From: Desulfatiglandales bacterium
GTDB lineage: Bacteria > Desulfobacterota > DSM-4660 > Desulfatiglandales > Desulfatiglandaceae
Length of the DNA: 64,000 nucleotides
Direction of reading: 5' to 3'
Assembly (NCBI GenBank): GCA_963666345.1
Contig: OY762721.1
Coordinates: forward strand, 1,984,001 to 2,048,000
Each line of letters opens with the position of its first letter. Within the stretch, counting starts at the first letter, position 1. Below the pieces are notes generated by a model that did no database searches, had not been told where the DNA came from, and saw only the letters and a list, made by a program, of their open reading frames with translations. The translations under genes and the position numbers were made by a program. Below are positions 1 to 64,000 of the stretch, in pieces.

Positions 1-1588
1 CCACACCGGCATACATATTTTCCAGGTACCCTGCTGAAATACGGCCGAACATACCCTTTGAAAGACAAACCGACTGATCGAAAAGGAGTCTTTCAAAGGT
101 GTAATCTGTGTCCGAATATAGCCAGGAATCACTCCTTACCGCGTTTGGAATCAGCGGATTGCTGGAAGATATATTGGAATAAAAGGGGATGTCATACCTT
201 CCATGAAAGGCGCCCCCTTGCCATGGCTCCACCCTGGCATGAGGCTTGATGCCGGCTCTTCCCTTGAAAAACCCTGAAGGGTCGTTGATATAAGGTTTAA
301 AGTCAGGTTTTATTCCCCATGAAAAATCGAGTCTGTCATCCTCCTTTACCTCGGTGATCAAATTATCCTTTTTATTTTCATCGGCGGAAACAGACTCCAC
401 CTTTAGCGCCTTTTGAAAAATATATTCAGGAATCTCACCGAAAAGGTATTTTTCAAGGAGCTCAGGTTCAACAGAGACGCTCAGAAGATTTATCTTGCGG
501 CGTCTTACAACCACGCGCAGCATCTTCGTATCGCTTGGTGAATAAAACAGGAGTATTCGAAGCGCCCTTCCAACCGCCTTCTGATTTGAAAGATACCTGG
601 CATTCGTTATTTCGGCAGTTATCTCCCTGCCGCCCGTATAAACACAAACGCCTTTAAAGCCGGCCTCATTGAGCGCATCCGACATCCTGCCTAGCATTTT
701 TCCCATATCTCTTTTTTCAAACGGCCTTCTGTCCACAGGGTATTGGAGAGGAGGGTCGGGACGCTTGGGCACGATTGAGGCCCCAAGAAGCGACTGCACA
801 TGGCAGTAAAGCCCCAGGGTGTCACCCCTTTGATATGAGGCCCCCAGCTGAACACCGGGGATGAGCTTATACCTGAGACCTATGTTTACCGGCAGTTCCG
901 CTCCTTCAGGCACGCTTCTGGCAGACCTTGAATCATTTTCATATTCTATCGGATTATACTCTGCCATCACGTTTATGCGCTCGTTAAGTGCCCACTCTAC
1001 GCCGCCGAAGAGCCCCACATCGTCAAAAGTATCGAAAAAGGAAGACATTTCAGGGCCTCCTCCGAGCCGGCCCTTTCCAAAGCCGAGAGTGAAGTCAAAT
1101 GGGAAGATCTGCCTGCTCATGACCAGGTACTGGCCCTTGAAAAGGCCGGTGCCATGAAAATCGTGAAGGCCTAAGGAAATGGCGGGAGTGTATCTTGACT
1201 CGGGAAGTATCTGGTATTTTATGTCAAAGGCCTTGTCTTTATTGGAACCGTAATCAGAACCCAGGCCTGAAGCGATATTGGTCATCTGGGTCAAACGACC
1301 ACCTGCCTCAAGGCCGGGGAATATTCCCATATCGATTGTAAACCAGCGGTAGGGAAGGGCCTGGGCCGCTCCCGCCCTTACCACACCGTCTCCCAGTATT
1401 CTGGCGGTCGGAATCTCCATCAGGCCTGTGCCGCCCCAGTTCGCGCCGTTATCAAAGGGGGTGTCCCAGCAAAATGCAGGGGATGATAGGGTAAAACATA
1501 TGATCAGGGATTGAAAAAGCCGCAGAAAAACCTTGAGGCAAGTGGCTGACCGGGTATTTCCGCATGAACGTTTGAAAGGGAGGATCAT
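1..1588 (-). CDS. YjbH/GfcD-family outer-membrane protein (3' end runs off the window)
   Basis: Manual translation from ATG at 1588 gives NWGGTGLMEIPTAR...NKDKAFDIKYQILPES...LGLHDFHGTGLF...PFDFTLGFGKGRL, typical YjbH motifs. Absent from the ORF track, presumably because no stop falls inside the window. Confidence 0.8.
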   Translation of the reverse strand, partial: MILPFKRSCGNTRSATCLKVFLRLFQSLIICFTLSSPAFCWDTPFDNGANWGGTGLMEIPTARILGDGVVRAGAAQALPYRWFTIDMGIFPGLEAGGRLTQMTNIASGLGSDYGSNKDKAFDIKYQILPESRYTPAISLGLHDFHGTGLFKGQYLVMSRQIFPFDFTLGFGKGRLGGGPEMSSFFDTFDDVGLFGGVEWALNERINVMAEYNPIEYENDSRSARSVPEGAELPVNIGLRYKLIPGVQLGASYQRGDTLGLYCHVQSLLGASIVPKRPDPPLQYPVDRRPFEKRDMGKMLGRMSDALNEAGFKGVCVYTGGREITAEITNARYLSNQKAVGRALRILLFYSPSDTKMLRVVVRRRKINLLSVSVEPELLEKYLFGEIPEYIFQKALKVESVSADENKKDNLITEVKEDDRLDFSWGIKPDFKPYINDPSGFFKGRAGIKPHARVEPWQGGAFHGRYDIPFYSNISSSNPLIPNAVRSDSWLYSDTDYTFERLLFDQSVCLSKGMFGRISAGYLENMYAGV

Positions 1589-1971
1589 AAAGGCCTGTTT
1601 TTTTAGGGAATAATCGTTACTTCTTGAGCGCCCCTGTAAGGGACTGCCTGGACATCGGTTTAAACCATGAAGTTCCGCTCAATCTGCGGGGAATCGGGGC
1701 GGAGTTGCGCATTAACCCAACCCGCCTGAGCTCCGGCAAACTTCGGCGAATAATCGTGAGGATCAGCTGAGAGGCTCATGTACAAAAAAGGTGCATACCG
1801 GTTCATTTTCCATTATGTTGACACAAACCTGAAATTGCTGATAGTAATTCAGACCAGCATTTAGCAGAGATGTAGAAATAAATCAATGGGACATAATAAG
1901 GAAAAACTCTCGATTTAAATTATATCAGTATTCAAGAGGCCAGGTGTTATGAAGCCCAAGGAGGAAGTGCT

Positions 1972-2475
1972 GTGAAAAAACTAAATATCCTGATCCTTTT
2001 TTTGCTTGCCCTGGCAATCTGTTGTTCTTCTTACGGTTGCGCCACCGACAAGGTCGCCCTGGATCTTGTGGAATATACGAATCAGAGCCTCTTAGGCATA
2101 GCCGAGCTTGAAAAACGGGCACTTGAAAGTTATGCTTCGGTAACGGGCAAAAACTATACCACGAATGAGGCTATTACCTCGGCTCTCAAAACCGAGGTGA
2201 TACCCCAGTACAAGAGATTCGTCGGGATGCTCACGGAGGTAAGGCCTGAGACGGAAGCGGTAAGTAAAATCCACCAGGGATATGTCGGAAATTCGGAGAC
2301 TCTTTTAAGGGGTTTTAAGATGAAGCTGCTGGGACTTCAAAGGGAAGATCCCACACTCGTAATACAGGCAAACAGTCTTATCGATCAGGCCAGGGTCTTA
2401 AATGAGAAATGGGTCGAAGAACTCAATAATGCGTATGAGCGATATGGCGTCAAAAAGGAAAAAAAGGACAAATAG
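1972..2475 (+). CDS. Hypothetical exported/lipoprotein
   Basis: 167 aa, GTG start with AGGAGG RBS, hydrophobic signal followed by Cys (SYGC), helical body. Confidence 0.7.
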   Translation: MKKLNILILFLLALAICCSSYGCATDKVALDLVEYTNQSLLGIAELEKRALESYASVTGKNYTTNEAITSALKTEVIPQYKRFVGMLTEVRPETEAVSKIHQGYVGNSETLLRGFKMKLLGLQREDPTLVIQANSLIDQARVLNEKWVEELNNAYERYGVKKEKKDK

Positions 2476-3781
2476 CACTGAAAAGATCCTTGCCCTATCC
2501 TATACGGTCTTAACAGGAGGCATCTTTCTCCTTTTTTCCCCGCCCTTTCTTTTATACATAATGCTTTCCGGAAGATATAAGAGACATCTCAAAGAAAGGC
2601 TCGGGTTTTACCCTTTTCCGGAGCGGGGAAAAAGCACGGGCCGGCCCACCATATGGATACATGCGGCATCCCTGGGTGAGGTAAGGGTCGCATCCTCAAT
2701 TATCAAGGCCGTCGAATCGATCAGGCCGGGATGTCTGTTTCTTATAACAACCTTTACCGAACATGGCAGGGACCTGGCAAAATCCCTTGCAGGTAAAAAC
2801 GTTAGGGTCTCGTTCGCGCCCCTTGATTTTCTGCCCTTTGTCCGCCGCGCCCTTAAAAGGGTAAGCCCTGAACTGCTCCTTTTCGCGGAAACCGAGATCT
2901 GGCCTGCCTGGATCTTTGAAGCGAAAAAGATGGGTATAAAAACCGCGCTCATAAACGGCAGGATATCAAAGAGGTCTGCAAAGAGTTACCTCGCCCTCCG
3001 TCCGCTCTTCGGCCCGCTCCTAAAAGGAATAAATGCCTTCAGCATGATAAGCGAGCATGACGCGTCCAGGATAAAGGCGGTAGGCGCCCCCAGGGAGAAG
3101 ATCCGGGTCCTGGGAAACGCCAAATACGACCTTATGGGGACACTGACAAACGCCTCAAAAAAGGATGAGATCCGAAAGACACTCGGCCTTAAGGAAAATC
3201 AGATTATACTTATAGCCGGCAGCACCAGGACAGGAGAGGAGGAGCTTATCCTTGGAGCCTACAAGGAGATAACGGCACGCTTTCCTGATACCGTGCTGAT
3301 AATCGCCCCCAGGCATCTTGAAAGGGTCCCTCAGATTACCTCGCTAATAAAGAGCAAGGGTTATGCCTGCAGGTTCAGGAAAGAGGTTGAAGGCATCTTA
3401 TCAAACGGCAAAGAAAAGGTGGTCATAATCAACACCTTTGGCGAACTGTTTGACATATACAGTGTCGGCACCATAGTTTTCTGCGGGGCGAGTCTCGTTC
3501 CAAAGGGGGGGCAGAATCCGCTTGAACCGGCTGCCTGGTGTAAGATGCCCTTTTACGGCCCTTATATGGATGACTTTTCAGACGCAAAGGATATCCTTGA
3601 AACCGCAGGTGCCGGAATCGAGGTATCAGGCCCTGAAATGCTTGCTGAAAGGGCGATATGGTTTCTTTCCAACAGGGAAGAACTCGCTCTGCGGGGTAAA
3701 AAGGCAAGGCAGGCGGTACTCAAGAATCATGGAGCATCCGTGAGGCAGGCAAAATTCATACTTGAGTTGCTTGAAAAATAG
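2444..3781 (+). CDS. waaA: 3-deoxy-D-manno-octulosonic acid (Kdo) transferase
   Basis: WIHAASLGE, ETEIWP, GNAKYD, AGSTRTGEE, APRH and GGQNPLEPA motifs. Start uncertain (ORF opens at 2402). Confidence 0.92.
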   Translation: MASKRKKRTNSTEKILALSYTVLTGGIFLLFSPPFLLYIMLSGRYKRHLKERLGFYPFPERGKSTGRPTIWIHAASLGEVRVASSIIKAVESIRPGCLFLITTFTEHGRDLAKSLAGKNVRVSFAPLDFLPFVRRALKRVSPELLLFAETEIWPAWIFEAKKMGIKTALINGRISKRSAKSYLALRPLFGPLLKGINAFSMISEHDASRIKAVGAPREKIRVLGNAKYDLMGTLTNASKKDEIRKTLGLKENQIILIAGSTRTGEEELILGAYKEITARFPDTVLIIAPRHLERVPQITSLIKSKGYACRFRKEVEGILSNGKEKVVIINTFGELFDIYSVGTIVFCGASLVPKGGQNPLEPAAWCKMPFYGPYMDDFSDAKDILETAGAGIEVSGPEMLAERAIWFLSNREELALRGKKARQAVLKNHGASVRQAKFILELLEK

Positions 3782-4173
3782 GATTCAAGTAGATGAGCTG
3801 CAGTTGCCTATTTGCAGGAAACAGGCTACGGCACCGGCACTCTTTCCTCCGACCTTCTCTATGCTTTATGGAAAAGTGCCCGCATCCTTGGGCTTTTGTG
3901 AATGTTACCTAAGCTGATAGGGCAGCGAGGAAGAAAAGCCCTGTCTGCGGCCACTGCATATGCCTGTGGTATTTTTTTGTGAGATAAGGCCGGAAGGAAA
4001 GAGCCCCGGCACCTCCACTTGTGCCTTAACAGGCAAGGCTTCTTAATTGCGGAGTTTCCGTTTATCCCTTACAACTAAGGACCCTGCACGTTTAAACGGC
4101 TGGCACTGCTAAGCCTTCAAAAAATAAGTGCATGGCTTTAAATCTCAACTGCTGAAAATAAAACCGGCATTTA

Positions 4174-4268
4174 CCCTTTGCGAAGCAAACGAAGCTTTTG
4201 CTATGCCGGCATCGGCAGAGCAAAAATCTTTTTATCCGTTTTGATCAAGCGAAGCGGACGGTTAAAAA
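4174..4268 (+). repeat. Family A MITE/REP-like element, copy 1
   Basis: CCTTTGCGAAGCAAACGAAGCTTTTGCT.TGCCG..CGGCAGAGCAAAA...TCAAGCGAAGCGG.CGGTTAAAA. Homologous copies occur across the window. Confidence 0.85.
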
Positions 4269-4275
4269 AAGGATC

Positions 4276-4557
4276 TTAAGGGACTTTTTTCAGGTACACT
4301 ATGGTCGCCCCCCAAGCTGATGGCCCCGGATCAAGAGTATAGCTCTCCACCAGAGGGTGCCTGTCAAGGACCGAATGGACCGACCTCCTTAAGACCCCCT
4401 TACCCTTTCCATGAATCACCGAGACCTGGTATATCCCCTTTTCAAAGCAGGCCCTAAGGTACTCATCAACCAGTGAGGCGGCATCTTTCGGCAGAAAGGT
4501 GTGAAGGTCCAGGGTTCCGTCTATCGGAATTTCCACCGGGTCCTGGCCGTTTTCCAC
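4276..4557 (-). CDS. Small MutS-related (Smr) domain protein
   Basis: LDLHTF...VIHGKGKGVLR...WGAT Smr signature. Confidence 0.9.
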   Translation of the reverse strand: MENGQDPVEIPIDGTLDLHTFLPKDAASLVDEYLRACFEKGIYQVSVIHGKGKGVLRRSVHSVLDRHPLVESYTLDPGPSAWGATIVYLKKVP

Positions 4558-4904
4558 TATACCCGCTCCAGATTGAGCTGATCGCCGAAATGCTCCACGA
4601 TCTCCCTGTTTACCTCTTCATACTCCTTCTCGGTTTCAAACTCGGCAACCAGATCCCTTTCATCGAGCACCTTGAGCCTGCCATGCCTGCCTATTACCTC
4701 GATCACCTTTTTCACATCGGTCGTTACCCATCCCTTCATTCTCAAGACAAGCTCAGGGCCGTTGAACGCCCTTTCGATCGTCAGATCGACATCTCTTTTT
4801 TTCGCGTCCCAGCTCACAACCGCAGGCCTTACGACCACAGGTGTTACCGGATCATGCATTGCAGCGCATTGAAACCATACCTTGGTCCTGACCACCCCTG
4901 TCAC
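4557..4904 (-). CDS. Hypothetical protein
   Basis: 115 aa, AGGAGG RBS, tightly coupled between lemA and the Smr gene. Confidence 0.7.
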   Translation of the reverse strand: MTGVVRTKVWFQCAAMHDPVTPVVVRPAVVSWDAKKRDVDLTIERAFNGPELVLRMKGWVTTDVKKVIEVIGRHGRLKVLDERDLVAEFETEKEYEEVNREIVEHFGDQLNLERV

Positions 4905-4910
4905 CTCCTT

Positions 4911-5489
4911 TTAATCAAACTTAACCCTGGGTGCCTCCTGTCTTTCCTTGGGCACCTCGAAAAAGGCCGCCTTTTCAAAACCGAACATGCCCGCCATCAG
5001 ATTGGTCGGGAAGGAACGTATCTTTGTGTTAAAGATCCTTACAGACTCGTTGAAACGGCGCCTTTCAACGGCGATACGGTTTTCCGTCCCTGCCAGCTCA
5101 TCCTGCAGGCGGATGAAATTGGCGTTCGCTTTAAGATCCGGATACCTTTCGACCACTACCAGTAACCGGGAAAGGGCCCCGGTCAACTCATTATTTGACT
5201 TGATCTTCTCATCGATACTTGCAGCCCCCCCTACCCTGGAGCGTGCCTCGGTCACCCTGGTCAGGACCTCCTTTTCATGCGCGGCATAGCCCTTTACGGT
5301 CTCCACATAGTTGGGTATCAGGTCGTATCTGCGCTGAAGCTGGTTTTCCACCTGTGCCCACGCGGCCTTTACAGACTCATCCATGGTAACAAGGCTGTTA
5401 TAGGTCCCCTTGAAAAAGAAAAAGGGTACAAGCACAACCAGAATCAGTATCGCGATCAAAACAAACAGGGTTTTTTGAGTCCGTCCCAT
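4911..5489 (-). CDS. lemA: LemA family protein
   Basis: YNSLV...AWAQVENQLQRRYDLIPN...ERYPDLKAN...LAGTENRIAVERRRFN. Confidence 0.95.
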   Translation of the reverse strand: MGRTQKTLFVLIAILILVVLVPFFFFKGTYNSLVTMDESVKAAWAQVENQLQRRYDLIPNYVETVKGYAAHEKEVLTRVTEARSRVGGAASIDEKIKSNNELTGALSRLLVVVERYPDLKANANFIRLQDELAGTENRIAVERRRFNESVRIFNTKIRSFPTNLMAGMFGFEKAAFFEVPKERQEAPRVKFD

Positions 5490-5490
5490 T

Positions 5491-6240
5491 TCATCCTCCC
5501 ATTGTGTCCACGGCCCTTGAAAGAACCGCTATTTCCTTAAGATATCTTTTGTATAGGTCCCTGATCTCCTGATCCCTCATTTTTGCCGCTCCCTGTTTTA
5601 CCTCAAGGAGCATTTCAAAGACATTGGAATCAAGCTCAAAAGACTCACATGTCGCCTTTATTTTATCCCTTTTTCCACCCGCGACCTCTTTATCCATGAT
5701 ATAGAGGAGCGCCTCAAAGATGGCTGAAAAGGCACCGATCGACCTTCCTATCACCTCTTTCAGTATCCTGCCCTTACCGGAGCTCTCAAGAAACGCCTCC
5801 CTCAAAAGCAGGAGTTTACCCTTGATCTCCCGTTCGCATTGAAGTCGCACCAACTCCTTGTCAAAGCGGATATCCTTCAGCACATCCCTTCCAAAGACCG
5901 GGACATACTCCCTCTTGAAATTGAGATACTCTATGGGAAACACATCGAGTGAGGCTGAGATGTATTCTTCGGTCAGAAAAAGTGGGGTAGCGACCTTTCT
6001 CCTGCCCCATTTCTTTATGGCGGAAAAGGCCTTGTCCAGATTTTCGATCTCCTCCTTATCGAGTATTATCATGAAGTTTATATCAGAGCCGCCCGGCCTG
6101 TAATCACCTCCGGCAGCGCTCCCGTAAAGGATTACACCTCTCAGGGCGTCCCCGAAGATTTCCCTGTAATCATCCGTTATTTCCGAAAAAATATCCCTCG
6201 GATCACTCACTTTCTTAGACATGTCATGCCCCTGTTTCAT
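5491..6240 (-). CDS. Nucleotidyltransferase-domain protein
   Basis: LYGSAAGGDYRPGGSDIN pol-beta-like motif; DVFPIEY and RLQCERE segments. Confidence 0.75.
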   Translation of the reverse strand: MKQGHDMSKKVSDPRDIFSEITDDYREIFGDALRGVILYGSAAGGDYRPGGSDINFMIILDKEEIENLDKAFSAIKKWGRRKVATPLFLTEEYISASLDVFPIEYLNFKREYVPVFGRDVLKDIRFDKELVRLQCEREIKGKLLLLREAFLESSGKGRILKEVIGRSIGAFSAIFEALLYIMDKEVAGGKRDKIKATCESFELDSNVFEMLLEVKQGAAKMRDQEIRDLYKRYLKEIAVLSRAVDTMGG

Positions 6241-6493
6241 CTATGTTGTTAATCAAAAAAAGGTCACAGGATTCCCGGGGTCCGGGTATTTTTACCACCT
6301 CGGTACCCGAAGTCCTTTTATTTTAGCCCACTTGAATTATATAGCCGACATCCATCTTTTGTTTATCTCTTAGTACATTTCTACAAGCTGCTTTCAGCTC
6401 TCAGCAGCAATCAGCCAAGGAAATGATACCCTGCTTAAAACTGACTGCTGATTGCTCTCATCCATAAACCCTGGTTCATGGATGGGTACTGAC

Positions 6494-7258
6494 CTAAAAG
6501 CCGCCGCCCGCGCCCCCGCCGCCGCTCATGCCGCCTCCGAATCCTCCAAACCCGCCGCTGAATCCACCGAACCCGCCTCCGGAACCCGATCCATAACCTC
6601 TTCCTCCTCCCAGAAGAAAGGGCAGGAGGATGAACCAGAAGCCTCCCCTCCTGCGGGAAAGCCCCATTATGAAAATCAGGATAATGATTACAGGCAGGAT
6701 TCCGAGGGCCGATTTCTCCTTTTTGGCCCTTTTGACCGGTACTTTGCCGTCAAGGGTAATACCGGTGTTCTTGGCTATAACCTGCGCGAAAGCGGCAGTA
6801 CCCATCAGGAGCCCTTCTCCGAAATCATCTTTCTTGAAATAGGGGATCATGTAACGGTCCCTGATTTCTCCCACAAGCCCGTCGGGAAGGATCCCTTCCA
6901 CGCCGTAACCTGTTTCTATGCGCATCTTCCTTTCCTTTATGGTAACAAAAAGAAGCACTCCCTTGTCTTCGCCCTTTCTGCCTATTCCCCATGAACTGTA
7001 GAGCCTGCTGGCATAATCGTTGTACTCATCCCCGCCTATGTCCGGCATGGTTACAACTACTATCGGGATTTCAGTCTTGTTCAGGATCTCAGATGCGATC
7101 GACAGGATCTTTTTTTCACTCTGATCGGAGATCACACCGGCGAAATCGTTTACCAGCCCCTTCGGCTTGGGAATGGGAGCGTCCGCCCACGCATCGAACG
7201 AAAAAAGGAAAAGGATAACAATACCCAAAAGGGCCTTTTTATATCTCATGGATTTCAC
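6494..7258 (-). CDS. TPM-domain (YgcG-like) membrane protein
   Basis: VNDFAGVI, WGIG...DKGVLL, RIETGYGVEGILPD and Gly-rich GGGMSGGGGAGGGF tail. Confidence 0.92.
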   Translation of the reverse strand: MKSMRYKKALLGIVILFLFSFDAWADAPIPKPKGLVNDFAGVISDQSEKKILSIASEILNKTEIPIVVVTMPDIGGDEYNDYASRLYSSWGIGRKGEDKGVLLFVTIKERKMRIETGYGVEGILPDGLVGEIRDRYMIPYFKKDDFGEGLLMGTAAFAQVIAKNTGITLDGKVPVKRAKKEKSALGILPVIIILIFIMGLSRRRGGFWFILLPFLLGGGRGYGSGSGGGFGGFSGGFGGFGGGMSGGGGAGGGF

Positions 7259-7298
7259 ATCATACTCCGGTGTCTATTGATAATTTTCTTTAAGGTTT

Positions 7299-9401
7299 CT
7301 ATTTGCACGGCCTTATTTTGCAGCCGATCCCCTTTAGGTTCGGGGTCCCGAACTCCTTGCCCAGTCTTTTTGTCGTGGTCAGCATATTGAAATTGGACCT
7401 TTTCCATCCAAACTGCTCATCAGCCCCTGTCTCGGGAAACCACCACCCGTAGGAGGCGTTTACCACCCTGGGATGGATGCGCCTTGTGAGCCTGGCGGTC
7501 TGGGTCACGGTACCCTGTTTCGTCTCGATCACAACCTGATCTCCCTGAGAAATACCCAGACCGGAGGCTGTTTCAGGATGCATCTCCACCTCAGGTTTAT
7601 CACTGAGCCTTCTCAGTTTATCCACCCACCTGTAGGAAGAATGAAGATAATATGGGCTCTTTGAAGAGGTCAGGACAAGCGGATAGTCGGGGTCATCCTG
7701 TTCAGGAAGACCTGAATAAAGAGGCATGGGAGCAAGGCCGTATTTTTCGGCCTTGCTCAAAAAAAGCTCCACCTTGCCTGTGGGGGTCTTGAATCCCCTT
7801 GATTCATGCTTCCTGAAACGGGCCTCGCCTTTAAGAAAACCCTTTTCTACGAACTGCTCATAGTTCAGGCCTGAAGGCTCAAGCAGGACCTCTGCAAGGG
7901 ACTCATAGTCCTCAAACCAGTATTCTTTGGGCGTGAGCCTTTTACCCATCTCGTTGAGTATCTTTATGTCGGGCCAGCATTCACCCGGTGGTTCAACCAC
8001 CTTCGGCCTTGCAAGAATTACCCCGTGCCCGAGGCCCAGATGCCCCACATCATTGAATTCAAATTGTGTCGCAGCGGGAAGCACCAGATCGGCCAGGCAT
8101 GCGGTAGGGGTCATGAATATATCCGTTACGGCAAAAAAATCGAGCTTATTAAGAGAATCATAGGTCTGCCTGCTATCCGCGTAGGCCAGCATCGGGTTTG
8201 TGCACTGCATGTATGCGCCTTTTACCGGATAGGGCCACTGTTCAAGCACCGCCTTTCTGAAAAAGGCGGGAGGTACCGTCATCAGCCTCGGGATGGCATG
8301 ATGATAGGCGGAAAGCATCTCCTCCCTTTTTGATGGCAGCAGGTCCGCCCTTACGAACTTTCCCAAGCCTGTCAGGGCGGGCTCGTTAGCCTTTATGTTG
8401 CCGCCCGGCACATCCAGGTTCCCGCAGATTGCCATAAGGCATATCAAGGCCCTTGACGTATCAAAGGTATATATATTGTGCTCGATGGTATTGCCCCACT
8501 GGATGGAGGCAGGCCGGTTTTCCGCATAAAAGCGGGCACTCTCCCTTATAAGTTGCGGCTCGACCCAGGTTATATCCGATACGAACTCAGGGGTAAACTG
8601 AGCAACATGCGCCGCCAGTTCATCAAAACCGTTTGTCCATTTTTCCACAAAACCGGCATCAAACAGGCCCTCATTGATGATCACGTTCAGGAAGGCCAGG
8701 GCCAGGGCGTTGTCGGTTCCCGGTCTTAATTGGAGCCAGTACCTGGCCTTTTCCGCCAGATCCGTCTTCCTGGGATCCACCACCATAAGCTCGGTGCCCT
8801 CTTTTACCTGTTTCAAGAGGAGGCTGCATATCTCGCCTTCCTCATTTGTGCTTGTGACATTGCTTCCCCAGACCATGGTCAGGCGGCTTTTGTGATGGAA
8901 ATCAGCAACAGGGTAAAACCCGCATGTATGGAGCCCTGAAACCTCTCTAGGGGCGTGGCACACATCCTGGGTGGCCACGATATTGGGGGAGCCGAAGGTG
9001 TTTGCAAGCCGGATAAGGACAAAATGCTCAAGACCTTTCGGCATCCCTTGGCAGAAGGCCACAGCTCGGGCGCCATGCTTTTCCCTGATCTCTCCAAGAT
9101 TCCCGCATAAGATATCAAGTGCCTCCGGCCAGGAAATCCGCTCCCATTTGCCCTCCCCTCTTTTTCCTCTTCTCTTTAAGGGGTGTTTAAGCCTTTCAGG
9201 ATGTCCCAGTTTTTCAGCAGAGCAGAGTCCCTTTACGCATACGTAGCCCCTGTTCAGATAACCCTCGGGATCAGCCTTTATCTTGACGATTCTGTTATCC
9301 CTTACCCCCGCAAAGATAGAACATCCACCATGATCCATTCTGGCGCAATGGGTTCTTATCCACCGGATATCATCTTTCATATAGTCCTCAAATAATTTCA
9401 C
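7299..9401 (-). CDS. Molybdopterin-dependent oxidoreductase (acetylene-hydratase-like DMSO reductase family)
   Basis: N-terminal CARMDHGGC...CVKG, RLKHPLKR, WERISW.EALD, PGTDNALAL, ADLVLPAA, C-terminal HSSYR and MHPETA domain IV. Confidence 0.88.
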   Translation of the reverse strand: MKLFEDYMKDDIRWIRTHCARMDHGGCSIFAGVRDNRIVKIKADPEGYLNRGYVCVKGLCSAEKLGHPERLKHPLKRRGKRGEGKWERISWPEALDILCGNLGEIREKHGARAVAFCQGMPKGLEHFVLIRLANTFGSPNIVATQDVCHAPREVSGLHTCGFYPVADFHHKSRLTMVWGSNVTSTNEEGEICSLLLKQVKEGTELMVVDPRKTDLAEKARYWLQLRPGTDNALALAFLNVIINEGLFDAGFVEKWTNGFDELAAHVAQFTPEFVSDITWVEPQLIRESARFYAENRPASIQWGNTIEHNIYTFDTSRALICLMAICGNLDVPGGNIKANEPALTGLGKFVRADLLPSKREEMLSAYHHAIPRLMTVPPAFFRKAVLEQWPYPVKGAYMQCTNPMLAYADSRQTYDSLNKLDFFAVTDIFMTPTACLADLVLPAATQFEFNDVGHLGLGHGVILARPKVVEPPGECWPDIKILNEMGKRLTPKEYWFEDYESLAEVLLEPSGLNYEQFVEKGFLKGEARFRKHESRGFKTPTGKVELFLSKAEKYGLAPMPLYSGLPEQDDPDYPLVLTSSKSPYYLHSSYRWVDKLRRLSDKPEVEMHPETASGLGISQGDQVVIETKQGTVTQTARLTRRIHPRVVNASYGWWFPETGADEQFGWKRSNFNMLTTTKRLGKEFGTPNLKGIGCKIRPCK

Positions 9402-9956
9402 ACAGATTCAAAGTAGACAGCTCTCAGAAGAATCATTTCCAAAACAGATTATCATGACACAAAGCCGCTCCCGGCATCAAACCAATGGATATCAAAAAGA
9501 GTACCGGCTCACATGACCGGGCATCGGTTTACCCTGAAATGGGACAGGTTGTTATGCCGGGCTTCAGGATGCATGCCCTTCTTTTCTACCAATATGTAAT
9601 AATAATGTCCAATGGCATTGTAGTCCCCTGGGCTACCTCAAGACCCTGAGTTAGATCAAAGGGCTGCGTTGCCTGCGTTCGCTCAGCCTTTAGCATCGCT
9701 TATTGGCGACTTACATCTGACACCTTGCTGATAACCGGGGCATATTTCAAGCCCATTGATTTACATGCCTGTTCTCAAATTGGATGTTGGGTTTGGGTAA
9801 TCCCTGATTGGTACCGATGCCTGAATCAGACGGTGGATTTCGGTTGTTTTCCCTATACTACCGTGCCAAAATAATTGTAGAGTAACCAGGGGACAAAGGG
9901 AATGACAAGGCGCGGCAAAAAGGCCGCTTTTCCATAATAACATAGATCTCTAGACC

Positions 9957-10685
9957 ATGAAATTAGTCACAAAACAAAATATCAGGCTGCTTTTGTTCTT
10001 TATCCTTATTGCCCATCTTTCAGCCTGTGCTCACAGCCCCCGGCAGAAATATCCCTTCGATTTCAGTCTGTTCCTGGATAAGCCTGTCCCGGCCCGCACA
10101 GCCGAATGGCTCAAAGGAGGGCCGCAGAGTACTGTCACCCCGTTTATCCGTGCCGCCGCATTCAGCATTAAAGGGAACAACAGAAGAGAGTGCCTCTTCA
10201 AGGCTATGGACTACATATGGGACAGGTTCAGGTATGATGAATGGCTAAATACCGCCAAGTTTACCCGCACCGCGGATGATCTTTTTAAGTCTGGAAAACT
10301 CGGGGGATGCGGTGATTACGCGCTTGTTGAGATCGCCCTCTTCAGGGCCGCCGGCATTCCTTCAAGGATGGTGGTCACGGCCAATGTCGACTGGATGCAT
10401 CAATTCAGGAAAAACAACCTCAGCTTGACTGAAGGACACAGCTTCATAGAGGTGTACCTGGAGGACAGGTGGTACCTTCTTGATTCGACCTATCGCTGGC
10501 TTTTCTGCGAATATGACCCAGATTCCGTCAGTCTTCCCCATGGCGAGCATTTCTTCAGAAGGGGAAGGGATTTCTGGGACATGGGCATTGAGTCGGGAGA
10601 GGAACTTGACAGACTGCTTGGAGAGCACGCACTGGGATACAAAGGCGATTTCAGGGAACCACGATATCCCAAATATCCTATTTAG
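9957..10685 (+). CDS. Transglutaminase-like lipoprotein
   Basis: Lipobox LSAC; putative Cys-His-Asp triad in GGCGDYA, GHSFIEVY and WYLLDST. Confidence 0.8.
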   Translation: MKLVTKQNIRLLLFFILIAHLSACAHSPRQKYPFDFSLFLDKPVPARTAEWLKGGPQSTVTPFIRAAAFSIKGNNRRECLFKAMDYIWDRFRYDEWLNTAKFTRTADDLFKSGKLGGCGDYALVEIALFRAAGIPSRMVVTANVDWMHQFRKNNLSLTEGHSFIEVYLEDRWYLLDSTYRWLFCEYDPDSVSLPHGEHFFRRGRDFWDMGIESGEELDRLLGEHALGYKGDFREPRYPKYPI

Positions 10686-10834
10686 GAGCTCTGGCATTGG
10701 GCATGCCGTTTGTTGATAATGTGTGAGAATATTAGGGGTGTTTAAGATACAGGATTCGAGGAGCCAAGGAGTCTAGGGGGCAAGTGAAAGGCTTTTAAAT
10801 CTTATAAATGCGTTGAAAAAAGAATCTATCGTTA

Positions 10835-10940
10835 CCCTTTGCGAAACAAACGAAGCTTTTGCTCTGCCGGTTCGGCAGAGTAAAAAATCTTTTCATCCGT
10901 TTTTGTCCTGCTTTGTCAAGCTAAAAGGGCGGTTGAAAAA
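10835..10940 (+). repeat. Family A element, copy 2
   Basis: Same consensus as 4174-4268; preceded by octamer repeats at about 10751-10787. Confidence 0.85.
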
Positions 10941-10985
10941 AACAGGCACGGGATCAGGGGTTTGTTTATAACAAAGGAAAGATTG

Positions 10986-11594
10986 ATGAAAATCTTCTCA
11001 AAAATATTACGGGCTGCTTTTCTCTTCCTTTTCCTGTGCGCACTCAGCTGTGCCACTGGAGAAGACCGGCTTTCCATTCACTACACGCCACCTGAAAAAG
11101 CACCCCTGGTCATACCTGAAAACGAGAAATTTGTCCTCTACCTGGCCCCTGTGGAGGGAGATGCCTCTGTCTTATGGTACACCCTGGGAAAGCACAAATG
11201 GGTTCTTGAAAAGGCCCCCACCCTCATTGTTCATGAGGCCGTAACAACGGAGCTTGAACGAATGGGCATCAGCGTGACCGATGATCCGGGTGAAAGTCAG
11301 GCCAGGCTGAAAGTTGAAATCAGGTGGTTCGCCCCCTGGGGGCATGCCAAAGTAACCGCCTGCATGATCCTTTCCCTCGCCCTTTCCACCGATGAGGGTG
11401 TTGAGCCATTGTGGAGGGACAAGATAGAAGCAGGCACGTTTCTGGAAACGCCTGCCTGGCAGGCCCGGGGAAAAGCTCATTATTTTGAAAAGGTAGCTTC
11501 AGAAGCATTGAGCAAGACAGTAAGGCAGATAGGATGGAACTCCGATTTTTCTCTTGCCCTGAGAGAAATTCAAAAGCGGGAAAAACTCGAATAA
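10986..11594 (+). CDS. Hypothetical lipoprotein (weak YajG-like resemblance)
   Basis: Lipobox ALSC after a hydrophobic signal; no firm family motif. Confidence 0.65.
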   Translation: MKIFSKILRAAFLFLFLCALSCATGEDRLSIHYTPPEKAPLVIPENEKFVLYLAPVEGDASVLWYTLGKHKWVLEKAPTLIVHEAVTTELERMGISVTDDPGESQARLKVEIRWFAPWGHAKVTACMILSLALSTDEGVEPLWRDKIEAGTFLETPAWQARGKAHYFEKVASEALSKTVRQIGWNSDFSLALREIQKREKLE

Positions 11595-11906
11595 GACTAA
11601 AAGATAAACAGTCTCACAGATCCATTATCAAAAATTCATTTGTGACAATCAATTCGTACTCCTAATGCTTAGGCCAAGGGGTAAGCCGATATTCTGAATC
11701 ATAGTTGGTTGCGTTTCAATCAGGTGATGGATCTTGGCCCTGTGCAGCTGATTGCATGACATTTGAGATTAATCTGATATTACTTTTTAGACAAAAATAG
11801 CAATTGATGTTTTCCGGCTAATGTCGTATAAGAATAATTTATAATTAAAACAAATTTTATAGATTCACCCCGGGTATAGACAACCCCAACATTAAGGAGG
11901 TTCATC

Positions 11907-12782
11907 ATGAAAACAGCGTCTAGAAGTAACCTTTTGATATTTCTTATTATTGTTGCCGGGTTTTTTCTGGTTTCTCAAGTCTCCCTTTCAAATGCGGCAA
12001 CGCTTAAAGACAGGCTCCTTAATAATTTTAAGACCATAGAAAAGCCTGCGGAACCCCTGCTTCCCGCCTCAGTCAAAATAGCGCCCGGTTTCGCGCTAGG
12101 CAAGGGATACTCGGTCGGCAATGTTCAGATGGTACAGGGTGATGTAGTCGTGGTCCATAAGGGAGAATCTTCCGCCTATAAACTTACTGAAAATGCCCCC
12201 ATATTCAATGGAGATCTCCTTGTCAGCATGGAAAAATCAAGGGCCAACATCAAATTGAACGATAAGAGTGTTTTCTCCATGGCGCCTCATACAAGGCTGC
12301 TGGTTGACAAGGTCAAATATGATCCAGTCAACAATAAGAGAGAGACAAAAATGAGCCTCAACTTCGGCCGTGCCAGATTTATCGCAAATAAGCTCTCGGC
12401 AGAATCGAAGTTTAATGTAAAAACGCCTACCGCGGTTGCAGGTGTGAGGGGAAGCGACTTCGGACTTGCCGTAACCACCGGGGAATTTCCAAAATCAAGC
12501 TGTTCCGTTCTCAGGATGCTTTCCCACCTCACACTGGTAAGTGAAGCACACGCGGCCCTGCCGGGGCTTTTGACCACGTTGGTTACAGGACCTGCAACCA
12601 ACGTATCTTTTGCGGGTCCACTGGGTGCCGCCAAGACGGTTACGGCATTTTCGGTTTCAGCCGCATCAGTCGGACAGGCGGCAATGATTCCCATGTACGT
12701 GGGTCCTATGGCCGCTGCCGGGGCCCTTGGTGCAGTCGGGGCCAACCTTGCAAGCATAGACATGCCGGCAGGAATGAAATAA
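11907..12782 (+). CDS. Exported FecR-domain protein
   Basis: Signal peptide; GD.L.S...SRANIKLNDKS...FNVKTPTAVAGVRGSDF FecR motif; AGGAGG RBS. Confidence 0.85.
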   Translation: MKTASRSNLLIFLIIVAGFFLVSQVSLSNAATLKDRLLNNFKTIEKPAEPLLPASVKIAPGFALGKGYSVGNVQMVQGDVVVVHKGESSAYKLTENAPIFNGDLLVSMEKSRANIKLNDKSVFSMAPHTRLLVDKVKYDPVNNKRETKMSLNFGRARFIANKLSAESKFNVKTPTAVAGVRGSDFGLAVTTGEFPKSSCSVLRMLSHLTLVSEAHAALPGLLTTLVTGPATNVSFAGPLGAAKTVTAFSVSAASVGQAAMIPMYVGPMAAAGALGAVGANLASIDMPAGMK

Positions 12783-12807
12783 CGGAGACTGTCCTTCTTC
12801 ATTCTGA

Positions 12808-12849
12808 AGAGCACCCCGGACGTTTTTTTTAAATCGCCCGGGGTGCTTT
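12808..12849. terminator. Probable bidirectional terminator
   Basis: AGCACCCCGG...CCGGGGTGCT inverted repeat between convergent genes. Confidence 0.6.
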
Positions 12850-12879
12850 ATTCATTTTGAGAGCGCACGCAATCTTTGT

Positions 12880-14883
12880 TCAGATCTTCAGCCCGACAAG
12901 GAATCCTTCCCTGATTGCCTCAAGCGCGTTTCCGGCCCTTATTGCATCCCCCACGACATATGTTTCCCCTACCAGTTCCTTTATCGGCTTTTCCAAGCCG
13001 TTTTCCGGCCAGGAGCCTGCGGCAATTATTACGGTATCGGCCTCAAGCATACCGGAAGAAACCTCGGTTTTAAATCTGACACCCTGATCCGTTATGCCGA
13101 CTGCCCTTGCCCCTGTCATTATCTTTACATGAAGCCGTTTCAGCTCACCTGCGATAGTCCATCTGGTTGTGGTTCCTATGTCACGTCCCGTCCTTTTATC
13201 CGTTTCCAGAACGGTAATATCCTTGTTTCCATTGTCCAGGAGATGTAGCATGGTTTCATACGATTCCGCACGGTTTATCATAAGAAAGTGGAGGACTTCC
13301 GGAGACAGGGTCCCCTGATATGCAAGGTACAGGGCGGTTTCAAGCCCCACGGCGTTTCCTCCCACGATCACGACCCTATCGCCCGCACTTGCCTCTCCGC
13401 TCAAGATATCCCTGGCATGGACCACCTTATCCTTATCGATTCCTTCAATATCCGGGAAAACCGGCCGCGAACCGGTTGCGATCACAACCGCATCAGGAGC
13501 ACTTTGTTCTATAAAGGCAGGGGTCGCCTCCTTTCCTGAAATTATCCTGACGCCGCTTGCCTCAAGGTTGTTTATCATATCCGCTACGGCTGTTATCAGC
13601 TCTCCCCTGCCGGGGATATCCCGGTTTAAAAGCAACTGACCACCCAACGCATTTTCTTTTTCAATTATCGTAACATCGTGACCCCTTTGGGCGGCGGTCA
13701 CCGCCGCTTTCATCCCTGCCGCTCCCCCACCGATAACAAGGACCCTCTTTATCTTTCCCGCCCCTGTTATCTTTAATTCCTCCTCCCTGCCCGCACGCGG
13801 ATTTACAAGACAGGTCACAGGAGCGAAGCTGAAGATGCTGTCAAAGCAGCCCTGGTTACAGGCAACACAGTGATATATCAGGTGCTCTTTTCCCTGCATC
13901 GCCTTATTGGGCAGATCCGGATCTGCCAGAAGCCCCCTTGCCATGGTGACCATATCGGCGGCCCCCGACCGAATTACCTCCTCTCCTTCCATCGGATCAT
14001 TTATTCTGTTGCTCGCAATCACCGGCACTGAAACCGCGCGTTTAATCCCCTGAGCAAGATACACATAGGCCTTTCTTGGAACAGACATGGTCAACTGGGG
14101 GACCCTTGTCTCATGCCAGCCACCGGTTACATTAAAAAGATCGACTCCGGCTGTTTCAAGTTCCGCTGCAAACGCGCTCGCCTCCTTGTTGCTGTTTCCT
14201 CCGACCATGAAATCATTTCCGGCAAGGCGCATCAATACGGGATAATCAGGACCCACGGCATTTCGCACTTTTTCCACCACCTCCAGGCCGAAGCGCATTC
14301 GTTTTTCAGGCGATCCGCCGTATCCGTCCTCCCGCAGATTTGTCAATGGAGACAGAAACTGGGATATAAGATATCCGGCGCTACCCAATATTTCCACGGC
14401 ATCGAACCCGCACTCTTTTGCCCTTAAGGCCGCCTCTGCAAAACGATCCTGAACATGTGGAATCTCATCCAGTTCAAGTGCCCTTGGAATTTCCCCTGTG
14501 AATTTTGATCTTACGGCCGATGCTGAGAACGGTTTTCTTCCCCCGATCATCGATGAATGGGTATAGCGCCCTCCCTGATAGAGCTGGGCCGCGATCTTCG
14601 CGCCATTTTCGCGAACAGCCGCGGTGAGTCTCTTCAGCCCCGGCCTGAATCTGTCATCGTCGATCCCGATCATGCTTGACATGCCACCGTATTCGTCTAC
14701 CGGGCAGCCGCCTGCTATTATCATGCCCACTCCGCCCCTGGCCCTTTCAGAGTAAAAGGAGATCAATTGATCCGTCACCTCTCCTTCAGGGCTGTACCCG
14801 AGATGCATGGCAGTCATCACGATACGGTTCCTTATTTCCATGGAATTGATCCTGAGGGACGAAAACAGGTGGGGGAATTTCAT
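12880..14883 (-). CDS. fadH: NADH:flavin oxidoreductase / 2,4-dienoyl-CoA reductase-like
   Basis: OYE barrel (RNRIVMTAMH, GYLISQFLSP), CVACNQGC Fe-S motif, GGGAAG and GGNAVG Rossmann motifs. Confidence 0.85.
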   Translation of the reverse strand: MKFPHLFSSLRINSMEIRNRIVMTAMHLGYSPEGEVTDQLISFYSERARGGVGMIIAGGCPVDEYGGMSSMIGIDDDRFRPGLKRLTAAVRENGAKIAAQLYQGGRYTHSSMIGGRKPFSASAVRSKFTGEIPRALELDEIPHVQDRFAEAALRAKECGFDAVEILGSAGYLISQFLSPLTNLREDGYGGSPEKRMRFGLEVVEKVRNAVGPDYPVLMRLAGNDFMVGGNSNKEASAFAAELETAGVDLFNVTGGWHETRVPQLTMSVPRKAYVYLAQGIKRAVSVPVIASNRINDPMEGEEVIRSGAADMVTMARGLLADPDLPNKAMQGKEHLIYHCVACNQGCFDSIFSFAPVTCLVNPRAGREEELKITGAGKIKRVLVIGGGAAGMKAAVTAAQRGHDVTIIEKENALGGQLLLNRDIPGRGELITAVADMINNLEASGVRIISGKEATPAFIEQSAPDAVVIATGSRPVFPDIEGIDKDKVVHARDILSGEASAGDRVVIVGGNAVGLETALYLAYQGTLSPEVLHFLMINRAESYETMLHLLDNGNKDITVLETDKRTGRDIGTTTRWTIAGELKRLHVKIMTGARAVGITDQGVRFKTEVSSGMLEADTVIIAAGSWPENGLEKPIKELVGETYVVGDAIRAGNALEAIREGFLVGLKI

Positions 14884-15165
14884 AGCAAAGACTCCTATTT
14901 AAGGTTTCAGCCTATTTACCGACTTTCCGCACAGACCCCGGAGCCGCAAGATATTGCACCGTTGCTCTTATTACCACCCCCGACATGCCCGGGGGTGCAC
15001 AAATGAATCTTCCCAAAATCAACCGGCCCGAAGCGCTGATCTTTATTTTGGATTATTTGAAAATTTTATGTGATATATTATATCTTTTCAATAGGCATTT
15101 TTTGGCGGTAACGTGCAACCGTCAAGCCATGCCGAGATTTTTTACTTATTACGAACGCATCAAAA

Positions 15166-16122
15166 TTGTCTTTTTCAAACGTTTCATTTTCTGAGGCTGA
15201 TCCCTTTTTAATGAAAGCCATCCTATACGTCTTTAAAAAAGCCCCTTTTTTCACTCTCGCTCTTTTACTGCTCAACACGGATGTCTATTCGGCGGAACTA
15301 TCGCTAAGAGCGATGGAAGGCAAAGAGGCCGTCGTTCTTTTTGAGGCGGGCCATGCAAAGCCTGCAGAAGACCTTCTTCAAATTTATCCTAAGGTCAAAG
15401 TTGATGCTGAAAATATTTTTGGATGGAAATTTAAAGGAAGGCCGGGGATAGTAATTTTCAGCGATAAAAAAAACTTTCAGAAAACAATTAAAAACCCTTT
15501 TGTAATAGCAGCCGCAATACCTCAAAAAAATATGGTTGCAATCGACTACAGCAGTATGAAAACAGACCCCTTTGCCATAGAAACCACACTGAAGCACGAG
15601 CTGTGCCACCTGTTGATTCATCAGAACATAAAGGTCTTCATGCCGATATGGCTGGAGGAAGGAATTTGCCAGTGGGCAAGCGACGGGACGGGTGAGCTGA
15701 TGACGGCACAAAAGAGATCCAGTCTTCATAAGGCCTATCTGAGCAACTCCCTTTTGACGCTAAGATCTATTGAGAGGATGTTCCCTTCTGAAAAGGAACC
15801 TCTGCTTCTCGCCTATGAGCAGAGCAGGAGCATGGTGGAATTTATCATAAAGCGCTTTGGTACTGACGGACTCCGGCTGATTCTTGAATATATGAAGGCG
15901 GGAATCGGTTTTGAGGAGGCATTTGAGAGAAGTCTTTCCCTTTCGATTTACCAGGTGGAAAATCAGTGGAAGGAATCAATTGAAGACAGGATGTCCTGGT
16001 TCGCCTATATAAGCTATCACATCTATGAAATACTTTTCGCCTTTATGGCCCTGTTAACTGTTATCGGTTTTATCAGGGTTATGCTGAAAAAAAGGGCTTA
16101 CAAAGATGAACCTCAAATGTAA
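15166..16122 (+). CDS. Peptidase MA-like zinc metalloprotease with C-terminal TM helix
   Basis: HELCH followed by PIWLEEG and AYEQS; likely start ATG 15211. Confidence 0.8.
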   Translation: MSFSNVSFSEADPFLMKAILYVFKKAPFFTLALLLLNTDVYSAELSLRAMEGKEAVVLFEAGHAKPAEDLLQIYPKVKVDAENIFGWKFKGRPGIVIFSDKKNFQKTIKNPFVIAAAIPQKNMVAIDYSSMKTDPFAIETTLKHELCHLLIHQNIKVFMPIWLEEGICQWASDGTGELMTAQKRSSLHKAYLSNSLLTLRSIERMFPSEKEPLLLAYEQSRSMVEFIIKRFGTDGLRLILEYMKAGIGFEEAFERSLSLSIYQVENQWKESIEDRMSWFAYISYHIYEILFAFMALLTVIGFIRVMLKKRAYKDEPQM

Positions 16123-16284
16123 GAATAGGCACTCAGTTTCGCTTCCGGTTACTGTGCGGGGGAAAGAGCCGATTAAACGAGAGGATCCAAGGGAAAACAT
16201 TTAGTCTTTACGTTATTCGAGCAATCTAAGAAATAATTGATGTTTGAATATTGTCAGGGGGTTGAAAAAAAAACCAACCCTTAA

Positions 16285-16502
16285 CCTTTGCGCAGCAAAC
16301 GAAGCTTTTGCTCTGCCAGGGTCGGCAGAGCAAAATATCTTTTCATCCTTCTTTGTCCCGGTAATCAAGTGAGCAAAGCGAATTTATCCCGTTGAATGTG
16401 GCTAGGTTCACCCCATGGAATGTAGCTGCACTATCATCCAATGGATGATTCCATAGGGGCCACCCTTCGAAGAAGGATTCAACCGGGACGGGCGGTTAAA
16501 AG
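16285..16502 (+). repeat. Family A element, copy 3, carrying two nested palindromic insertions (16383-16488, 16407-16459)
   Basis: Family A consensus interrupted; removing the inserts restores the uninterrupted sequence. Confidence 0.85.
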
Positions 16503-16594
16503 AAAGGGTTCAAGTGGTCCAGGGGGGGGCGAGTAGACGGCCCATGCGGGAAACTGAAGGTATTTGTTTTTAAATAGATGAACAGGAGTTTCAG

Positions 16595-17761
16595 ATGGCT
16601 GAAGTTCTTACCGGGTTGGACCTTGCCGGACAAGGGGCGTTAAATGGGATCAAGGGCCACAGGATCGGTCTTCTGGGCAATCAGGCCTCTTGTGACGGAA
16701 GGCTCAACCATGCAAAAGATATCCTTTCAGGACTTTTCGAAGAAGACCTCTGCGCCCTTTTCGGTCCTCAGCACGGCTATGCGGGAGAAGACCAGGACAA
16801 CATGATCGAGACTCCCCATTCAAGGGACAAAAGGCTATGTATTCCTGTTTTCAGTCTATATTCCGAGACAAGAGAACCTCTTCCCTCCATGCTTGAACTT
16901 ATCGATATACTCGTTATAGACCTGCAGGATGTGGGCACACGCGTTTATACCTTTGCCTCCACCATGCTTGGGTGTCTTAAGGCATGTGCAAGGCAGGGCA
17001 AAAGGGTAATTGTCCTTGACAGACCCAATCCGCTGGGAGGTCGGATGGTTGAGGGAAACCTGCTTGAAGACGACATGCGCTCCTTTGTAGGCCCCTTTTC
17101 CCTTCCCATGCGGCACGGACTGACGATGGGCGAGATGGCCCAGATGTTCAACAGTGAAATGGATATAGGTTGTGACCTTGATATAATTTCCATGAAGGGG
17201 TGGAAAAGGGACATGTTCTGGAACGAAACAGGCCTTAAATGGCTGATGCCCTCGACCAATATGCCTTCAGCTGAAACTGCCGCGGTATACCCGGGCCAGG
17301 TTATCTGGGAAGGGACGAATCTTTCCGAGGGCAGGGGCACATGCCGGCCCTTTGAAATTTTTGGAGCTCCCTGGCTTGACACAGCCGGGATAAAAAAGCT
17401 TATGGGGAATGGGAAAGGTTGTTTTCTCCAGGAATTCACTTTCAAGCCTACCTTCCACAAATGGGAAGGTGAAATCTGCCACGGATTCATGATCCACATG
17501 CTCGATCAGAGAAAGTACCGGCCCTATTTTACCTCGATTACTCTTTTAAAGGCGATAATCGGTATGCATAGGGATAATTTTCAGTGGCGAAGCCCCCCCT
17601 ATGAATATGAATACCAAAGAGAGCCGATCGATCTTATAATTGGAAGCACTTCTCTCAGGCGCGACATTGAATCAGGTTCTTCGATTCAATCCATAGAGGA
17701 AAGGATTTTAGCAGACGCGGAGGATTTTATTTCCCGGCGAAGGCCTTATCTGCTCTATTAG
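16595..17761 (+). CDS. DUF1343 / exo-beta-N-acetylmuramidase NamZ family
   Basis: ALFGPQHG, DLQDVGTRVYTF, LDRPNPLGG, RHGLTMGE, SEGRGT.RPFE. Confidence 0.92.
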   Translation: MAEVLTGLDLAGQGALNGIKGHRIGLLGNQASCDGRLNHAKDILSGLFEEDLCALFGPQHGYAGEDQDNMIETPHSRDKRLCIPVFSLYSETREPLPSMLELIDILVIDLQDVGTRVYTFASTMLGCLKACARQGKRVIVLDRPNPLGGRMVEGNLLEDDMRSFVGPFSLPMRHGLTMGEMAQMFNSEMDIGCDLDIISMKGWKRDMFWNETGLKWLMPSTNMPSAETAAVYPGQVIWEGTNLSEGRGTCRPFEIFGAPWLDTAGIKKLMGNGKGCFLQEFTFKPTFHKWEGEICHGFMIHMLDQRKYRPYFTSITLLKAIIGMHRDNFQWRSPPYEYEYQREPIDLIIGSTSLRRDIESGSSIQSIEERILADAEDFISRRRPYLLY

Positions 17762-17828
17762 GTGCCGCTTGGATCCCGGGACCCTTTCCTTCAACCGTAT
17801 TGGAGAAAAGTACCCTCTATTAAAACAT

Positions 17829-17861
17829 TCGGGCACCACCATAAGATTTGGTGATGCCCGA
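17829..17861. terminator. Hairpin between convergent genes
   Basis: TCGGGCACCACCA...TGGTGATGCCCGA. Confidence 0.55.
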
Positions 17862-17958
17862 CGATGGATTTAAAACGTTATCCCTGTTTTAGATGTTATC
17901 AAAGACGATAAGGTATGGACTCAGGTGATTTTCAATTGTGAATCCACCCCTTTTGATG

Positions 17959-18129
17959 CTATTTTTTTGAATCCCCGCCTATCCATTTGTCAATCGCCTC
18001 TTTGTCGAATCTCCAGACGCGGCCTATGCGTATTGCGGGGATCTTGCCCTCGGCAGCATATTTGCAAATGGTTATTTCATGAAGCTTAAGATATTTAGCT
18101 ACTTCCTTAGTTGTCATTATTTCCGGCAT
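17959..18129 (-). CDS. Small excisionase-like (HTH_17) DNA-binding protein
   Basis: MPEIMTTKEVAKYLKL...GKIPAIRIGRVWRFDK; AGAGGAG RBS before ATG 18129. Confidence 0.9.
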   Translation of the reverse strand: MPEIMTTKEVAKYLKLHEITICKYAAEGKIPAIRIGRVWRFDKEAIDKWIGGDSKK

Positions 18130-18718
18130 AACATACTCCTCTTTAACCATAAAAAATTCATAGTTCGTTGAAATGATAAAATATATACGGCAAACCGTTA
18201 GTGTTACGTTTAATACCACATCTAGCTAAAGTCAACAATAAACTTACTAATAGACTACGAAAAGATATCAATATATTGTTTTTCATATGCATTTTCATCT
18301 TCCAAGTTAATTTCTTAAACATTAAGGAAACATAGAACGCATAAAACCCATAATTTTATCCTCAGCAAAAGAAAATGACCTGGCTATTTAGAGCAAAAAC
18401 AGAAAGTTTGAATATATGATCTAAATAAACAAAAATTGCAACTAAATTATCATATGGTTTTCTGTTTATGCATAAATGTTGAGCTGAGGAGCCTTTCCGG
18501 CAATAGTTTTCTTGACTGAAGCAGTCCAAGGACCTATAACCCCTTACCTTACAAAAGCCTGCGGCCTTAACCAATTTTAACGGATCCTTAAAAAGCCCGT
18601 TCATGCAGCTTTGCGACAGCATATCGGGAAAGAACCCGGATAATTCGGCGGCATGAGTCATTATCAGTAAATCGATTAAAAGTCAGGGACCCGGCCTTTT
18701 TAATCGATGTAACTTACT

Positions 18719-21100
18719 TTGAAATATAACTGCCGTCTCAATATTAATCTTTTAACGGTCCATCAAATTCAGAGAAAGCAGATAGAGCAATTCCAGATGA
18801 TTTTACCCAAAATACCCATGTTCCCGGATGCTTCCACATTAAAGGAAGGCAAAAGCTTAATCACCCTGGCAGGCAAATGGATCGGCTATTATATCCTGAT
18901 AGGATGCATCGCCGGCCTTGGCGCCGTAGCCTTCCATTACCTCTGCCACCTGGGCAGTTATATTTTCATGGATCAGATGGCCGGGTATCATCCTCCTTCG
19001 CCGGCGGGCGAAATGCCCCTTTTCTCCGACTCCGGCAGGAGCTTCAACAGGTGGATACTGCTGTTTCTTCCGGCGTTCGGTGGCATCATGAGCGGGTGGC
19101 TCGTCTATACGTTCGCACCTGAAGCCGAGGGACACGGTACCGATGCCGCCATTGACGCCTACCATAGCAAGGCGGGATTCATCAGGACCAGGATCCCATT
19201 TATAAAGACCATCGCATCGGCAATAACCATCACATCGGGCGGATCGGGCGGACGAGAGGGACCTATCGCCCAGATAGGAGCGGGATTCGGCTCTTTTCTT
19301 GCGACCAAGCTGAATCTTTCCGATAGAGAACGCCGCATAATGCTTGCCGCGGGCATAGGCGCCGGTGTGGGCAGCATATTTCGCGCCCCCCTGGCGGGTG
19401 CCCTCTTCGCGGCCGAGGTCCTTTACCGCGACCCGGAGTTTGAATCAGAGGTCATTATTCCGGCAGGGATCTCCTCTGTAGTCGCCTACTGCGTGTTCTG
19501 TCTGTTTTTCGGCTGGGGATCGCTCTTTTCATCGGAAGATTTTGTATTTCGGAATCCTCTCGAGCTTGGTCCCTATACTGTACTCGCGTTTGTGCTGGTA
19601 GCCGGTGGTGTCTGCTACATAAAATCCTTTTACGGTATCCAGAAATTATTTAAGGGCATCAGAATCCCGAATCACCTCAAACCCGCAATTGGAGGAATGT
19701 GCACCGGAATCATAGGCTTTTTCCTGCCGCAAACCCTTTCTTTCGGTTACGGATTTGCACAGATGGCCCTTGAAAACCGACTGCCGGTAATCTTTCTTCT
19801 CGGCCTGGCCTTCGGAAAGATCCTGACCACATCTTTTTCTATCGGTTCGGGTGGCAGCGGCGGGGTTTTCGGCCCATCCATCGTAATAGGGGGCGCCCTG
19901 GGAGGTGCGGTCGGAAAGATATTCCATTCCGTCATGCCGCATATAGTCACACAGCCCGGTGCCTTTGTGGTTGTAGGAATGGCGGGGTTTTTCGCTGCGG
20001 TTTCAAACACCCCCATCTCAACGATAATATTCGTGAGCGAGATGACCAATTCCTATCATCTGCTTCTCCCCGGTCTACTTGTCTGCTCCCTGTCATTTCT
20101 GCTTTCAAGAAAATGGACCATCTACATCAAGCAGGTAAAAGGCAGGATTGATTCCGGAGCCCACAAGGGTGACTTTTTTGTGGATGTTCTCGCCTCGATC
20201 AGGGTCAGGGAACTGATGCACAGCCTCAGGAAGGTGGATCTGATATCTGAAAATACCACCCTCAAGCAATTCCGGGATATCTTCCGCGATAGTGAACAGC
20301 ACTATTTCCCGGTTGTGGATAAAAACAGGAGGCTTACGGGATTTTTTTCAATCAACGATATAAGAGGGATAATCTTTGACCAGGAACTGGGCGAGCTGGT
20401 CAGGATGAATGACGTAGCAAAAACCGATATAATTTACACAACCCCCTCGGAAGACCTTAATGAGGTGCTGAAAAAACTCACTGTCCGCAATCTTCAGGCC
20501 GTACCGGTTGTCAAGGAAGATGACCCGCAGACGCTCCTTGGCATGCTCGACCGCCGCGAGGTAATACAGTACTACAACGAGCGAGTCGAAGGAATCAAAT
20601 CGGGACAGAGTGTTGGTGAAGCTATCGTTGATGAAGATATGACCCGGCTGGGAAAAATCATAGTCGCTTCCGCGATGAAAAGCCATGTCAGGACTGTGCG
20701 CGCGGACGCCACGCTTGATGAGCTGGAAGGGTTGATCTATGAATCGAAATTCAGGAGTTTCCCCATGGTCGACTCCAGGGGAAGACTTGAAGGAATCATC
20801 TCTCTTTCAGATATCAAAAAAGCCATGACGAAAAAAGGGGCGTATGTTTCAGCAAAAAATATCGCAACAAGGCAGCTGGTGACGGTTACAAGAAATGACA
20901 CCCTGTTTTCAGCGCTAAACAAGATAAGCAGTGGTGATTACGCGATTCTGCCTGTGGTGGGAGAAAAGGATCCCTCCATCCTGATCGGGGTAATAAGCAG
21001 AAGCAACATAATCGCCTCCTTTAACAGCACAATATCAAAGAAGAGGTCAGGCACGGAAAAACCGGGCAAGGACCTCTTCTTAAAGAACAAATCTATTTGA
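18719..21100 (+). CDS. CLC chloride channel/transporter with two CBS pairs
   Basis: GHGTD, GREGP and GVFGP CLC motifs, then four CBS repeats. True start probably 18798 or 18818. Confidence 0.92.
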   Translation: MKYNCRLNINLLTVHQIQRKQIEQFQMILPKIPMFPDASTLKEGKSLITLAGKWIGYYILIGCIAGLGAVAFHYLCHLGSYIFMDQMAGYHPPSPAGEMPLFSDSGRSFNRWILLFLPAFGGIMSGWLVYTFAPEAEGHGTDAAIDAYHSKAGFIRTRIPFIKTIASAITITSGGSGGREGPIAQIGAGFGSFLATKLNLSDRERRIMLAAGIGAGVGSIFRAPLAGALFAAEVLYRDPEFESEVIIPAGISSVVAYCVFCLFFGWGSLFSSEDFVFRNPLELGPYTVLAFVLVAGGVCYIKSFYGIQKLFKGIRIPNHLKPAIGGMCTGIIGFFLPQTLSFGYGFAQMALENRLPVIFLLGLAFGKILTTSFSIGSGGSGGVFGPSIVIGGALGGAVGKIFHSVMPHIVTQPGAFVVVGMAGFFAAVSNTPISTIIFVSEMTNSYHLLLPGLLVCSLSFLLSRKWTIYIKQVKGRIDSGAHKGDFFVDVLASIRVRELMHSLRKVDLISENTTLKQFRDIFRDSEQHYFPVVDKNRRLTGFFSINDIRGIIFDQELGELVRMNDVAKTDIIYTTPSEDLNEVLKKLTVRNLQAVPVVKEDDPQTLLGMLDRREVIQYYNERVEGIKSGQSVGEAIVDEDMTRLGKIIVASAMKSHVRTVRADATLDELEGLIYESKFRSFPMVDSRGRLEGIISLSDIKKAMTKKGAYVSAKNIATRQLVTVTRNDTLFSALNKISSGDYAILPVVGEKDPSILIGVISRSNIIASFNSTISKKRSGTEKPGKDLFLKNKSI

Positions 21101-21968
21101 GCGTCTTGAGTTTGGCCTCTGCTATCTTGGCCTCGCTTGTCTTGGGGTAATTCTTAATTATCTTTTTTAAGAGGAGTTTCGCGCTTATCTTGTCTTTTAT
21201 TTCGTAAAACGCCAGGGCCTGCCTCAACATCGCATTCGGCACCTTGTTGCCCTTGGGATATTGTTTGATCACCTTCTGGTATGCCAGGATCGCCTGCTCA
21301 TATTGTGACAGAGACATGAATGATTCACCGATCCAGAACTGGGCGTTGTCGGCCAGTTTGGAGTCGGGATGCCTCTTCAAAAACAGTGTGAAGCCTGCCA
21401 GGGCCTCGTCATATTTCCCCTCTTTGTAGGTCTTAAGGGTATCCTCATAGAGCCGTTCGTCAGGAGGCACCATCTTCTCCTCCTTGTTTTCCGGCTCAAC
21501 AGGTTTAACCGTAGCATTTTCAGAGTCAGGCCTTTGAACGGAAGTACCGGGAGGAGATCCAAGCCGCAGGTGCCCACGAAGCTCTTTAATGCTTTTCTCA
21601 AGCTCTACCAATTTGGCCTTCATAAGATCCTGTTCGGTCGTATCCCTTTCCACCGTTCGCCTGACAAGCTGATTGTTTTCTTCCATCCGGCTGTCAAGTC
21701 CCTGCATCGACTGTCTTATAGCATCGATTTCCTGGCTCATCCCCGCCTGGCTCTCCGTCATGGAGGAGAACCTCGATTCGAGGCCTGATTTGAGCTGATC
21801 GTCAACCGAACCCTCCAGTGTGCCCACCCTTTTGTTTAATGCCGTTACCTGATCGTTCAGATAAAGGATATCTTCCTGCATGGTCACGCAGGAAGTAAGC
21901 AGTAGAAGGGAAAACAGGATAAATCCCGGTTTCAAGATATTCATGAGGTTATATAAGTATGTTTTCAT
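21093..21968 (-). CDS. cpoB: Tol-Pal protein YbgF/CpoB
   Basis: Lipobox LTSC, coiled coil, TPR (LADNAQFWIGE, YPKGNKVPNAML); follows pal. Confidence 0.92.
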   Translation of the reverse strand: MKTYLYNLMNILKPGFILFSLLLLTSCVTMQEDILYLNDQVTALNKRVGTLEGSVDDQLKSGLESRFSSMTESQAGMSQEIDAIRQSMQGLDSRMEENNQLVRRTVERDTTEQDLMKAKLVELEKSIKELRGHLRLGSPPGTSVQRPDSENATVKPVEPENKEEKMVPPDERLYEDTLKTYKEGKYDEALAGFTLFLKRHPDSKLADNAQFWIGESFMSLSQYEQAILAYQKVIKQYPKGNKVPNAMLRQALAFYEIKDKISAKLLLKKIIKNYPKTSEAKIAEAKLKTLK

Positions 21969-21989
21969 CTTAATAGACCACCCAAAATA

Positions 21990-22023
21990 AATGAGCCGAC
22001 CTTTGAGACAGGGTCGGCTCGTT
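21990..22023 (-). terminator. Hairpin just upstream of cpoB (possible pal terminator)
   Basis: GAGCCGACC...GGTCGGCTC followed by a T-rich tract on the minus strand. Confidence 0.5.
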
Positions 22024-22273
22024 AATGTTGATTCTTTAATCTGTCCACTTCCGCCCGCCCCTCCGCATATTCAAAGGGCCAAAGCGCTCCGGATTCAAAA
22101 AGACCTTGAACTCCATAAATATACCCGACTAAAACATGTGCCCCCTTGGAATTATTAATTCACCCCGGTTTGGGATCCGGCCTCACAGACCCGTTACCGG
22201 TTCGAATGCGGGAGGCAAAGGGATGAGCGCAAATGGCGGCACATATCCGAAGATCGTTTCAGGAATCCAAGAC

Positions 22274-22861
22274 CTACTTTTTGATCAACCTGAATTCATC
22301 CCGCCTGTTTTTGGCCCAGGCCGCGTCGTTGTGACCCTGATCGGCAGGCTGTTCTTCCCCATAACTGATCGTCGACATCCTGTCCCCGGAGATGCCTAGG
22401 GCGTTGAGGTACTTCCACGCCGCCACAGCCCTTCTTTCACCCAGGGCCACATTGTATTCACTTGTGCCCCTTTCGTCACAATGCCCTTCTATCTTAAGGG
22501 AATATGAAGGGTTCTGCCTCAACCAGTCAGCCTTCTTTTTGAGTACGGACCTTGCCTCGGCCTTCAGATCGGACCTGTCAAAATCAAAGTAGATCTTTTC
22601 TGCCTGGAAATGCCGGATTTCTGTTTTGAGCTGCTGGCGCTGCTGCAACTCCCGAAGCATTTTCTGCCGCTCCGCCTCTTTCTTTGCCCGGTATGCCTCA
22701 TTTTCCGCTGTAAGATCGCTTCCCGTATCTTCAGCCTTTACCTCTGCGGCTTTTGTCTCTTCAGACACCCGGACCTGTTTTTTCGCACAGGATGTCAGAA
22801 AAAGAAAGGATGAACATACAAAAGCCAGGACGAAAAAGCCGGTCATCATTTTTTTCAACAT
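22274..22861 (-). CDS. pal: Peptidoglycan-associated lipoprotein
   Basis: Lipobox LTSC; IYFDFD, IEGHCDERGT.EYN.ALGERRA, NRRDEF. Confidence 0.96.
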   Translation of the reverse strand: MLKKMMTGFFVLAFVCSSFLFLTSCAKKQVRVSEETKAAEVKAEDTGSDLTAENEAYRAKKEAERQKMLRELQQRQQLKTEIRHFQAEKIYFDFDRSDLKAEARSVLKKKADWLRQNPSYSLKIEGHCDERGTSEYNVALGERRAVAAWKYLNALGISGDRMSTISYGEEQPADQGHNDAAWAKNRRDEFRLIKK

Positions 22862-23121
22862 TATCCCCTTACCTCCTGAATATTAGATTTTTAAAGAACC
22901 ATTATAGGTCGTCTTAAATAACAAGTAAACAATTTCCATTTCTATCAGGCTGTTGTGTTCTCAAGTAAAAAAAATCCAAAATTCTCCGAGCAAAAATGCC
23001 TCCAGACAAAAATTTTTAACATTTCCTGCTTACTATTTCAAGGCTTTAGATCGGTTAAACTGCTTTTAAGAAAGGTGCCCCTCCTAATCAGCCGGAGAAC
23101 AGTGCCCGAGGATTCGAGGAA

Positions 23122-23290
23122 TCAAGGATTCAAGGGTTTGTTTTCTAAAGACTTTATCCTCGCTTTTAATATTCATTTGATCTGTGATTAATCCTTCATC
23201 ACTTGAAAATTTCGGCTTTCCCCTATATGTATTTTAATATAATTCGAATTATTTCTGCCAAAGCTTCAATTATTTATATTTCTTCTGCAG
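23122..23290 (-). pseudogene. Internally deleted four-helix-bundle (23S rRNA IVP/S23-like) gene relic
   Basis: Reads KKYK*LKLWQK... and ends ILKARIKSLENKPLNP*, followed by octamer repeats. Confidence 0.6.
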
Positions 23291-23389
23291 TTAACTTGAA
23301 AATGCGAAACCTCAGGATTCCCATATGCCAGGTTGCAGATAATCCATGAAAAAGACACTGCGCCCCCGGAGGAAGGTGCCTGAAAAATC

Positions 23390-24700
23390 TCAGGGGGCCC
23401 AGGATGGAGAGGTCTGATCACCTTTCATATGGGTGATTCTCCTCCTGTTTTTCCCATAGGCATTCATGCAGTAGAGATGATAATTGCCCTCTCTGTTTGA
23501 GCTGTACACGATGTATCTTCCGTCAGGGGACCAGCAGGGATCTTCATTATTGCCATGGTTACCGGTCAATCTTCTAAGGCCTCCGCCGTCAGGCTCTATT
23601 GTGAAGACGTCGAAACGTCCCCTGTTCATGGATACAAACGCTATTCTGTTGGTGCTCGACCAGGCGGGTGAGGTATTGTAATTGCCTTCAAAGGTTAGCC
23701 GCTCCTCCTTGCCGCTTGTCAGGTCGAATATATAGAGCTGAGGAGAACCCGACCTGTTTGAAACGAAGACCATCCTGTTCCCGTCGGGAGAAAACGCAGG
23801 GGACATATCTATGCCCCACTGATTGGTAACGCGATCAAGGATCTTTCCTTTAAGGCCTATGATAAAAATATCCTGGTTCCCTTTCGGGCTCAGTGTGAGG
23901 GCGATCTTGCTTCCGTCAGGCGACCAGCAGGCCCCGATATTGAGACCCTTCCGGGAGGAAATGAGTTTTTCCGAATTACTCGAGAAGGTTTTCATATAGA
24001 GCATCGGCCCGCCCCCGCCCTTATAGGAATTAAAGAGGAGCCTTTTCCCGTCAGGCGACCAGCGGGGCAGAAGCGCGATACTCCCGTCATCGGTTATCCG
24101 ATCCGTATTGTGACCGTCATAGTCCGAAACATAGATCTCCTTATGACCCGTTGAATTTCCCACAAAGGCCAGTTTTGTCAGACACACCCCTTCATAGCCC
24201 GTCAGTTTTCGGATAATTTCGTTTCCCAATCTGTGCATGAGCCGCCTGAAATTTTTCCTGTCTCCCAAAAGCCTCTTACCCAGTATCTGTTTCCCCCAGA
24301 ATACGTCAAAGAGCCTTATCTCCACCTCCAGACTGTTGCCGATGCATGTATAGCTCCCCTTCACGAGCAGCTCGGAGCCGATGACGGACCAGTCTTTGAA
24401 GCGAATGGTTTCAAGTGTGAGGGCGGAGGGATCCTCTTCAAGAAATGCCTCCTTATCTATCGGGCTGAAGTAGCCGCTCAGATCAAGATCACTTGAAAGG
24501 ACTTCAGGGAGCGCCGAAGCCATCTCCTGGTATTGATTTTGAGGGGTGTTGTTTTTGAAATCAGGCAGGGCCACATTGAATTTTCTGACGGAAGGGGCGT
24601 TTATATCGATAAAAATCTTTGCAAAGGACTGGGACGGTAGAATGGATAAAATCAAAAAAAGGGAAAAGACGAATATTGAAGATCTGCGATTTATAATCAT
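23390..24700 (-). CDS. tolB: Tol-Pal beta-propeller protein
   Basis: TolB N-domain plus repeated WSPDG/FSPDG (PD40) motifs. Confidence 0.95.
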   Translation of the reverse strand: MIINRRSSIFVFSLFLILSILPSQSFAKIFIDINAPSVRKFNVALPDFKNNTPQNQYQEMASALPEVLSSDLDLSGYFSPIDKEAFLEEDPSALTLETIRFKDWSVIGSELLVKGSYTCIGNSLEVEIRLFDVFWGKQILGKRLLGDRKNFRRLMHRLGNEIIRKLTGYEGVCLTKLAFVGNSTGHKEIYVSDYDGHNTDRITDDGSIALLPRWSPDGKRLLFNSYKGGGGPMLYMKTFSSNSEKLISSRKGLNIGACWSPDGSKIALTLSPKGNQDIFIIGLKGKILDRVTNQWGIDMSPAFSPDGNRMVFVSNRSGSPQLYIFDLTSGKEERLTFEGNYNTSPAWSSTNRIAFVSMNRGRFDVFTIEPDGGGLRRLTGNHGNNEDPCWSPDGRYIVYSSNREGNYHLYCMNAYGKNRRRITHMKGDQTSPSWAP

Positions 24701-24722
24701 AGGGTCTGATAGCCTCCAGGTT

Positions 24723-25610
24723 TTATTCCGCTTCGAGATCCCTGAGGTTAAAATTTATTTCCAGTTCATCACGGCTCTTTCGATAACCCTCAGGGAACGG
24801 CGGCAGGGGATCGGATCGCTCAACCGCCTTAAGGACCGATTGATCAAACATTGCATTTGAAGACCTTTTTGTCAGAGAAAAATCGAGGATGGTCCCGTCG
24901 TTTCTCACCTGGACAAGGACAATCGCTTCAATATCCTTATCCTTTTTGGGATTTGCCAGATCAACCGGATATGCCCAGTTACCCTTGATCTTTTCCTCCA
25001 CGCTCATCTGGTACCATCTGAAACTGATACCGCTCAAACTCCCGCCGCCCGGGCCTCCGGATTCGGCCTCCTTGCTATTCTCAAGCTTGGCCACGGCCCG
25101 GCCGATGTGATCGACCTCCTGCTTTTCCACATTCTTTTCGATCCTTGAAACCGCATCTTCTATCAGGTTGGTATCCTTTTTTTTCGCGTCAACCTCTTTC
25201 CTGATCTTTGACACGGCCTTATCGATCATCTTTGTAGGCGAAACCTTCGGTTTTTCTTTGCCGGCGGCCTTGCTTTCCACGACCCTTTTCGCGATCACCA
25301 CAGGTTTTTCTTTAACCGTCGGGACCGTTATCCGCTTTGCCGGAACAGGAACGGCCTTCTTCCTGGGAGAGGGCTTTACCGCCCGGGCCTTTTTTGCGCT
25401 CACCACCTTGGCAGGCCTGGACGCAGCGGGCATTTCCACCAGATTAACCTCGTAAACCGGCCCCGATATTCTGCGTGTGGGCATGGATTCCGGGACAAAT
25501 ACGACAGCCGAGAACAGGAAAAGATGGAAGACCACGGATGCAATAAGCATCTTGTTCCAGTTCGGATCCCCAAGGCTGCCGGTATTTGAAGAACCCCAAA
25601 CGGCCTGCAT
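24723..25610 (-). CDS. tolA: TolA/TonB-like energy transducer
   Basis: TM helix with SVVFH, Lys/Pro/Ala-rich linker, C-terminal SSNAMFDQSVLKAV; position within the tol operon. Confidence 0.85.
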   Translation of the reverse strand: MQAVWGSSNTGSLGDPNWNKMLIASVVFHLFLFSAVVFVPESMPTRRISGPVYEVNLVEMPAASRPAKVVSAKKARAVKPSPRKKAVPVPAKRITVPTVKEKPVVIAKRVVESKAAGKEKPKVSPTKMIDKAVSKIRKEVDAKKKDTNLIEDAVSRIEKNVEKQEVDHIGRAVAKLENSKEAESGGPGGGSLSGISFRWYQMSVEEKIKGNWAYPVDLANPKKDKDIEAIVLVQVRNDGTILDFSLTKRSSNAMFDQSVLKAVERSDPLPPFPEGYRKSRDELEINFNLRDLEAE

Positions 25611-25615
25611 AAGAT

Positions 25616-26017
25616 CTAATCCTCAGGTTGGGTGACCATGCCAAGGTTATCGATACCCGCTCTTTTTACCCCTGCTATCACCTTTATGACAAAACCGTAG
25701 GGCACATCCTTGTCGGCCCTTAAAAGGACCTGTTTTTCCCTTCTGTTTTCAAAGATCTTCTTTACCTTTGCCTCAAGATTCTTGAGACTGATCTTATGAT
25801 TTTCGATGAAGATCTCTCTATTCTTTTTCACCGTGAGCATCAGCGGTTCCTGTTTTGTCTTTATGTTCTTGGTGGTAGTCTTGGGAAGTGTTACATCCAC
25901 CCCCTGCGTCATCATTGGAGCGGCCACCATGAATATTATAAGCAGAACCAGCATCACATCCACAAGGGGTGTGACGTTGATTTCAGACATCAGTTTTCTG
26001 TCTCGGGAACTTTTCAT
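25616..26017 (-). CDS. tolR: TolR
   Basis: SEINVTPLVDVMLVLLIIFMV; LRADKDVPYG. Confidence 0.93.
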   Translation of the reverse strand: MKSSRDRKLMSEINVTPLVDVMLVLLIIFMVAAPMMTQGVDVTLPKTTTKNIKTKQEPLMLTVKKNREIFIENHKISLKNLEAKVKKIFENRREKQVLLRADKDVPYGFVIKVIAGVKRAGIDNLGMVTQPED

Positions 26018-26249
26018 ATTTAAGCGGCTTTATCCGTATTCAAGTAACGTCCGTAACTGTTTTATTTTACCTGATGTTTATGCTGAGATCAAATCATGTA
26101 TCGCCACCCTAAATCCACCATCCGGTTAACACATAATCAATCATGACTTGGGATTTTGACTTCCCGGTTACCGGCAAGCTGTTAGATGCAGGGCACTGAG
26201 GCCTATAACCTCATTACCTCCGGTGGCTCAGGGAGAAAGGCCTCAGCCC

Positions 26250-27047
26250 CTAGTTGGATGCGTTTGTTATTATATGCTCCTTAAAGAACTGCCTTTCAAC
26301 CATGCTTGTAAAATCGGACGCGAATATATCCATATCGCCCTTGAGTTCCCATATCTTATTGCTGAAATAGTTAAAGGCCACGACAGCCGGTATGGCGGCG
26401 GCCAGCCCGGCGGCGGTTGCGATAAGCGCCTCTGAGATACCGGGGGCCACGACAGCAAGGTTTGCCGAACCTTTGAGGCCTATGCCTCTGAAAGACTCCA
26501 TAATCCCCCAAACCGTTCCGAAAAGACCGATAAATGGAGCGGTATTCCCTGTGGTTGCAAGAAAGGTCAGAGCGCTTTCAAGCCTGTTGCCCTGATCCAT
26601 ACTTGATTTTTTCAGCGTTCTCTCAAGGTTGTCCATTATGGTATTCTTTGACTGGGTAAGGCCGTCTCCCCAGCTCAGGTCACCCGTATCCGGTGATTCA
26701 GAGGACCCCTGTATCCTGCGCATCCTGCTGAACTCTCCATAACCTGACCGGAATACATTTGCAACGGGACTTGATTCAAGGCTCTTGGACTCCATGTAGA
26801 TTCTTTTCAGGCCTCTGCTTCCCCAGTAGATCTCCATAAATTTCGCATTCTGCCTTTTTGCCTTTCTCACAAGCCGCCATTTAAAAAATATGATCGTCCA
26901 GGATATAACGGAAAATACGAAAAGGACAAAAAGGACAAATTTGACCATCAGGCCCGCATGTATGATCATTTGAACGATATCATGCCCAAAGGCGCTTTGC
27001 ATGGACAGACCGGTTATTACATGCGTGAAAAAAGGGATATCTATCAT
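26250..27047 (-). CDS. tolQ: TolQ
   Basis: APFIGLFGTVWGIM...VAPGISEALIATAAGL.AAIPA. Confidence 0.95.
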   Translation of the reverse strand: MIDIPFFTHVITGLSMQSAFGHDIVQMIIHAGLMVKFVLFVLFVFSVISWTIIFFKWRLVRKAKRQNAKFMEIYWGSRGLKRIYMESKSLESSPVANVFRSGYGEFSRMRRIQGSSESPDTGDLSWGDGLTQSKNTIMDNLERTLKKSSMDQGNRLESALTFLATTGNTAPFIGLFGTVWGIMESFRGIGLKGSANLAVVAPGISEALIATAAGLAAAIPAVVAFNYFSNKIWELKGDMDIFASDFTSMVERQFFKEHIITNASN

Positions 27048-27422
27048 TAATCACCTCACATGATGTTTCTGTGGATTCAAGTCAAAAAAGGGCCTCCGAC
27101 CTGTATCTTTGCCGGAAAGGCTCCGTGGGTCAAGGATAGAATCTTTCTATAATGAGATCGCTCAGCTTTCAAGCACAATTTGATTTCAGGAAAAATAAAC
27201 ATGCCTCCTGCTGTTCAGCCGGTCTTTATCCTTCGTGAGATTATAAGGCAACTTGGTGATTTGTGATAAGTTATGGGTAGATTTGTCTGTCTTTAATGTG
27301 TAAGGGGCCGAGGGGTCGGGGGGCCGAGGGAAAAACAGATAAACCTTACACTATTTGAGTAATCTGAGAAATATCTGATGTTTGAATATTATCAGGGCGT
27401 TGAAAAGAAAACCGACCACTAG

Positions 27423-27527
27423 CCTTTGCAAGAGCAGTAAGAGCTATTCCCAAGGGAGTATCGCCCTGGAAAAAACATCCTGTCTTGTCCTGTTGTTCAA
27501 GTGAACGCAGTGAACGGGCGGTTAAAA
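27423..27527 (+). repeat. Diverged family A element
   Basis: CCTTTGC...TCAAGTGAACGCAGTGAACGGGCGGTTAAAAGAAAGGG; the upstream ~100 bp is homologous to 16185-16284. Confidence 0.7.
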
Positions 27528-27575
27528 GAAAGGGGCCGAGTGAAACATAGGCCTTTTATTTGAAAGTGTCCCCTG

Positions 27576-28118
27576 TCAGGACGCGGCCTCATTTTGATTC
27601 CCGGCACTACACGCACTCAGATTCAAAGAACTGACTATGAAGTCAGCCACTGCCTCCGCCTGATCAAGGCCGAAGCAGGGGACCTCCGTATCCGGGACGC
27701 TGTCGGAGACCATCGCCATCAGATACTCGTCGTTACCACAGACAGGCCTTTCGCTTATCTCCCGCCTGAAGACCTCTATCTTGTTTATCTTGGCCCGTTT
27801 ATAACCTTCCGCGATGATAATATCCACATCAGGGAAAAACTCCGCCAGTTCATCGGGCCGGCGGTCACAGTCCGTATCCCTTACCATCCCTATTTGAAAC
27901 GGTGAGGCCACCAGAGAGACCCTTGCGCCCGCCTTTTTGAGCCTCCAGCTGTCCTTGCCCGGGATGTCCATGTCAAAACCGTGAGAGTCATGCTTTATAG
28001 TCCCCACCACGAAACCCTTTGCGACAAGACAGGGAATAAGCTTTTCCAGGAATGTGGTTTTCCCGCTTCCGGATGAACCTACTAGTGAAACAACCGGCGG
28101 ATCAGTCAACATCTTCAT
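27576..28118 (-). CDS. mobB: Molybdopterin-guanine dinucleotide biosynthesis protein B
   Basis: GSSGSGKTT, IKHDSHGFDMDIPGKDSWR, EGYK. Confidence 0.93.
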   Translation of the reverse strand: MKMLTDPPVVSLVGSSGSGKTTFLEKLIPCLVAKGFVVGTIKHDSHGFDMDIPGKDSWRLKKAGARVSLVASPFQIGMVRDTDCDRRPDELAEFFPDVDIIIAEGYKRAKINKIEVFRREISERPVCGNDEYLMAMVSDSVPDTEVPCFGLDQAEAVADFIVSSLNLSACSAGNQNEAAS

Positions 28119-28476
28119 TTCTTGAACTTCCCTGCTCTTGCGGCCCCGGGCCGAATATGCTGTTGAACAACTCATTTTCCGTCTCAAGGCACCTCTTTTT
28201 AAAAAACCTGTATTTTTCCAAAAGCTCTTTGCCCTCTCTGGTCAGGGATGAACCGCTTCGTCTGTCCGTATCCACGATCCTGAAGTTCAGATATTTTTCA
28301 GTGGCCTTGATCTTTCCCCATACGCCCTTGTATGACATCTTCATCAGCTTGGAGGTTTTGTTTATGGAACCGGTTCTTTCAATATTATCGAGGATTTCCA
28401 TCCTCCCCTCACCCATTATGATCCGGCCGTTTTTATCCACTATCCATTGCCTTGATTTCAGATCAAAAAAGATCAT
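28102..28476 (-). CDS. ModE-like winged-helix regulator (no TOBE domains)
   Basis: MGEGRMEIL...TGSINKTSKLMKMSYKGVWGKIK...GSSLTREG; AGGAGG RBS. Confidence 0.85.
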   Translation of the reverse strand: MIFFDLKSRQWIVDKNGRIIMGEGRMEILDNIERTGSINKTSKLMKMSYKGVWGKIKATEKYLNFRIVDTDRRSGSSLTREGKELLEKYRFFKKRCLETENELFNSIFGPGPQEQGSSRNEDVD

Positions 28477-28486
28477 ACGCCTCCTC

Positions 28487-30418
28487 CTATATCTCAATCC
28501 AAAATTCACCGCTCTTTGAAGGATCATACCCCCCCAACCCTGATACCCTTTCCTTGAAGCTGTCGGAGCCTACTGTATCGATCAGGAACCTGACATTTTC
28601 CAGTTCCAGATTGGCGCTCGGAATTATCAGATCATACTGCTCGCGCACCACCGGAATAAAATCCAGATCAAGGGCCTTTGCGGCGGCGAATATCCCCATT
28701 CCGCAATCGGCAGCCCCGCTGAGCACATCAACCGCCACGTTCATATGGGTAAACTCCTCCCGATCATACCCGCTGATCGCCGCAGGATCAATACCTAGCT
28801 GATCCAGTTTATAATCAAAAAGGATGCGCGTACCGGAGCCGGCCTGTCTGTTGACAAACGATGCATCCTGATTTACAAGGTCCTCGATACCCCCTATCGC
28901 CTTAGGGTTTCCCTTTGAAACTATAAGCCCCTGATCCCTCAAAACCAGATGAAATATACTGATCCTTGTCCCTTTCAGATATTTCTTGATATAAGAGACA
29001 TTGTACTGACCTGTTTCAGTATCCAGCAGGTGAGAACCGGCAAGGTGGCATATCCCTTTTTTCAGGGCCATGAGTCCTCCCAGACTCCCCACATTGCCCG
29101 ATGACAACCTGATGCTGCTTCCCTTCTGCCTTATTTCATCCCCGATCAGGTCGATGGTGTTGTCGTGACTGCCGATTACAACGATCGTGTTAAGCAGTTC
29201 ATCCTTTCCGACCAGCAGCTCCGCCTCTGATTCCTCATTAACGGAGATCCCCTCTGAAAGGGCGGGTATGCGGATGATCCCCTCGGCCCTTGTAAGGGTC
29301 GTTATGGAGCCTGCGGCCCTGGCAAGCGGGGTGGCTACATAGCCTTTACCCACTCGTCCGATATTTACCCGCAAGAACTCCTCTATCCCGGGCTTGGAAG
29401 GGATATCCCTGCTCACTCGAACCTTCAGGCTTTCACGCTTCGGAGGATCGATCCCCTGCAGCCTGTAAAGCAGCGGTCTTACGAACCGGTCAAAGGACAA
29501 GGTTGAAGATACCGGATATCCGGGATTTCCTACTACCGGTTTTCCATCGACCTTTCCCAGGATGGTCGGCTTCCCCGGCATCATGGCAATCCCGTGGGCA
29601 ATGACATCTCCCATTTTCCCTACGGCATGTACCGTAAAATCCTTACTGCCCGCTGATGAACCGGCGTTTATCATTATTATGTGGGCATCGGAGGCTACCG
29701 CCCCTTTAATCGCTTCCAGGATCTCATCCTCCGAGTCTGGGACGATATCATAGACGACCGGTATGGCGCCGCATTCCCTTACCAGAGATGCAAGCACCTT
29801 TGAATTGTACTCGATTATCTGATTTGCACCGAGCCTGCCGGAATCCTTCAGGTCCTTGTGATTCACCAGCTCGGAGCCGGTCGGTATGACAGCCACCCTG
29901 GGTCTTTGCCACACCCTGACCTGAAAGACACCCGCACCTATCAGGGCTCCGATATCATAAGGCCTGAACAGGTGGTTTTTCGGAAACAGGAGCTGTGTCG
30001 CCACGATATCCTCTCCCACCTTGCGCACATTCTGCCACGGATAGGATGAGGAAAGTATCTCCAGATGCTCGTCATCCACCTGGTGGAGTTTTTCCACCAT
30101 TATAACCGAGTCGTAATTTTCAGGCATTGGCTGACCCGTATTGATCCAGAGGGCGTCCTTTCCTATCTCAAGGACCATCGGGTTTCTCTCGGTGGTACCG
30201 TAGGTCTTGTCGGCCTTTACCGCGATTCCGTCCATTGCGGCTGAATGAAATGAAGGAGTTGAAAGTCTGGCGAAAACAGGCTCCGAAGACACCCTGCCCA
30301 ACGCCTCCTCTGATTCAATCTCCTCCGAATCGATAAGTTTATCGATGTCAAAACTTTCCATGAACAGACCTCTGGCTTCCTCAAGGTCCTTCATATCCAG
30401 GTAAACCTGCCTTTTCAT
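28487..30418 (-). CDS. moeA: Molybdopterin molybdotransferase MoeA fused to a PBP/LysR-type substrate-binding domain
   Basis: SAAMDG, PTGSEL, GSSAGSKD, PGKP; C-terminal GSHD, GSLGGL, FVNRQAGSGTR. Confidence 0.92.
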   Translation of the reverse strand: MKRQVYLDMKDLEEARGLFMESFDIDKLIDSEEIESEEALGRVSSEPVFARLSTPSFHSAAMDGIAVKADKTYGTTERNPMVLEIGKDALWINTGQPMPENYDSVIMVEKLHQVDDEHLEILSSSYPWQNVRKVGEDIVATQLLFPKNHLFRPYDIGALIGAGVFQVRVWQRPRVAVIPTGSELVNHKDLKDSGRLGANQIIEYNSKVLASLVRECGAIPVVYDIVPDSEDEILEAIKGAVASDAHIIMINAGSSAGSKDFTVHAVGKMGDVIAHGIAMMPGKPTILGKVDGKPVVGNPGYPVSSTLSFDRFVRPLLYRLQGIDPPKRESLKVRVSRDIPSKPGIEEFLRVNIGRVGKGYVATPLARAAGSITTLTRAEGIIRIPALSEGISVNEESEAELLVGKDELLNTIVVIGSHDNTIDLIGDEIRQKGSSIRLSSGNVGSLGGLMALKKGICHLAGSHLLDTETGQYNVSYIKKYLKGTRISIFHLVLRDQGLIVSKGNPKAIGGIEDLVNQDASFVNRQAGSGTRILFDYKLDQLGIDPAAISGYDREEFTHMNVAVDVLSGAADCGMGIFAAAKALDLDFIPVVREQYDLIIPSANLELENVRFLIDTVGSDSFKERVSGLGGYDPSKSGEFWIEI

Positions 30419-31676
30419 AAACCGCCTCCCCTTGTGTCGCTCAGAAGAATGGCCTCAACCTCCTGGTCTTTGTAAAGGCCCTCTGTATTAATATCGATTT
30501 TTACCAGCGCATCGGCCTCCACAAGTGTGGATATAAGGCCCGACTTTCCGAAGACCGGCTCGGCAATGATTCCCTGCCCGTCCCTTATCAGTCTGACCCT
30601 GATATAGTCTTCCCTGCCGGGGGCTGATTCTATGTTTCGCCCCATCTTCGCGGGCACTCTTCGGTCGGATACTCCCGGGATACCTGATCCGCCCGACAAT
30701 ATTGATATCAAAGGTGCCAGTATGACCTTTGCCACTATAAGGGCCGAGCTTACATGCCCCGGGAGCCCGATAACCGGCTTTGAACCGGCCTTGCCTATTA
30801 TCGTCGGTTTACCGGGGCTTATCGAGATCCCGTGGGTCAGCAATTCAAAATCCTTGAGGGTATCAAATACCTTGAGGGTCAAATCCCTTGTGCCCACTGA
30901 ACTGCCCCCCGATATCCAGACCATGTCGGCCATGGAAAGCGCCTTTTCAATCGTGTCTTTCAATGACTCGAAACTGTCCCTGCAAAGCTCGGTGTAAACG
31001 GTCCTCACACCCATGCTCGCACAAAAGGAGGAAAGAGTGTATCTGTTTATATCCCTTACCTGGCCCGGTAATGGTTTTTTGTCGATAGAAACGACTTCGT
31101 CCCCTGTAGAGATTACTGCCACCTCCGGCCTGACATAGAGATCGACTTCCGACCTTCCGAGCCCCGCCATGACACCGATATCCTGGGGACGAATAACATC
31201 TCCCCTTTTTAATACTGTTTCTCCTTTTTTTACATCGTCATCCGGTTGGATAACGTTTTCAAGGGGCGAGACCGCGCGGCTTATCTCAAGCGTATCCTCA
31301 TCCAGGATATGACAGTACTCAACCATTACAACCGCATCGGCTTCTTCGGGAAGCATTCCTCCAGTGGAGATCTTTACCGCCCCGCCCTTTGGAACGGGTC
31401 TTGCGGGCTTCCGTCCCATGAGAACTTCGCCTGCGATCTCAAAGAAGGCCGGAAGGCTCTCAGCGGCTCCAAAGGTATCCCTTGACCTTACCGCGTAACC
31501 GTCCATCGTGGATCTGTAAAAACCGGGCATATCATCATCGGCTGCCAGATCCCTGCTCAGGATCCTGCCCAGGCGTCTTCTATCGGAACTGATTCCTCAC
31601 CCAGCGGCCCGAATCGGTCTTTCATTATCTCAAAAACCTGAGCAGGCCTTTTTAACTTGAAAAAACTTTCCATCAT
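30415..31676 (-). CDS. moeA: Molybdopterin molybdotransferase MoeA (Glp), one-base frameshift near 31572
   Basis: STMDGYA, STGDE, GGSSVG, PGKP. The N-terminus MMESFFKLK...EDA joins LGRILSRD if one C is restored. Confidence 0.88.
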
Positions 31677-31717
31677 TCACCTGTTTTAACCGATAATATA
31701 CTAGAAAGAATCATATT

Positions 31718-31736
31718 TGACATAAGGAATATGTCA
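31718..31736. promoter_or_regulatory. Palindromic candidate operator upstream of the moeA operon
   Basis: TGACATA-N5-TATGTCA, 42 bp upstream of the start codon. Confidence 0.4.
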
Positions 31737-32021
31737 CAAGGGATATAGCACTGCAATAAAAAACTGGCCTAGGTTTATGACAATTCCTTATTTTTCAGGC
31801 TTTCATGAGGATTAACTCCCATGTTTGAGGCAGAAAACCGCGGCCTGAATAATTATTCGGCGCATTCGCAAAAAATACCGCTCATGGACCCCTCCCGAGG
31901 TGTAACCGCTGGACTTTTTATAAAACAGTCATATTTTATTGCCTGAGGCATGATCATTCAGGCCTTCATATATCTTTCAGGGCCTTTCATAAACAGAACC
32001 GGTATTTGAAAGGATACAGGC

Positions 32022-32585
32022 ATGATACGGAATACATATCCAAAGGATGTGATGCTGAAGGACGGCACTGAGGTAACGCTCACACTTGTAAACAAGGACA
32101 ACCGGGACAGGCTTATCAGCTTTTACGCCTCCCTTTCAGAGACGGACCGCTGGTTTTTGACGGAGGACACCCTTGATCCTCAAGTCATCGATAGCTGGTT
32201 GGAAAACCAGGAAAAGGGGAATTCCTTCTGTATCGTCGCTACATTTGATGAAGTCGTGGTTGCCCATGCCTGCCTGCTTATGCGTCGCTATGGTGGAAGA
32301 AACAGGATCGGGCGGCTCCGCGTTATGGTGTCCCGGGATTTCAGGGGCAGGAGATTGGGAACCTGGATGATCTTTGATCTTACCAGAAGGGCAATGGAGC
32401 TGGGGCTTGAGAAACTTCGGGCCGATTTTGTGGTGGGTATCGATGACCCGGCAATAGAGGCTGTAAAAAAAATGGATTTTTTCAGGCAGGGTCTCCTTGA
32501 AAACTACCTCCTGGACCAAAAAGGCAAAAAATACGACTATATAATTATGACAAAAAACCTACATAAAGATTGGAGTGATTTTTAA
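32022..32585 (+). CDS. GNAT acetyltransferase
   Basis: V.RDFRGRRLGT acetyl-CoA-binding motif. Confidence 0.85.
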   Translation: MIRNTYPKDVMLKDGTEVTLTLVNKDNRDRLISFYASLSETDRWFLTEDTLDPQVIDSWLENQEKGNSFCIVATFDEVVVAHACLLMRRYGGRNRIGRLRVMVSRDFRGRRLGTWMIFDLTRRAMELGLEKLRADFVVGIDDPAIEAVKKMDFFRQGLLENYLLDQKGKKYDYIIMTKNLHKDWSDF

Positions 32586-32591
32586 CAGCAG

Positions 32592-33233
32592 ATGTGCAAC
32601 CTGGAAAAAAAGGAGATAAACCAGCCGATCTCGGAAGGAATTATAAAGATACGCTCGGTGGCGTGCGAAGAGGAATTTTCCTCTCTTTTTCTTGAAAAGG
32701 AATTCAGCGGATATCCATGCTACAAACCTGTCGTGTCCGGGAAAAATGAACTCCTTAAGGCCTTCAGGCGCTCGGATACAAGGCTGACGCTCGCGATCAA
32801 GGATGAAACGGATATTATCGGGTTTGGATTACTTGAACCCCCCTTTCCCGATGAAAGATGGGCCAGGCTCCGAAAGGGCTTGATGCTGGAGGTTTCCGTA
32901 TTTGAGGTAAGCCGGAAATGGAGATCCATGGGTATATCAACCGGGATACTGAAACACCTTGTAAACAGTGGGAAATGGGAAGACTCGATCCTTTACATGG
33001 TGGGATATTCATGGACCTGGGATCTCGACGGAAAAGGGCTTGACCCGATGTCCTACCGGGATATGCTTATAAATATTTTTTCCAGGCAGGGGTTCCGGAG
33101 ATTTCAGACAAATGAACCGAACGTGATGTTGCGGCCGGAAAACCTTTTCATGGCAAGGCTGGGGGAATCGGTGCCGGAAGATCTGAAGAATCGTTTTAAA
33201 CTTTTAAGGTTTGATCTGGACCGTCTCCAATAG
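32592..33233 (+). CDS. AcuA-like GNAT acetyltransferase
   Basis: EVSRKWRSMGI and YSWTWDL...YRDML, resembling AcuA. Confidence 0.75.
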   Translation: MCNLEKKEINQPISEGIIKIRSVACEEEFSSLFLEKEFSGYPCYKPVVSGKNELLKAFRRSDTRLTLAIKDETDIIGFGLLEPPFPDERWARLRKGLMLEVSVFEVSRKWRSMGISTGILKHLVNSGKWEDSILYMVGYSWTWDLDGKGLDPMSYRDMLINIFSRQGFRRFQTNEPNVMLRPENLFMARLGESVPEDLKNRFKLLRFDLDRLQ

Positions 33234-33272
33234 AAATCATTACTTCATCGCATAACTATAGGGCAATCCGCC

Positions 33273-34352
33273 ATGAAAAATTTTCTCATAAATTCGTATG
33301 ACAAGGTGCTCAAAGATCCATGGCCCCTTCTTAATGCCGCCTTTCACCTGCTGGGCATCTTCGTTGCAGCCTCTCTTGCCTGGTGGATCTTAAACAAGCT
33401 CTTAGCCAAATTGAAAAAGAGGTATGAAGGCACTCAGTTTTTTTTAAAAAACGAGATCTTTTTTACCCTTATCAGGAGGGCAGGGCACTTTTCCATCCTT
33501 CTTGTTACCGCCATATGGATTCTTAAGGTCTTTAATATCCTTTTTGTCGAAAAAATATTTTTCGCCGCCATTATTATCATCCTGACATATTTTGCCAACG
33601 GCATAGCAAACCTTCTCATTCCACTTCTGCAGGAAAGACTGGCCAAGAATACAGCCACGAATTTTGACGACGTCTTGCTCGACCTTTTCAGGAAATTCTC
33701 CGGGATAATAATTTATCTGACAGGCTTCGTGCTTGCCCTTGATGCCCTCGGCGTTGATATTATGCCCTTTGTCGCCGGCGCGGGCGTGGTTGGAATTGCC
33801 ATTGGTTTTGCCGCCAAAGACACCCTCTCGAATCTCATCGCAGGTGTCCTTCTCATAATCGACCGCCCCTTTGAGGTGGGAGACCGGATAGAGGTCTGGA
33901 CCGCCCCTTCAAACTCGGCAACCTGGGGAGATGTGATGGATATAGGGATGAGGGCGACAAAAATCAGGACCACCGACAATATAATAATAGTCATACCGAA
34001 CAACGAGATAATGAAACGCGACATCATCAACTACACCACTATTACGGATGAAATAAGGGTAAGAATCCCTATTGGAATCGGCTATGATGCTGATATCAAA
34101 AAGGCCAAAAAGGCCGTTGAAGAAATCAGCTACGAGATGGACTGGGTAATGAAAGACCAGCCCACCAAGGTGGTGGTCAAAAGCTTCGGAGACTCGTCGG
34201 TCAATCTGGAGGCCAGAATCTGGATAAAGGACCCGCGCCGCAGGATTGATACGATCTCATACGTCACGGACAGGACAAAGGAGGTGTTTGACGAGGAAGG
34301 CATTGAAATCCCTTATCCCAAAAGGGATATCATCATACGAAAGGAATCTTGA
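33273..34352 (+). CDS. Small-conductance mechanosensitive channel (MscS family)
   Basis: GIAIGFAAKDTLSNLIAG, DRPFEVGD, IPNN, GIEIPYP. Confidence 0.93.
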   Translation: MKNFLINSYDKVLKDPWPLLNAAFHLLGIFVAASLAWWILNKLLAKLKKRYEGTQFFLKNEIFFTLIRRAGHFSILLVTAIWILKVFNILFVEKIFFAAIIIILTYFANGIANLLIPLLQERLAKNTATNFDDVLLDLFRKFSGIIIYLTGFVLALDALGVDIMPFVAGAGVVGIAIGFAAKDTLSNLIAGVLLIIDRPFEVGDRIEVWTAPSNSATWGDVMDIGMRATKIRTTDNIIIVIPNNEIMKRDIINYTTITDEIRVRIPIGIGYDADIKKAKKAVEEISYEMDWVMKDQPTKVVVKSFGDSSVNLEARIWIKDPRRRIDTISYVTDRTKEVFDEEGIEIPYPKRDIIIRKES

Positions 34353-34880
34353 CGGAAGCGGACCAGCACAGTTTCCTCTCACAGAGTCCACAGAGCACAC
34401 AGAGAAAAGGCCATGGCTCTTCTACAACAGCATTTCCCTTCGCCACTTGAATCCTCGACCCCTCGGACCCTTGAACCCTGCTCTTTTTAACCGCCCGCTT
34501 CGCTTGACAAAAGCGGATAACTACGGATGGTATTTTTTACTCTCCCGATGCCGGCAGAGTAAAAGCCTCGTTTGCTTCGCAAAAGGTGCCTGGTTGTTCC
34601 TTTTTCAACACCTGACCTTTAAAATCCCGGATCCTCTTATTCTGCATGTCACACAAAAAGTTGAATGATAAACTCCGGAGTTTACCTCAAGGCATTTCCA
34701 CTTGAACCCTAGACTCCTCGAATCCTTGGACCCTTCTCTTTAAACCCTTTTTCACCTTTCTCGCCCACTAATAACAGTACCCTTGTTTTCTCAGGTTCAC
34801 CCCTCGGACCCTCGGACCCTCGGACCCTCGAAACCGGAAACCAGCTGCGAAGCAGTGGGCCTGAGCGAAGCGTAGCGTAG
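34352..34880 (-). repeat. Mosaic of repeat modules (F, octamer arrays, B 34598-34692, A 34484-34586, D)
   Basis: Each module has homologous copies elsewhere in the window. Confidence 0.8.
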
Positions 34881-35090
34881 CAAAGAAAAACTCCCTCTAC
34901 CGTAGCTCTATACCAGCAAACGACCAGCAGTTTTTAGGGCACAAACACAGATGGGCAAAGACAAAGTTCAGGCTATGGAGCATTATTTAATTTTTGATTT
35001 TTCAATAAAATTTGGATATAGCTGGTAAGGATAGTCTGTTTCAGTTTTTAATCGCATTTTAATCCCGATCAGTCTGAATTTTTAAGGATA

Positions 35091-36821
35091 TTGGACAGCA
35101 AAAACCTTTACAATCTTTACTTTCTCTGCTTCTCCGTGGCCATAGGCATCCTTGCCGCCATAGGGGCACTGTTCTTTCGTACCCTTATCGAAGTCTTTCA
35201 AGGCCTTTTCTGGCATTCAGGGACCACATTTCTTGACAGGCTCATAGAGTCTCCCTGGTGGATCAAACTCATCGTACCGACGGCGGGGGGGCTGATCGCC
35301 GGGATATTGATAAAAAACTGGGTACCAGAGGCAAAAGGCCCGGGGGTATCCGAACTGATCCTCTCGGTGGCAAGAAGGGGAAGCACTATCCGCCACAGGG
35401 TAACCTTTTTAAAAGCCCTGGTAACGAGTCTCCTTATAGGAAGCGGGGCATCGGTGGGCCGAGAAGGTCCCATAGCACAGATAGGTGCATCGGTCGGCTC
35501 ATCCCTGGCGCAGCTCTTCAAACTGGACCCGGATCTCAGAAGGGTATGCCTTGCCGCAGGGGCCGCGGCAGGCATATCCGCCACATTTAATGCGCCCATA
35601 ACCGGCACCCTTTTTGCCGTGGAAATAATCCTCCTTGACATCGAGATGGTCTACATAAGTCATATCATCATCGCTTCCGTTATCGCCTCGGTGCTTTCAA
35701 GGATGTTCTGGGGGGAATTCCCCACGTTTCACGCCTTTTCCTTTCACCTGGACCACTACTGGGAACTCAATATCTACCTTGTTCTGGGAGTGCTGGCGGG
35801 TTTTGTTTCCATAGCCTTTGTCCGCCTGATATACGCGACAGACGGGGTCTTTCAGAAGATCAACATCCCCGAATGGATAAAACCGGGCATCGGCGGGGCT
35901 CTACTCGGAATAATAGCCCTGAAGCTTCCCCATGTCATGGGTGTGGGGTACGAAACGGTAAATCTCTCCCTTGCTGGAACTATCGGCCTGAAGCTGGCTG
36001 CGCTTGTCCTGCTGGGCAAGATAGTGGCCACATCCCTTTCCATCGGCTCCGGCATGAGCGGGGGGATCTTCGCACCGTCTCTGTTCCTTGGCGCGACCCT
36101 CGGCACGGTAGTGGGAATCGGAGCCGATCAGATACTCGACCCCTCCCTCATTCCGAGCAACTATGCCCTGGCCGGAATGGGCGCGGTCGTGGCCGGCACC
36201 ACCCTTGCGCCGATAACGGCAATACTGACCATATTCGAACTGACCTATAATTATCAGATAATGCTTCCCTTGATGGTCGCCTGCATAACAAGCGCCATTA
36301 TCATGAGGGTGTTCTTCGGATATTCGGCCTACGAGATGAAACTCATCAAACAGGGGATCAACATAGTAAGGGGCCATGATGTGGGGATACTGAGGAACCT
36401 CATTGTGAAGGACTACATGGTGACCGAGTTTGAACACCTCCATGAAGACAGCAGGCTATCCGAGATAGCAGAAAGGGTGATGGACTCCCCGTATCCCCAT
36501 TTCCCGGTATTTGACAAGGCGGACAGGCTTACCGGTGTGCTCTCTCTCAAGGACCTAAAGGCGTCTCTGGATAAATTTCTGGAACTGAGAGAGATAGTCA
36601 TAGCCGCCGATCTCATGACAAAGGAGGTAATAACCATTACCGCGGAAGACAACCTGGAAAAGGCGCTGCACCTGTTCGAAAGCCGCAAGGTGTCTCTTCT
36701 GCCCGTAACGGACGCCCGGGATAAGGGAATCGTCCTGGGGATACTGAAAAAAGACGACCTCCTTCACACATACAAGGAAAGGGTACTCAAGTTTCAGATG
36801 CTTTCCACTCCACTCAAGTAA
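35091..36821 (+). CDS. CLC chloride channel/transporter with one CBS pair
   Basis: GPGVSE, GREGP, GIFAP; two CBS repeats; TTG start. Confidence 0.92.
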   Translation: MDSKNLYNLYFLCFSVAIGILAAIGALFFRTLIEVFQGLFWHSGTTFLDRLIESPWWIKLIVPTAGGLIAGILIKNWVPEAKGPGVSELILSVARRGSTIRHRVTFLKALVTSLLIGSGASVGREGPIAQIGASVGSSLAQLFKLDPDLRRVCLAAGAAAGISATFNAPITGTLFAVEIILLDIEMVYISHIIIASVIASVLSRMFWGEFPTFHAFSFHLDHYWELNIYLVLGVLAGFVSIAFVRLIYATDGVFQKINIPEWIKPGIGGALLGIIALKLPHVMGVGYETVNLSLAGTIGLKLAALVLLGKIVATSLSIGSGMSGGIFAPSLFLGATLGTVVGIGADQILDPSLIPSNYALAGMGAVVAGTTLAPITAILTIFELTYNYQIMLPLMVACITSAIIMRVFFGYSAYEMKLIKQGINIVRGHDVGILRNLIVKDYMVTEFEHLHEDSRLSEIAERVMDSPYPHFPVFDKADRLTGVLSLKDLKASLDKFLELREIVIAADLMTKEVITITAEDNLEKALHLFESRKVSLLPVTDARDKGIVLGILKKDDLLHTYKERVLKFQMLSTPLK

Positions 36822-36874
36822 CTTGAAAAACGGGCAGGTCAATATGTCACACCCGGTTTCTTTGCTCCGCTTGT

Positions 36875-36918
36875 GCTTTGCTCAGTCCCACTGCTTCGCA
36901 GCGGGTTCCCGGTTTCAG
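36875..36918 (+). repeat. Family F repeat
   Basis: GCTCAGTCCCACTGCTTCGCAGCGGGTTCCCGGTTTCA; other copies at 34830-34871 (-), 44904-44948 and 57455-57499. Confidence 0.85.
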
Positions 36919-36951
36919 GTATTAGACACCTTGGAACCTCGACCCGTTCAA

Positions 36952-37299
36952 TCAGAAATCCTTGTACTCTTCTCTTGCAGGGGTAAAGACCTCGACAAAT
37001 TCGGCATCCTCCACGACTTCGGCGCCATGCGTCTTGTCCGCTGAAAAGATGTACGAATCACCCTTTTTTACCTGAAATTCATCATCAGGACTTTCCCCCT
37101 TGAAAAGCATTTTACCTGATATGACATAGCCCACCTGTACTGCACGGTGCGAATGAAGAGGAATACGTGCGCCCGCCTTCAGCGTAAAATGGCAGAGCAT
37201 CGCCTCATCATCATATGCTAGGGTCTTGCGGATTACCCCTTCCGGACCTTCAACAGGAATTCCTTGATCAACACTTTTCATCTTCATAATATAATTCAC
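36952..37299 (-). CDS. Cupin-domain protein
   Basis: PLHSH.AVQVGYVISG...THGAEV; EVFTPAREEY. Confidence 0.88.
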   Translation of the reverse strand: MNYIMKMKSVDQGIPVEGPEGVIRKTLAYDDEAMLCHFTLKAGARIPLHSHRAVQVGYVISGKMLFKGESPDDEFQVKKGDSYIFSADKTHGAEVVEDAEFVEVFTPAREEYKDF

Positions 37300-37310
37300 T
37301 CCTCTGTTAA

Positions 37311-39457
37311 TTAGTGCACATCCGGAAACGGATCATTTCCGGATGTTGCTTTCAGCCCTGCCACATTCAGACGGCCAAGCCTGTTAAACCGAGCGTACAG
37401 CCCGGCCCTCTGCATAAGCTCCTCGTGATTTCCGCTCTCCATTATCCTGCCCCGGTCCATCACGAAGATCCTGTCCGCCTTTCTGATTGTCGCCATTCTG
37501 TGTGCCACAATAATGGTCGTCCTGGAGCGGGTCATATGGTTTACGGCCTCCTGGATAAGCCGCTCCGTCTCAGGGTCCACGCTCGAAGTCGCCTCATCCA
37601 GTATCAGCACCCCGGGGTCTCCGGCAAGGGCCCTTGCAAAGGAGAGAAGCTGCCTCTGCCCGGCGGAGATGCTCGCCCCTTCTTCTCCCACCTCATGGCC
37701 GAGACCCTGCGGCAGCCTCTTTATAAACCCTGCCGCGTTTGCCTTAACCACGGCCCTTTGAAGAGCGCCTCGATCGATCCCGCTCCTTCCAAGCAGTATG
37801 TTATCCTGAAGGCTGCCCGCAAATATGAAGACATCCTGAAGCACCAGGCTTATCGAGTCTCTAAGCTTTTCCTTCGGCCACATCCTCAGATCGACCCGGT
37901 CCAGGCTTATTCTGCCTTGATCCGGATCATGGAAGCGTTCAAGAAGGCTTATAAGGGTGGTCTTTCCGGATCCCGTAGCACCCACTATCGCGACCGTTTC
38001 CCCCGGTTTTACCTCAAATGAGACGTCATCTATCACCTTCCGCCCTTTTTCATATGAAAACGAGACCCTGTCAAATATCACGTGACCTTCGCTTTTCCCG
38101 GGCATAACAGGGTTTACCGGCTCAGGGATCTCCTCTCTGTGATCCATGAATTCAAAGATCCGCTCGGTAGAAGCCATGGCCGACTGCATGATGTTGTATT
38201 TCTCCGATATGTCCCTTATCGGTTTAAAGAACATCTGTATATAGCTTATAAATGCCACCAGGGTCCCGAGGGTGATCTGCTCCGATACGACCCGCCCCCC
38301 GCCCTTCCAGATAATGAGGGCCACGGCAAATGAGGAGAAAAGTTCCATAAGGGGCATAAAAACGGCAAACACCCGTATCTGCTTCATCCCTGCCAGGTAG
38401 TTTTCCCTGCTTATGGACCTGAAAGCCGCATACTGCGACTCCTCCTGCGCGAAAAGCTGTATTACCCTCATCCCTTTATCCTTTCCTGAATAAAGGAGTT
38501 TATCTTTGCAACCGTGGTTCTCAGTTCGCGAAACGCCTCCCTGGCCAACCTGCTGAACAGGAGGGTAAGTGCGAAAATAAAGGGAACAAGGGCCATACAG
38601 ATAAGCGCAAGGCCGATATTTAGATAGAAAAGAACGGAAAGGATACCCAGAAGGAGAAAAAAATCCTTGAAAAGGGTAATAAGCACCGACTTGAACATCT
38701 CGTTCAGGTTTTCCACGTCGTTTGTCACGCGGGTGACGAGCCTTCCCACCGGGTGCCTGTTAAAAAAAGAAAGAGACTGGGAAAGGATCCTGTCAAAGAG
38801 CTTAAGCCTTATATCATGCATCACCCTCTGACCTATGAATTCAAGTGTGTAATGTTCGGCATAGCCGAATGCGAAAGAAAAAAAGATGAAAGAAAAAAAG
38901 ATGAAGGCGACAAAAGAAACTCCTCTTACATCCCCGCCCCTTATATCAAGCACCTTATCCCTTTCAAGACCATCCATAAGCTCAAACGGGATGAGAAAGG
39001 AGCCGTCATGCATTTTGCGGCATTTATCTCTTTTATCCGGCCCGATGCCTGAATAAAAGGCATCCGGCCCGGCCCTGTAAAACCTTTCACTCCCTATTAT
39101 GCCGCGGCTTTTAAACCTGCTTAGTTCCGCGGGATCGATCTTTCTCATATCCTCATGGGAAATGAAATCGACGGACTCCGCCTTTATCAGAAGATCGTCA
39201 TATTTTTCAACCGTCAGGCCTTCTCCCCCCTTATCCGGTTGAACCATATACCAGGATGAGATTATATACCTGTCTATGGCGATCTTTGCCAGATAGGGCG
39301 ATGCCAGATCGAAGATGGTGATGAAAAGGGAAAGTGAAAGCCCCAGCAGGATCCGCTTCTTATAGGGAAACGCGTGTTTTGCAAGCCTTTTTAAAAGCGA
39401 AAGGTTATAGGGCCTTCCAAGCTCCCCTTCCTCCATATAGCCGTATTCCCCGTACAT
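37311..39457 (-). CDS. ABC exporter fused permease/ATPase, split by a one-base frameshift near 38473
   Basis: TMD ORF ends QERIKG*, next ORF starts MRVIQLF; restoring one G gives a continuous protein with GATGSGKT, ISAGQ, LDEAT. Confidence 0.88.
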
Positions 39458-41241
39458 TACGACCCGTCTCCTTCGGCAACCCCTCGTTCCATAAGAGATT
39501 CTTCATAAAGCTCCGCGTATATGCCCCCTTTATTCAAGAGACTGTCATGATTTCCCCTCTCCGCAATGAGCCCCCCTTCAAGCACAAGGATCTTATCCGC
39601 CCTTGCTATGGTGGAGACACGGTGAGAGACCATAAGGGTCGTCTTATCACCCCTTGTCTCAAGAAGTCTTTCAAGTATCCGTTCCTCGGTGTGTATATCC
39701 ACCATTGACAGGGAATCATCCAGGATAAGGAGCGGCGGATTTTCAAGCACTGCCCTTGCAACCGACAGCCTCTGCCTCTGCCCGCCCGAAAGGGTGATGC
39801 CCCTTTCACCGAGGAGGGTATCGACACCTGCTTCAAGCCCGTTTACCTCATCAAGGATTCCGGCGACATCGAGGCTTTTTTCAAGTGCCTTTTCTGAAAC
39901 GCCGTTTCTTCCGAACACTATATTGTTTCTTATGGTGTCTGAAAAAAGGAAAACCTCCTGGGTGACAAAGCCTATCGATTTTCTGAGCAATGCCGTAGAG
40001 ATGTCTCTTATGTCTGTGCCGTCAAGAAATACCCGTCCCACAGGCACATCCAGGAGCCTCGGTATCGATTGAAGCAGTGTGGTCTTTCCCGAGCCCACCC
40101 TGCCCACTATGGCGATCGTCTCCCCCGGCTCGGCAACAAAGTCGATCCCCTTGAGCGTCGGCTCGCCTTGCCCGGGAAAGCTGAAAACAAGGCCTCTTAA
40201 CTCAAGCCCCCTGATCGGGCCGACAGCCGCCGGCTCGACCGGCTGCCTGATTTCAGGTTCCTCTTCAAGTATCCGGTTTATCCTGTTCATGGATGCCGAT
40301 CCGCGCTTGATGAGGTTTGTTACCCATCCCATTGCCATCATCGGCCAGGTCAATAGGTTCAGATAGGCGATAAAGGCCACAAAATCGCCTGTAGTTATAT
40401 CACCTGCGATTGCCAGGCGGCCGCCCACAAGCACTACTACGGCAAGACCCGCGTTCGTAAAAAGCGCCATCATGGGGAAAAAAAAGGCCAGCACCTTTGC
40501 AAGGCTCATGTTTTCACTGACATAGAGCTCACCCTTCTCATTGAGCCGCTCACACGCCCACCCGCCCCTGTTGTACGACTTGATGACCCTTATACCTGAA
40601 AACGACTCCCGCACCCTTTCGGTCATCTCCGAAAATGAGCTCTGCACCCTGTCAAAACCCCTTGACATACGCTTTGTGATCAGCCTGGTTCCAAGGACAA
40701 CGACCGGCGCGGGGATAAGCGATATGAGGGTAAGCTTCACGTCTATGGAAAGCATGAACCCGACCGCCGCCGTTCCAAGGACGATTCCGTCCGTAAAGGC
40801 CACAAGGCCCATGCCGGTTGCCATCCTTATCGCGTTTATATCGTTTATCGACCTGGCCATCAGATCCCCGGTCCTTGTCCGTTGAAAGAAGGAAAGAGAA
40901 AGGAGCTGCAGGTGAGCGTAGAGACGGTTTCTCAACTCCCTTTCGACAAAACGGGAATGACCCAGGATAAAAAACCGCCAGGTGTACCTGAAAGACGCGA
41001 TAACGGCCGCAATGACAAGTATTATAAGACCCTGCCTTATAAGGATGGCAGCGCCGGCTTCATTTATCGTCAAAAGATCGACCGTCTTTTTTATGACAAT
41101 GGGGATGACAAGCTGCAGGAAATCCACCACAAGAAGGCTCATCAGCCCGATGGCGAGCCTCCACCGGTTTCTGTAAAAGTACTGTTTGAGGGGGGAAAAA
41201 GGCCTTATGCTGTCTTTAAAAGGAAACCATGGAATTCTCAT
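39457..41241 (-). CDS. ABC exporter fused permease/ATPase (heterodimer partner)
   Basis: Six-TM domain, GRVGSGKT, LSGGQ, degenerate Walker B LDDS. Confidence 0.93.
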   Translation of the reverse strand: MRIPWFPFKDSIRPFSPLKQYFYRNRWRLAIGLMSLLVVDFLQLVIPIVIKKTVDLLTINEAGAAILIRQGLIILVIAAVIASFRYTWRFFILGHSRFVERELRNRLYAHLQLLSLSFFQRTRTGDLMARSINDINAIRMATGMGLVAFTDGIVLGTAAVGFMLSIDVKLTLISLIPAPVVVLGTRLITKRMSRGFDRVQSSFSEMTERVRESFSGIRVIKSYNRGGWACERLNEKGELYVSENMSLAKVLAFFFPMMALFTNAGLAVVVLVGGRLAIAGDITTGDFVAFIAYLNLLTWPMMAMGWVTNLIKRGSASMNRINRILEEEPEIRQPVEPAAVGPIRGLELRGLVFSFPGQGEPTLKGIDFVAEPGETIAIVGRVGSGKTTLLQSIPRLLDVPVGRVFLDGTDIRDISTALLRKSIGFVTQEVFLFSDTIRNNIVFGRNGVSEKALEKSLDVAGILDEVNGLEAGVDTLLGERGITLSGGQRQRLSVARAVLENPPLLILDDSLSMVDIHTEERILERLLETRGDKTTLMVSHRVSTIARADKILVLEGGLIAERGNHDSLLNKGGIYAELYEESLMERGVAEGDGS

Positions 41242-41467
41242 ATTCTTATCAAGCCGCCGCCTTTTTTATCAGGCACTTATCTTATACCACCGGGCTTTAA
41301 ACGCACAAGCGCCGACGCCCGGATAAAACTCAAACACCAATTACTTCATCGACTGCTACGGCAAAAAAAACATAAAAGATCTTCCGCCCTTATGTTGCCT
41401 TTGCCCTTGGCCCCTAGACCCCTGGAATCCTTGGACCCTCGCATCTTTACATCCTGGCAACCCATTT

Positions 41468-42694
41468 CTAATAGTTTTCAGCCGACCCCTTTATCCTCAT
41501 AATAAAGATTATCGATACTGCCAGCAGCACGCAGAAACCGCTCCATACGATATCATAGCTTCCGAGCACATCAAAGGCCCAGCCGGCAATGGTAGGCCCT
41601 ATGATACCTCCGATGGAAGCGGACCCGAGTGTGATCCCGAGGAGTTTTCCAAAGGACTGTCTGCCGAAATACTTTTTGAGTATGGCACCTCTTAGAACCA
41701 TGCCTCCACCGATTCCGGGAGAGTAAAGAAAAAGGAACAACATGACAAGACCCGTTCCGTTTATGAACCTGAACGCAACCATGCCGGCCGCCATAAAGCA
41801 GAAGGCTGCGGCCATGACATATCTCTTGTCGAAAAAATCGGAAAACCAGCCGAAGCCGAATCTTCCGAGAATGCTTATCAGAGGTATCCCGGCCGCCACA
41901 AAGCCTCCCACGCTTCTTTCAAACCCGAGATCGCTCAGATAGGGCATGACATGTATTACAACGGAGGTAAGCACTACCATCCTTACGGCCTCAGTTAGAT
42001 TGAGGTACCAGAAACCCTTTTTCTTTATTACCTCTTTAAATGCCCAGTCCTTGTCGTCCGGCTCCTCCTTTGCTCCCAGATCCGAGGGAAGGCTTTCAAG
42101 ACCGTCTGGAAGGCATCCGTATTTCTCCGGGCTGTCACGTATGACAAAGGCCATTGGGACACCCAGGACCCATATGCCTATCCCGAGTATGACAAGGGTG
42201 TTTCTCCAGCCGTACAAGGTAATAAACTTGACGATAACTGGTACAAGCAGGCCTCCCGCGCCGAAACCGGACACCATTATCCCCAGCGCCAGCCCCAGTC
42301 TCTTGTGAAACCAGTTCGTTACGACCGTCATGGTCACGACACTCGTGCATCCCCCCGCCCCGAATGCCAGCAGGACGAATGCCATGTAGAACATGAAAAG
42401 GGATTGGGTCATACTGAGAGTTATCAGGCCCAGACCGACCGTTACGGTCCCGCACAGGATAATCTTGCGCGACCCGAACCTGTCCACAAGAAAACCCACA
42501 AGGGGTGCCAGTATGCCCATCTCAAGCCCGCGCAGGCTGGTGGCAAGGGATATCTGCGCGTAGCTCCAGCCGAACTCCTCCCTGATAGGCTCAAAAAAGG
42601 CGGTAAAGCTGTAAAAAACGACTCCGCCGAAATAAAAGCTCACAATGAAGCAGGCAAGAACTATCCACCATCCGTAAAATATCTTTTTGCTCAT
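41468..42694 (-). CDS. MFS transporter
   Basis: About 12 TM segments; GFLVDRFGSR motif A. Confidence 0.92.
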   Translation of the reverse strand: MSKKIFYGWWIVLACFIVSFYFGGVVFYSFTAFFEPIREEFGWSYAQISLATSLRGLEMGILAPLVGFLVDRFGSRKIILCGTVTVGLGLITLSMTQSLFMFYMAFVLLAFGAGGCTSVVTMTVVTNWFHKRLGLALGIMVSGFGAGGLLVPVIVKFITLYGWRNTLVILGIGIWVLGVPMAFVIRDSPEKYGCLPDGLESLPSDLGAKEEPDDKDWAFKEVIKKKGFWYLNLTEAVRMVVLTSVVIHVMPYLSDLGFERSVGGFVAAGIPLISILGRFGFGWFSDFFDKRYVMAAAFCFMAAGMVAFRFINGTGLVMLFLFLYSPGIGGGMVLRGAILKKYFGRQSFGKLLGITLGSASIGGIIGPTIAGWAFDVLGSYDIVWSGFCVLLAVSIIFIMRIKGSAENY

Positions 42695-42866
42695 TACTTA
42701 ATGCCTTCAGATCATACCGATTTTCGGGTATGCTTTTCTTGCCTATCACAGGACCGGCGGAAAACTGAGGGGTAAAAGAAAAAACAACCCCGAAGCCTGT
42801 GCTGCGGGGTTACAATACCGTGATTATAGTCCATGAATAAAATGCTGTCAAAAAATCATACTGATT

Positions 42867-43957
42867 AGGGGGACGCCCATGATTTTATGCTTTTCTCATT
42901 CCATAAGGGTTAAACGTTCGTCATTCGCAAGACCGGCACCTCGCTCTAGCGCACGACTTACCGCAGGCTGAACAAGGCCCAGCCTTCTCCCTACCTCTGT
43001 ACCGGACATTCCCAATTCCCTGACCGCCCAGTAGCATACAAGACTTCTTGCTCTAACCCTCTCCGGCTTTTTACTCGGCCTCAGAATTTCTTCGATATCT
43101 ATTTCCAATAATTCCGATACCCGCTCAATAACTTTATCAAAATCGTACCCCCGGCTTTTTAGCTCATACCGCCTCTCAAATTTTTCATCCTGCTCCCTCA
43201 GCACCGATTCCACAAACCCACTGTCACCAAGCATCCGCTCATCGCTCTTGAAGAGCACTCCCTGCCGACGCAGATCTTTCAACTCCTCCCAACCCCCTGA
43301 ACTTCTAATCAAACCTCCGCCTATTAAATCATTTCTCTTTCCCAGGGCAACGCCGGCCTCCACAAATCTTCTGTATTCCCTTCGAGCAAGAAATTCACGA
43401 TCACCAAACAACCGCAAGACATATTTGGTATCCTGCCACTCATTCTTATATTTTCCCAATATAAAACCGTGCCCGCAAAAACCGTATCGGTCCAGCTCAA
43501 TCATAGACGATACAATCTGTGCCCGCAGGGGATTCAGATGGATGTAACGGACAAGCTCCAAAAGATAGGAATCTTCCTGGCAAAGAATTGATTTATAACG
43601 ATTCTGAAACAGGTGCCCATGTCTTTTATATTTTTTATTAAAGGTTACAGCATATCCCGTAAGCAGTCTTCTCATTATTCCTGCAATAGGCAGATTGCCT
43701 GTTCTCAAAAGCAGATGAAAATGATTCGGCATTAACGCCCATGCAAAACAGGACGTCGCCGTAGCAGTCAGAATAGATCCCAGCCGGTCAATGAACCCTT
43801 TTCGGTCTGCCTGATCACGGAAGATCCTTCGATTTTCAATTCCTCGACATATGACATGGTGAAGAGCACCGGATGCATCTATACGGGCTTGACGGGGCAT
43901 GATTTTCCTCCTCAAAAAAAATTTTTAAGAAAAGCATAAAATCATGGGCGTCCCCCT
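42867..43957 (-). mobile_element. RAYT element bounded by perfect 30-bp inverted repeats
   Basis: 42867-42896 AGGGGGACGCCCATGATTTTATGCTTTTCT is the exact reverse complement of 43928-43957. Confidence 0.85.
42896..43900 (-). CDS. REP-associated tyrosine (Y1/HUH) transposase with C-terminal HTH
   Basis: MPRQAR...HHVICRG, LMPNHFHLL (HUH), GHLFQNRYKS, RYIHLNP; DnaA-C-like HTH tail. Confidence 0.93.
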   Translation of the reverse strand: MPRQARIDASGALHHVICRGIENRRIFRDQADRKGFIDRLGSILTATATSCFAWALMPNHFHLLLRTGNLPIAGIMRRLLTGYAVTFNKKYKRHGHLFQNRYKSILCQEDSYLLELVRYIHLNPLRAQIVSSMIELDRYGFCGHGFILGKYKNEWQDTKYVLRLFGDREFLARREYRRFVEAGVALGKRNDLIGGGLIRSSGGWEELKDLRRQGVLFKSDERMLGDSGFVESVLREQDEKFERRYELKSRGYDFDKVIERVSELLEIDIEEILRPSKKPERVRARSLVCYWAVRELGMSGTEVGRRLGLVQPAVSRALERGAGLANDERLTLME

Positions 43958-43997
43958 TTTTGGTTAAAAAAAGGGTTTTCAGTTTTTATCGGTGGTA

Positions 43998-44741
43998 TCA
44001 GTAGTTGGAGATGGTGATGGAGCCCTTTTTGTCCTTTTTTACCTTGAGGGTCTTCTTCCTGTACCTGAAAAGCTTGGTGCTTTTTCTCGACTCCGGGCTG
44101 AGGTCAACAACATATTTTCCGGGGACCGCAAAATTGAGGTTCTGTCCGTCCACTATCTGAAAGGTAGCCACCCCTATTACCTCACCCCGCATGTTTATGA
44201 CCGGGCTTCCGCTCGAGCCCTTTGAGATGGGTGCCGAGATCTGGAAAATGTCCTCTTTTTTATGAATCGTGCGAAGGGCGGATACTATGCCCTCCGTCAC
44301 AGTCTTTTCAAGGCCCATCGGGCTTCCCAGAACCATGATTTTCTCGGCTGCAAGCGGCAATTCATCGCTTATCTCCACCCACCTGACGGCCCCTTCAGGT
44401 ATGTCAACCTTCACCTTTATGAGATCGACGGCACGGTTTTCAGCCAGGGCCGATGAGATGGGGTATGTTTTCCCATCGCTCGTCCTCACCTCCGCCTTGT
44501 AGACATTCTTGAACACGTGATAATTGGTTATGAGATGGCCCTTGCGGTTAACGAAAAATCCGGTCGCGGACCCCGCGATCTTGTCCTCGGAATTGTAATT
44601 GATGATGGTGACAACCGCGGGCTGTATCCTTTGCACAAGCTCGGGCAGACTCACCTCGGCATGGGCCGGGGCAAAAGCAGCAAGAAGCAGAAGAGCGTTA
44701 AGGAGGACAAAAGATATTCTTTTTGAAAAAGACCGTTCCAT
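43998..44741 (-). CDS. Exported trypsin-like (S1C) serine protease without PDZ
   Basis: Signal peptide; ITNYHV, VDL and ISKGSSGSP triad motifs. Confidence 0.9.
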   Translation of the reverse strand: MERSFSKRISFVLLNALLLLAAFAPAHAEVSLPELVQRIQPAVVTIINYNSEDKIAGSATGFFVNRKGHLITNYHVFKNVYKAEVRTSDGKTYPISSALAENRAVDLIKVKVDIPEGAVRWVEISDELPLAAEKIMVLGSPMGLEKTVTEGIVSALRTIHKKEDIFQISAPISKGSSGSPVINMRGEVIGVATFQIVDGQNLNFAVPGKYVVDLSPESRKSTKLFRYRKKTLKVKKDKKGSITISNY

Positions 44742-45043
44742 ACCACAATTTCCCTATTGTTTGAAAAAGATGTTAAAATCTGAGACTCCCCTTCCCATTT
44801 GCTGAGAACCCGGCAGGCTCATGCCGCCTTCCCGGAAGATTACCCATTATCCGCTTATCTCATGAATCCCCATCTTTTTCAATGACAATAGACAGGGTTC
44901 TTTGCTTCGCTCAGTCCCACTGCTTCGGAGCGGGTTCCCGGTTTCAAGATAAAATGAGAAGGCCGATCTCCCACGAGCTGTGATATGATCACGCTCAAAC
45001 CTTTAACGCAGTCAAATTGCTGCAATAAGAAAGGAGACCGGCC

Positions 45044-46096
45044 ATGAGCAAACATATCACAATTGGGATGGATTTGGGAGACCGAAATCACATTGTTGTT
45101 GTATTGGACCCTGATGGTCAGGAACTCGGGTGCTTTGAATTGATCAATAAGAAAGTGTCATTGAAACGGTTTTTTGAGCGGTACTTTGGAGCGACGGTGG
45201 CTATTGAGGCAGGCACACACTCACCTTGGATCAGTCGTTTACTGGAGCAGATGGGTTTTCAGGTATACGTGGGTAATCCACGAAAGTTACGAATGATATG
45301 GGACAGTACCGACAAAAGCGATGAAAGAGACGCCAGGATGTTGGCGATGGTATGCCGTTTGGAGCCGAAGCTTCTGTGGCCGATACGGCATCGTGGTATG
45401 AAATCTCATAGCGATCTGGAGATAAGTAAGGCACGCAATATGCTGGTTCAGACTCGCACGAAGCTGATCAATCATGTACGCTCAGTGGTCAAAGGGGTTG
45501 GAGAGAGGTTACCAAGCTGCAGCGCAGCCAGTTTTTGCAGAAGGGTAGTTGATTTTCTGCCCGAAGAACTGCTTTGTGCGTTGATGCCGTTGATTGATAC
45601 CATCAGTGATGTTACGGGCAGGATCCGGGAGATAGACAAGCGGATCGATGAGTTGTCTTTGGAACAATATCCGGAGGCTCAGACACTGCAACAGATTAAT
45701 GGAGTCGGTCCGGTGACGGCTCTAGCCTATGTGTTAACGCTGGAAGACCCTGGTCGTTTTAAAAAAAGCCGTATGGTAGGAGCGTATCTGGGTCTGACGC
45801 CGCGTCGGGACCAGTCGGGGAATACGGACAAGCAGCTTAGAATCACCAAGGCGGGCAATGCGTATTTGCGCAAGTTGTTGGTAGGCTGTGCCCATTACAT
45901 CATCGGGCCGTTTGGCCCTGACAGCAATCTGAGGCGTCACGGAATGATTATTGCGGCCCGTGGAGGCAAAAACGCCCGCAAACGGGCAGCGGTGGCTGTG
46001 GCGCGCAAACTAGCTGTATTAATGCATCGGCTGTGGGTCAGTGGGCAGGCTTATGAACCGCTGTATGTTACAAGGGAAATCAAAAAGGCGGCATAG
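45044..46096 (+). CDS. IS110-family DEDD recombinase/transposase
   Basis: GMDLG, AIEAG, KSDERDA (DEDD); GVGPVTA and YLGLTPRRDQSG (catalytic Ser); AVARKL. Confidence 0.96.
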   Translation: MSKHITIGMDLGDRNHIVVVLDPDGQELGCFELINKKVSLKRFFERYFGATVAIEAGTHSPWISRLLEQMGFQVYVGNPRKLRMIWDSTDKSDERDARMLAMVCRLEPKLLWPIRHRGMKSHSDLEISKARNMLVQTRTKLINHVRSVVKGVGERLPSCSAASFCRRVVDFLPEELLCALMPLIDTISDVTGRIREIDKRIDELSLEQYPEAQTLQQINGVGPVTALAYVLTLEDPGRFKKSRMVGAYLGLTPRRDQSGNTDKQLRITKAGNAYLRKLLVGCAHYIIGPFGPDSNLRRHGMIIAARGGKNARKRAAVAVARKLAVLMHRLWVSGQAYEPLYVTREIKKAA

Positions 46097-46169
46097 AAAC
46101 AAGGCAGTATATTGTCATAAGGCAGTCAGGGTTATGTTGACAATTTCTTTAAAGAGTCTTTGACGTCTG

Positions 46170-46330
46170 GTCCGGGTGACTGCGGCCGAACCCTTGCACC
46201 GGCCAATGTACCGTTGGCCAAAAAAGAGTGCGAGTTCAAGATAGCAGCACCCACCGACTGATTTTACCATGCACCGGGCCAAAGGTAAGGCCCTAAAAAA
46301 GAGTGCGAATGGAAGTGTGACGGTCAGGGC
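46170..46330 (+). ncRNA. Predicted bridge/seek RNA with target- and donor-binding loops
   Basis: Two parallel stem-loop units with guides AACCCTT/GTTCAAG and ATTTTACCAT/ATGGAAG that match the target and circle junction. Transcript ends are not determined. Confidence 0.82.
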
Positions 46331-46365
46331 TCGAAAGGAAAAAGGATGTCCGTGAAGCGGACCTC

Positions 46366-46371
46366 TTGACT
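46366..46371 (+). promoter_or_regulatory. -35 box of the IS circle-junction promoter
   Basis: TTGACT lies 17 bp from TAAAAT (44950-44955) once the ends are joined over one core. Confidence 0.8.
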
Positions 46372-46387
46372 TGCCTTCTCATGGAAG

Positions 46388-46580
46388 GGTCCAAGGGGTC
46401 CAGGGGCCAGCTGAACCGCTGTCGAAGAAAAAGCATGTCCTGTCTCTATGCCCTCTGTGGTCTCTGTGAGAAACAAAAGGCATTTGGACTTCAGGCCCCA
46501 CTGATACTGAAACCGCTGATAGCCCTTTGCGAAGCAAAAAATCTTTTTATCCTTAGTTATCAAGCGAAGCGGGCGGCAAA
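46388..46580 (+). repeat. Octamer repeats + module D + shortened family A element
   Basis: Homologous to 60720-60910 (CTCTGTGGT.TCTGTGAGAAA...ACTTCAGGCCCCA...CTGAAACCGCTG). Confidence 0.8.
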
Positions 46581-46746
46581 TAAAACAGGGGCACTGTTAT
46601 TTGTTATTCGTTATTGGCGGGCAAGAAAAGCGAGACCGTGCCCCTCTATGTCCTGCCTTGTCCCTCCATATCGTTCCGATATTCATAGGTATTGCTACTG
46701 AAAGCCCATAGGTTATTTTCTATAAGAAACTTTGATGATTATTTTG

Positions 46747-46774
46747 AATAGTTTCTTTTATAAAAGAAACTATT
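46747..46774. promoter_or_regulatory. Perfect 28-bp palindrome overlapping a TTGACA -35 box
   Basis: AATAGTTTCTTTTATAAAAGAAACTATT; TTGACA at 46773-46778. Confidence 0.6.
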
Positions 46775-46829
46775 GACATTTTTGCTGATTATGATAAGTT
46801 TTTGCCATAACCAAAAGAGAAGCAAAAAG

Positions 46830-48041
46830 ATGGAAACTTTACTTCATAAAAGAAACTTATATATAGACAAGGTCCGCCCCTTTATTGACAAGCCGGTGAT
46901 CAAAGTGATCACAGGCATGCGCAGGACGGGAAAAAGCTGTTTACTCAAGCTGATCATCGAAGAGATGCAAATTTCTGAAAACAGCAAGCTGTACATAAAC
47001 AAAGAGTCGCTGGATTATGATTTCATTCAGGACTACGGTGAGCTTCACCGTCATGTAAAAAAATACTTTTCAGCCGTTGAGGGGAAAAAATATCTCTTTG
47101 TCGATGAAATACAGGAAATAGAGGGATGGGAAAAGGCCGTAACTTCTCTTTTCAATGCTGGAGACTACGATATTTACATCACCGGATCCAACGCGCATCT
47201 CCTTTCGTCCGAGATCGCGACACTGATCGCGGGCCGGTATATTGAAATACCTGTCTATTCTCTGAGTTTTGAAGAATTTTTAATGTTCCGGCAAAAAAAG
47301 CAGGAAAAAGGACATGAAGAATTCTTAACATACCTTTGGGCAGGCGGCTTTCCTGCAATTCATCATTTCGATTTTAACCGGGAGGTCGTATATCAGTATA
47401 TCAATTCAATCTACGATACCATCCTCTTAAAGGACGTGATAAGAAGAAACAACGTCAGGAATGTCACCCTTCTTGAAAACATCACCCGGTACCTGTTTCA
47501 GAATATAGGTAATATTTTTACCGCCAAGAAGGTGTCGGATTATCTTAAATCCCAGAAACTGAAAATCGGCGTCGATACGGTGCAGAAGTATATTTCATAC
47601 CTTATGTCGACTTTTGCCGTATATAAGGTTCCCCGGTTTGACATAAAAGGTAAACGCCTGCTGGAACTGCATGAAAAATATTACCTTGGAGACATAGCCC
47701 TTCGAAATGCGCTTTTCGGATATCGTGAGGGAGATATCTCAGGTCTGCTCGAAAATATTGTCTTCCTTGAACTCAAGCGAAGAGGCTACGATGTCCATAT
47801 AGGAAAATTGGGAGAACGGGAGATTGACTTTATCGCGGAAAAAGAGCACCGGAAAATTTATGTTCAGGTGGCCTATCTTCTGTCATCACAGGAAACCATT
47901 GAAAGGGAGTTTTCCGCTTTGAGATCTGTCAGGGACAATTATCAGAAATATGTTATCAGCATGGACTCCGTATTCGGAAAAGACATTGAAGGCATCCACC
48001 GGATTAATCTGGTTGATTTCCTGTTAAACCCCGACATATAG
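46830..48041 (+). CDS. AAA_14 + DUF4143 ATP-binding protein
   Basis: GMRRTGKS, FVDEIQ, ITGSN, GGFP, LENIVFLEL, EIDF...YVQV nuclease-like tail. Confidence 0.9.
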   Translation: METLLHKRNLYIDKVRPFIDKPVIKVITGMRRTGKSCLLKLIIEEMQISENSKLYINKESLDYDFIQDYGELHRHVKKYFSAVEGKKYLFVDEIQEIEGWEKAVTSLFNAGDYDIYITGSNAHLLSSEIATLIAGRYIEIPVYSLSFEEFLMFRQKKQEKGHEEFLTYLWAGGFPAIHHFDFNREVVYQYINSIYDTILLKDVIRRNNVRNVTLLENITRYLFQNIGNIFTAKKVSDYLKSQKLKIGVDTVQKYISYLMSTFAVYKVPRFDIKGKRLLELHEKYYLGDIALRNALFGYREGDISGLLENIVFLELKRRGYDVHIGKLGEREIDFIAEKEHRKIYVQVAYLLSSQETIEREFSALRSVRDNYQKYVISMDSVFGKDIEGIHRINLVDFLLNPDI

Positions 48042-48106
48042 GCGCTGTTTCATTGAAAAAACATCCGCCATCCCTGGCCGTCCACGTTTATCCTGCTGCA
48101 GTTGGC

Positions 48107-48136
48107 AGAAAAGCATAAAATCATGGGCGTCCCCCT
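48107..48136 (+). repeat. Solo copy of the RAYT terminal repeat (30/30)
   Basis: AGAAAAGCATAAAATCATGGGCGTCCCCCT. Confidence 0.92.
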
Positions 48137-48283
48137 TTTTACGGCACCGGAAGAGCAGAAAATATTTTCATCCTGTTTTGTCAAGCGAAGCGGGCAGGCT
48201 GTTCCGGAATAATCAAAACATCTGTATATCTCATTTCACATGTGTAAAAATAAGACTTTACAGAGACCAGGCGCGGGGATCAG

Positions 48284-49174
48284 ATGCGGGAATCAGCCTT
48301 TAAGAACAGATTAATGCTTCTCATCAAGGTAAGCAGGCCTATGTGGTGGGTCGTGCTTCCCGTCTCATACACGGTCGGCCTGGCCTTCGGCAGGCACGGC
48401 CTTAAAAGCGCCGATTTTCATTTCTCTTTTTTCATGGCGCTTCAACTCTTTTTTCTCTCCTTTCCTTTGTGCCTTTTTACATTCGGCCTTAACGACATCT
48501 ACGACTATCGCGCGGACATGAAGAACCCGAGGAAAATGGGAAAATCGCTTAAAAGCGCGCTCAATTTCGACGGCACGGTCTCGGATGAAAAGGATCAGGA
48601 TTTTCTAAAAAAAGCCGCCTGGTTTTGCGGAACCCTCTTCTTCCTGATCTCGCTCTCAGGCATGAACATCTTCAATATCTTTTACGCGTTTTCACTTCTG
48701 CTGTTGAGTTTTACCTATTCGATGCCCCCCTGGCGCCTTAAGACAAGACCCCCGCTTGATTCCATCCTAGGCGGCATTATAACTGTTATTGCGCCTTTCG
48801 GCATGGCCTTCAGCCTTGTTGACGACCCCTTCAGGATACCCCTTCAGATATATCTTTTTTCCATATGCGGCATGGGGGTCCACGCCTTTTCCACCACCAT
48901 GGATCATGAAGCGGATAAAAAGCTGGGGGAAAGGACCTTTGCCGTGGTATTCGGAATGAGATGGGCGGCATTTTTCCCTGCCGCGGCTTTTCTGATGACC
49001 TTTTTTTCCTTACACGGACTCCGCTACAAGATATATTTTGCACTCTGCATCTGTATCTTTACCTGGTTTATCTTCCGCCCTTCGGAAAAACAGGCAAGAA
49101 ATGCCCTCTTGATGATGCTGGCGGGAGCCGTTGTTGTCTCCATATACGGAGTTTATGAAATGTTCGCGATGTAG
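48284..49174 (+). CDS. UbiA-family prenyltransferase (resembles the lycopene-elongase-like subgroup)
   Basis: SRP, NDIYDYRAD.KNPRK, YSMPPWRLK.RP.LDS, D.EADKKLG.RTFAVVFG. Confidence 0.85.
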   Translation: MRESAFKNRLMLLIKVSRPMWWVVLPVSYTVGLAFGRHGLKSADFHFSFFMALQLFFLSFPLCLFTFGLNDIYDYRADMKNPRKMGKSLKSALNFDGTVSDEKDQDFLKKAAWFCGTLFFLISLSGMNIFNIFYAFSLLLLSFTYSMPPWRLKTRPPLDSILGGIITVIAPFGMAFSLVDDPFRIPLQIYLFSICGMGVHAFSTTMDHEADKKLGERTFAVVFGMRWAAFFPAAAFLMTFFSLHGLRYKIYFALCICIFTWFIFRPSEKQARNALLMMLAGAVVVSIYGVYEMFAM

Positions 49175-49422
49175 GGGGGTAAAAGGACAGGGTCCGGGAA
49201 GCCCAGGGGTCAAGGGTTCCAGGATGGCGATAGGACAAAGGTTCCTATCTCGCCTTTCCCGCTTTTCCCGCCTCGGCGTAAGGCCTTTAAAAGAGGTTGT
49301 CAACAGCCTTGAAATGCCTGATAATGCCGGAATCGCAGGAAAAAAATCGCCCTGGAGCTGATCATGGAGCATCTATGTAAGATTTTCAATGCAAGATTTT
49401 TCTCTTTAAAGGACGGTGTTCT

Positions 49423-49452
49423 AAAAAAGCATAAAATCATGGTCGTCCCCCT
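49423..49452 (+). repeat. Solo copy of the RAYT terminal repeat (28/30)
   Basis: AAAAAAGCATAAAATCATGGTCGTCCCCCT. Confidence 0.88.
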
Positions 49453-49482
49453 CGGGTGGGCATGGAGGTTTCTTAAAGGGAT

Positions 49483-50343
49483 ATGCTGCCAAGGATTAAT
49501 ATCGGAGTAATGAGCACGTACAACCTATGTTACCTGCTCGGGATTCTCATCGGCTGGGTGATGTTCGTTGCCGCCGAAGAGGATATATATAATTGTGAGA
49601 GCCGACATATTAATATGAAAACCGTTTTTCTCGCCTCAATCGCCTATCTTGTGGTGGTGATCGTATGCATTCAGGGGGCAAACTACTTTCATTTTATTTT
49701 TGATCATATCCCGGCCGCCGCAAGAAAAAAACTCACATGGAAGGATATCATCTTCCCCGATCTTATGAGGACGGTTAAGGTGCTTTACGGAGCGATTTTT
49801 TTCTACCCGGTCGCGATCTTCATCGTCTCAAAGGTGCTCAAAAAGAAAGACTTTCTCGACTACCTGAGCAGAAAGGGGTTTATCCTCTTTTTCATACTGG
49901 GATTTGCCAGGCTTGGATGCTTCGCAAACGGATGCTGCTACGGGATCCGCTCCGACCTGTTCGGGATAAGATTTCCAATGGGCTCGGCCGTCTCTGGCGA
50001 GCATATGAGAAGAGGGCTTACCTACGGGTTCGTGCCGCCCCCTTCCCTTCCGGTAATACCCACCCAGATCATTTCGGCGGCCGTTATTTTCGCGCTCTCT
50101 TTTTTCTGCTGGAGATCCTACAGAAAAGAAAAAAACAGAACGCTTTTTTTCAATTATGTTCTCTATTACGCGATATTCAGGTTTCTCATAGAGTTCATAA
50201 GGGATGACATAGACAGGGCCTACTGGTTAGGGATATCGGCTTCACAGTGGATATCCATACTCATTATGATATGCTTTCTGGTATATTATGGGGTTAAAAA
50301 GAGAGGGTCCGAGGGGTCGAGGGGCCAAGTGAAAACACCTTGA
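49483..50343 (+). CDS. Divergent prolipoprotein diacylglyceryl transferase (Lgt)-family protein
   Basis: ARLGCFANGCCYG, PTQ, YAIFRFLIEFIRDD, SASQWIS. Confidence 0.8.
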   Translation: MLPRINIGVMSTYNLCYLLGILIGWVMFVAAEEDIYNCESRHINMKTVFLASIAYLVVVIVCIQGANYFHFIFDHIPAAARKKLTWKDIIFPDLMRTVKVLYGAIFFYPVAIFIVSKVLKKKDFLDYLSRKGFILFFILGFARLGCFANGCCYGIRSDLFGIRFPMGSAVSGEHMRRGLTYGFVPPPSLPVIPTQIISAAVIFALSFFCWRSYRKEKNRTLFFNYVLYYAIFRFLIEFIRDDIDRAYWLGISASQWISILIMICFLVYYGVKKRGSEGSRGQVKTP

Positions 50344-50465
50344 AATAAACTCCGGAGTTTATCATTCAACTTTTTGTGTGGCATGCAGAATAAGAGGATC
50401 CGGGGTTTTAAAGGTCAGGTGTTGAAAAAGGACCAAACCTTAACCTTTGCGAAGCAAAAGGTTAA
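50338..50465 (+). repeat. Module B (inverted copy of 34598-34692) plus truncated family A hairpin
   Basis: About 95 bp near-identical, including the TAAACTCCGGAGTTT palindrome. Confidence 0.85.
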
Positions 50466-50483
50466 ACGTCATTATAAAACAAG

Positions 50484-51134
50484 ATGATTCCTGACTTTCT
50501 CAAGATAAAAAAACACAGATGCATCCTGAATTACTATCTCATATGGCTTCCGTTTATCATGGTCTACCAGGTGACCAACCGGTTTCACTTCATTGAACCG
50601 AGGCTGCTTCCCATGTCACGGCTGGATGAGGCCATACCCTTTCTGCCATGGACCATTCCGGTCTATGTCAGCTATCTTGTCTATACATTTGTGGTGATTA
50701 CGAGAAGCAGGGATGATAATGAGGTAAGGGAGATCTTCGTTTTCACCCATATCCAGCTTGTGATAGCGGCCCTGTTTTTCATCTTTTTCCCGGTGACCTA
50801 TCCAAGGGAAGGGTTTTACTACCCGGGAAGCATGACATCCATGTTCAACGGTTTCTGGGTGATGTTCGACGAACCCAACAACTGTTTCCCGAGCCTGCAC
50901 ACCATGCTCTGCCTGACCGCCATAAGATACAGCATGGACAAGCCCGGCAAATGGTTATTCTGCGCGTGGGGGGCTCTCATTATCGCAACCACCCTGACAT
51001 GCAAACAACATTACGTAATTGATATCGCCGGGGCGTTCGCGGCCTACTGGCTGTCTTTAAAGATATTTTCTCTCTACTGCTCCCGGACCCCCGGGAAAAG
51101 CCCTGACTGTCCTCCTTCCCAGAGCAGCCAGTAA
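50484..51134 (+). CDS. PAP2 superfamily (AUR1/IPC-synthase-like) membrane protein
   Basis: NCFPSLH and KQHYVID motifs; multiple TM helices. Confidence 0.85.
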   Translation: MIPDFLKIKKHRCILNYYLIWLPFIMVYQVTNRFHFIEPRLLPMSRLDEAIPFLPWTIPVYVSYLVYTFVVITRSRDDNEVREIFVFTHIQLVIAALFFIFFPVTYPREGFYYPGSMTSMFNGFWVMFDEPNNCFPSLHTMLCLTAIRYSMDKPGKWLFCAWGALIIATTLTCKQHYVIDIAGAFAAYWLSLKIFSLYCSRTPGKSPDCPPSQSSQ

Positions 51135-54100
51135 AAATCGTCGAAATATGCCACCTCCTGGTTGTCGGGATCAGTGCTCTCCCCGTTTATTCCAAGCGTG
51201 TGAAGACCGAATTCCGACACGTCATAAGTGTTTGCCAGCTGAAAATAGTCTGCTGTTGTATAGGTCCCGGTATAGACAATCACATTGTCCCCTTCGTTGT
51301 CCTTTCCCTTTTCAACCAATTTGATATCGGCAGAGGCACTTCCACAGCCGCTGGCCTCCGGGTTTTGAACCGTATGGCTTGTATAGCCGGTTTCTCCGTC
51401 AAACACGGGGCCGCCCGAATTCCTCAGTCCTCTCCAGACTATCTGGGAAAAATAGTCGCCTTCATAAGTCCACCTTATTGTGTCCCTTGGGACCGCCTCC
51501 CTTACATCGTCTTTCGGATACCCTAGGGTTCCGGCCTTTCCGTCCGGGTCCGTTATGAAAGCCGTTATCGCGTTCACCCTCTCGTTACCCTCGGCATCCC
51601 CTGTGCCGGTATCGCAGTCCAGGTTGCCTTCCATCTCATAGACCCTGACCAGTATGGTGGCCCAAGGCTTTATGTAGATCTTGTAATTATAGTCTGACTT
51701 TCTCTCCTCATTGCTGATAGTAGGCACTCGAATAAACCCCACCGGGCACGTGGTTGTACCGTCAAAGGTGTTAACAGGGTCCCCGGGGTCAGTAGGGTTT
51801 GCAGGGTCGACGGCATTATGCACATAATTGGCCGGGTCCCTGATTATAACATTGCTCGGGCCCGGAGAACCCAGGATTTCAACACCTTCCAGTGTGGTCG
51901 TACTCAATATGTTATACCTGTCCTTGAGCTTCCAGGACCAGTATTCGTTTTGATAATAAGGGGTTATGCCCGGATCAGGATTTGCACCTTCATAAAAAAG
52001 ATTAGTACTGCCTATCTTGTAGTGGTAGATACGTACCCTCACGGCATCTACAAGGGGGGAGTAGGCAAGCCACTCCCACGGTGAGTAGTCCGCCCCTCCA
52101 CCGCATCCGCCCGTGTTTACAGGATCTCCATCCGCGTTCGTGCTTACATCCTTCTGCCACAGAACTATGTAAGGAATACCGTCGAGCGGAGGGTCGTCAT
52201 TCCAGTTGGTCGGCGTAAAGGCCGAATCAGGGCAGGCCTGTATCTCCGACGCGTTTGTTGTGTCGCTGTGGTCGTTGAAAAAATTATCCGTTATATCATC
52301 GTTTTCCGTGAAACTATAGGTTGAACCGCCGCAACTTCCTGAGGATTCTTCATGTTCCTCGAGGCCCTGAAGACCGCGCAGAAAAGAAAGCCCGTAGTAT
52401 GTTGCCTGGCCGAAATTGCCTGCCTTGGGAGACCGTATCCGGAATGAAAGTCCGGGCATATAGCAGCCCGGGTGGTTTATGGGTGCGCTGTCCGTATCGT
52501 CTTCGGTCTCAGTGAATTTGACCTTTGCCTGTAAATCATAGGTAAGCTTGTTGCCCGATTTTTCCCATAGCTGTTTGAGAAAATTGGTTTCGAATGAGTG
52601 GTGGTCCCAGTTTACAACGGCAAGGCTTTCGCTGTGAAGAACCGGCCCGGTATGTCCATCCTGGGTGTAATTGGTGTATGAATATGTCTGCTCCGTGCTT
52701 GTTACCTTTAGGGCGCCGCCTTCAATGGCGTGGGTCCCGAGCTTTGATGAGATCTTTCCGGCATCCCCTGCGTCATTAAAATCGATGCCTCCCTCCACCT
52801 TCTTGTACAGTTCCACAGTCGACAGGGGCTGGTGCATCTTTACCGTCTGGGTGCTCTGTAAAGAGCCTGTCCCGGCGATCCCGGTGCTTGATATTACCGC
52901 ATGTTTTCCAAGAACCACCGGGGTGTTGCTGTTTACCGACACACCTGAAAATGAAAAAGAGACCCCTTTGGGATACTGGAGTCCTCTCAATTTCCCGTCT
53001 TTCTTTAACCTGTAGACCAGGAGCTGGTCATTGCCGGCAGCGTCCGTGAAGTTGATTATCCCGTTTACTTCGGGAAATATGGCAAGGTGCGCGATATCTG
53101 TTGGAGTCAACACATCATTTGCAAGGTCGGGATCCTCTCCGATCACACTTGCCGTCACGGTCTGGGCACTTGCCAGAAACGCGGGAAACACGTCTCCGGC
53201 CGTATATGAGACAGATCCGTTCAGGGCGAACCTCAGATTTCCTCCCGACCAGATGGTATTTGTGAATCTTTCGACAGATGTTCCGCCTGACACAGGGATC
53301 TGGATATACCCTGAAAGCCCGGCGGTTACATTATCAGGAAAAGATCCGAATGGAGACACCGTGATAGTGCCGGATGACCCGGATGAATTGTTGTCAAACC
53401 AGTAGCCGTCAAGGTCAAGGGCGAAGCTGTCGTTTCCAAGCGGGATCGAGCCGCCCAGGTTGAGGTCGTTTACAAACGCGGTATCGTTTCCGTCATGTTT
53501 GTGATATCGCTGGGCCGCGTAGGCAAGCCCTGATTCGGCAAGGTAGTAGGCCTGCTGTGAAATCTGGGGAGACACGGTGCCCACGGTGGAACTGCTGAAC
53601 ATGCCGACCATGGCGGCGGAAAGGACGGCCATGATAACGATCGTTATTATGATGCCTATCAGAATGGCTCCCGTTGTGTTTCTGATAAATCTTAAGGCTT
53701 TCACTTTTTTCTCCTTTTTGGCAACCAGCCTGAAAATCAGCCATGCAACGACTGCGAAGGCCATAAAGGCCCATGGAAAATGAAAGGTCAAAAAGAGCAG
53801 CCCTGTCACCGGCAGAAACATGACCTTCAAAAAGGGAAGAAGCCCGGGGATCTTGTCCGCGAGCAGGCACAGCCTGGGGCTGATGAGGTTATAGAGGGAA
53901 ACCATTTTTCCGCCGATTGTTCCCGCCTCAAGCATCTTCCGCCTGGCCTCCCTGTAAAGGTCAATAATTGCCGGGCCGCCGTCTTTGTAGATTCGTGACT
54001 TGATAAAGCAACTGAACTCACTGCTTGTAGTACCCGCGGATGCTCCGGGAGCGCCGGTCGAGGGAATAAATGTGTTTCTCGGAACCACACGATCTGAAAA

Positions 54101-54613
54101 CTGCATGGTCTGGCTGCCGTCACCCCCTGCAAGGGTCAGGTTTACCGTCACATAGGAAAGCTCCGAAATCAGGTCCCCCAAGGACCATGATCCTGCTCCC
54201 CCTGACTGGGTCTGAAAGTCGAGGGTAAAGGACTGGACCACGTCCACAAGATCATGAGGGCCGCTGCTGCCGCTGCTGTCGGTTACGGTCAGGGTCAGTG
54301 GAGTGTCCACAGTCCCGGACCAGGCATAGGTCTCAGTTATATTTTCCCCGTTGCTGAGCCTGTCCAGGGTTATGGAGTTGGCACCGGCCGCTGTTATGAG
54401 AGTAAGATTTGCGATCGATCTCCTGAGCCTTGTCAACGGCAGCACGTTTTTCTGGCCCATCTCCGTCGTGTTTTTTGTAAAGATAAACGCCTTTGACGCC
54501 TGCACAATGCCAAGACCCGCCACAGAGGCAAGCACACCCACCAGCAGAAGTACCGCGATCAATTCTATAAGGGAAAATCCTTTGTTTCTGCCGCCCTTTT
54601 TATTAAAAGTCAT
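51074..54613 (-). CDS. 1179-aa prepilin-type fusion: PilW/GspJ-like + CFI-box-CTERM-like + PilX/GspK-like + large beta-rich domain
   Basis: N-terminal KG|FSLIEL; CFIKSR...LYNLISP at residue 202; internal RNTTG|AILIGIII...QAYYLAESGL at residue 315. Confidence 0.8.
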   Translation of the reverse strand: MTFNKKGGRNKGFSLIELIAVLLLVGVLASVAGLGIVQASKAFIFTKNTTEMGQKNVLPLTRLRRSIANLTLITAAGANSITLDRLSNGENITETYAWSGTVDTPLTLTVTDSSGSSGPHDLVDVVQSFTLDFQTQSGGAGSWSLGDLISELSYVTVNLTLAGGDGSQTMQFSDRVVPRNTFIPSTGAPGASAGTTSSEFSCFIKSRIYKDGGPAIIDLYREARRKMLEAGTIGGKMVSLYNLISPRLCLLADKIPGLLPFLKVMFLPVTGLLFLTFHFPWAFMAFAVVAWLIFRLVAKKEKKVKALRFIRNTTGAILIGIIITIVIMAVLSAAMVGMFSSSTVGTVSPQISQQAYYLAESGLAYAAQRYHKHDGNDTAFVNDLNLGGSIPLGNDSFALDLDGYWFDNNSSGSSGTITVSPFGSFPDNVTAGLSGYIQIPVSGGTSVERFTNTIWSGGNLRFALNGSVSYTAGDVFPAFLASAQTVTASVIGEDPDLANDVLTPTDIAHLAIFPEVNGIINFTDAAGNDQLLVYRLKKDGKLRGLQYPKGVSFSFSGVSVNSNTPVVLGKHAVISSTGIAGTGSLQSTQTVKMHQPLSTVELYKKVEGGIDFNDAGDAGKISSKLGTHAIEGGALKVTSTEQTYSYTNYTQDGHTGPVLHSESLAVVNWDHHSFETNFLKQLWEKSGNKLTYDLQAKVKFTETEDDTDSAPINHPGCYMPGLSFRIRSPKAGNFGQATYYGLSFLRGLQGLEEHEESSGSCGGSTYSFTENDDITDNFFNDHSDTTNASEIQACPDSAFTPTNWNDDPPLDGIPYIVLWQKDVSTNADGDPVNTGGCGGGADYSPWEWLAYSPLVDAVRVRIYHYKIGSTNLFYEGANPDPGITPYYQNEYWSWKLKDRYNILSTTTLEGVEILGSPGPSNVIIRDPANYVHNAVDPANPTDPGDPVNTFDGTTTCPVGFIRVPTISNEERKSDYNYKIYIKPWATILVRVYEMEGNLDCDTGTGDAEGNERVNAITAFITDPDGKAGTLGYPKDDVREAVPRDTIRWTYEGDYFSQIVWRGLRNSGGPVFDGETGYTSHTVQNPEASGCGSASADIKLVEKGKDNEGDNVIVYTGTYTTADYFQLANTYDVSEFGLHTLGINGESTDPDNQEVAYFDDFYWLLWEGGQSGLFPGVREQ

Positions 54614-54635
54614 AATATTACCCTGTCTTAAAGTT

Positions 54636-54787
54636 GAGGAATTCGTAAAAAGGCATAATTGAGACGGCAAAGTAAAAAGCTCCAAATGCAAGGCTTGCGA
54701 ATCTTGAGGAATGAGGCGTACTTACAGTACGCCGCAATGACGAAAGATGAAGCATAACGCAGCAGTTGGACTTTTTACAAAGCCGTC
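54636..54787 (+). mobile_element. 152-bp MITE (family C), copy 1
   Basis: Imperfect TIRs (GA...CGTAAAAAG / CTTTTTAC...TC); 6-bp TSD AAAGTT. Confidence 0.88.
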
Positions 54788-54791
54788 AAAG

Positions 54792-55214
54792 TTACTCTAT
54801 CAAAAGAAAAGATGTTGTCAGGCCATCCTCCCCGGAGGTCGGAGTCACCGTCACTTTTAGTATGCCTTCAGAGCCGCCGTCTGCTATCTCGTTGAAGCCG
54901 GAGTCATACGCGATATACTGTGTTGAAACAGTGGCTCTCGAGTTGTCATACTTATTGCCGTCTATATCAGCTTTCATGCCTGAAAGGGCACCGGAAGACA
55001 TGTGCATGTAATCGGCCATATAGTCTGCTATTATGTTGTCCGCCACCTGGTTCCTCTCATAGAACCTGGCCATTGTTATGGCAGGAAAGGCGCTTTTCTG
55101 AAGGGCGGTCCCTGTGAAGGAGATGAGCATGGACCCCATTATTGCCGCGATTATGATAGCAATTATCACTTCAATAAGGGTAAAGCCGCTATTGTCTTTT
55201 CTCTTTTTTATCAT
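54792..55214 (-). CDS. Prepilin-type protein (PilV/GspI-like minor pilin)
   Basis: SG|FTLIEVIIAI class III signal. Confidence 0.85.
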   Translation of the reverse strand: MIKKRKDNSGFTLIEVIIAIIIAAIMGSMLISFTGTALQKSAFPAITMARFYERNQVADNIIADYMADYMHMSSGALSGMKADIDGNKYDNSRATVSTQYIAYDSGFNEIADGGSEGILKVTVTPTSGEDGLTTSFLLIE

Positions 55215-55696
55215 GGTATAAATCCTGTTACGGGAGTAACTGTAATTGATTCACTTATAAAGGATAAAGACCCGGACATCGGAGTTCCGCAGTTGGGATC
55301 CGTGTAAGGCGCCCCCCACCAGTCAAACGCGATTGTGTCATTGCATGAAAGATTTGACTGCAGGGTTACGACATCTGAATCAGCACCGGGAAGAGCAACC
55401 TTTTCATTCGCTGAAAAAGTGTTGTCATCGTTGTCATTTCTGTAAAGGGAATAGGTTGACCCGACAAACTTGATTCCCCACCGCTTGGCGCTGTCGGCCA
55501 TGGCCCTGCTCTGGGCATACCTGAGATGGCTTTTTACCAGTTCAATGTCCGCGATCTTATCCGCGTTTATTGTATTGGCCCTGCTTATTACAATTGCTGA
55601 AACGATTCCTATAACAATCAGGGTCACAACCACCTCAATTATAGTAAATCCTGAGCAATTCATGCTTCCGCCGGAACCTGATCTTTTTACAACCAT
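55211..55696 (-). CDS. Prepilin-type protein (FimT/GspH-like minor pilin)
   Basis: SG|FTIIEVVVTL; LRYAQSRAM; IAFDWWGAP. Confidence 0.85.
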   Translation of the reverse strand: MVVKRSGSGGSMNCSGFTIIEVVVTLIVIGIVSAIVISRANTINADKIADIELVKSHLRYAQSRAMADSAKRWGIKFVGSTYSLYRNDNDDNTFSANEKVALPGADSDVVTLQSNLSCNDTIAFDWWGAPYTDPNCGTPMSGSLSFISESITVTPVTGFIP

Positions 55697-55745
55697 TTTT
55701 TTAATTACCCCTTCTCTTTCAGTTCTTCAGACCTACCCAATTCTG

Positions 55746-56345
55746 TTAACTCTGGAAGCTGATGTTGGAGGAGTACCTGTCCATCACATAAGTGAGCAGG
55801 CCTCCTATTATTATGCTTCCGATCGTAAGAGGCAGCAGGGCAAGGGCCACAATCGGAATTTTCAGATCCATCTGAAGAAATATGTTATTCATGATGATTG
55901 CACCCACATATATAAGAATGCCGAGCCTGGCAGATCTTACCGACACGGGCCGGCCCGATATAAACGATATGCCGAGAAGAGCAAAGCCTACGGCAACGCC
56001 AAAAGCGACCTCCGGCTGATAGAGCAGCCAGACTGCGTTATAACCGGCGCTGGTGATCGTTTCCATGCTCAATAAAAACATGAGTCCCACCACAAGATAA
56101 AAAAGGCTTACAAGCATAAAGAAGAAACCGCACTGCCTGCCGGTGATGCCTTCAGGAAATAGACTCAGCCCCTTTATTGCACGAGGCTGTATAAGAAAGT
56201 CCCGGAGCCTTTTAAGCGCCCCGTACCGGGACGGACAAGTTCCCATCCGGGCCATGACCAGATCGGTAAAATCATCAGGTGCGGCAACCCGGGGAGTCTT
56301 TTCAAGGATATTTATGATGTGCTGAAATTTTTCTTGTTTTTTCAA
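55746..56345 (-). CDS. Putative anti-sigma membrane protein
   Basis: TTG start; APDDFTDLVMARM motif followed by about 4 TM helices; downstream of an ECF sigma. Confidence 0.65.
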   Translation of the reverse strand: MKKQEKFQHIINILEKTPRVAAPDDFTDLVMARMGTCPSRYGALKRLRDFLIQPRAIKGLSLFPEGITGRQCGFFFMLVSLFYLVVGLMFLLSMETITSAGYNAVWLLYQPEVAFGVAVGFALLGISFISGRPVSVRSARLGILIYVGAIIMNNIFLQMDLKIPIVALALLPLTIGSIIIGGLLTYVMDRYSSNISFQS

Positions 56346-56396
56346 GTCGTTCTCGCCTTCTAATAACGAATAACAAATAACCGTGTCCTCATTTTC

Positions 56397-56500
56397 TTTG
56401 CCGCCCGCTTCGCTTGACAAAACAGGATCAAAACAAATGTAAAGATTTTTTACTCTGCCGACATTGGCAGAGCAAAAGCTTCGTTTGCTTCGCAAAAGGG
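56397..56500 (-). repeat. Family A element
   Basis: Reverse-complement of the consensus; flanked by AATAAC(A/G) heptamers. Confidence 0.85.
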
Positions 56501-56652
56501 CATAGCATCTCTATTTTGCAATGTTTGAATACTCTCACAACCAATAACAAATAACCATACTCTTGCTTTTTCAGTTTCACCCCTCGACCCCTTGAAACCG
56601 GGAACCCTTATTTATATATACCCCCCAGCATGGAAAAAGTCACAGGCCCTTT

Positions 56653-57195
56653 TTACTTTTCGTTCATCATCCTGTTGAGCCCTTCAAGCCCCCTGTAGAC
56701 CCGCATTTTGGCCGAGCTTACAGAGCAGGCCGTGATTTCGGCAATCTCATCAAATGAGAGATCCTGGTAGAACCTCAGGACAACCGCCTCTTTGAGCTTG
56801 ACAGGCAGTCTGTCAAGACAACTGGATATCCGAAGCACCTCCTCCTGTTGGATCATGTCCTGTTCCGGATCAGGGGGGCTGTTTTGCGAATGATAATCGG
56901 CCCCCCGCATCCGGTTATTCACATAATTCTTCTTTTTCTTCAGATGATTGCGGATGAGATTAAGCCCTATGGTGTAAAGCCAGGTGAAAAACCTCCTTTT
57001 CCGGTCAAAACGCCCCAGATTTTCAAATGCCTTTACAAAGGTCTCCTGCGCCAGATCGCCTGCCTCCTCGTACGACCCGGTCATGCGAAAGGCAAGGTTG
57101 AAAACAGGGGCATTGTATTTGTGGACAAGTGCGGCATAGGAGTCCCTGTCTCCCGCCATAATCCTTTCAATTATGGAATGATCTTCTTCTGACAT
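56653..57195 (-). CDS. ECF RNA polymerase sigma factor
   Basis: AGDLAQETFVKAF, FFTWLYTI, LSFDEIAEI...SAKMRVYRG. Confidence 0.95.
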   Translation of the reverse strand: MSEEDHSIIERIMAGDRDSYAALVHKYNAPVFNLAFRMTGSYEEAGDLAQETFVKAFENLGRFDRKRRFFTWLYTIGLNLIRNHLKKKKNYVNNRMRGADYHSQNSPPDPEQDMIQQEEVLRISSCLDRLPVKLKEAVVLRFYQDLSFDEIAEITACSVSSAKMRVYRGLEGLNRMMNEK

Positions 57196-57532
57196 TACGT
57201 GCCCTGAGGGTCATGGCGCGCCGTGCGCCGGTAATAGAGGTTCGAGATCATTATTTAAGACGGGGTCTCAAAACCGGTAGAAATGCTCCTGGATCAGGCT
57301 CTTTGCTGAATGTGCTAAAATTATCAATGGCTTTGCAAATTTTCAACGAAATTTTTGGATCATCTCCCGATTAGTTGGTGTTAAACAGGGCCGAATAAAG
57401 GAATTCTTCTTATTTAAGCGGCTGAGAACTCGTAGGATTCTTCGCCCTCGCTTAGCTCAGCTCAGTCCCACTGTTTCGCAGCGGGTTCCCAGTCTCAAGG
57501 ATTCCAGTGCTCCATTGAAACGGCGGATAAAA

Positions 57533-57690
57533 CCGCTAAAGCATTACAAAGATTTAAAGCTGTTGCAGAGATCCTGCGAATGTTTTTCAGGTATATAGAA
57601 TAAATGAAAAATTCTCAAATAACATGGGGTACACAGAGATCACAAAATTGTTAAAAATGCCGATAAAATCCTTAGAAAACAAACCCTTGA
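57533..57690 (+). pseudogene. Internally deleted four-helix-bundle gene relic
   Basis: Fragments LKHYKDLKLLQRS, VYRINEKF and LLKMPIKSLENKPL. Confidence 0.6.
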
Positions 57691-57801
57691 TCGGTTGACT
57701 CATCATCATGAAATCATTGAAACCTGTAGGACGAAACATGCGGCTTCACAGATAAAAAAAGAAGAAATCTTCAACACCTGGTGACATTTTATGAATGGGA
57801 A

Positions 57802-59049
57802 CTAAAAACCACCAAAAATAGGATCAATTAGACACAAGTAATAGTTGAACGAGGCAACTATACCAGTGAGTATTTCCGCAAAAAAAGATAACCCGGAAAA
57901 TAGCAATATAACTGCAGTAAAAGACTTTTTAAAAGTAGATTTAATACCAAGCTCGATTCTTCGAATAGTTTCGGTAGTTAGAATCGAAAACAGCAATATT
58001 GAAGGTGGCGTAATTAGGATTATATAGCGAACAACTTTGGAATAGCCTAAGTAGGCTAATATGACATGAAAAATTATAACCACAAATATCCACATGAAAA
58101 GACACGCACCTTGGCGTCTTAAGCTTTTATTTTTCCATAAAAATATATAAAGAAAAATTGAGGGGATAAAAGTACACATAATTCTTGGCAACAACGATAA
58201 ATATATCCAATGAGATCGAATTACAGTCAGATATTTAACATAATTATTGCTTTCAATAAGGCTATCGCATGGCTTGCCCGCCCAGCCGGGAAAAGGTGTG
58301 CCTACTTTAATCCACTGATAAACCTCCCAGGGGGTTTGCACTAGAATTGCTGGTACAATTAAATATGGAACAAATCGCAGGAATTTCTTCTTATCTGTAC
58401 AAAGAAGCCAGGCCAGAGCGGTAATGCCTGGAAAAATCAGGAACGCTGTTAATTTTATTAGGCTGGCATATCCCAAAAGCAGGCCGGAAATAATAGCCAG
58501 CAAAGCACTTTCACGCTTTACAGCCCAGATAAAAACAGCAGAGGCAAGAGTGGAAAAACCCAATAACGGGCCATCCAACCAGTAATATATTGTGACGTGA
58601 GCCATGATTGGACTAAAGGCAGAGAGCCCGGCAACCAGAAGTAATCCGATGCTTGATGACGCCAAGCCGAACAGACGCGCCAGAAGAATCATACTACAAA
58701 AGAAAAGGACATAGCTAAAGAGTTGTGCAAGAGGAAAACCCCAAATTCCAATAACATTATAAAATAACCAAAATAATGCTATGCCTCCTGGTGGATGAAA
58801 AAAAAGCGGTTTGTCATATCCATTTCTATCGATTATGTCTAGTTCCAGCAGAGGCGTCCCCTGGAGGGTATAACCATTTCCGCTATCCAACTGTTTAACC
58901 AATTCAATATAAATGATTTCATCGATCTCATTGTGTGCCACTACAAAAACTACTAGACGTAAACAAAAGCCCAGAAAAAACAAGACCATCACAATTTTCC
59001 ATCGTGAAATAAATGATCTAAGGCTAGAAAGAAAATTGATTTCAGTCAT
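57802..59049 (-). CDS. GT-C (ArnT/PMT, family 39-like) glycosyltransferase
   Basis: IDE..Y, FHPPG, WLD, ASLIK motifs; many TM helices; visibly AT-richer than neighbours. Confidence 0.8.
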   Translation of the reverse strand: MTEINFLSSLRSFISRWKIVMVLFFLGFCLRLVVFVVAHNEIDEIIYIELVKQLDSGNGYTLQGTPLLELDIIDRNGYDKPLFFHPPGGIALFWLFYNVIGIWGFPLAQLFSYVLFFCSMILLARLFGLASSSIGLLLVAGLSAFSPIMAHVTIYYWLDGPLLGFSTLASAVFIWAVKRESALLAIISGLLLGYASLIKLTAFLIFPGITALAWLLCTDKKKFLRFVPYLIVPAILVQTPWEVYQWIKVGTPFPGWAGKPCDSLIESNNYVKYLTVIRSHWIYLSLLPRIMCTFIPSIFLYIFLWKNKSLRRQGACLFMWIFVVIIFHVILAYLGYSKVVRYIILITPPSILLFSILTTETIRRIELGIKSTFKKSFTAVILLFSGLSFFAEILTGIVASFNYYLCLIDPIFGGF

Positions 59050-59644
59050 CTGTGTGCATTATCCCAATCATTATGTTGACATCATCATGATCCTGGAAGT
59101 GAATCCCATTTATTTTACAGCCTGATGGACACAAGCTATAATCCCCAAAAATGTATAAACAAGAAAAAGCATCAGACAGCTTCGGCAAATGGGCGAGGTA
59201 AATCGCAGTAAACCTCACCTGATGTTTTACCGTCAAGAGAAGAATGGCATCTGATGACAATATTGTTCTTAATCCACTTGCTAAACCCCAAGCAAACACA
59301 GAGACTTTCCCGTATCAAATGAATGCAGCAGATGTAATGATATTTTAATATCCGCCGTATATTGGTTTATAAATATAAGAAAAAGATCCATTTACAACAA
59401 TTTGGAGTTCTATTAATATAATATTGTTAATAAATTAGTATCAATCCAGGAATGGACTATTTCCGGATGTTGCTTTCAGCCCCGCCACATTCACGGCGGG
59501 CAAGCATCAGCCATCGGCAAGTAACCAATAACCTCTCGCCCCGCTATGTCTGTTTTGTCAAACGAAGCGGGAGGTAAAAGAAAGGGGTCAAGGAGCCGAG
59601 GGGCCTAGGGTTCAAGTGATCCGCCACAGAACAGGCGGATAAAA

Positions 59645-59890
59645 ATACTTAAAAATTATAGGAGGTTAAACATCCGGCAGAAATCTCATGCACCTTGGTT
59701 GCATATCTATAAAGAAACGAAACGTTTTTTATGCATGAGCGATACGAGTTTATCTTCAAGATCATAAGATCCGAGGTATCCGTACCATGGAATACCGCAT
59801 GAGCATATGTGGGATTCCTCTATATTGCATATGGTTCAGTCACTGAACTGGAAACCGTGAGCCATGATATTGGGTCAGTCGGGTTATCCT
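59645..59890 (+). pseudogene. Decayed four-helix-bundle (23S rRNA IVP/S23-like) gene between inverted octamer arrays
   Basis: LKNYRRLNIRQKSH...IYKETKRF / HERYE...IIRSEVSVPWNTA* / FLYIAYGSVTELET. Confidence 0.72.
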
Positions 59891-59976
59891 CGAACCCTTG
59901 AATCCTGGAACCCTTGGACCCTCTTCGACAACTAAGTTGGAGAAAAAGCATAATATTAAAATTCGGAGAAGCGATA

Positions 59977-60741
59977 GTGTTTAAAGACAAAAAGGTCATC
60001 GTGGTCATGCCGGCCTACAATGCTGAAAAGACCCTGCGGAAAACGCACAAAGAGGTCCTGGATCAGCAGATAGTGGATCTGATCATACTGGTGGATGACG
60101 GAAGCTCCGACAGGACGGTAAAGGTTGCTGAAACCCTGCCTGATACGATGGTGTTCGTTCATGAAAAAAACAGGGGGTACGGGGCAAACCAGAAGAGCTG
60201 CTACCGTCTTGCGCTTGAGCAGGGTGCGGATATAGTAGTAATGGTGCATCCCGACTACCAGTACACCCCTAAGCTGATCCCGGCAATGGCCTCTTTAATC
60301 GGAAACGGGCTTTACCATTGCGTGCTCGGCTCAAGGGTCCTTGGCGGTCAGGCCCTGAAAGGAGGCATGCCCTGGTGGAAATACCTTTCAAACAGGGTCC
60401 TTACCATGGCTGAAAACCTCCTGACCGGGGCAAAGCTGTCCGAATATCACACAGGCTACAGGGCCTTTTCAAGAAAGCTCCTCGAGCAGTTGCCGCTTGA
60501 GCAGAATTCAGATGATTTTGTGTTTGACAACCAGATGCTTGCCCAGATCATCCGGCTCGGTCACACCATAGGAGAGATAAGCTGCCCCGCCAAATACTTT
60601 GAAGACGCCTCTTCCATAAACCTTTCACGCAGCATCAGGTACGGCATGGGCTGCCTGGGGGTGGCCTTGAGCTTTTTTGCGGCCCGGGTGGGACTCACAA
60701 AAGAGAGAAGGTTAAAAAAAAGGGTCCCAGGAGCCAAGTGA
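59977..60741 (+). CDS. GT2 glycosyltransferase (polyprenyl-phosphate sugar synthase-like)
   Basis: VMPAYN, VDDGSSD, NRGYG, HPDYQY, EYHTGYRAF; GTG start. Confidence 0.9.
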   Translation: MFKDKKVIVVMPAYNAEKTLRKTHKEVLDQQIVDLIILVDDGSSDRTVKVAETLPDTMVFVHEKNRGYGANQKSCYRLALEQGADIVVMVHPDYQYTPKLIPAMASLIGNGLYHCVLGSRVLGGQALKGGMPWWKYLSNRVLTMAENLLTGAKLSEYHTGYRAFSRKLLEQLPLEQNSDDFVFDNQMLAQIIRLGHTIGEISCPAKYFEDASSINLSRSIRYGMGCLGVALSFFAARVGLTKERRLKKRVPGAK

Positions 60742-60938
60742 ACCACGAAGAAACAGCATGTTTTTTCTCCGTGTTCTCTGTGGTTTCTGTGAGAAATAAA
60801 AGGCATTTGAACTTCAGGCCCCAACTGGTGAAACTGAAACCGCTGTTCAACTTTTGGGAAGCAAACGAAGCTTTTGATTTGCCAATGTCGGGAGAGTAAA
60901 AATATTTTTGACAACAGGTTTTAAGGGTACGTTACAGG

Positions 60939-60968
60939 AGAAACGCATAAAATCATGGGCGTCCCCCT
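60939..60968 (+). repeat. Solo copy of the RAYT terminal repeat (29/30)
   Basis: AGAAACGCATAAAATCATGGGCGTCCCCCT. Confidence 0.9.
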
Positions 60969-60991
60969 TTTTTGACTGGCAACGCAGTCGG

Positions 60992-62113
60992 CTATTTTTC
61001 CCACGGGCCGCTGGATGGTTCGGGAAAAACCGCGAATCTCCGGCCTATGAAATTACCGACAAGACCTGCCGTGCTTGCAGAAAGCTTTGCGATAAAAGGC
61101 CAAAAGCCAATCGACATTAAAGAGCTTGTGATGACAAGGTCCAATAAAACCATAAAACAGACAACCAGAAAATATATGAACACTTCCATAGCTGAATTCC
61201 ATTTTGCCCGGTGCCTGAACAAAAGCTTAATACATAAAATATAGTTTACAGCCGCAGCAAAAATAAACGCAACCGGGGCAGCCACAAACACCTCAAGATC
61301 AAACCGTAACAACAGAAGGAATACCGCAAGGTTTACAAGCGCCGCAGTACCGCCGATAAAGAGGTAAAAGAGGAATTGAACCGGAACAGGCGCCCTGTAT
61401 GCATTGTACCTGAAGATGCAGTACAACGCCCTGAAACCGTCTTTTACCCCTATTTTTTTACCTTCCCCGTAGGTCCTGCCATAATAGGATATCCCCATTT
61501 CAAAAATTCTTACCCTCATGTGAGCGACTTTTGCCACTATCTCCGGCTCAAAGCCGAAGCGGTTTTCCCTGATATCGATCTGTTCAATTATCTCTCTTTT
61601 AAAGACCTTGTAGCAGGTCTCCATATCGGTCAGGTTCAGGTCGGTAAACATATTGGAAATAAATGTAAGAAACCTGTTTCCCATGTAGTGCCAGAAGTGG
61701 AACACCCTGTGCGCACCCCTGGAAAGGAATCTTGAACCGAAAACTACATCGGCCCTGTCTTCAATTATTGGAATTATCAGTCTCTTAAGGTCTTGCGGAT
61801 CGTATTCCAGATCCGCATCCTGAACAGCCACAAGGTCCCCGGTTGCATGCCGGAATCCGGTACGCAGTGCCGCACCCTTACCGGCATTTTCTTTGTGGGA
61901 TACCACCCTTATGTTCTGAAATACCTTATGAAGTTCCTGCGCTATGGCAGGGCTTTTATCGGATGATCCATCATTTACGATTATTACTTCCAGGATTAAA
62001 GAATCATCTTCAATTTCGAGTAGTTTTCGAATGCATTTCTCAAGAGTCGCTTCTTCATTATAGCAGGGGACCACTACACTCAGCTTCATAGCTTTTTCAG
62101 GTGTTTTCTTCAT
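60992..62113 (-). CDS. GT2 (DPM1-like) glycosyltransferase fused to a GtrA flippase domain
   Basis: PCYNE, NDGSSD, QDADLEYDP, TDMETCYK; C-terminal 4-TM GtrA-like domain. Confidence 0.9.
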   Translation of the reverse strand: MKKTPEKAMKLSVVVPCYNEEATLEKCIRKLLEIEDDSLILEVIIVNDGSSDKSPAIAQELHKVFQNIRVVSHKENAGKGAALRTGFRHATGDLVAVQDADLEYDPQDLKRLIIPIIEDRADVVFGSRFLSRGAHRVFHFWHYMGNRFLTFISNMFTDLNLTDMETCYKVFKREIIEQIDIRENRFGFEPEIVAKVAHMRVRIFEMGISYYGRTYGEGKKIGVKDGFRALYCIFRYNAYRAPVPVQFLFYLFIGGTAALVNLAVFLLLLRFDLEVFVAAPVAFIFAAAVNYILCIKLLFRHRAKWNSAMEVFIYFLVVCFMVLLDLVITSSLMSIGFWPFIAKLSASTAGLVGNFIGRRFAVFPEPSSGPWEK

Positions 62114-62133
62114 TAGATAACACAACCCATATC

Positions 62134-62285
62134 GATGGACTCGTAACAAGTCATAATTGAGACGGCAAAGTAAAAAGTCCCAAATGCAAGGCCTGCGAAT
62201 CTTGAGGAATGAGGCGTACGTACAGTACGTCGCAATGACGAAAGATGAAGCATAACGCAGCAGTTGGACTTTTTACGAAGCCGTC
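62134..62285 (+). mobile_element. 152-bp MITE (family C), copy 2
   Basis: Same length and highly similar to 54636-54787; flanks CATATC/CATATT. Confidence 0.88.
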
Positions 62286-62296
62286 CATATTGATTA

Positions 62297-63811
62297 TCAT
62301 ACCTCCGGATGTCCTTTTTTTATATACAATACAGATCCCTTATCCTGGTAAACCTTCATCCATCCCGGCTCCTTTTGAAGAAGAAGGTTCAATTTCGATC
62401 TTGTTTTTATCAATATCATTTCATGGGGATACTTTGTCAGAAAATTTCTCCATTTTTTTCTGCCATATATAAATTCAAAATATTCCTCGCTATAGGTTTC
62501 CGTATATACGGTTTCATACCTCCCGTCCATTCCCACCAGGCAGCCTGGGTATAAACTCCAGGCGATATATTCCCCCCATTCAAAAAGGGGCAGCAGATTG
62601 CCTTTAAATCCATTGTGCTTGATATATTCGACCGCCCCTGTGGGGAAATAAAACCCCGATAGCCCAACATCTTCCACAGATGCCGACCTGAGATTTAATG
62701 GATTATCAGAAATGATATTTTTGAAAAAAGAGACTGAAGCATCAGCAAAAATAAGGGATAAAAATATGATAAAAACAATTTTTATTCGCCTTAAACCGTG
62801 ACCGACATTATGACTCTTAATCAGTTTCGTACAAAAATCAGTGAAAATCAAAGGCATGAATATCATAAAGGATATTGCGAAAAACACCATGTGCCGAATA
62901 TGCGACACTCCCAGATAGGCCGTTATCGCCAGCATCAGGAAAGGTGTAACTTCCCTCTTTTTATACCAGACAAAAACAGCCAGGCATATTGCGATGGAGA
63001 CGGAAAATAAAATTGCCTGCTCAAGATAAAGCCCGTTTTTAAGACAATAAAAAAGGGAGCGCCATTCCCCTATATTCGACCGGGGCATTAAGATTGCGTT
63101 TGTGATATAGGTCCAGTAATCCAACCCGTAAGGATTAACAAGAGTAACAGCCAGAGACAGGCCCATTATACCGAGATAAGGCAGGAATTTCCTTTTCGAC
63201 AGGGCCTCGCCAAATGAATAGACTCCAATAATCGCAATGCCTGCGACAAAGCCTCCGTGCAGGTTACACCACAGCAACTGAACAGGCAGAAGCCACAAAA
63301 GGCATTTATATTGATTGCTTTTTCTGGCTCTCTCCAACAGATACACTGTAAGAGCAAAAAAGAGATAGGTAAAAACCTGTGCCCTTACAGGACCATAACC
63401 ATACGAAAAAATTTTCAGACTCAATAGAAGAGTGACGGCGAATGAAACGAAATCAGATCCCCTTTTCCTGGAAGTCAAATAGGCAATGAACAAGGTCAGA
63501 AGTGCTAAAGCATATTTTAAAACCTGCAGCCCGGCAGCGCCGGTTGCCTTATACACAGGGAAAAACAGCACTCCCGTCAACCATTCATGATATACCCACA
63601 GATCTCTTGTAGGGGCATACGAAAAAATATCCTTATAAGGAAACCCTTTTCCTTCCCAGAATAGTCTGCCGAAAGCAAGGTAACCCCAGAGATCAAAATC
63701 AGCAAACGTGCCATGCAGGCAGTTGAAGGCAAATATTAAAGACCCGACTGAAACAAGCAATTTATTCAGATTGAAACTTGACTGACTCTCTTCTAAAGCC
63801 ATGGAAACCAC
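62297..63811 (-). CDS. Polytopic membrane protein, GT-C-like
   Basis: DLWGYLAFGR, HEWL, LWCNLHGGF, NPYG, MDGR motifs. Confidence 0.7.
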   Translation of the reverse strand: MVSMALEESQSSFNLNKLLVSVGSLIFAFNCLHGTFADFDLWGYLAFGRLFWEGKGFPYKDIFSYAPTRDLWVYHEWLTGVLFFPVYKATGAAGLQVLKYALALLTLFIAYLTSRKRGSDFVSFAVTLLLSLKIFSYGYGPVRAQVFTYLFFALTVYLLERARKSNQYKCLLWLLPVQLLWCNLHGGFVAGIAIIGVYSFGEALSKRKFLPYLGIMGLSLAVTLVNPYGLDYWTYITNAILMPRSNIGEWRSLFYCLKNGLYLEQAILFSVSIAICLAVFVWYKKREVTPFLMLAITAYLGVSHIRHMVFFAISFMIFMPLIFTDFCTKLIKSHNVGHGLRRIKIVFIIFLSLIFADASVSFFKNIISDNPLNLRSASVEDVGLSGFYFPTGAVEYIKHNGFKGNLLPLFEWGEYIAWSLYPGCLVGMDGRYETVYTETYSEEYFEFIYGRKKWRNFLTKYPHEMILIKTRSKLNLLLQKEPGWMKVYQDKGSVLYIKKGHPEV

Positions 63812-64000
63812 CTTGATTATTTAACTGGTTATAATATATATATCGCAACATGTTCTTTTTTCCACATTTATCTATAACCGCTGCCGTGAAGATGCAAAAG
63901 GATGGTCTGCCGATTCAGTCAAAAGCGCCCCTTGCATGGAAATTGTGAAAATGGATGCTGAAAGTCCCAAGAAACTTCATTACACTAAAGAGAGGTTAGC

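Follow-up and report, generated by a model that had tools for sequence, protein, structure and literature searches.

RAYT-like genes lying between terminal inverted repeats (TIRs) that carry the motif GGGGWSAS were described as TIRtrons, and their products as TIRYTs, by Di Nocera, De Gregorio and Rocco (2013; BMC Genomics 14:522). According to the parts of that paper available to us, the TIRs overlap the gene ends and are present in some genomes as single, dimeric or grouped copies forming moderately sized families. Most, not all, published TIRs carry the GGGGWSAS motif. In the accessible text of Quentin et al. (2018; BMC Genomics 19:475), TIRYTs correspond to TnpAREP subclass 2.1 and have a DnaA-like C-terminal HTH. 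Here, we analyze a 64,000-nt stretch of DNA from a Desulfatiglandales bacterium (the window) and conclude, with a probability of about 0.8, that it contains a TIRtron: a TIRYT gene between 30-bp inverted repeats, three other copies of which belong to a small dispersed family. The relevant features, with their window coordinates, are these:

42867..42896, plus strand: left TIR, G-end facing out; its final base doubles as the first base of the complemented TIRYT stop codon
42896..43900, minus strand: TIRYT gene, encoding a 334-aa Y1/HUH tyrosine transposase-like protein (ORF, Pfam, Foldseek)
43901..43927, minus strand: 27-nt leader from the right TIR to the ATG, with a GGAGGA ribosome-binding site (read from the sequence)
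43928..43957, minus strand: right TIR, G-end outward, followed by TTTT (repeat search, inverted/direct repeat pairs)
48107..48136, minus strand: solo copy, 30/30, between an AAA_14/DUF4143 gene and UbiA (repeat search)
49423..49452, minus strand: solo copy, 28/30, between UbiA and an Lgt-like gene (repeat search)
60939..60968, minus strand: solo copy, matching the local TIRs at 29/30 positions, flanked by two glycosyltransferase genes that converge on it (repeat search)

With at most 3 mismatches allowed and both strands of the window searched, the 30-mer AGGGGGACGCCCATGATTTTATGCTTTTCT was found five times, once on the plus strand (42867-42896, 0 mismatches) and otherwise on the minus strand (0, 0, 2 and 1 mismatches, in the order listed above), versus 0 times in each of 100 dinucleotide-preserving shuffles. 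The arms bracketing the Y1/HUH gene are exactly 30 nt long and 100% complementary. Between them, the gene starts with an ATG preceded by GGAGGA and ends with a TGA, one base of which is common to the left TIR. The unit is non-palindromic and without a fold, as judged by ssDNA folding of eight 50-nt segments around the copies (z from -0.31 to +1.18). These results bear out the original prediction, which had described perfect 30-bp inverted repeats around a RAYT, touching its stop codon and not forming hairpins. It had also mentioned RAYT subgroups with GGGG-starting repeats, and rightly so: as far as the available text goes, these are the TIRYTs and TIRtrons of Di Nocera et al. (2013). Since TIRtrons were described there, the anatomy of the locus is not new, and the locus alone does not reveal a new kind of system; it belongs to a class of single-gene elements that has been described but hardly investigated.

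The TIRYT protein has an N-terminal IS200-like domain, a conserved middle region and a C-terminal DnaA-domain-IV-like HTH. It is matched by Pfam Y1_Tnp (E 5e-10), and its HUH motif (H60-F61-H62), the candidate catalytic Y119 and an initial M1-P2-R3 are invariant in 20/20 aligned homologues. Foldseek related the N-terminus to the TnpA proteins of ISDra2, IS608 and IS200 and to TnpAREP (4er8), and the C-terminus to DnaA domain IV (3pvp_B, TMt 0.71; 1j1v_A, TMt 0.72; rmsd 1.8-2.0). Pfam Bac_DnaA_C scored 28 bits on residues 255-308, under its gathering cutoff of 31.5, and NCBIfam REP_Tyr_transpos (NF047646) was not passed (58.6 bits vs a cutoff of 80). Confidence in the AF2 model is poor overall (mean pLDDT 61) and falls below 50 over residues 106-208, which include Y119; the DnaA-like HTH was modeled at pLDDT 81-94. 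Domain match, fold and motifs fit a predicted RAYT-like Y1/HUH ssDNA endonuclease/transposase of TnpAREP subclass 2.1, in agreement with the earlier RAYT-like Y1/HUH assignment of the gene. TIRYT belongs to a large family, with 1,332 clusters (50% identity) matching it at E<=1e-30 and each of the 8,000 scored candidates at E<=0.001. A homologue on a Legionella adelaidensis plasmid, 27.5% identical, is flanked by 26-nt TIRs (92%), the downstream one overlapping the stop codon.

The locus resembles described TIRtrons in having a RAYT-like Y1 gene between long non-REP inverted repeats, a G-run near GGGGWSAS at the TIR start (GGGGACGC fits at 7/8 positions), a TIR overlapping the gene end, and extra TIR copies as singles and dimers. 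It differs in the imperfect motif, in a 30-mer sequence that is particular to the locus and its relatives, and in its Desulfobacterales-type host. The recurrence of one TIR across genomes and the A-run flank bias reported below were not found in the portions of Di Nocera et al. (2013) available to us. The long Y1 protein with a C-terminal Bac_DnaA_C-like extension is as in TnpAREP subclass 2.1.2, but whereas REP-like repeats were not found in the vicinity of subclass 2.1 genes, according to the accessible text of Quentin et al. (2018), the repeat here forms a small dispersed family. RAYT/REP/REPIN systems likewise place a Y1 gene between inverted short repeats that are also scattered intergenically, and inverted doublets there, as in one of our pairs (locus L011), form long ssDNA hairpins, with arms that share derived changes. 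REPs are short imperfect palindromes with a GTAG-type head that abound throughout a genome, which has one RAYT. In contrast to them, the unit has no palindrome or GTAG head and few copies, and the protein is longer by a factor of about two, carries an HTH and misses the NCBIfam cutoff. The ends of IS200/IS605 elements carry directly oriented subterminal hairpins and no TIRs, and tnpB is often present. The locus shares the Y1/HUH fold of IS608 and ISDra2, which gave the best structural matches, and single-strand chemistry would be expected; unlike them, it has TIRs and neither subterminal hairpins nor tnpB.

The three solo copies are all intergenic, co-oriented and downstream of a plus-strand gene. 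Their coordinates and identities, and their placement after plus-strand genes in the orientation of the right end, had been anticipated by the original prediction and were recovered by our <=3-mismatch search. The chance probability of such co-orientation is 1/4 (mutual) to 1/8 (with the right end), and it is therefore not beyond chance. The 48107 copy lies 65 bp past the AAA_14/DUF4143 gene. Together with its TTTT flank it matches the right TIR perfectly along 34 nt (100%), and must for that reason be very young. The 49423 copy, 248 bp past UbiA and 31 bp ahead of the Lgt-like gene start, carries a window-specific T at position 25 and two private changes. The 60939 copy, located 197 bp past a GT2 gene, with the stop of the convergent minus-strand gene 23 bp away, has G at position 25 and is 30/30 identical to six other copies from five MAGs. 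Neither a looser scan (<=8 mismatches) nor an nhmmer profile detected a sixth copy in the window, which includes the 42 kb to the left that had been predicted to be empty. The profile scored the real copies at 29-41 bits and the next best match in the window at 7.4 bits; no decayed copies of the 30-mer fell between these values, an absence compatible with recent spread or, alternatively, with selection acting on the sequence. Other repeat families crowd the same intergenic stretches, with D2, D4, D5, D12 and D13 modules beside each copy.

The unit recurs in other genomes. An exact 22-nt core was used for this search, so that identity at positions 2-23 was imposed by the pattern and 8 positions were free. 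It gave 12 exact matches at 11 loci in 9 Desulfobacterota-type MAGs (about 0.27 expected by chance), and the eight free positions were largely kept, with sharp boundaries and unrelated flanks. Seven copies in six genomes are identical (30/30). Within +/-4 kb, a lone copy was seen at 7/11 foreign loci, an inverted pair at 2/11 and two co-oriented copies at 2/11 (L002, L009); no array beyond two co-oriented copies was present at any of them. The inverted pairs (L006, 278-bp spacer; L011, 96-bp spacer) have their G-ends outward, as in the TIRtron, and the L011 pair folds as ssDNA (-43.1 kcal/mol, z = -7.7). TIRYT-like coding sequence lies <=2 kb from a copy at 3/11 foreign loci (L002, L008, L009). 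The 170 bp upstream of the start of the L002 TIRYT, which is 65% identical, are free of copies, and an intact TIRYT framed by the same 30-mer was found in none of the other genomes examined. There are only one complete and three partial examples, and the link between protein and repeat therefore rests on these. At L009, GGGGGACG also heads the repeat of a second TIRYT.

Two observations hint at local copying. Four of the five copies in the window (the two TIRs, 48107 and 49423) have T at position 25, which occurs in 0/15 foreign copies, and the two bases immediately 5' of the G-end are AA in 9/20 copies (background 0.086; p = 1.7e-5). We suggest that TIRYT would recognize the 30-bp unit, probably through its HTH, either on duplex DNA or on the ssDNA stem of an inverted pair, and that the Y1 domain would then nick at or next to the unit. 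Such nicking may spread or rearrange copies locally, in a way comparable to the spread of REP/REPIN sequences that is attributed to RAYTs. Insertion next to A/T runs, with only intergenic insertions being tolerated, could account for where the solo copies lie and how they are oriented, and a strand bias of the Y1 enzyme within one replichore may add to their common orientation. The positions and orientation are best explained in this way, and gene capture is not needed. We know of no mechanism by which a Y1 enzyme copies a single non-hairpin 30-mer.

It could be argued that the solo copies are inert remnants of TIRtrons or inverted pairs whose partner was deleted, sitting where junk is tolerated with no enzyme acting on them. 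The crowding of their intergenic stretches by other repeat families and the two private substitutions at 49423 would agree with this, and REP singlets are viewed as leftovers in the REPIN literature. Against it, tblastn (E<=1e-5) placed no TIRYT coding remnant beside the solo copies of the window, and the gap between 7.4 and 29 bits leaves no degenerate partners. The youth of the 48107 copy and the 30/30 identity across six genomes likewise speak against old relics, and we regard this explanation as unlikely.

The original prediction went further and proposed a RAYT-driven, integron-like capture or shuffling array. On such a view, 43958-60968 would be a row of acquired cassettes beside the recombinase gene, TIRYT would recombine DNA at the 30-mer, and the solo copies would be the 3' boundaries of the captured segments. 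The likeness to integrons is superficial: co-oriented short repeats follow genes beside a recombinase-type gene. No IntI-type tyrosine recombinase or Phage_integrase domain is present among the 19 ORFs scanned (41.5-64 kb), and the repeat has no attC-like fold, attC sites being imperfect hairpins. One interval (48137-49422) does hold, as predicted, a single Pfam-supported gene, UbiA, which looks like a rare gene because it has one 99% relative and otherwise identities of <=52%. The three intervals, however, measure 4.1, 1.3 and 11.5 kb; two of them have genes on both strands, and whole operons stand in place of short single-gene cassettes; their content includes an IS110 transposase, an ECF sigma factor and a pseudopilin-like cluster. 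The T-end points toward a gene 3' end in 6/7 assessable solo copies (the three in the window, L007, L008 and L010, with L001 as the exception), recalling the stop-codon junction of TIRYT itself, but this polarity does not reach significance (one-sided p = 0.06), and the three window copies do not count as independent observations. Further, most foreign loci have a single copy, several of them amid housekeeping genes (NifU/NifS, PurH, P-type ATPase); TIRYT is divergent from the repeats in the window but co-directional and downstream in L002/L009; and the 60939 copy is another sequence variant than the local TIRs. A capture array in the integron sense was thus not substantiated. That the 30-mer is a dedicated TIRYT recombination site, moving or shuffling gene segments on its T-end side as a Y1/HUH analogue of cassette capture, is likewise quite improbable, slightly more so than the relic explanation. 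We keep this reading in view because of the polarity toward gene 3' ends, the 34-nt perfect direct repeats on either side of the first 4.18-kb interval, and L009, where two direct copies lie 1.8 kb apart among toxin-antitoxin genes beside a truncated TIRYT.

Least probable of all is that the 30-mer is a selected cis element of the host (a protein-binding site or 3'-end RNA) and TIRYT a domesticated DNA-binding nuclease and not a transposase: the free positions kept across 10 genomes, the sharp boundaries, the lack of decayed copies, the tendency to gene 3' ends with fixed polarity, the confidently predicted HTH and the view of RAYTs in general as domesticated (Bertels 2017, in the text available) would suit it, but the unit matches no Rfam family and has no stable fold, terminator-like (26 vs 22.3 expected) and promoter-like (33 vs 26.5 expected) sites are not enriched, copies are very few per genome and in heterogeneous contexts, and one copy truncates another TIRYT gene (L009) while one runs past the end of a P-type ATPase ORF (L006), pointing to insertion and not design.

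Although the family is very large, full-text literature searches returned no biochemical work on TIRYTs. How a duplex-binding DnaA-like HTH and a Y1 nuclease for ssDNA act together on inverted repeats that are not hairpins is therefore a mechanistic question, for which the locus offers a clean set of substrates: the gene is intact, its 30-bp ends are perfect, one solo copy is very young, a sequence variant marks local copying, and the 30-bp unit recurs in other genomes.

This locus belongs to the TIRtrons, a kind of element described in 2013, and comes with a few solo copies of its terminal inverted repeat (TIR), which form a small family. Five copies of the 30-mer were found in the window, all inside 18 kb, and shuffled windows gave matches in 0 of 100 controls.

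Copies of the 30-mer in the window
42867-42896, plus strand, AGGGGGACGCCCATGATTTTATGCTTTTCT, left TIR
43928-43957, minus strand, 0 mismatches, right TIR
48107-48136, minus strand, 0 mismatches, solo copy
49423-49452, minus strand, 2 mismatches, solo copy
60939-60968, minus strand, 1 mismatch, solo copy

Neither a scan at up to 8 mismatches nor an nhmmer profile made from the full set of copies detected decayed or extra copies in the window; with the profile, the real copies scored 29.3-40.9 bits and the best other match 7.4 bits. Since these two looser searches add nothing, the window contains exactly five copies, none of them decayed. The TIRs are perfect 30-nt inverted repeats (pair I19) enclosing the gene of a 334-aa Y1/HUH protein, TIRYT (42896-43900, minus strand). 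The left repeat has one base in common with the TGA stop codon, and GGAGGA precedes the ATG. All three solo copies are intergenic, each downstream of a plus-strand gene. The original prediction had described these five matches, the perfect TIRs and the intergenic position of the solo copies, and it was right in every particular.

RAYT-like genes with long TIRs in place of REPs are described in Di Nocera et al. (2013; PMC3733652), where the elements were named TIRtrons and the proteins TIRYTs. According to that study, many TIRtron TIRs have the motif GGGGWSAS in common, the TIRs may overlap either end of the gene (5' or 3'), and TIR copies are single, dimeric or grouped, forming moderately abundant families in some genomes. 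Twenty of 26 TIRYTs fall in TnpAREP subclass 2.1, of which subgroup 2.1.2 carries a Bac_DnaA_C-like extension (Quentin et al., 2018; PMC6006769). The element in the window (42867-43957) fits these descriptions; its TIR head GGGGACGC matches GGGGWSAS at 7 of the 8 positions. An independent example was found on a Legionella adelaidensis plasmid, where a homologue 27.5% identical to TIRYT has on its two sides 26-nt repeats that are 92% complementary, the downstream one overlapping its stop codon. The plasmid collection held no DNA match to the TIRtron, and all protein matches there were below 40% identity. The full-text literature search returned no biochemical study of any TIRYT, and no report of cassette arrays bounded by TIRYTs. 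One preprint suggested, and later toned down, that TnpAREP takes part in diversifying prochlorosin genes.

Other identities for the 30-mer were considered. A hairpin or REP was ruled out, since z-scores for eight 50-nt windows, folded as single-stranded DNA, ran from -0.31 to +1.18, and no known RNA family was found anywhere in the window at gathering thresholds. Consensus scans for promoters and terminators showed no enrichment and none centred on the solo copies; a -10/-35 pair for TIRYT was also sought by eye in the right TIR, with no convincing -35. No TIRYT remnants adjoin the solo copies (tblastn, E ≤ 1e-5), and alignment of the repeat-rich intergenic regions 46400-46780 and 60720-61000 and two others gave no clean paralogous empty site.

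The 30-mer is not confined to this genome. Scanning genomes with its 22-nt core, one position left free, gave 12 exact matches at 11 loci (L001-L011) in nine MAGs, the window's own genome lying outside the hits; about 0.27 matches would be expected by chance from 21 specified bases, 596 Gb and both strands. The host MAGs are assigned to Desulfobacterales or Desulfobacteraceae, 'Deltaproteobacteria', Thermodesulfobacteriota and, in one case, an Omnitrophota bin. Looser matching raised the number of copies in the 11 foreign loci to 15, of which positions 2-23 are identical by construction, being fixed by the search pattern. The eight free positions are conserved nonetheless: the 20 copies (15 foreign and the window's five) have A at position 1 in 18, C at 24 in 18, T at 26 in 18, T at 27 in 20, T at 28 in 19, C at 29 in 17 and T at 30 in 17. 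The flanks are unrelated. With conserved free positions and unrelated flanks, the 30-mer thus forms a separate module of 30 bp, and seven of its copies, from six genomes, are identical at 30/30 positions.

Seven of the 11 foreign loci have a single copy within ±4 kb, and two (L002, L009) have two direct copies. The remaining two have inverted pairs, both with their G-ends outward as in the TIRtron of the window.

Inverted pairs in other genomes
L006, 1236-1573, 278-bp spacer, no transposase remnant
L011, 3868-4023, 96-bp spacer, no transposase remnant

As a single strand, the L011 pair folds at -43.1 kcal/mol (z = -7.7). Both pairs thus resemble REPINs or MITEs. At L006, a P-type ATPase ORF takes its stop codon from the outer copy.

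At three of the 11 foreign loci, a 30-mer copy has TIRYT-like coding sequence no more than 2 kb away: the N-terminal half of TIRYT at 65% identity (L002), TIRYT fragments (L008), and a 38%-identical C-terminal half cut off exactly where the 30-mer copy begins, at about residue 153-160 (L009). In the L009 arrangement (3411-4029 and 5760-5806), this truncated gene, a second TIRYT, has its own, different repeat, which also starts with GGGGGACG and touches its stop codon; the head of this repeat, TAATGGGGGACG, is present three times in the locus. Beyond their T-ends, the two 30-mer copies at L009 are alike over another ~17 nt. Pfam searches of 50 of the 94 foreign-locus ORFs, the longest non-nested ones, revealed housekeeping neighbours (NifU/NifS, PurH, P-type ATPase, hybrid-cluster protein) and accessory ones (PIN, YafQ-like, HepT/MNT, ORF6N, integrase and BrxC/D-like proteins). 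By blastn and tblastx, the window has no synteny with the 11 loci except for the repeat and TIRYT.

Position 25 of the 30-mer is informative on local copying. Both TIRs and the copies at 48107 and 49423 have T25, which is present in 0 of 15 foreign copies; G25 is found in 13 of those 15, and also in the copy at 60939, which equals the common foreign form. Moreover, the copy at 48107 is identical to the right TIR over 34 nt, TTTT flank included (direct repeat D9). The common T25 and the 34-nt match indicate that four copies share recent descent inside this genome. Both TIRs of the element have the identical derived base at position 25, and both arms of the L011 pair have a derived A at position 24; the two arms may pair or template each other, which would place one derived base on both ends.

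Nine of the 20 copies have AA immediately 5' of their G-end, where the background frequency is 0.086 (binomial p = 1.7e-5, not all copies being independent). The T-end points toward a gene 3' end in six of seven assessable solo copies, those with a supported gene within 600 bp (window x3, L007, L008 and L010, with L001 the exception), which is not significant (p = 0.06); this count leaves out seven other solo copies, not assessable or with the nearest gene beyond 600 bp. If insertion favoured the T-tract side of gene ends, both the polarity and the co-orientation of the copies would follow. Cumulative GC skew drops steadily through the window (25 of 32 2-kb bins negative), so that the region lies within one replichore. 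A strand bias is known for IS200/IS605 elements (PMC5027513). Strand bias of this type is a second ordinary cause of the co-orientation.

The original prediction went further and proposed an integron-like array, in which the solo 30-mers would bound gene segments that had been taken up. The contents of the three intervals are as follows.

Intervals between 30-mer copies
43958-48106, interval 1: trypsin-like peptidase (minus strand), IS110 transposase, small ORF, AAA_14/DUF4143 ATPase
between the 48107 and 49423 copies, interval 2: UbiA alone
49453-60938, interval 3, plus strand: Lgt-like gene, PAP2 gene and, last, GT2 gene
interval 3, minus strand: 1,205-aa protein and two small proteins, with N-terminal methylation motifs
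interval 3, minus strand, remainder: 249-aa protein with no Pfam match, ECF sigma factor, PMT_2-like protein, 85-aa ORF

The hint of T-end polarity toward gene 3' ends, the 34-nt direct repeats enclosing the first interval, the arrangement at L009 and the scarcity of relatives of this UbiA (37 homologues, one with 99% identity on a 5-kb contig and all others with 52% or less) leave a small probability for such uptake. Against it, these contents are mixed, lie on both strands and do not make a cassette array, and no integrase was found among the 19 ORFs scanned with Pfam (the longest non-overlapping of 75 listed). Gene capture is thus unsupported, and we give it a small probability.

Several other features of the window were noted. 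The UbiA-family prenyltransferase, Lgt-like and PAP2 genes stand in a row (48284-51134, plus strand), TIR copies flanking UbiA with one in the UbiA-Lgt spacer, and may be a membrane-lipid operon. The IS110-family transposase (45044-46096, plus strand; NCBIfam transpos_IS110, 203 bits) has directly upstream a 69-nt repeat (44884-44952) that occurs with no transposase at 36855-36923 and 57435-57503 and inverted at 34827-34871; a repeat already resident between genes may have been the target of this IS. Modular intergenic repeats crowd the genome and outnumber the TIR family. One ~88-nt unit, which contains a GC-rich hairpin and after it an A/T run, is found for example at 4146-4233, 10807-10894, 16256-16343 and 60822-60909, with inverted copies at 34534-34623 and 56447-56499; others are D5, D12 and D13, and each solo TIR copy adjoins such modules. 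Many intergenic regions contain tandem 8-nt periodic repeats, GGACCCTC/GAATCCTT (AGGRTTYR on the other strand), and a related AGGATTTA periodicity follows the 30-mer copies at L009 (4040-4070).

Tandem 8-nt repeats in the window
34429-34836
41397-41455
10751-10786
49189-49216
50304-50331
59583-59618

A 152-nt direct repeat, 93% identical (54636-54787 and 62134-62285), spans the region upstream of two minus-strand genes together with their first codons (genes for the 1,205-aa N_methyl protein and a GT2-GtrA glycosyltransferase), which suggests a shared promoter or leader. An ABC transporter (37311-39457, minus strand) is apparently split into two overlapping ORFs, with ABC_membrane profile positions 36-189 in one and 190-273 plus ABC_tran in the next, a pattern that indicates a frameshift, pseudogene or sequencing error. 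The TIRtron lies directly upstream of a perfect 12/12 sigma-70 consensus (TTGACA, 17 nt, TATAAT; 42851..42823, minus strand), which is 15 bp away from the left TIR on its outer side and points to an MFS transporter gene (41468-42694).

The protein was compared with 19 homologues picked from 119 listed ones, spread across the list. In this 20-sequence alignment M1-P2-R3 is invariant, which fixes the TIRYT start at M1, as are H60-F61-H62 (the HUH motif) and R118-Y119-x-H121-L122-N123-P124. Y119 is the candidate catalytic tyrosine, judged by the RAYT motif and by its position close to where the Y1_Tnp match ends (Pfam, E 5e-10, residues 14-121). Bac_DnaA_C was a sub-threshold Pfam match (residues 255-308), and the NCBIfam RAYT model scored 58.6 bits, under its cutoff of 80. 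Residues 125-250 (codons within 43151-43528), between the Y1 domain and the HTH, are strongly conserved, G194-G195-G196, R199, G202-G203-W204 and D220-E221-R222 being invariant in 20/20, and had no Pfam match and a low-confidence AlphaFold2 model. Mean pLDDT of the whole model was 61 (~65-79 in the N-terminal domain, 81-94 in the C-terminal one, below 50 at residues 106-208). Searching PDB sequences with TIRYT (phmmer) gave only a designed repeat protein (E = 0.005), and the 20-sequence profile no match; a fold search was therefore used. The predicted N-terminal part matches the ISDra2, IS608 and IS200 transposases and E. coli TnpAREP (4er8), and the predicted C-terminal part matches DnaA domain IV (3pvp_B, 1j1v_A; TMt 0.71-0.72, rmsd 1.8-2.0).

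The TIRYT family has very many members: each of the 8,000 candidates scored reached E ≤ 0.001, and a search without a word index gave 34,494 cluster representatives at E ≤ 0.001, 15,646 at 1e-10 and 1,332 at 1e-30. The best 119 of the 8,000 scored are 60-72% identical and ~335 aa long and, where named, are transposases of Deltaproteobacteria or Desulfobacterales MAGs. The longest contig was below 1.6 kb for 38 of 120 listed homologues, which, a metagenome baseline being absent, was not taken as a sign of multiple copies. In the TIRtron described here, the HTH would recognise single or paired 30-bp units, at which the Y1 domain would nick.

Follow-up and report, generated by a model that had tools for sequence, protein, structure and literature searches.

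RNA-guided elements of the IS110 family were described in 2024, and thousands of them have been predicted since. The closest described systems are the IS1111 elements ISEc11, ISPa11, ISKpn4, and ISPst6, for which the available text of the original report gives a seekRNA with a long form of 145–170 nt (Siddiquee et al., 2024; PMC11187229). According to the same text, the non-coding region of the IS1111 elements lies downstream of the gene, the complement of the top strand is located 5′ of the match to the bottom strand, and the terminal extensions comprise 7 (or 6) bp on the left and 3 bp on the right. The left and right target guides (LTG and RTG) and the left and right donor guides (LDG and RDG) of bridge RNAs, with the core included in the pairings, were defined by Durrant et al. 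(2024; PMC11208160). In the available part of that work, 93.0% of the IS1111 elements in ISfinder have a predicted bridge RNA in their right end.

The window considered here, which is the whole analysed stretch of 64,000 nucleotides from a Desulfatiglandales bacterium, carries an IS110-family element of the IS1111 type. It is 1439 bp long with the core AG counted once (Table 1). At its boundaries, the ends are conserved among relatives and the flanks differ. The left junction reads ...TTTCAAG/ATAAAATGAG, with the start of the element at 44949, and the right junction reads ...CTCATGGAAG/GGTCC, with its end at 46387; the AG dinucleotide is found at both. A search of the 4.16-Mb genome returned one match for the element, which is thus present as a single copy. 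The subterminal inverted repeats are perfect over 10 bp and are conserved in most relatives. The terminal extensions are asymmetric: 5 nt and the core AG make 7 nt on the left, and GGA makes 3 nt on the right, with the core counted once, on the left. The non-coding DNA amounts to 95 bp before the gene vs. 291 bp after it.

Table 1. Features of the element and of its insertion site (positions are those of the window)
Feature	Position	Strand	Evidence or remark
REP-like 45-nt genomic repeat copy (left flank)	44904..44948	+	BLAST, 55 hits in genome
Left target TTTCAAG	44942..44948		last 7 nt of the repeat; ends in core AG
Core AG, left junction	44947..44948
IS1111-type insertion sequence	44949..46387	+	core AG counted once, at 46386–46387
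Left end	44949..44963	+	extension ATAAA 44949–53, then subterminal inverted repeat ATGAGAAGGC 44954–63
Non-coding DNA before gene	44949..45043
Transposase/recombinase gene, 350 aa, DEDD	45044..46096	+	Pfam, NCBIfam, and PDB matches
Non-coding DNA after gene	46097..46387
Target-binding loop unit (unit 1)	46174..46252	+	covariation with flanks; compensatory changes
Unit 1, P1 stem	46174..46183 with 46243..46252		GGGTGACTGC 46174–83; GCAGCACCC 46244–52
Unit 1, 5′ loop strand	46184..46195
Right target guide (RTG)	46185..46195		includes AACCCTT 46189–95
Unit 1, inner stem-loop	46196..46233
First copy of AAAAAAGAGTGCGA	46220..46233
Left target guide (LTG) GTTCAAG	46234..46240
Donor-binding loop unit (unit 2)	46261..46315	+	LDG equals right end; hairpin compensatory changes
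Unit 2, 5′ strand ATTTTACCAT	46261..46270
Right donor guide (RDG)	46261..46267		followed by CAT
Unit 2, inner stem GCAC/GTGC with hairpin	46271..46308
Second copy of AAAAAAGAGTGCGA	46295..46308
Left donor guide (LDG) ATGGAAG	46309..46315
Small hairpin GTCCGTGAAGCGGAC	46348..46362	+	between RNA and right end
Right end	46366..46387	+	TTGACT 46366–71; GCCTTCTCAT 46373–82; terminal GGA and core AG 46383–87
Core AG, right junction	46386..46387
Right target GGTCCAA	46388..46394	+	start of the repeat's 8-nt-unit tail

The transposase matched the Pfam families DEDD_Tnp_IS110 (PF01548, E 7e-17) and Transposase_20 (PF02371, E 3e-21) and scored 203 bits against NCBIfam NF033542, “IS110 family RNA-guided transposase,” for which the cut-off is 140. 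It also matched the PDB entries of the ISCro4 (E 6e-11) and IS621 (E 1e-10) transposases, and the D, E, D, and D columns as well as GLTPRR..SG line up in the alignment. The GL-P----S(T)G motif, a trait of the IS1111 group (PMC11187229, available text), is present as GLTPRRDQSG at residues 250–259, and G250, L251, P253, S258, and G259 are invariant in 35 aligned sequences. Named plasmid-borne relatives are distant: the best plasmid match is 31.5% identical, and matches to the IS4321 family are at about 25%. A first-pass annotation of this locus had presented the element as a candidate new programmable recombinase. This was an overstatement, since bridge RNA prediction already covered most IS1111 elements of ISfinder (93%; PMC11208160), and the NCBIfam family is already named as RNA-guided.

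Comparison with the published IS1111 seekRNA and bridge RNA demonstrated that the element matches them in every feature testable here, with no clear departure. It shares with the IS1111 seekRNA systems the downstream non-coding region, the subterminal inverted repeats, the 7/3 bp extensions (AG counted on the left), and a transposase of 350 aa with GL-P----SG. The top-strand complement likewise lies 5′ of the bottom-strand match, a two-loop RNA of about 145–160 nt fits the 145–170 nt of the long form, and a junction promoter would be formed from the two ends. The differences are that the transposase is distant, that the target here consists of the tails of a REP-like repeat, that, in this small clade, the target loop has an inner stem copied from the one in the donor loop, and that the system is known here from sequence alone.

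Positions 46174–46315 form two stem-enclosed loops; the guides of loop 1 correspond to the insertion site and those of loop 2 to the ends of the element. All strings quoted in the first-pass annotation were confirmed in the sequence, and its match counts, 9/11 for the target and 8/10 for the 5′ guide of the donor loop, hold. It had also taken unit 1 for the target loop and unit 2 for the donor loop of an IS110-family RNA. This assignment is borne out, because the guides covary with the flanks and with the element ends in relatives. Thus, the 3′ non-coding region very probably encodes a two-loop bridge RNA (“long seekRNA”) of about 145–160 nt that is co-oriented with the transposase gene. On the 5′ side of loop 1, the RTG would complement the top strand over the core AG and about 7 nt of the right flank, and on the 3′ side the 7-nt LTG, which would equal the top strand of the left flank and core, would pair with the bottom strand. 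Loop 2 would follow the same order, with a partial left-end guide (RDG) and then a 7-nt guide for the right end and core (LDG). An Rfam 15 scan of 44500–46900 at E ≤ 1 gave no match.

If the element behaves like the members that have been studied, it would be excised as a circle. In this arrangement, TTGACT of the right end, 17 nt, and TAAAAT (44950–55) would be joined and would serve as the −35 and −10 of a predicted circle-junction promoter. TTGAC at a spacing of 16–18 nt is present in 18 of the 54 loci in which a right end was found (window included), and a consensus promoter scan of the linear element (44800–46600) revealed no promoter-like site. A look-up of sequencing runs containing the element listed two, both of the DNA type and from one study, and none of RNA. 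The junction promoter would drive the transposase gene together with the downstream RNA. The RNA, once transcribed and processed, would bind the recombinase. Its loop 1 would recognise LT-AG-RT by pairing and its loop 2 the RE-AG-LE junction, and an active complex would exchange strands at AG. The small hairpin between the RNA and the right end may represent the 3′ end of the RNA or a processing hairpin. It is followed by no T run on the + strand, the consensus scan placed a terminator-like site there on the minus strand only, and hairpins were seen by eye at the corresponding place in two relatives (L004 and L005).

With respect to IS621 and ISCro4 (PMC11208160, available text; PDB 8wt6 and 9t56), the element has a homologous recombinase and an RNA of two loops with a left and a right guide each. 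In both cases, the bottom strand would be read by LTG and LDG and the top strand by RTG and RDG, and the RDG is imperfect or discontiguous. A 2-nt core lies within the pairings of IS621 and ISCro4; here it probably does so as well, although the RDG of the window reaches only the G of the core. Unlike in those systems, the RNA here lies in the right end rather than in the left one, and the order of the guides in each loop is reversed. In addition, the core is AG instead of CT, the subterminal repeats are long (10 bp), and the RTG reaches about 7 nt past the core.

Relatives of the transposase are numerous. Of 8000 candidates scored in a protein database, at least 7894 reached E ≤ 1e-60; the best 120 are 64–94% identical, and most lie on contigs of 1.4–1.6 kb, which is about the length of the element. 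A scan of a genome collection with the single protein yielded 3 loci. In a metagenome scan with an alignment of 35 sequences as the query, at least 600 stretches matched; among the matches listed, 589 encode relatives, of which the best 80 (44–78% protein identity) were kept. The analysed set comprised the window and 83 loci (L003–L005 and L007–L086), with L006 excluded as a partial match of 34% identity. A recognisable P1 strand and unit 2 anchor were present in 65 of the 84 entries; the other 19, mostly truncated contigs or more divergent tails, were left out. The regular-expression anchoring mis-registers some loci (e.g., L011, L049, L050, L058, and L071). These rows were kept and count against the hypothesis; therefore, the guide covariation counts are conservative. 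Because the relatives are phylogenetically related, the shuffle counts given below overstate independence.

The target guides follow the flanks of the loci in which they reside. Across 58 loci, the five variable positions of the LTG agreed with the left flank at all five in 33 loci and at four in 12, whereas three, two, one, and no matches occurred in 5, 5, 1, and 2 loci, respectively. The mean was 4.12 matches of five for cognate pairs vs. 1.44 for non-cognate pairs, and, with duplicate guides removed (n = 47), the observed mean was reached in 0 of 10,000 shuffles. Positions −3 to −7 match in 33–43 of the 47 loci, vs. an expected fraction of about 0.27, and positions −8 and −9 are at the background level. 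Positions −1 and −2 (AG) are nearly invariant; therefore, the core is AG, and the guide consists of 5 nt and the core. The first-pass annotation had read the core as AAG. Position −3, however, varies and covaries, and hence it belongs to the guide.

The reverse complement of the RTG, which starts with AG just as LTG and LDG end in it, contained the first 7 nt or more of “AG + right flank” without a mismatch in 23 of 50 cognate pairs vs. 32 of 2450 non-cognate ones. When both kinds of pair were given their best register, matches beyond the core averaged 6.26 for cognate and 4.32 for non-cognate pairs, and the observed mean was reached in 0 of 2000 shuffles. Right-target positions 3–9 match in 33–45 of the 50 loci, and the count falls to 16/49 at position 10. 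For the clade, this gives an RTG of the core and about 7 nt. Covariation of the guides with the flanks across homologues, which had been put forward as a check in the earlier reading, is thus present on both sides of the core. In the window itself, the RTG match beyond the core (4/7) is no better than the non-cognate mean; the case for more than chance agreement therefore rests on the covariation in relatives.

Some 50–60 metagenomic relatives display natural reprogramming. The relative L007, 78% identical, has the same left guide as the window, GTTCAAG, and a different right guide that fits its own right flank over 9 nt; relative to the window, this looks like natural reprogramming. In L003 (G057:C11; 51% identical, transposase match at 1501–2433), the transposase gene contains an in-frame TAA, and the guides still fit their own flanks perfectly (LTG 7/7, RTG 10 nt).

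The insertion site is part of a repeat. A BLAST search with the 45-nt REP-like sequence returned 55 hits in the own genome, the window copy included, and intact copies run into variable tandem units of 8 nt (GGGTCAAG, GATTCAAG, and GGTTCGAG). An uninterrupted paralogous copy with the same downstream sequence (G000, ~1969189–1969317) confirms where the element was inserted. According to the guides, the site should read GTTCAAG, core included, on the left and GGTTCGG after the core on the right, in effect one 8-nt unit followed by another. The REP-targeting elements ISPa11, ISPpu9, and ISPpu10 likewise insert at a fixed point of a short intergenic repeat that is present in many copies (PMC12288879 and bioRxiv 10.64898/2026.03.19.712850, available text of both). 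In other organisms, L008, L009, and L063 are also inserted in similar arrays of 8-nt units.

At the occupied site, the LTG matches at 6/7 and the RTG at 4/7 beyond the core, that is, at 10/14 in total. A search of the genome with the guides revealed no site with 14/14 matches, 4 with 13/14 (one of them the RNA gene's own guide segment), 55 with 12/14, many of which are in repeat tails, 333 with 11/14, and 1795 with 10/14; the occupied site, at 10, is invisible to the search itself. Hence, 391 other genomic sites outscore it at 11–13/14, and the copy occupies a near-cognate target. Tolerance of mismatches, drift of the flank or the guide, or a contribution from another feature of the repeat would account for this.

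The near-cognate position is compatible with a copy whose RNA gene is genuine by descent but which has become stranded or inactive: the element would have entered a genome that lacks a cognate site, would have inserted there a single time, at a near-cognate repeat, and would no longer move. This possibility overlaps with the two-loop bridge RNA reading, from which it differs in activity only, and we regard it as a real but clearly less probable one. It would account for the single copy and for the lack of any 14/14 site in a genome in which the own site reaches 10/14. It would also agree with the rarity of relatives in the host's taxonomic family, where they were found in 1 of 100 other genomes at E ≤ 1e-40, and with the strand that pairs upstream of P1, which reads CCGACTG in the window vs. 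CCGACGG in most close relatives. However, the open reading frame of 350 aa is intact, as are all stems and the LDG, and 58 sites at 12–13/14, many in repeat tails, would be usable if one or two mismatches are tolerated.

The only copy sits exactly at the boundary between the REP-like 45-mer and its 8-nt-unit tail. Guide complementarity alone may not set the choice of target, and a second determinant tied to the repeat could gate insertion; we consider this unlikely. Candidates for such a determinant would be DNA structure, a host factor, or a protein associated with the repeat, as in the proposal made for ISPpu10. A test of the 50-nt left flanks of 60 loci (window included) for a conserved stem-loop gave no general signal, with a median z of −0.62, 6 of the 60 loci below −2, and the window at −0.17. 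A “stem-loop gate” like the one proposed for ISPpu10 thus lacks support in these loci.

With regard to the structure of the RNA, a single-sequence fold of the window recovered both units, with z of about −2.7 to −2.9. The two strands gave z of −2.89 and −2.71; since the opposite strand folds almost equally well, the fold alone proves little, and the energy leaves the strand undecided. A consensus of 19 sequences (RNAalifold) contained 26 pairs in 5 helices, 8 of the pairs with compensatory changes. Of the consensus cells, 94.1% are paired vs. 25–40% when the 3′ partners are slid, and neither the number of double changes (44 cells vs. 11.9 in shuffles) nor the covariation score (0.285 vs. 0.119) was equalled in any of 500 shuffles. 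The compensatory changes are carried by P1, the unit 1 inner stem, and the unit 2 hairpin. G-U pairs are abundant (17/19 sequences at columns 47/91 and 10/19 at columns 17/122), and as they would be A-C mismatches on the minus strand, a + strand transcript is favoured. An outer helix around both loops was present in the window's own fold, absent from the RNAalifold consensus, and, by eye, out of register in L005.

The inner stems of the two units differ in their conservation. In unit 2, the GCAC/GTGC stem is the same in 19/19 sequences, whereas its counterpart in unit 1 covaries freely. The duplicated scaffold described in the first-pass annotation is present in the window, but a GCAC..GTGC inner stem in unit 1 (“twin scaffold”) was found in 6 of 65 loci only and is thus a quirk of the clade. 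The near identity of the two inner stem-loops in this small clade could record a loop duplication or conversion.

The donor guides were compared with the ends of the element. In 53 of 54 loci, the LDG has the same sequence as the final 7 nt of the right end, as the earlier reading had stated for ATGGAAG in the window. The identity persists through six variants (ATGGAAG, ATAGAAG, ATAAGAG, ATGAAAG, ATGGGAG, and ATGGCAG). The RDG gave a fainter signal: positions 3–5 of the left end match in 25–26 of 36 loci, vs. an expected fraction of about 0.36–0.44, and the observed mean was reached in 0 of 10,000 shuffles. The position facing left-end position 6 does not covary (12/36). The guide is weak and its register hard to anchor, with 8 of the 36 loci matching at 2/7 only, and in the window it pairs with the G of the core and is unpaired with the A. 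The RDG thus tracks the left end in part only, which resembles the discontiguous RDG-RD pairing of IS621 (PMC11208160, available text). The 3 nt before GCAC vary, with CAT in 10 of 36 loci and AAT, CGT, and TGT next; in the fold of the window, CAT pairs with the ATG of the 3′ guide. These last 3 nt of the 5′ strand look like scaffold and not guide. Of the 10-nt donor 5′ guide first proposed, only the part facing about positions 3–5 of the left end covaries with it.

Unit 1 might be functional alone, as a short seekRNA, with unit 2 a dispensable co-transcribed tail whose resemblance to the ends is a by-product. In ISEc11, a seekRNA of 70–100 nt with the target-recognition regions sufficed for transposition, and the role of the long form is left open in the available text of that report (PMC11187229). 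Nevertheless, the LDG follows the right end through its variants, the inner stem of unit 2 is invariant, and the pairing of its hairpin is kept through compensatory changes. Together, these observations point to selection on unit 2 as a donor-binding loop and make the reading with unit 1 alone improbable. That the conserved 3′ region acts as DNA, as subterminal protein-binding sites, is scarcely credible: guide complementarity is strand-symmetric, so that guide matches alone are no proof of a transcript, but compensatory base-pair changes occur in three helices, the G-U pairs would become A-C on the opposite strand and would have no purpose in duplex DNA, and, in those IS1111 members that have been studied, the transposase co-purifies with RNA (PMC11187229).

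The two-loop bridge RNA described here is a clean and fully readable natural example of the IS1111 type, in which all four guides can be assigned. Given the thousands of predictions already mentioned, it leaves the picture of the known systems unchanged. It is useful for annotation and adds a further candidate orthologue to those available for recombinase screening.

Several further features were observed in the surroundings of the element. The REP-like repeat, whose consensus is close to the left flank and which usually runs into the 8-nt units, has further copies at many places in the genome, e.g., at G000 2018871, 2020875, and 2041460, that is, within the window at about 34871, 36875, and 57460. 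Outside the window, a repeat copy at G000:C1 ~3501980–3502001 reads ...CCCGGTTTC-TCATGGAAG-GGGTCAAGG, with the last 9–12 nt of the right end of the insertion sequence exactly at the usual insertion point and the insertion sequence itself absent; this may be the deletion footprint of a former second copy or a chance match. On the minus strand of the window, 42896–43915 encodes a 339-aa protein with an IS200-like Y1 transposase domain and a DnaA C-terminal helix-turn-helix (DnaA_C match of 27.9 bits, under the Pfam cut-off of 31.5), which could be a repeat-associated (RAYT-like) enzyme of the REP-like family. Just 3′ of the element and outside it, a gene for an AAA_14 + DUF4143 ATPase is located at 46773–48041 on the + strand.

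Follow-up and report, generated by a model that had tools for sequence, protein, structure and literature searches.

A single gene fusing J-like and K-like minor pilins through a CFI-box linker with an invariant internal prepilin-like glycine

Here, we describe a gene from a Desulfatiglandales bacterium, located in a window of 64,000 nucleotides (the whole stretch analysed), in which a GspJ/PilW-like and a GspK/PilX-like minor pilin are joined in one polypeptide by an internal CFI-box module. The fusion is a real architecture rather than an artefact, and it is not a product of chance because it recurs in more than 100 diverged proteins. Given that fused tip pilins, a membrane-crossing linker and an invariant internal site occur together, we propose that the gene probably encodes a precursor of two tip minor pilins, which prepilin peptidase would cut at G315 to yield a J-like and a K-like pilin 1:1.

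Gene organization and conservation of the fusion

A single open reading frame (51074..54691, minus strand) runs without a stop or frame change throughout and encodes 1179 aa from the ATG at 54613 (coding span 51077-54613), bearing out the one continuous frame of the first-pass annotation. The chain begins with the leader and site G12/FSLIE, a pilin of the GspJ/XcpW fold, the CFI-box module from Cys202, hydrophobic helices and a basic tail, and continues with a second site, G315/AILIG, which lacks Glu5, then with another long pilin helix and finally with a large beta domain whose fold is that of a ConA-like lectin (Table 1).

Table 1. Features of the fused gene and of the genes upstream of it (all on the minus strand)
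Feature	Residues or length	Coordinates	Strand	Basis or remark
Leader of prepilin 1, MTFNKKGGRNKG, Gly12 at -1	1-12	54578..54613	-	TIGR02532, PF07963
Pilin 1: alpha1 helix (15-68) and beta domain	13-186	54056..54577	-	AF2, fold matches
Gly/Ser/Pro-rich flexible spacer	187-201	54011..54055	-	pLDDT <50 for 187-206
CFI-box module: Cys202-Phe203-Ile204, three soluble helices, two hydrophobic helices (257-279, 281-298)	202-298	53720..54010	-	NF041770, AF2
Basic tail/leader-like segment, KKEKKVKALRFIRNTTG, ending in Gly315 (codon 53669-53671)	299-315	53669..53719	-	
Candidate internal start: AAGGAG (53711-53716), A6 run (53705-53710), GTG (53702-53704, Val304)		53702..53716	-	Sequence
Alpha1 helix of pilin 2, AILIGIIITIV...	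316-372	53498..53668	-	AF2 helix 314-372
Beta-rich domain, taken as K-like pilin body	373-600	52814..53497	-	pLDDT mostly 84-94
ConA-like lectin/CBM jelly roll with large insertions	601-1179	51077..52813	-	Fold matches
PilV/GspI-like minor pilin	140 aa	54792..55214	-	N_methyl 32.8 bits; 4-base overlap with next gene
GspH/FimU-like minor pilin	161 aa	55211..55696	-	N_methyl 26.3 bits
Membrane protein of no family, possible anti-sigma		55746-56495	-	Head of gene row (55746..57195)
ECF sigma factor		56653-57195	-	Sigma70_r2, r4_2 and ECF matches; head of gene row

The N-terminal site carries the elements of a class III signal, with Gly at -1, Glu at +5, a hydrophobic alpha1N and scores above the cut-offs of both TIGR02532 (24.8 bits, cut-off 16.3) and PF07963 (22.1 bits, cut-off 21.2), and G12, F13, L15 and E17 are invariant in alignments A1/A2. 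An AF2 model built from a 45-row alignment (A3) reached a pLDDT of 81.5 and contains two long alpha1 helices (15-68 and 314-372), whereas a first model (pLDDT 58) had been uninformative in Foldseek. Residues 47-184 adopt the GspJ/XcpW fold, matching XcpW (3nje_A, Z 11.3, rmsd 2.6 over 120), GspJ (3ci0_J, Z 10.7) and EpsJ (2ret_B, Z 10.6), with a Foldseek probability of 1.00 against XcpW/EpsJ chains. The class III signal and PilW/GspJ-like domain first proposed here are thus upheld by models above cut-off and by fold; the gspJ model TIGR01711 gave no match to the fused protein at E<=1, and the N-terminal pilin motif was the sole match in a profile-based sequence search of the PDB.

Upstream, the H- and I-like genes that would complete an H-I-J-K set occur in that order both here and in relatives, with matches to GspH (TIGR01708 gspH, E 1.3e-7, 31.8 bits, cut-off 80) and to PilV/GspI (TIGR02523, E 2.1e-4; TIGR01707, E 1.6e-3) that all fall below cut-off. 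The PilV/GspI-like gene occupies the same position in G015, G025, G030 and L016, the last of which has the same order of sigma factor, unknown gene, H, I and fused gene. The genome encodes one A24 prepilin peptidase.

Cluster representatives scoring E<=1e-30 number 501, and 119 of the 157 relatives that were sorted proved to be fused at first pass (122 after inspection), so that the question of whether homologues are also fused can mostly be answered yes. The frame is as in the window in P0002 (99% identical, 1179 aa) and P0003 (66%, 1172 aa), and it stays open in relatives down to ~25% identity. Where the K-like gene is split off, its upstream neighbour was a J-like pilin in seven of the eight cases examined (for one further gene, the upstream region lacked a listed frame), and the split J-like genes end at the position of the spacer, directly after a conserved PRN motif and without a linker. 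Fused and split forms are interleaved on a tree of the K part, with at least 15 changes between them, at least 8 of which are forced by well-supported branches.

The CFI-box linker, the internal site and the C-terminal module

Residues 202-269 align to positions 1-68 of the 69 in NF041770, supporting the CFI-box-like segment previously read from Cys202; the score of 22 bits (27.7 in a six-frame search) lies under the cut-off of 40, and the profile matches all nine aligned homologues (best E 1.1e-22). C202 is retained in 117 and F203 in 114 of the 119 fused relatives. The module is internal, not C-terminal, and 880 residues come after it. A six-frame search of the genome found no other CFI-box protein, and we know of no enzyme for the CFI-box motif. 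An adjoining Lgt-family gene (49483-50343) was considered as a modifier of Cys202 and dropped, since it lies on the opposite strand and no Lgt gene stands beside the fused genes in L014, L016 and L013.

The hydrophobic part of the linker measures ~44 residues here and in the other long-linker forms, and hydrophobic residues 257-298 are followed by the basic stretch KKEKKVKALRFIR. In the AF2 model this part forms two helices of 21 residues (258-278 and 281-301), and disordered segments flank the linker module on both sides (pLDDT <50 for 301-313). Were both helices to cross the membrane, G315 would be on the wrong side. In 45 fused members, however, the linker is 44-86 aa long and holds exactly one hydrophobic block (mean 21 aa), followed by 5.5 K/R against 1.4 before it (more after in 44 of the 45), and long linkers (n=72) show 5.4 K/R after the block against 2.5 before (more after in 68 of 72). 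One helix followed by a basic cluster fits a chain that returns to the cytoplasm, as had been suggested for this protein, and the basic tail agrees with the positive-inside rule; from the short-linker relatives and the charge bias, we infer that the linker crosses the membrane once. Members that lack the CF motif, such as P0155, retain the helix, the basic cluster and the Gly. Another protein (P0147) consists of a J-like pilin and CFI-box standing alone with no K part, and its existence implies that the module also acts by itself, in a way that the precursor reading does not explain; P0147 was not among 209 genomes of the order, where the best identity was 44%.

The second prepilin-like site is present in the sequence as first described, without Glu at +5 and with QAYYLAESGL at 353-362. 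A missing Glu5 is expected of GspK/PilX. Gly occupies the internal -1 position in 119 of 119 fused and 30 of 30 unfused relatives, and G315 is among the 15 invariant columns of alignment A3. Around this Gly the residues vary (+1, S72/A19/N13; -2, K or R in 75 of 119; +5, G70/A19/S12 and never E), whereas the distance from the Gly to AYYLAESG is fixed at 40 residues in all 101 sequences matched by pattern, and A355, A359, E360, S361 and G362 show complete or almost complete conservation in the alignments. A basic leader, the Gly and at least 20 uncharged residues are found in succession, the uncharged run being 21-44 residues long. Scans with TIGR02532 and PF07963 reported no second N_methyl stretch at this site. 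The GspK model NF037980 gave a weak match to the N-terminal 58 residues only (E 0.017, 14.6 bits against a cut-off of 130) and reached E<=0.01 in two of nine homologues.

Beyond the second helix, the ~800-aa Asp/Gly-rich beta domain with GxCG motifs of the first-pass annotation stands as beta-rich, but is better termed a lectin-fold adhesin module, and the GxCG motifs are restricted to closer relatives. Residues 603-1167 of the model match 4b1m_A (Z 13.0, rmsd 2.4 over 157), 1ciw_A (Z 12.5) and 1r1z_A (Z 12.4), and the extreme C-terminus (...YFDDFYW...GxLPGIQEQ) is conserved in alignments A1-A3; no solved fold matched residues 373-600, compared as part of the whole model. The lectin fold suggests that the tip module may serve glycan-directed adhesion in this group of sediment and sludge bacteria related to syntrophs.

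Proposed processing and alternative readings

We propose that the first class III signal would insert the chain N-in, placing the GspJ/PilW-like domain in the periplasm, and that the CFI-box segment would then cross the membrane once and bring the chain back into the cytoplasm. There the basic tail KKEKKVKALRFIRNTTG could double as the leader of the second prepilin, with the AILIG... helix crossing outward and carrying the GspK/PilX-like pilin and its lectin-fold module. The single prepilin peptidase of the genome would cut after Gly12 and Gly315, giving J-like and K-like pilins 1:1, which together with the H- and I-like pilins encoded upstream may prime and cap a type IV filament. A cut at G315 alone would leave pilin 1 on the membrane helix of the linker, so release of both pilins needs a second step, presumably a cut or modification near Cys202 that frees pilin 1 from its anchor. 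Prepilin peptidases remove short N-terminal leaders, and our literature search found no prepilin peptidase cut placed after ~300 residues and two helices. We regard as tentative, and somewhat doubtful, the fuller version of this proposal, a membrane polyprotein processed twice. In it, the peptidase would cleave inside the precursor, at Gly315, and the CF motif with its invariant Cys would be a sorting signal at which a cut, perhaps with lipid modification, frees the J-like pilin. If true, filament initiation would receive from one gene a J:K core already paired and in fixed stoichiometry, and evolution would have turned a C-terminal sorting signal into an adaptor that sets the topology between two class III signals.

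An unlikely alternative is an uncut tandem pilin, in which one chain with at least three membrane helices keeps J and K covalently linked and works, for instance, as a priming platform fixed in the membrane or as a short pseudopilus tip confined to the inner membrane. The fusion is stable and widespread, the long-form linker is modelled as a folded helical module, and, as the stand-alone J-CFI-box protein demonstrates, a C-terminal anchor can occur on a J-like pilin with no K. On this reading the Gly would matter for flexibility or for the packing of helices, but it alone is invariant at the junction while its flanks drift, and the same Gly is the peptidase site in unfused relatives. Repeated replacement of fused by split forms, and the reverse, is also easiest to understand if the end products are identical. 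In solved GspI-J-K complexes, of which 3CI0 is matched here by the J-like fold, the helix bundle encloses the N-terminus of K and would leave no room for an extension of 300 residues.

It is still less probable that, in this genome, the K-like pilin arises mainly from a nested gene that starts at the GTG of Table 1 and encodes a normal prepilin whose leader has 12 residues. The read-through fusion would then be a side product, minor or tolerated, left by the loss of a stop codon. This GTG lies in frame, 11 codons ahead of G315 and six bases behind AAGGAG, and given so strong a Shine-Dalgarno (SD) sequence, pilin 2 could also be made alone in the window. An out-of-frame TGA (53701-53703) overlaps the GTG and, with the A6 run, suggests a former GTGA overlap, as one A fewer would end gene 1 at KKEKK-stop across the GTG; two other loci have comparable starts (L003, AGGAGG-N12-ATG; L039, GGAG-N8-ATG). 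However, the Lys, Arg and Glu codons of a basic tail yield SD-like strings by composition, and a start with an SD occurs in only three of ten independent fused loci with DNA, the window included, the other seven having none in the tail and two of the ten no ATG, GTG or TTG there at all, so an internal start cannot explain pilin 2 in most fused loci. The open frame kept to ~25% identity and the lack of indels in the A6 run across contigs of three runs argue in the same direction. The suspicion that an assembly error or pseudogene joined two genes through one base in the A6 run is raised by this homopolymer at the junction and a TGA one frame off, but can be set aside at the level of contigs, since the stop or frameshift looked for there is absent, contigs of X1, X2 and X4 (the last an independent study) cross the junction concordantly with 0 gaps, P0002 and P0003 share the frame, and 119 relatives are fused. 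Run X6, which covers 13 of 30 bins and not the junction, has no bearing on this question.

Relation to known systems

Every type IV filament starts from minor pilins of the I-J-K core, which must meet in the right ratio, and a natural precursor that carries both J and K would be one way to achieve this. If the precursor is cut as we propose, prepilin peptidase would not only remove leaders but also cleave within a polytopic protein, the uncharacterised CFI-box module would gain its first testable role, and one gene, one peptidase and one Gly would form a compact system for the topology rules of class III signals. No natural J-K fusion is mentioned in the open literature searched, which included passages of PMC13759059 and PMC13533445. 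Searches for a prepilin peptidase polyprotein returned unrelated papers only, and those for the CFI-box-CTERM domain or the CFIATAAYG motif returned no paper. A J-K fusion with an internal pilin cleavage site is thus an arrangement absent from the literature searched.

PEP-CTERM, MYXO-CTERM and LPXTG are tripartite C-terminal sorting signals. The short linkers resemble them in combining a signature motif, in which the Cys is invariant, with a spacer, a single membrane helix and a cluster of basic residues, but differ in that no cognate sorting enzyme has been identified and more protein follows the signal. Canonical CFI-box-CTERM proteins, as found in G011 and G026, have in common with our module a CF(I/V)ATAAYG start, a pair of hydrophobic stretches and a basic C-terminal end, and their profile NF041770 aligns from Cys202 as described above. 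Their domain is protein-terminal, whereas here it is internal, scores below cut-off and is followed by a second pilin, and in the 45 short-linker relatives it is reduced to CF, a single helix and the basic cluster.

In PMC13533445, CpaL and GspK are described as minor pilins of the K family that contain an adhesin and have a beta-strand at the C-terminus, and the pilin-like N-terminal domain, large middle module and conserved extreme C-terminus of these proteins recur here, although as presented there they are not fused to a J subunit. The closest parallel is the pair of tip minor pilins GspJ-GspK of type II secretion or PilW-PilX of the type IVa pilus, with which our system shares the H, I, J, K gene order, the J-like fold and a large, last K-like member without Glu5, and whose two-gene form is the same as that of the split relatives. 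In those systems J and K are adjacent genes after GspH/FimU and GspI/PilV; here, the GspJ and GspK sequence models are not reached, K bears a lectin-fold module of ~580 residues, and the two pilins form one polypeptide with a membrane-crossing linker.

The fused pilin frame and its relatives

The first-pass annotation had described one frame holding two pilin units joined by a CFI-box-like linker, and this description was borne out: from its likely start, the fused gene of the window encodes a single protein of 1179 residues (P0001), with the parts in that order. At the N-terminus the prepilin leader with its site (MTFNKKGGRNKG|FSLIE) scored above the cut-offs of both N-methylation profiles, as had been proposed (TIGR02532, 24.8 bits against 16.3; PF07963, 22.1 against 21.2), and is followed by a pilin domain. 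The proposed CFI-box begins at Cys202 and aligned to positions 1-68 of the 69 in the CFI-box-CTERM profile (NCBIfam NF041770), but at 22 bits (protein) or 27.7 bits (six-frame search) it stayed under the 40-bit cut-off. Residues 257-298 are hydrophobic, and a basic stretch, KKEKKVKALRFIRNTTG, separates them from the internal site G315|AILIG, which lacks Glu at +5 and is followed by QAYYLAESGL and about 800 further residues.

Junction DNA (53701-53716, minus strand) reads AAGGAG, six A and GTG, with an out-of-frame TGA overlapping the GTG. A possible sequencing error had to be excluded here, because the loss of a single A from the A6 run would turn the fused gene into two genes that overlap. 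Contigs from three runs, two of them possible sources of the window's DNA (X1 and X2) and one from another study (X4, 7 substitutions in 764 bases), spanned the junction with no insertions, deletions or length variants of the A6 run, in a comparison made on contigs; those of a further run, X6, stopped short of the junction. The stop or frameshift considered in the first-pass annotation was thus absent from these contigs, and the frame is open in relatives too: in a 99% identical protein of 1179 residues, in a 66% identical protein of 1172 residues from another complete genome, and, among 41 related genomes, in three (G015, G025 and G030) that contain the same set of parts in frames running unbroken for 1171, 1027 and 1026 codons. 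One of the 41, G024, has two separate genes instead.

Searching 1.84 billion cluster representatives with a profile of ten fused members returned 501 proteins at E ≤ 1e-30. By alignment to the first 420 columns we sorted 157 sequences, comprising the best 150, earlier matches and the window's protein, with the near-copy P0002 omitted. Homologues are mostly fused, which answers a check set in the first-pass annotation: in the initial sorting the internal site lay more than 150 residues from the start in 119 sequences (fused) and within 80 residues in 30, and eight could not be placed. Inspection of these 38 changed three labels. Two of the near-start sequences (P0104 and P0138) begin within the hydrophobic part of the linker and are fused forms cut N-terminally, leaving 28 split forms, and one unplaced sequence (P0155) is fused without the CF motif, giving 122 fused forms. 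Five other unplaced sequences begin at or after the internal site, P0153 is a C-terminal fragment, and P0147 is a J-like (GspJ/PilW-like) pilin plus CFI-box with nothing beyond. P0147 sits on a contig of 1.05 Mb, and other assemblies supply near-identical proteins (297 and 303 residues), so that J-like pilins genuinely ending in a full CFI-box-CTERM do exist outside the window (297-303 residues, three assemblies). Its pairing of an N-terminal class III helix with a C-terminal membrane anchor in one pilin is odd in itself.

Within the window's own order, the J-like part was matched at E ≤ 1e-20 in 11 of 209 genomes, eight of them fused (two cut by contig ends) and three matching the J-like part alone (G024, G050 and G077, the separate K-like gene having been examined in G024 only). 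Relatives are labelled Syntrophales, Smithella, Desulfatibacillaceae and others. A J-like pilin is the adjacent upstream frame for seven of the eight split K-like (GspK/PilX-like) genes examined (seven loci and G024); for the eighth, the second K-like gene of locus L023, no upstream frame is listed. Split J-like pilins stop a few residues past the conserved PRN motif, without a linker, and the split K-like gene starts beside the J-like gene with its own short basic leader. On a FastTree tree of the 450 residues after the internal site (136 sequences with at least 400 such residues, 28 of them split and 108 fused), the two forms are intermixed, needing at least 15 changes, at least eight of them forced by branches with support ≥95; the count is rough, the tree being unrooted and the labels coming from metagenome gene calls. 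On this tree a single origin of the fusion with no reversal is unlikely.

Supply of the second pilin

The column of G315 is Gly in all 119 proteins initially sorted as fused and in all 30 of the near-start group, and it is one of 15 invariant columns, together with E17 and C202, in an alignment of 45 rows. AYYLAESG starts 40 residues past this Gly in each of the 101 sequences found by pattern, and the 18 missed are spelling variants of the motif, as judged from eight of them. In fused proteins the +1 position is mostly Ser (S72/A19/N13 and others), +5 is never Glu (G70/A19/S12), and the residue before the Gly is Lys or Arg in 75 of 119. Since the Gly is so strictly kept where unfused relatives have their peptidase site, its conservation is our main argument that the internal site is probably still used by the peptidase.

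Cleavage there would require the chain to return to the cytoplasm, as the first-pass annotation proposed. Measured from Cys to Gly, the linkers fall into two sizes, 44-86 residues (45 members) and 100-140 residues (72 members, the full CFI-box). The short linkers fit the proposal: all 45 have exactly one hydrophobic block (mean 21 residues) and then a tail to the Gly (mean 20.6 residues, 5.5 Lys/Arg), against 1.4 Lys/Arg in the 15 residues preceding the block, with more after it in 44 of 45. The short linker thus runs from the motif through a single membrane helix to a basic cluster, the positive side lying on the predicted cytoplasmic side. The bias recurs in the long linkers (5.4 Lys/Arg after against 2.5 before, more after in 68 of 72) around a hydrophobic part averaging 35 residues, which in the AF2 model of P0001 forms two helices, 258-278 and 281-301. 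An odd number of crossings is required, because the K-like domain must be extracellular like every pilin. A single helix, the basic cluster and the Gly are all retained in P0021, L043 and L044, from which the first hydrophobic stretch is missing, and in P0155, and we therefore infer that the second stretch is the membrane-crossing helix. With one crossing, residues 299-313 of P0001 are predicted to be cytoplasmic.

Alternatively, the second pilin could be made by initiation at an internal start codon. Ten independent fused loci with DNA bear on this (the window, L002, L003, L013, L014, L016, L039, L040, L043 and L044; L004, a near-copy of L003, is not counted apart). Three have a start codon and a Shine-Dalgarno (SD)-like string inside the basic tail, strong in the window, with a 12-base spacer in L003 and weak in L039. 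In two, ATG, GTG and TTG are wholly absent from the tail, and in five the only start codons lie inside the membrane helix or lack an SD. Judged from these sequences, internal initiation cannot supply pilin 2 across the family as a whole, and may in the window's genome be an addition to its supply. A fused precursor cut internally into two pilins is the best available reading and probably the right one, the cleavage itself being predicted, and a further step would be needed to free the first pilin from its anchor; the parts of the literature searched do not describe a fused J-K arrangement.

Gene neighbourhood and predicted folds

Features of the fused pilin locus
Feature	Window position	Strand	Remark
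Fused gene, P0001	54691 to stop 51074-51076; likely start ATG at 54613	minus	one uninterrupted open frame
Upstream pilin gene	54792-55214		PilV/GspI match below cut-off
Upstream pilin gene	55211-55696		GspH match below cut-off
ECF sigma factor and membrane protein of no family	55746-57195	minus	head of row
UbiA prenyltransferase, Lgt-family (prolipoprotein diacylglyceryl transferase) gene, PAP2_3 phosphatase	48284-51134	plus	convergent with fused gene
PMT_2 (ArnT-like) membrane glycosyltransferase and two GT2 genes	57802-62149		upstream of operon

The upstream genes taken as H-like and I-like in the first-pass annotation are both pilins, with family matches under the cut-off. The membrane protein beside the ECF sigma factor is a possible anti-sigma, and envelope signals may control the tip-pilin set; a Smithella locus (L016:2034-3356) has the same order, its row of H, I and fused pilins being likewise headed by an ECF sigma factor and a membrane protein without a family. 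A PAP2_3 gene is likewise convergent and downstream of the fused gene at L013:3269-3967. A link from the convergent genes to the invariant Cys202 is pure speculation, and no Lgt gene was seen at L013, L014 or L016. GT2 genes also adjoin fused genes at L014:3805-4812 and L016:837-1718; such neighbours may reflect pilin glycosylation or mere neighbourhood.

The complete 4.16-Mb genome encodes one A24 prepilin peptidase (region of G000 C1:917619-917948) and ten T2SSE-family ATPases, carries 13 prepilin motifs and has no other CFI-box matches. Its nearest other pilin cluster (G000 C1:2060942-2066021), about 21 kb beyond the operon, combines a T2SSE-family ATPase with two pilin genes and offers these minor pilins their closest candidate machine. 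Two large proteins of related genomes (L006 in G011, L009 in G026) look secreted and terminate in canonical CFI-box-CTERM domains; one of them opens with a signal-peptide-like segment and contains many Asp-rich repeats, and the second is a subtilisin-like protease carrying FN3-like repeats.

The AF2 model of P0001, from the 45-row alignment, reached a pLDDT of 81.5 and a pTM of 0.66, with low confidence only at 1-13, 187-206, 211-213, 301-313 and 833-836, which in the model correspond to the leader and the two joints flanking the linker module. Residues 47-184 matched XcpW (Z 11.3), GspJ (Z 10.7) and EpsJ (Z 10.6). Residues 373-600, searched only as part of a longer model, gave no fold match. 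Residues 603-1167, with large insertions, matched ConA-like lectins and carbohydrate-binding modules, among them CBM66 (Z 13.0), peanut lectin (Z 12.5) and ERGIC-53 (Z 12.4). Some K-family minor pilins are described as carrying an adhesin module and locking the tip complex with their extreme C-terminal strand (PMC13533445); the strongly conserved C-terminus of P0001 would fit such a role.
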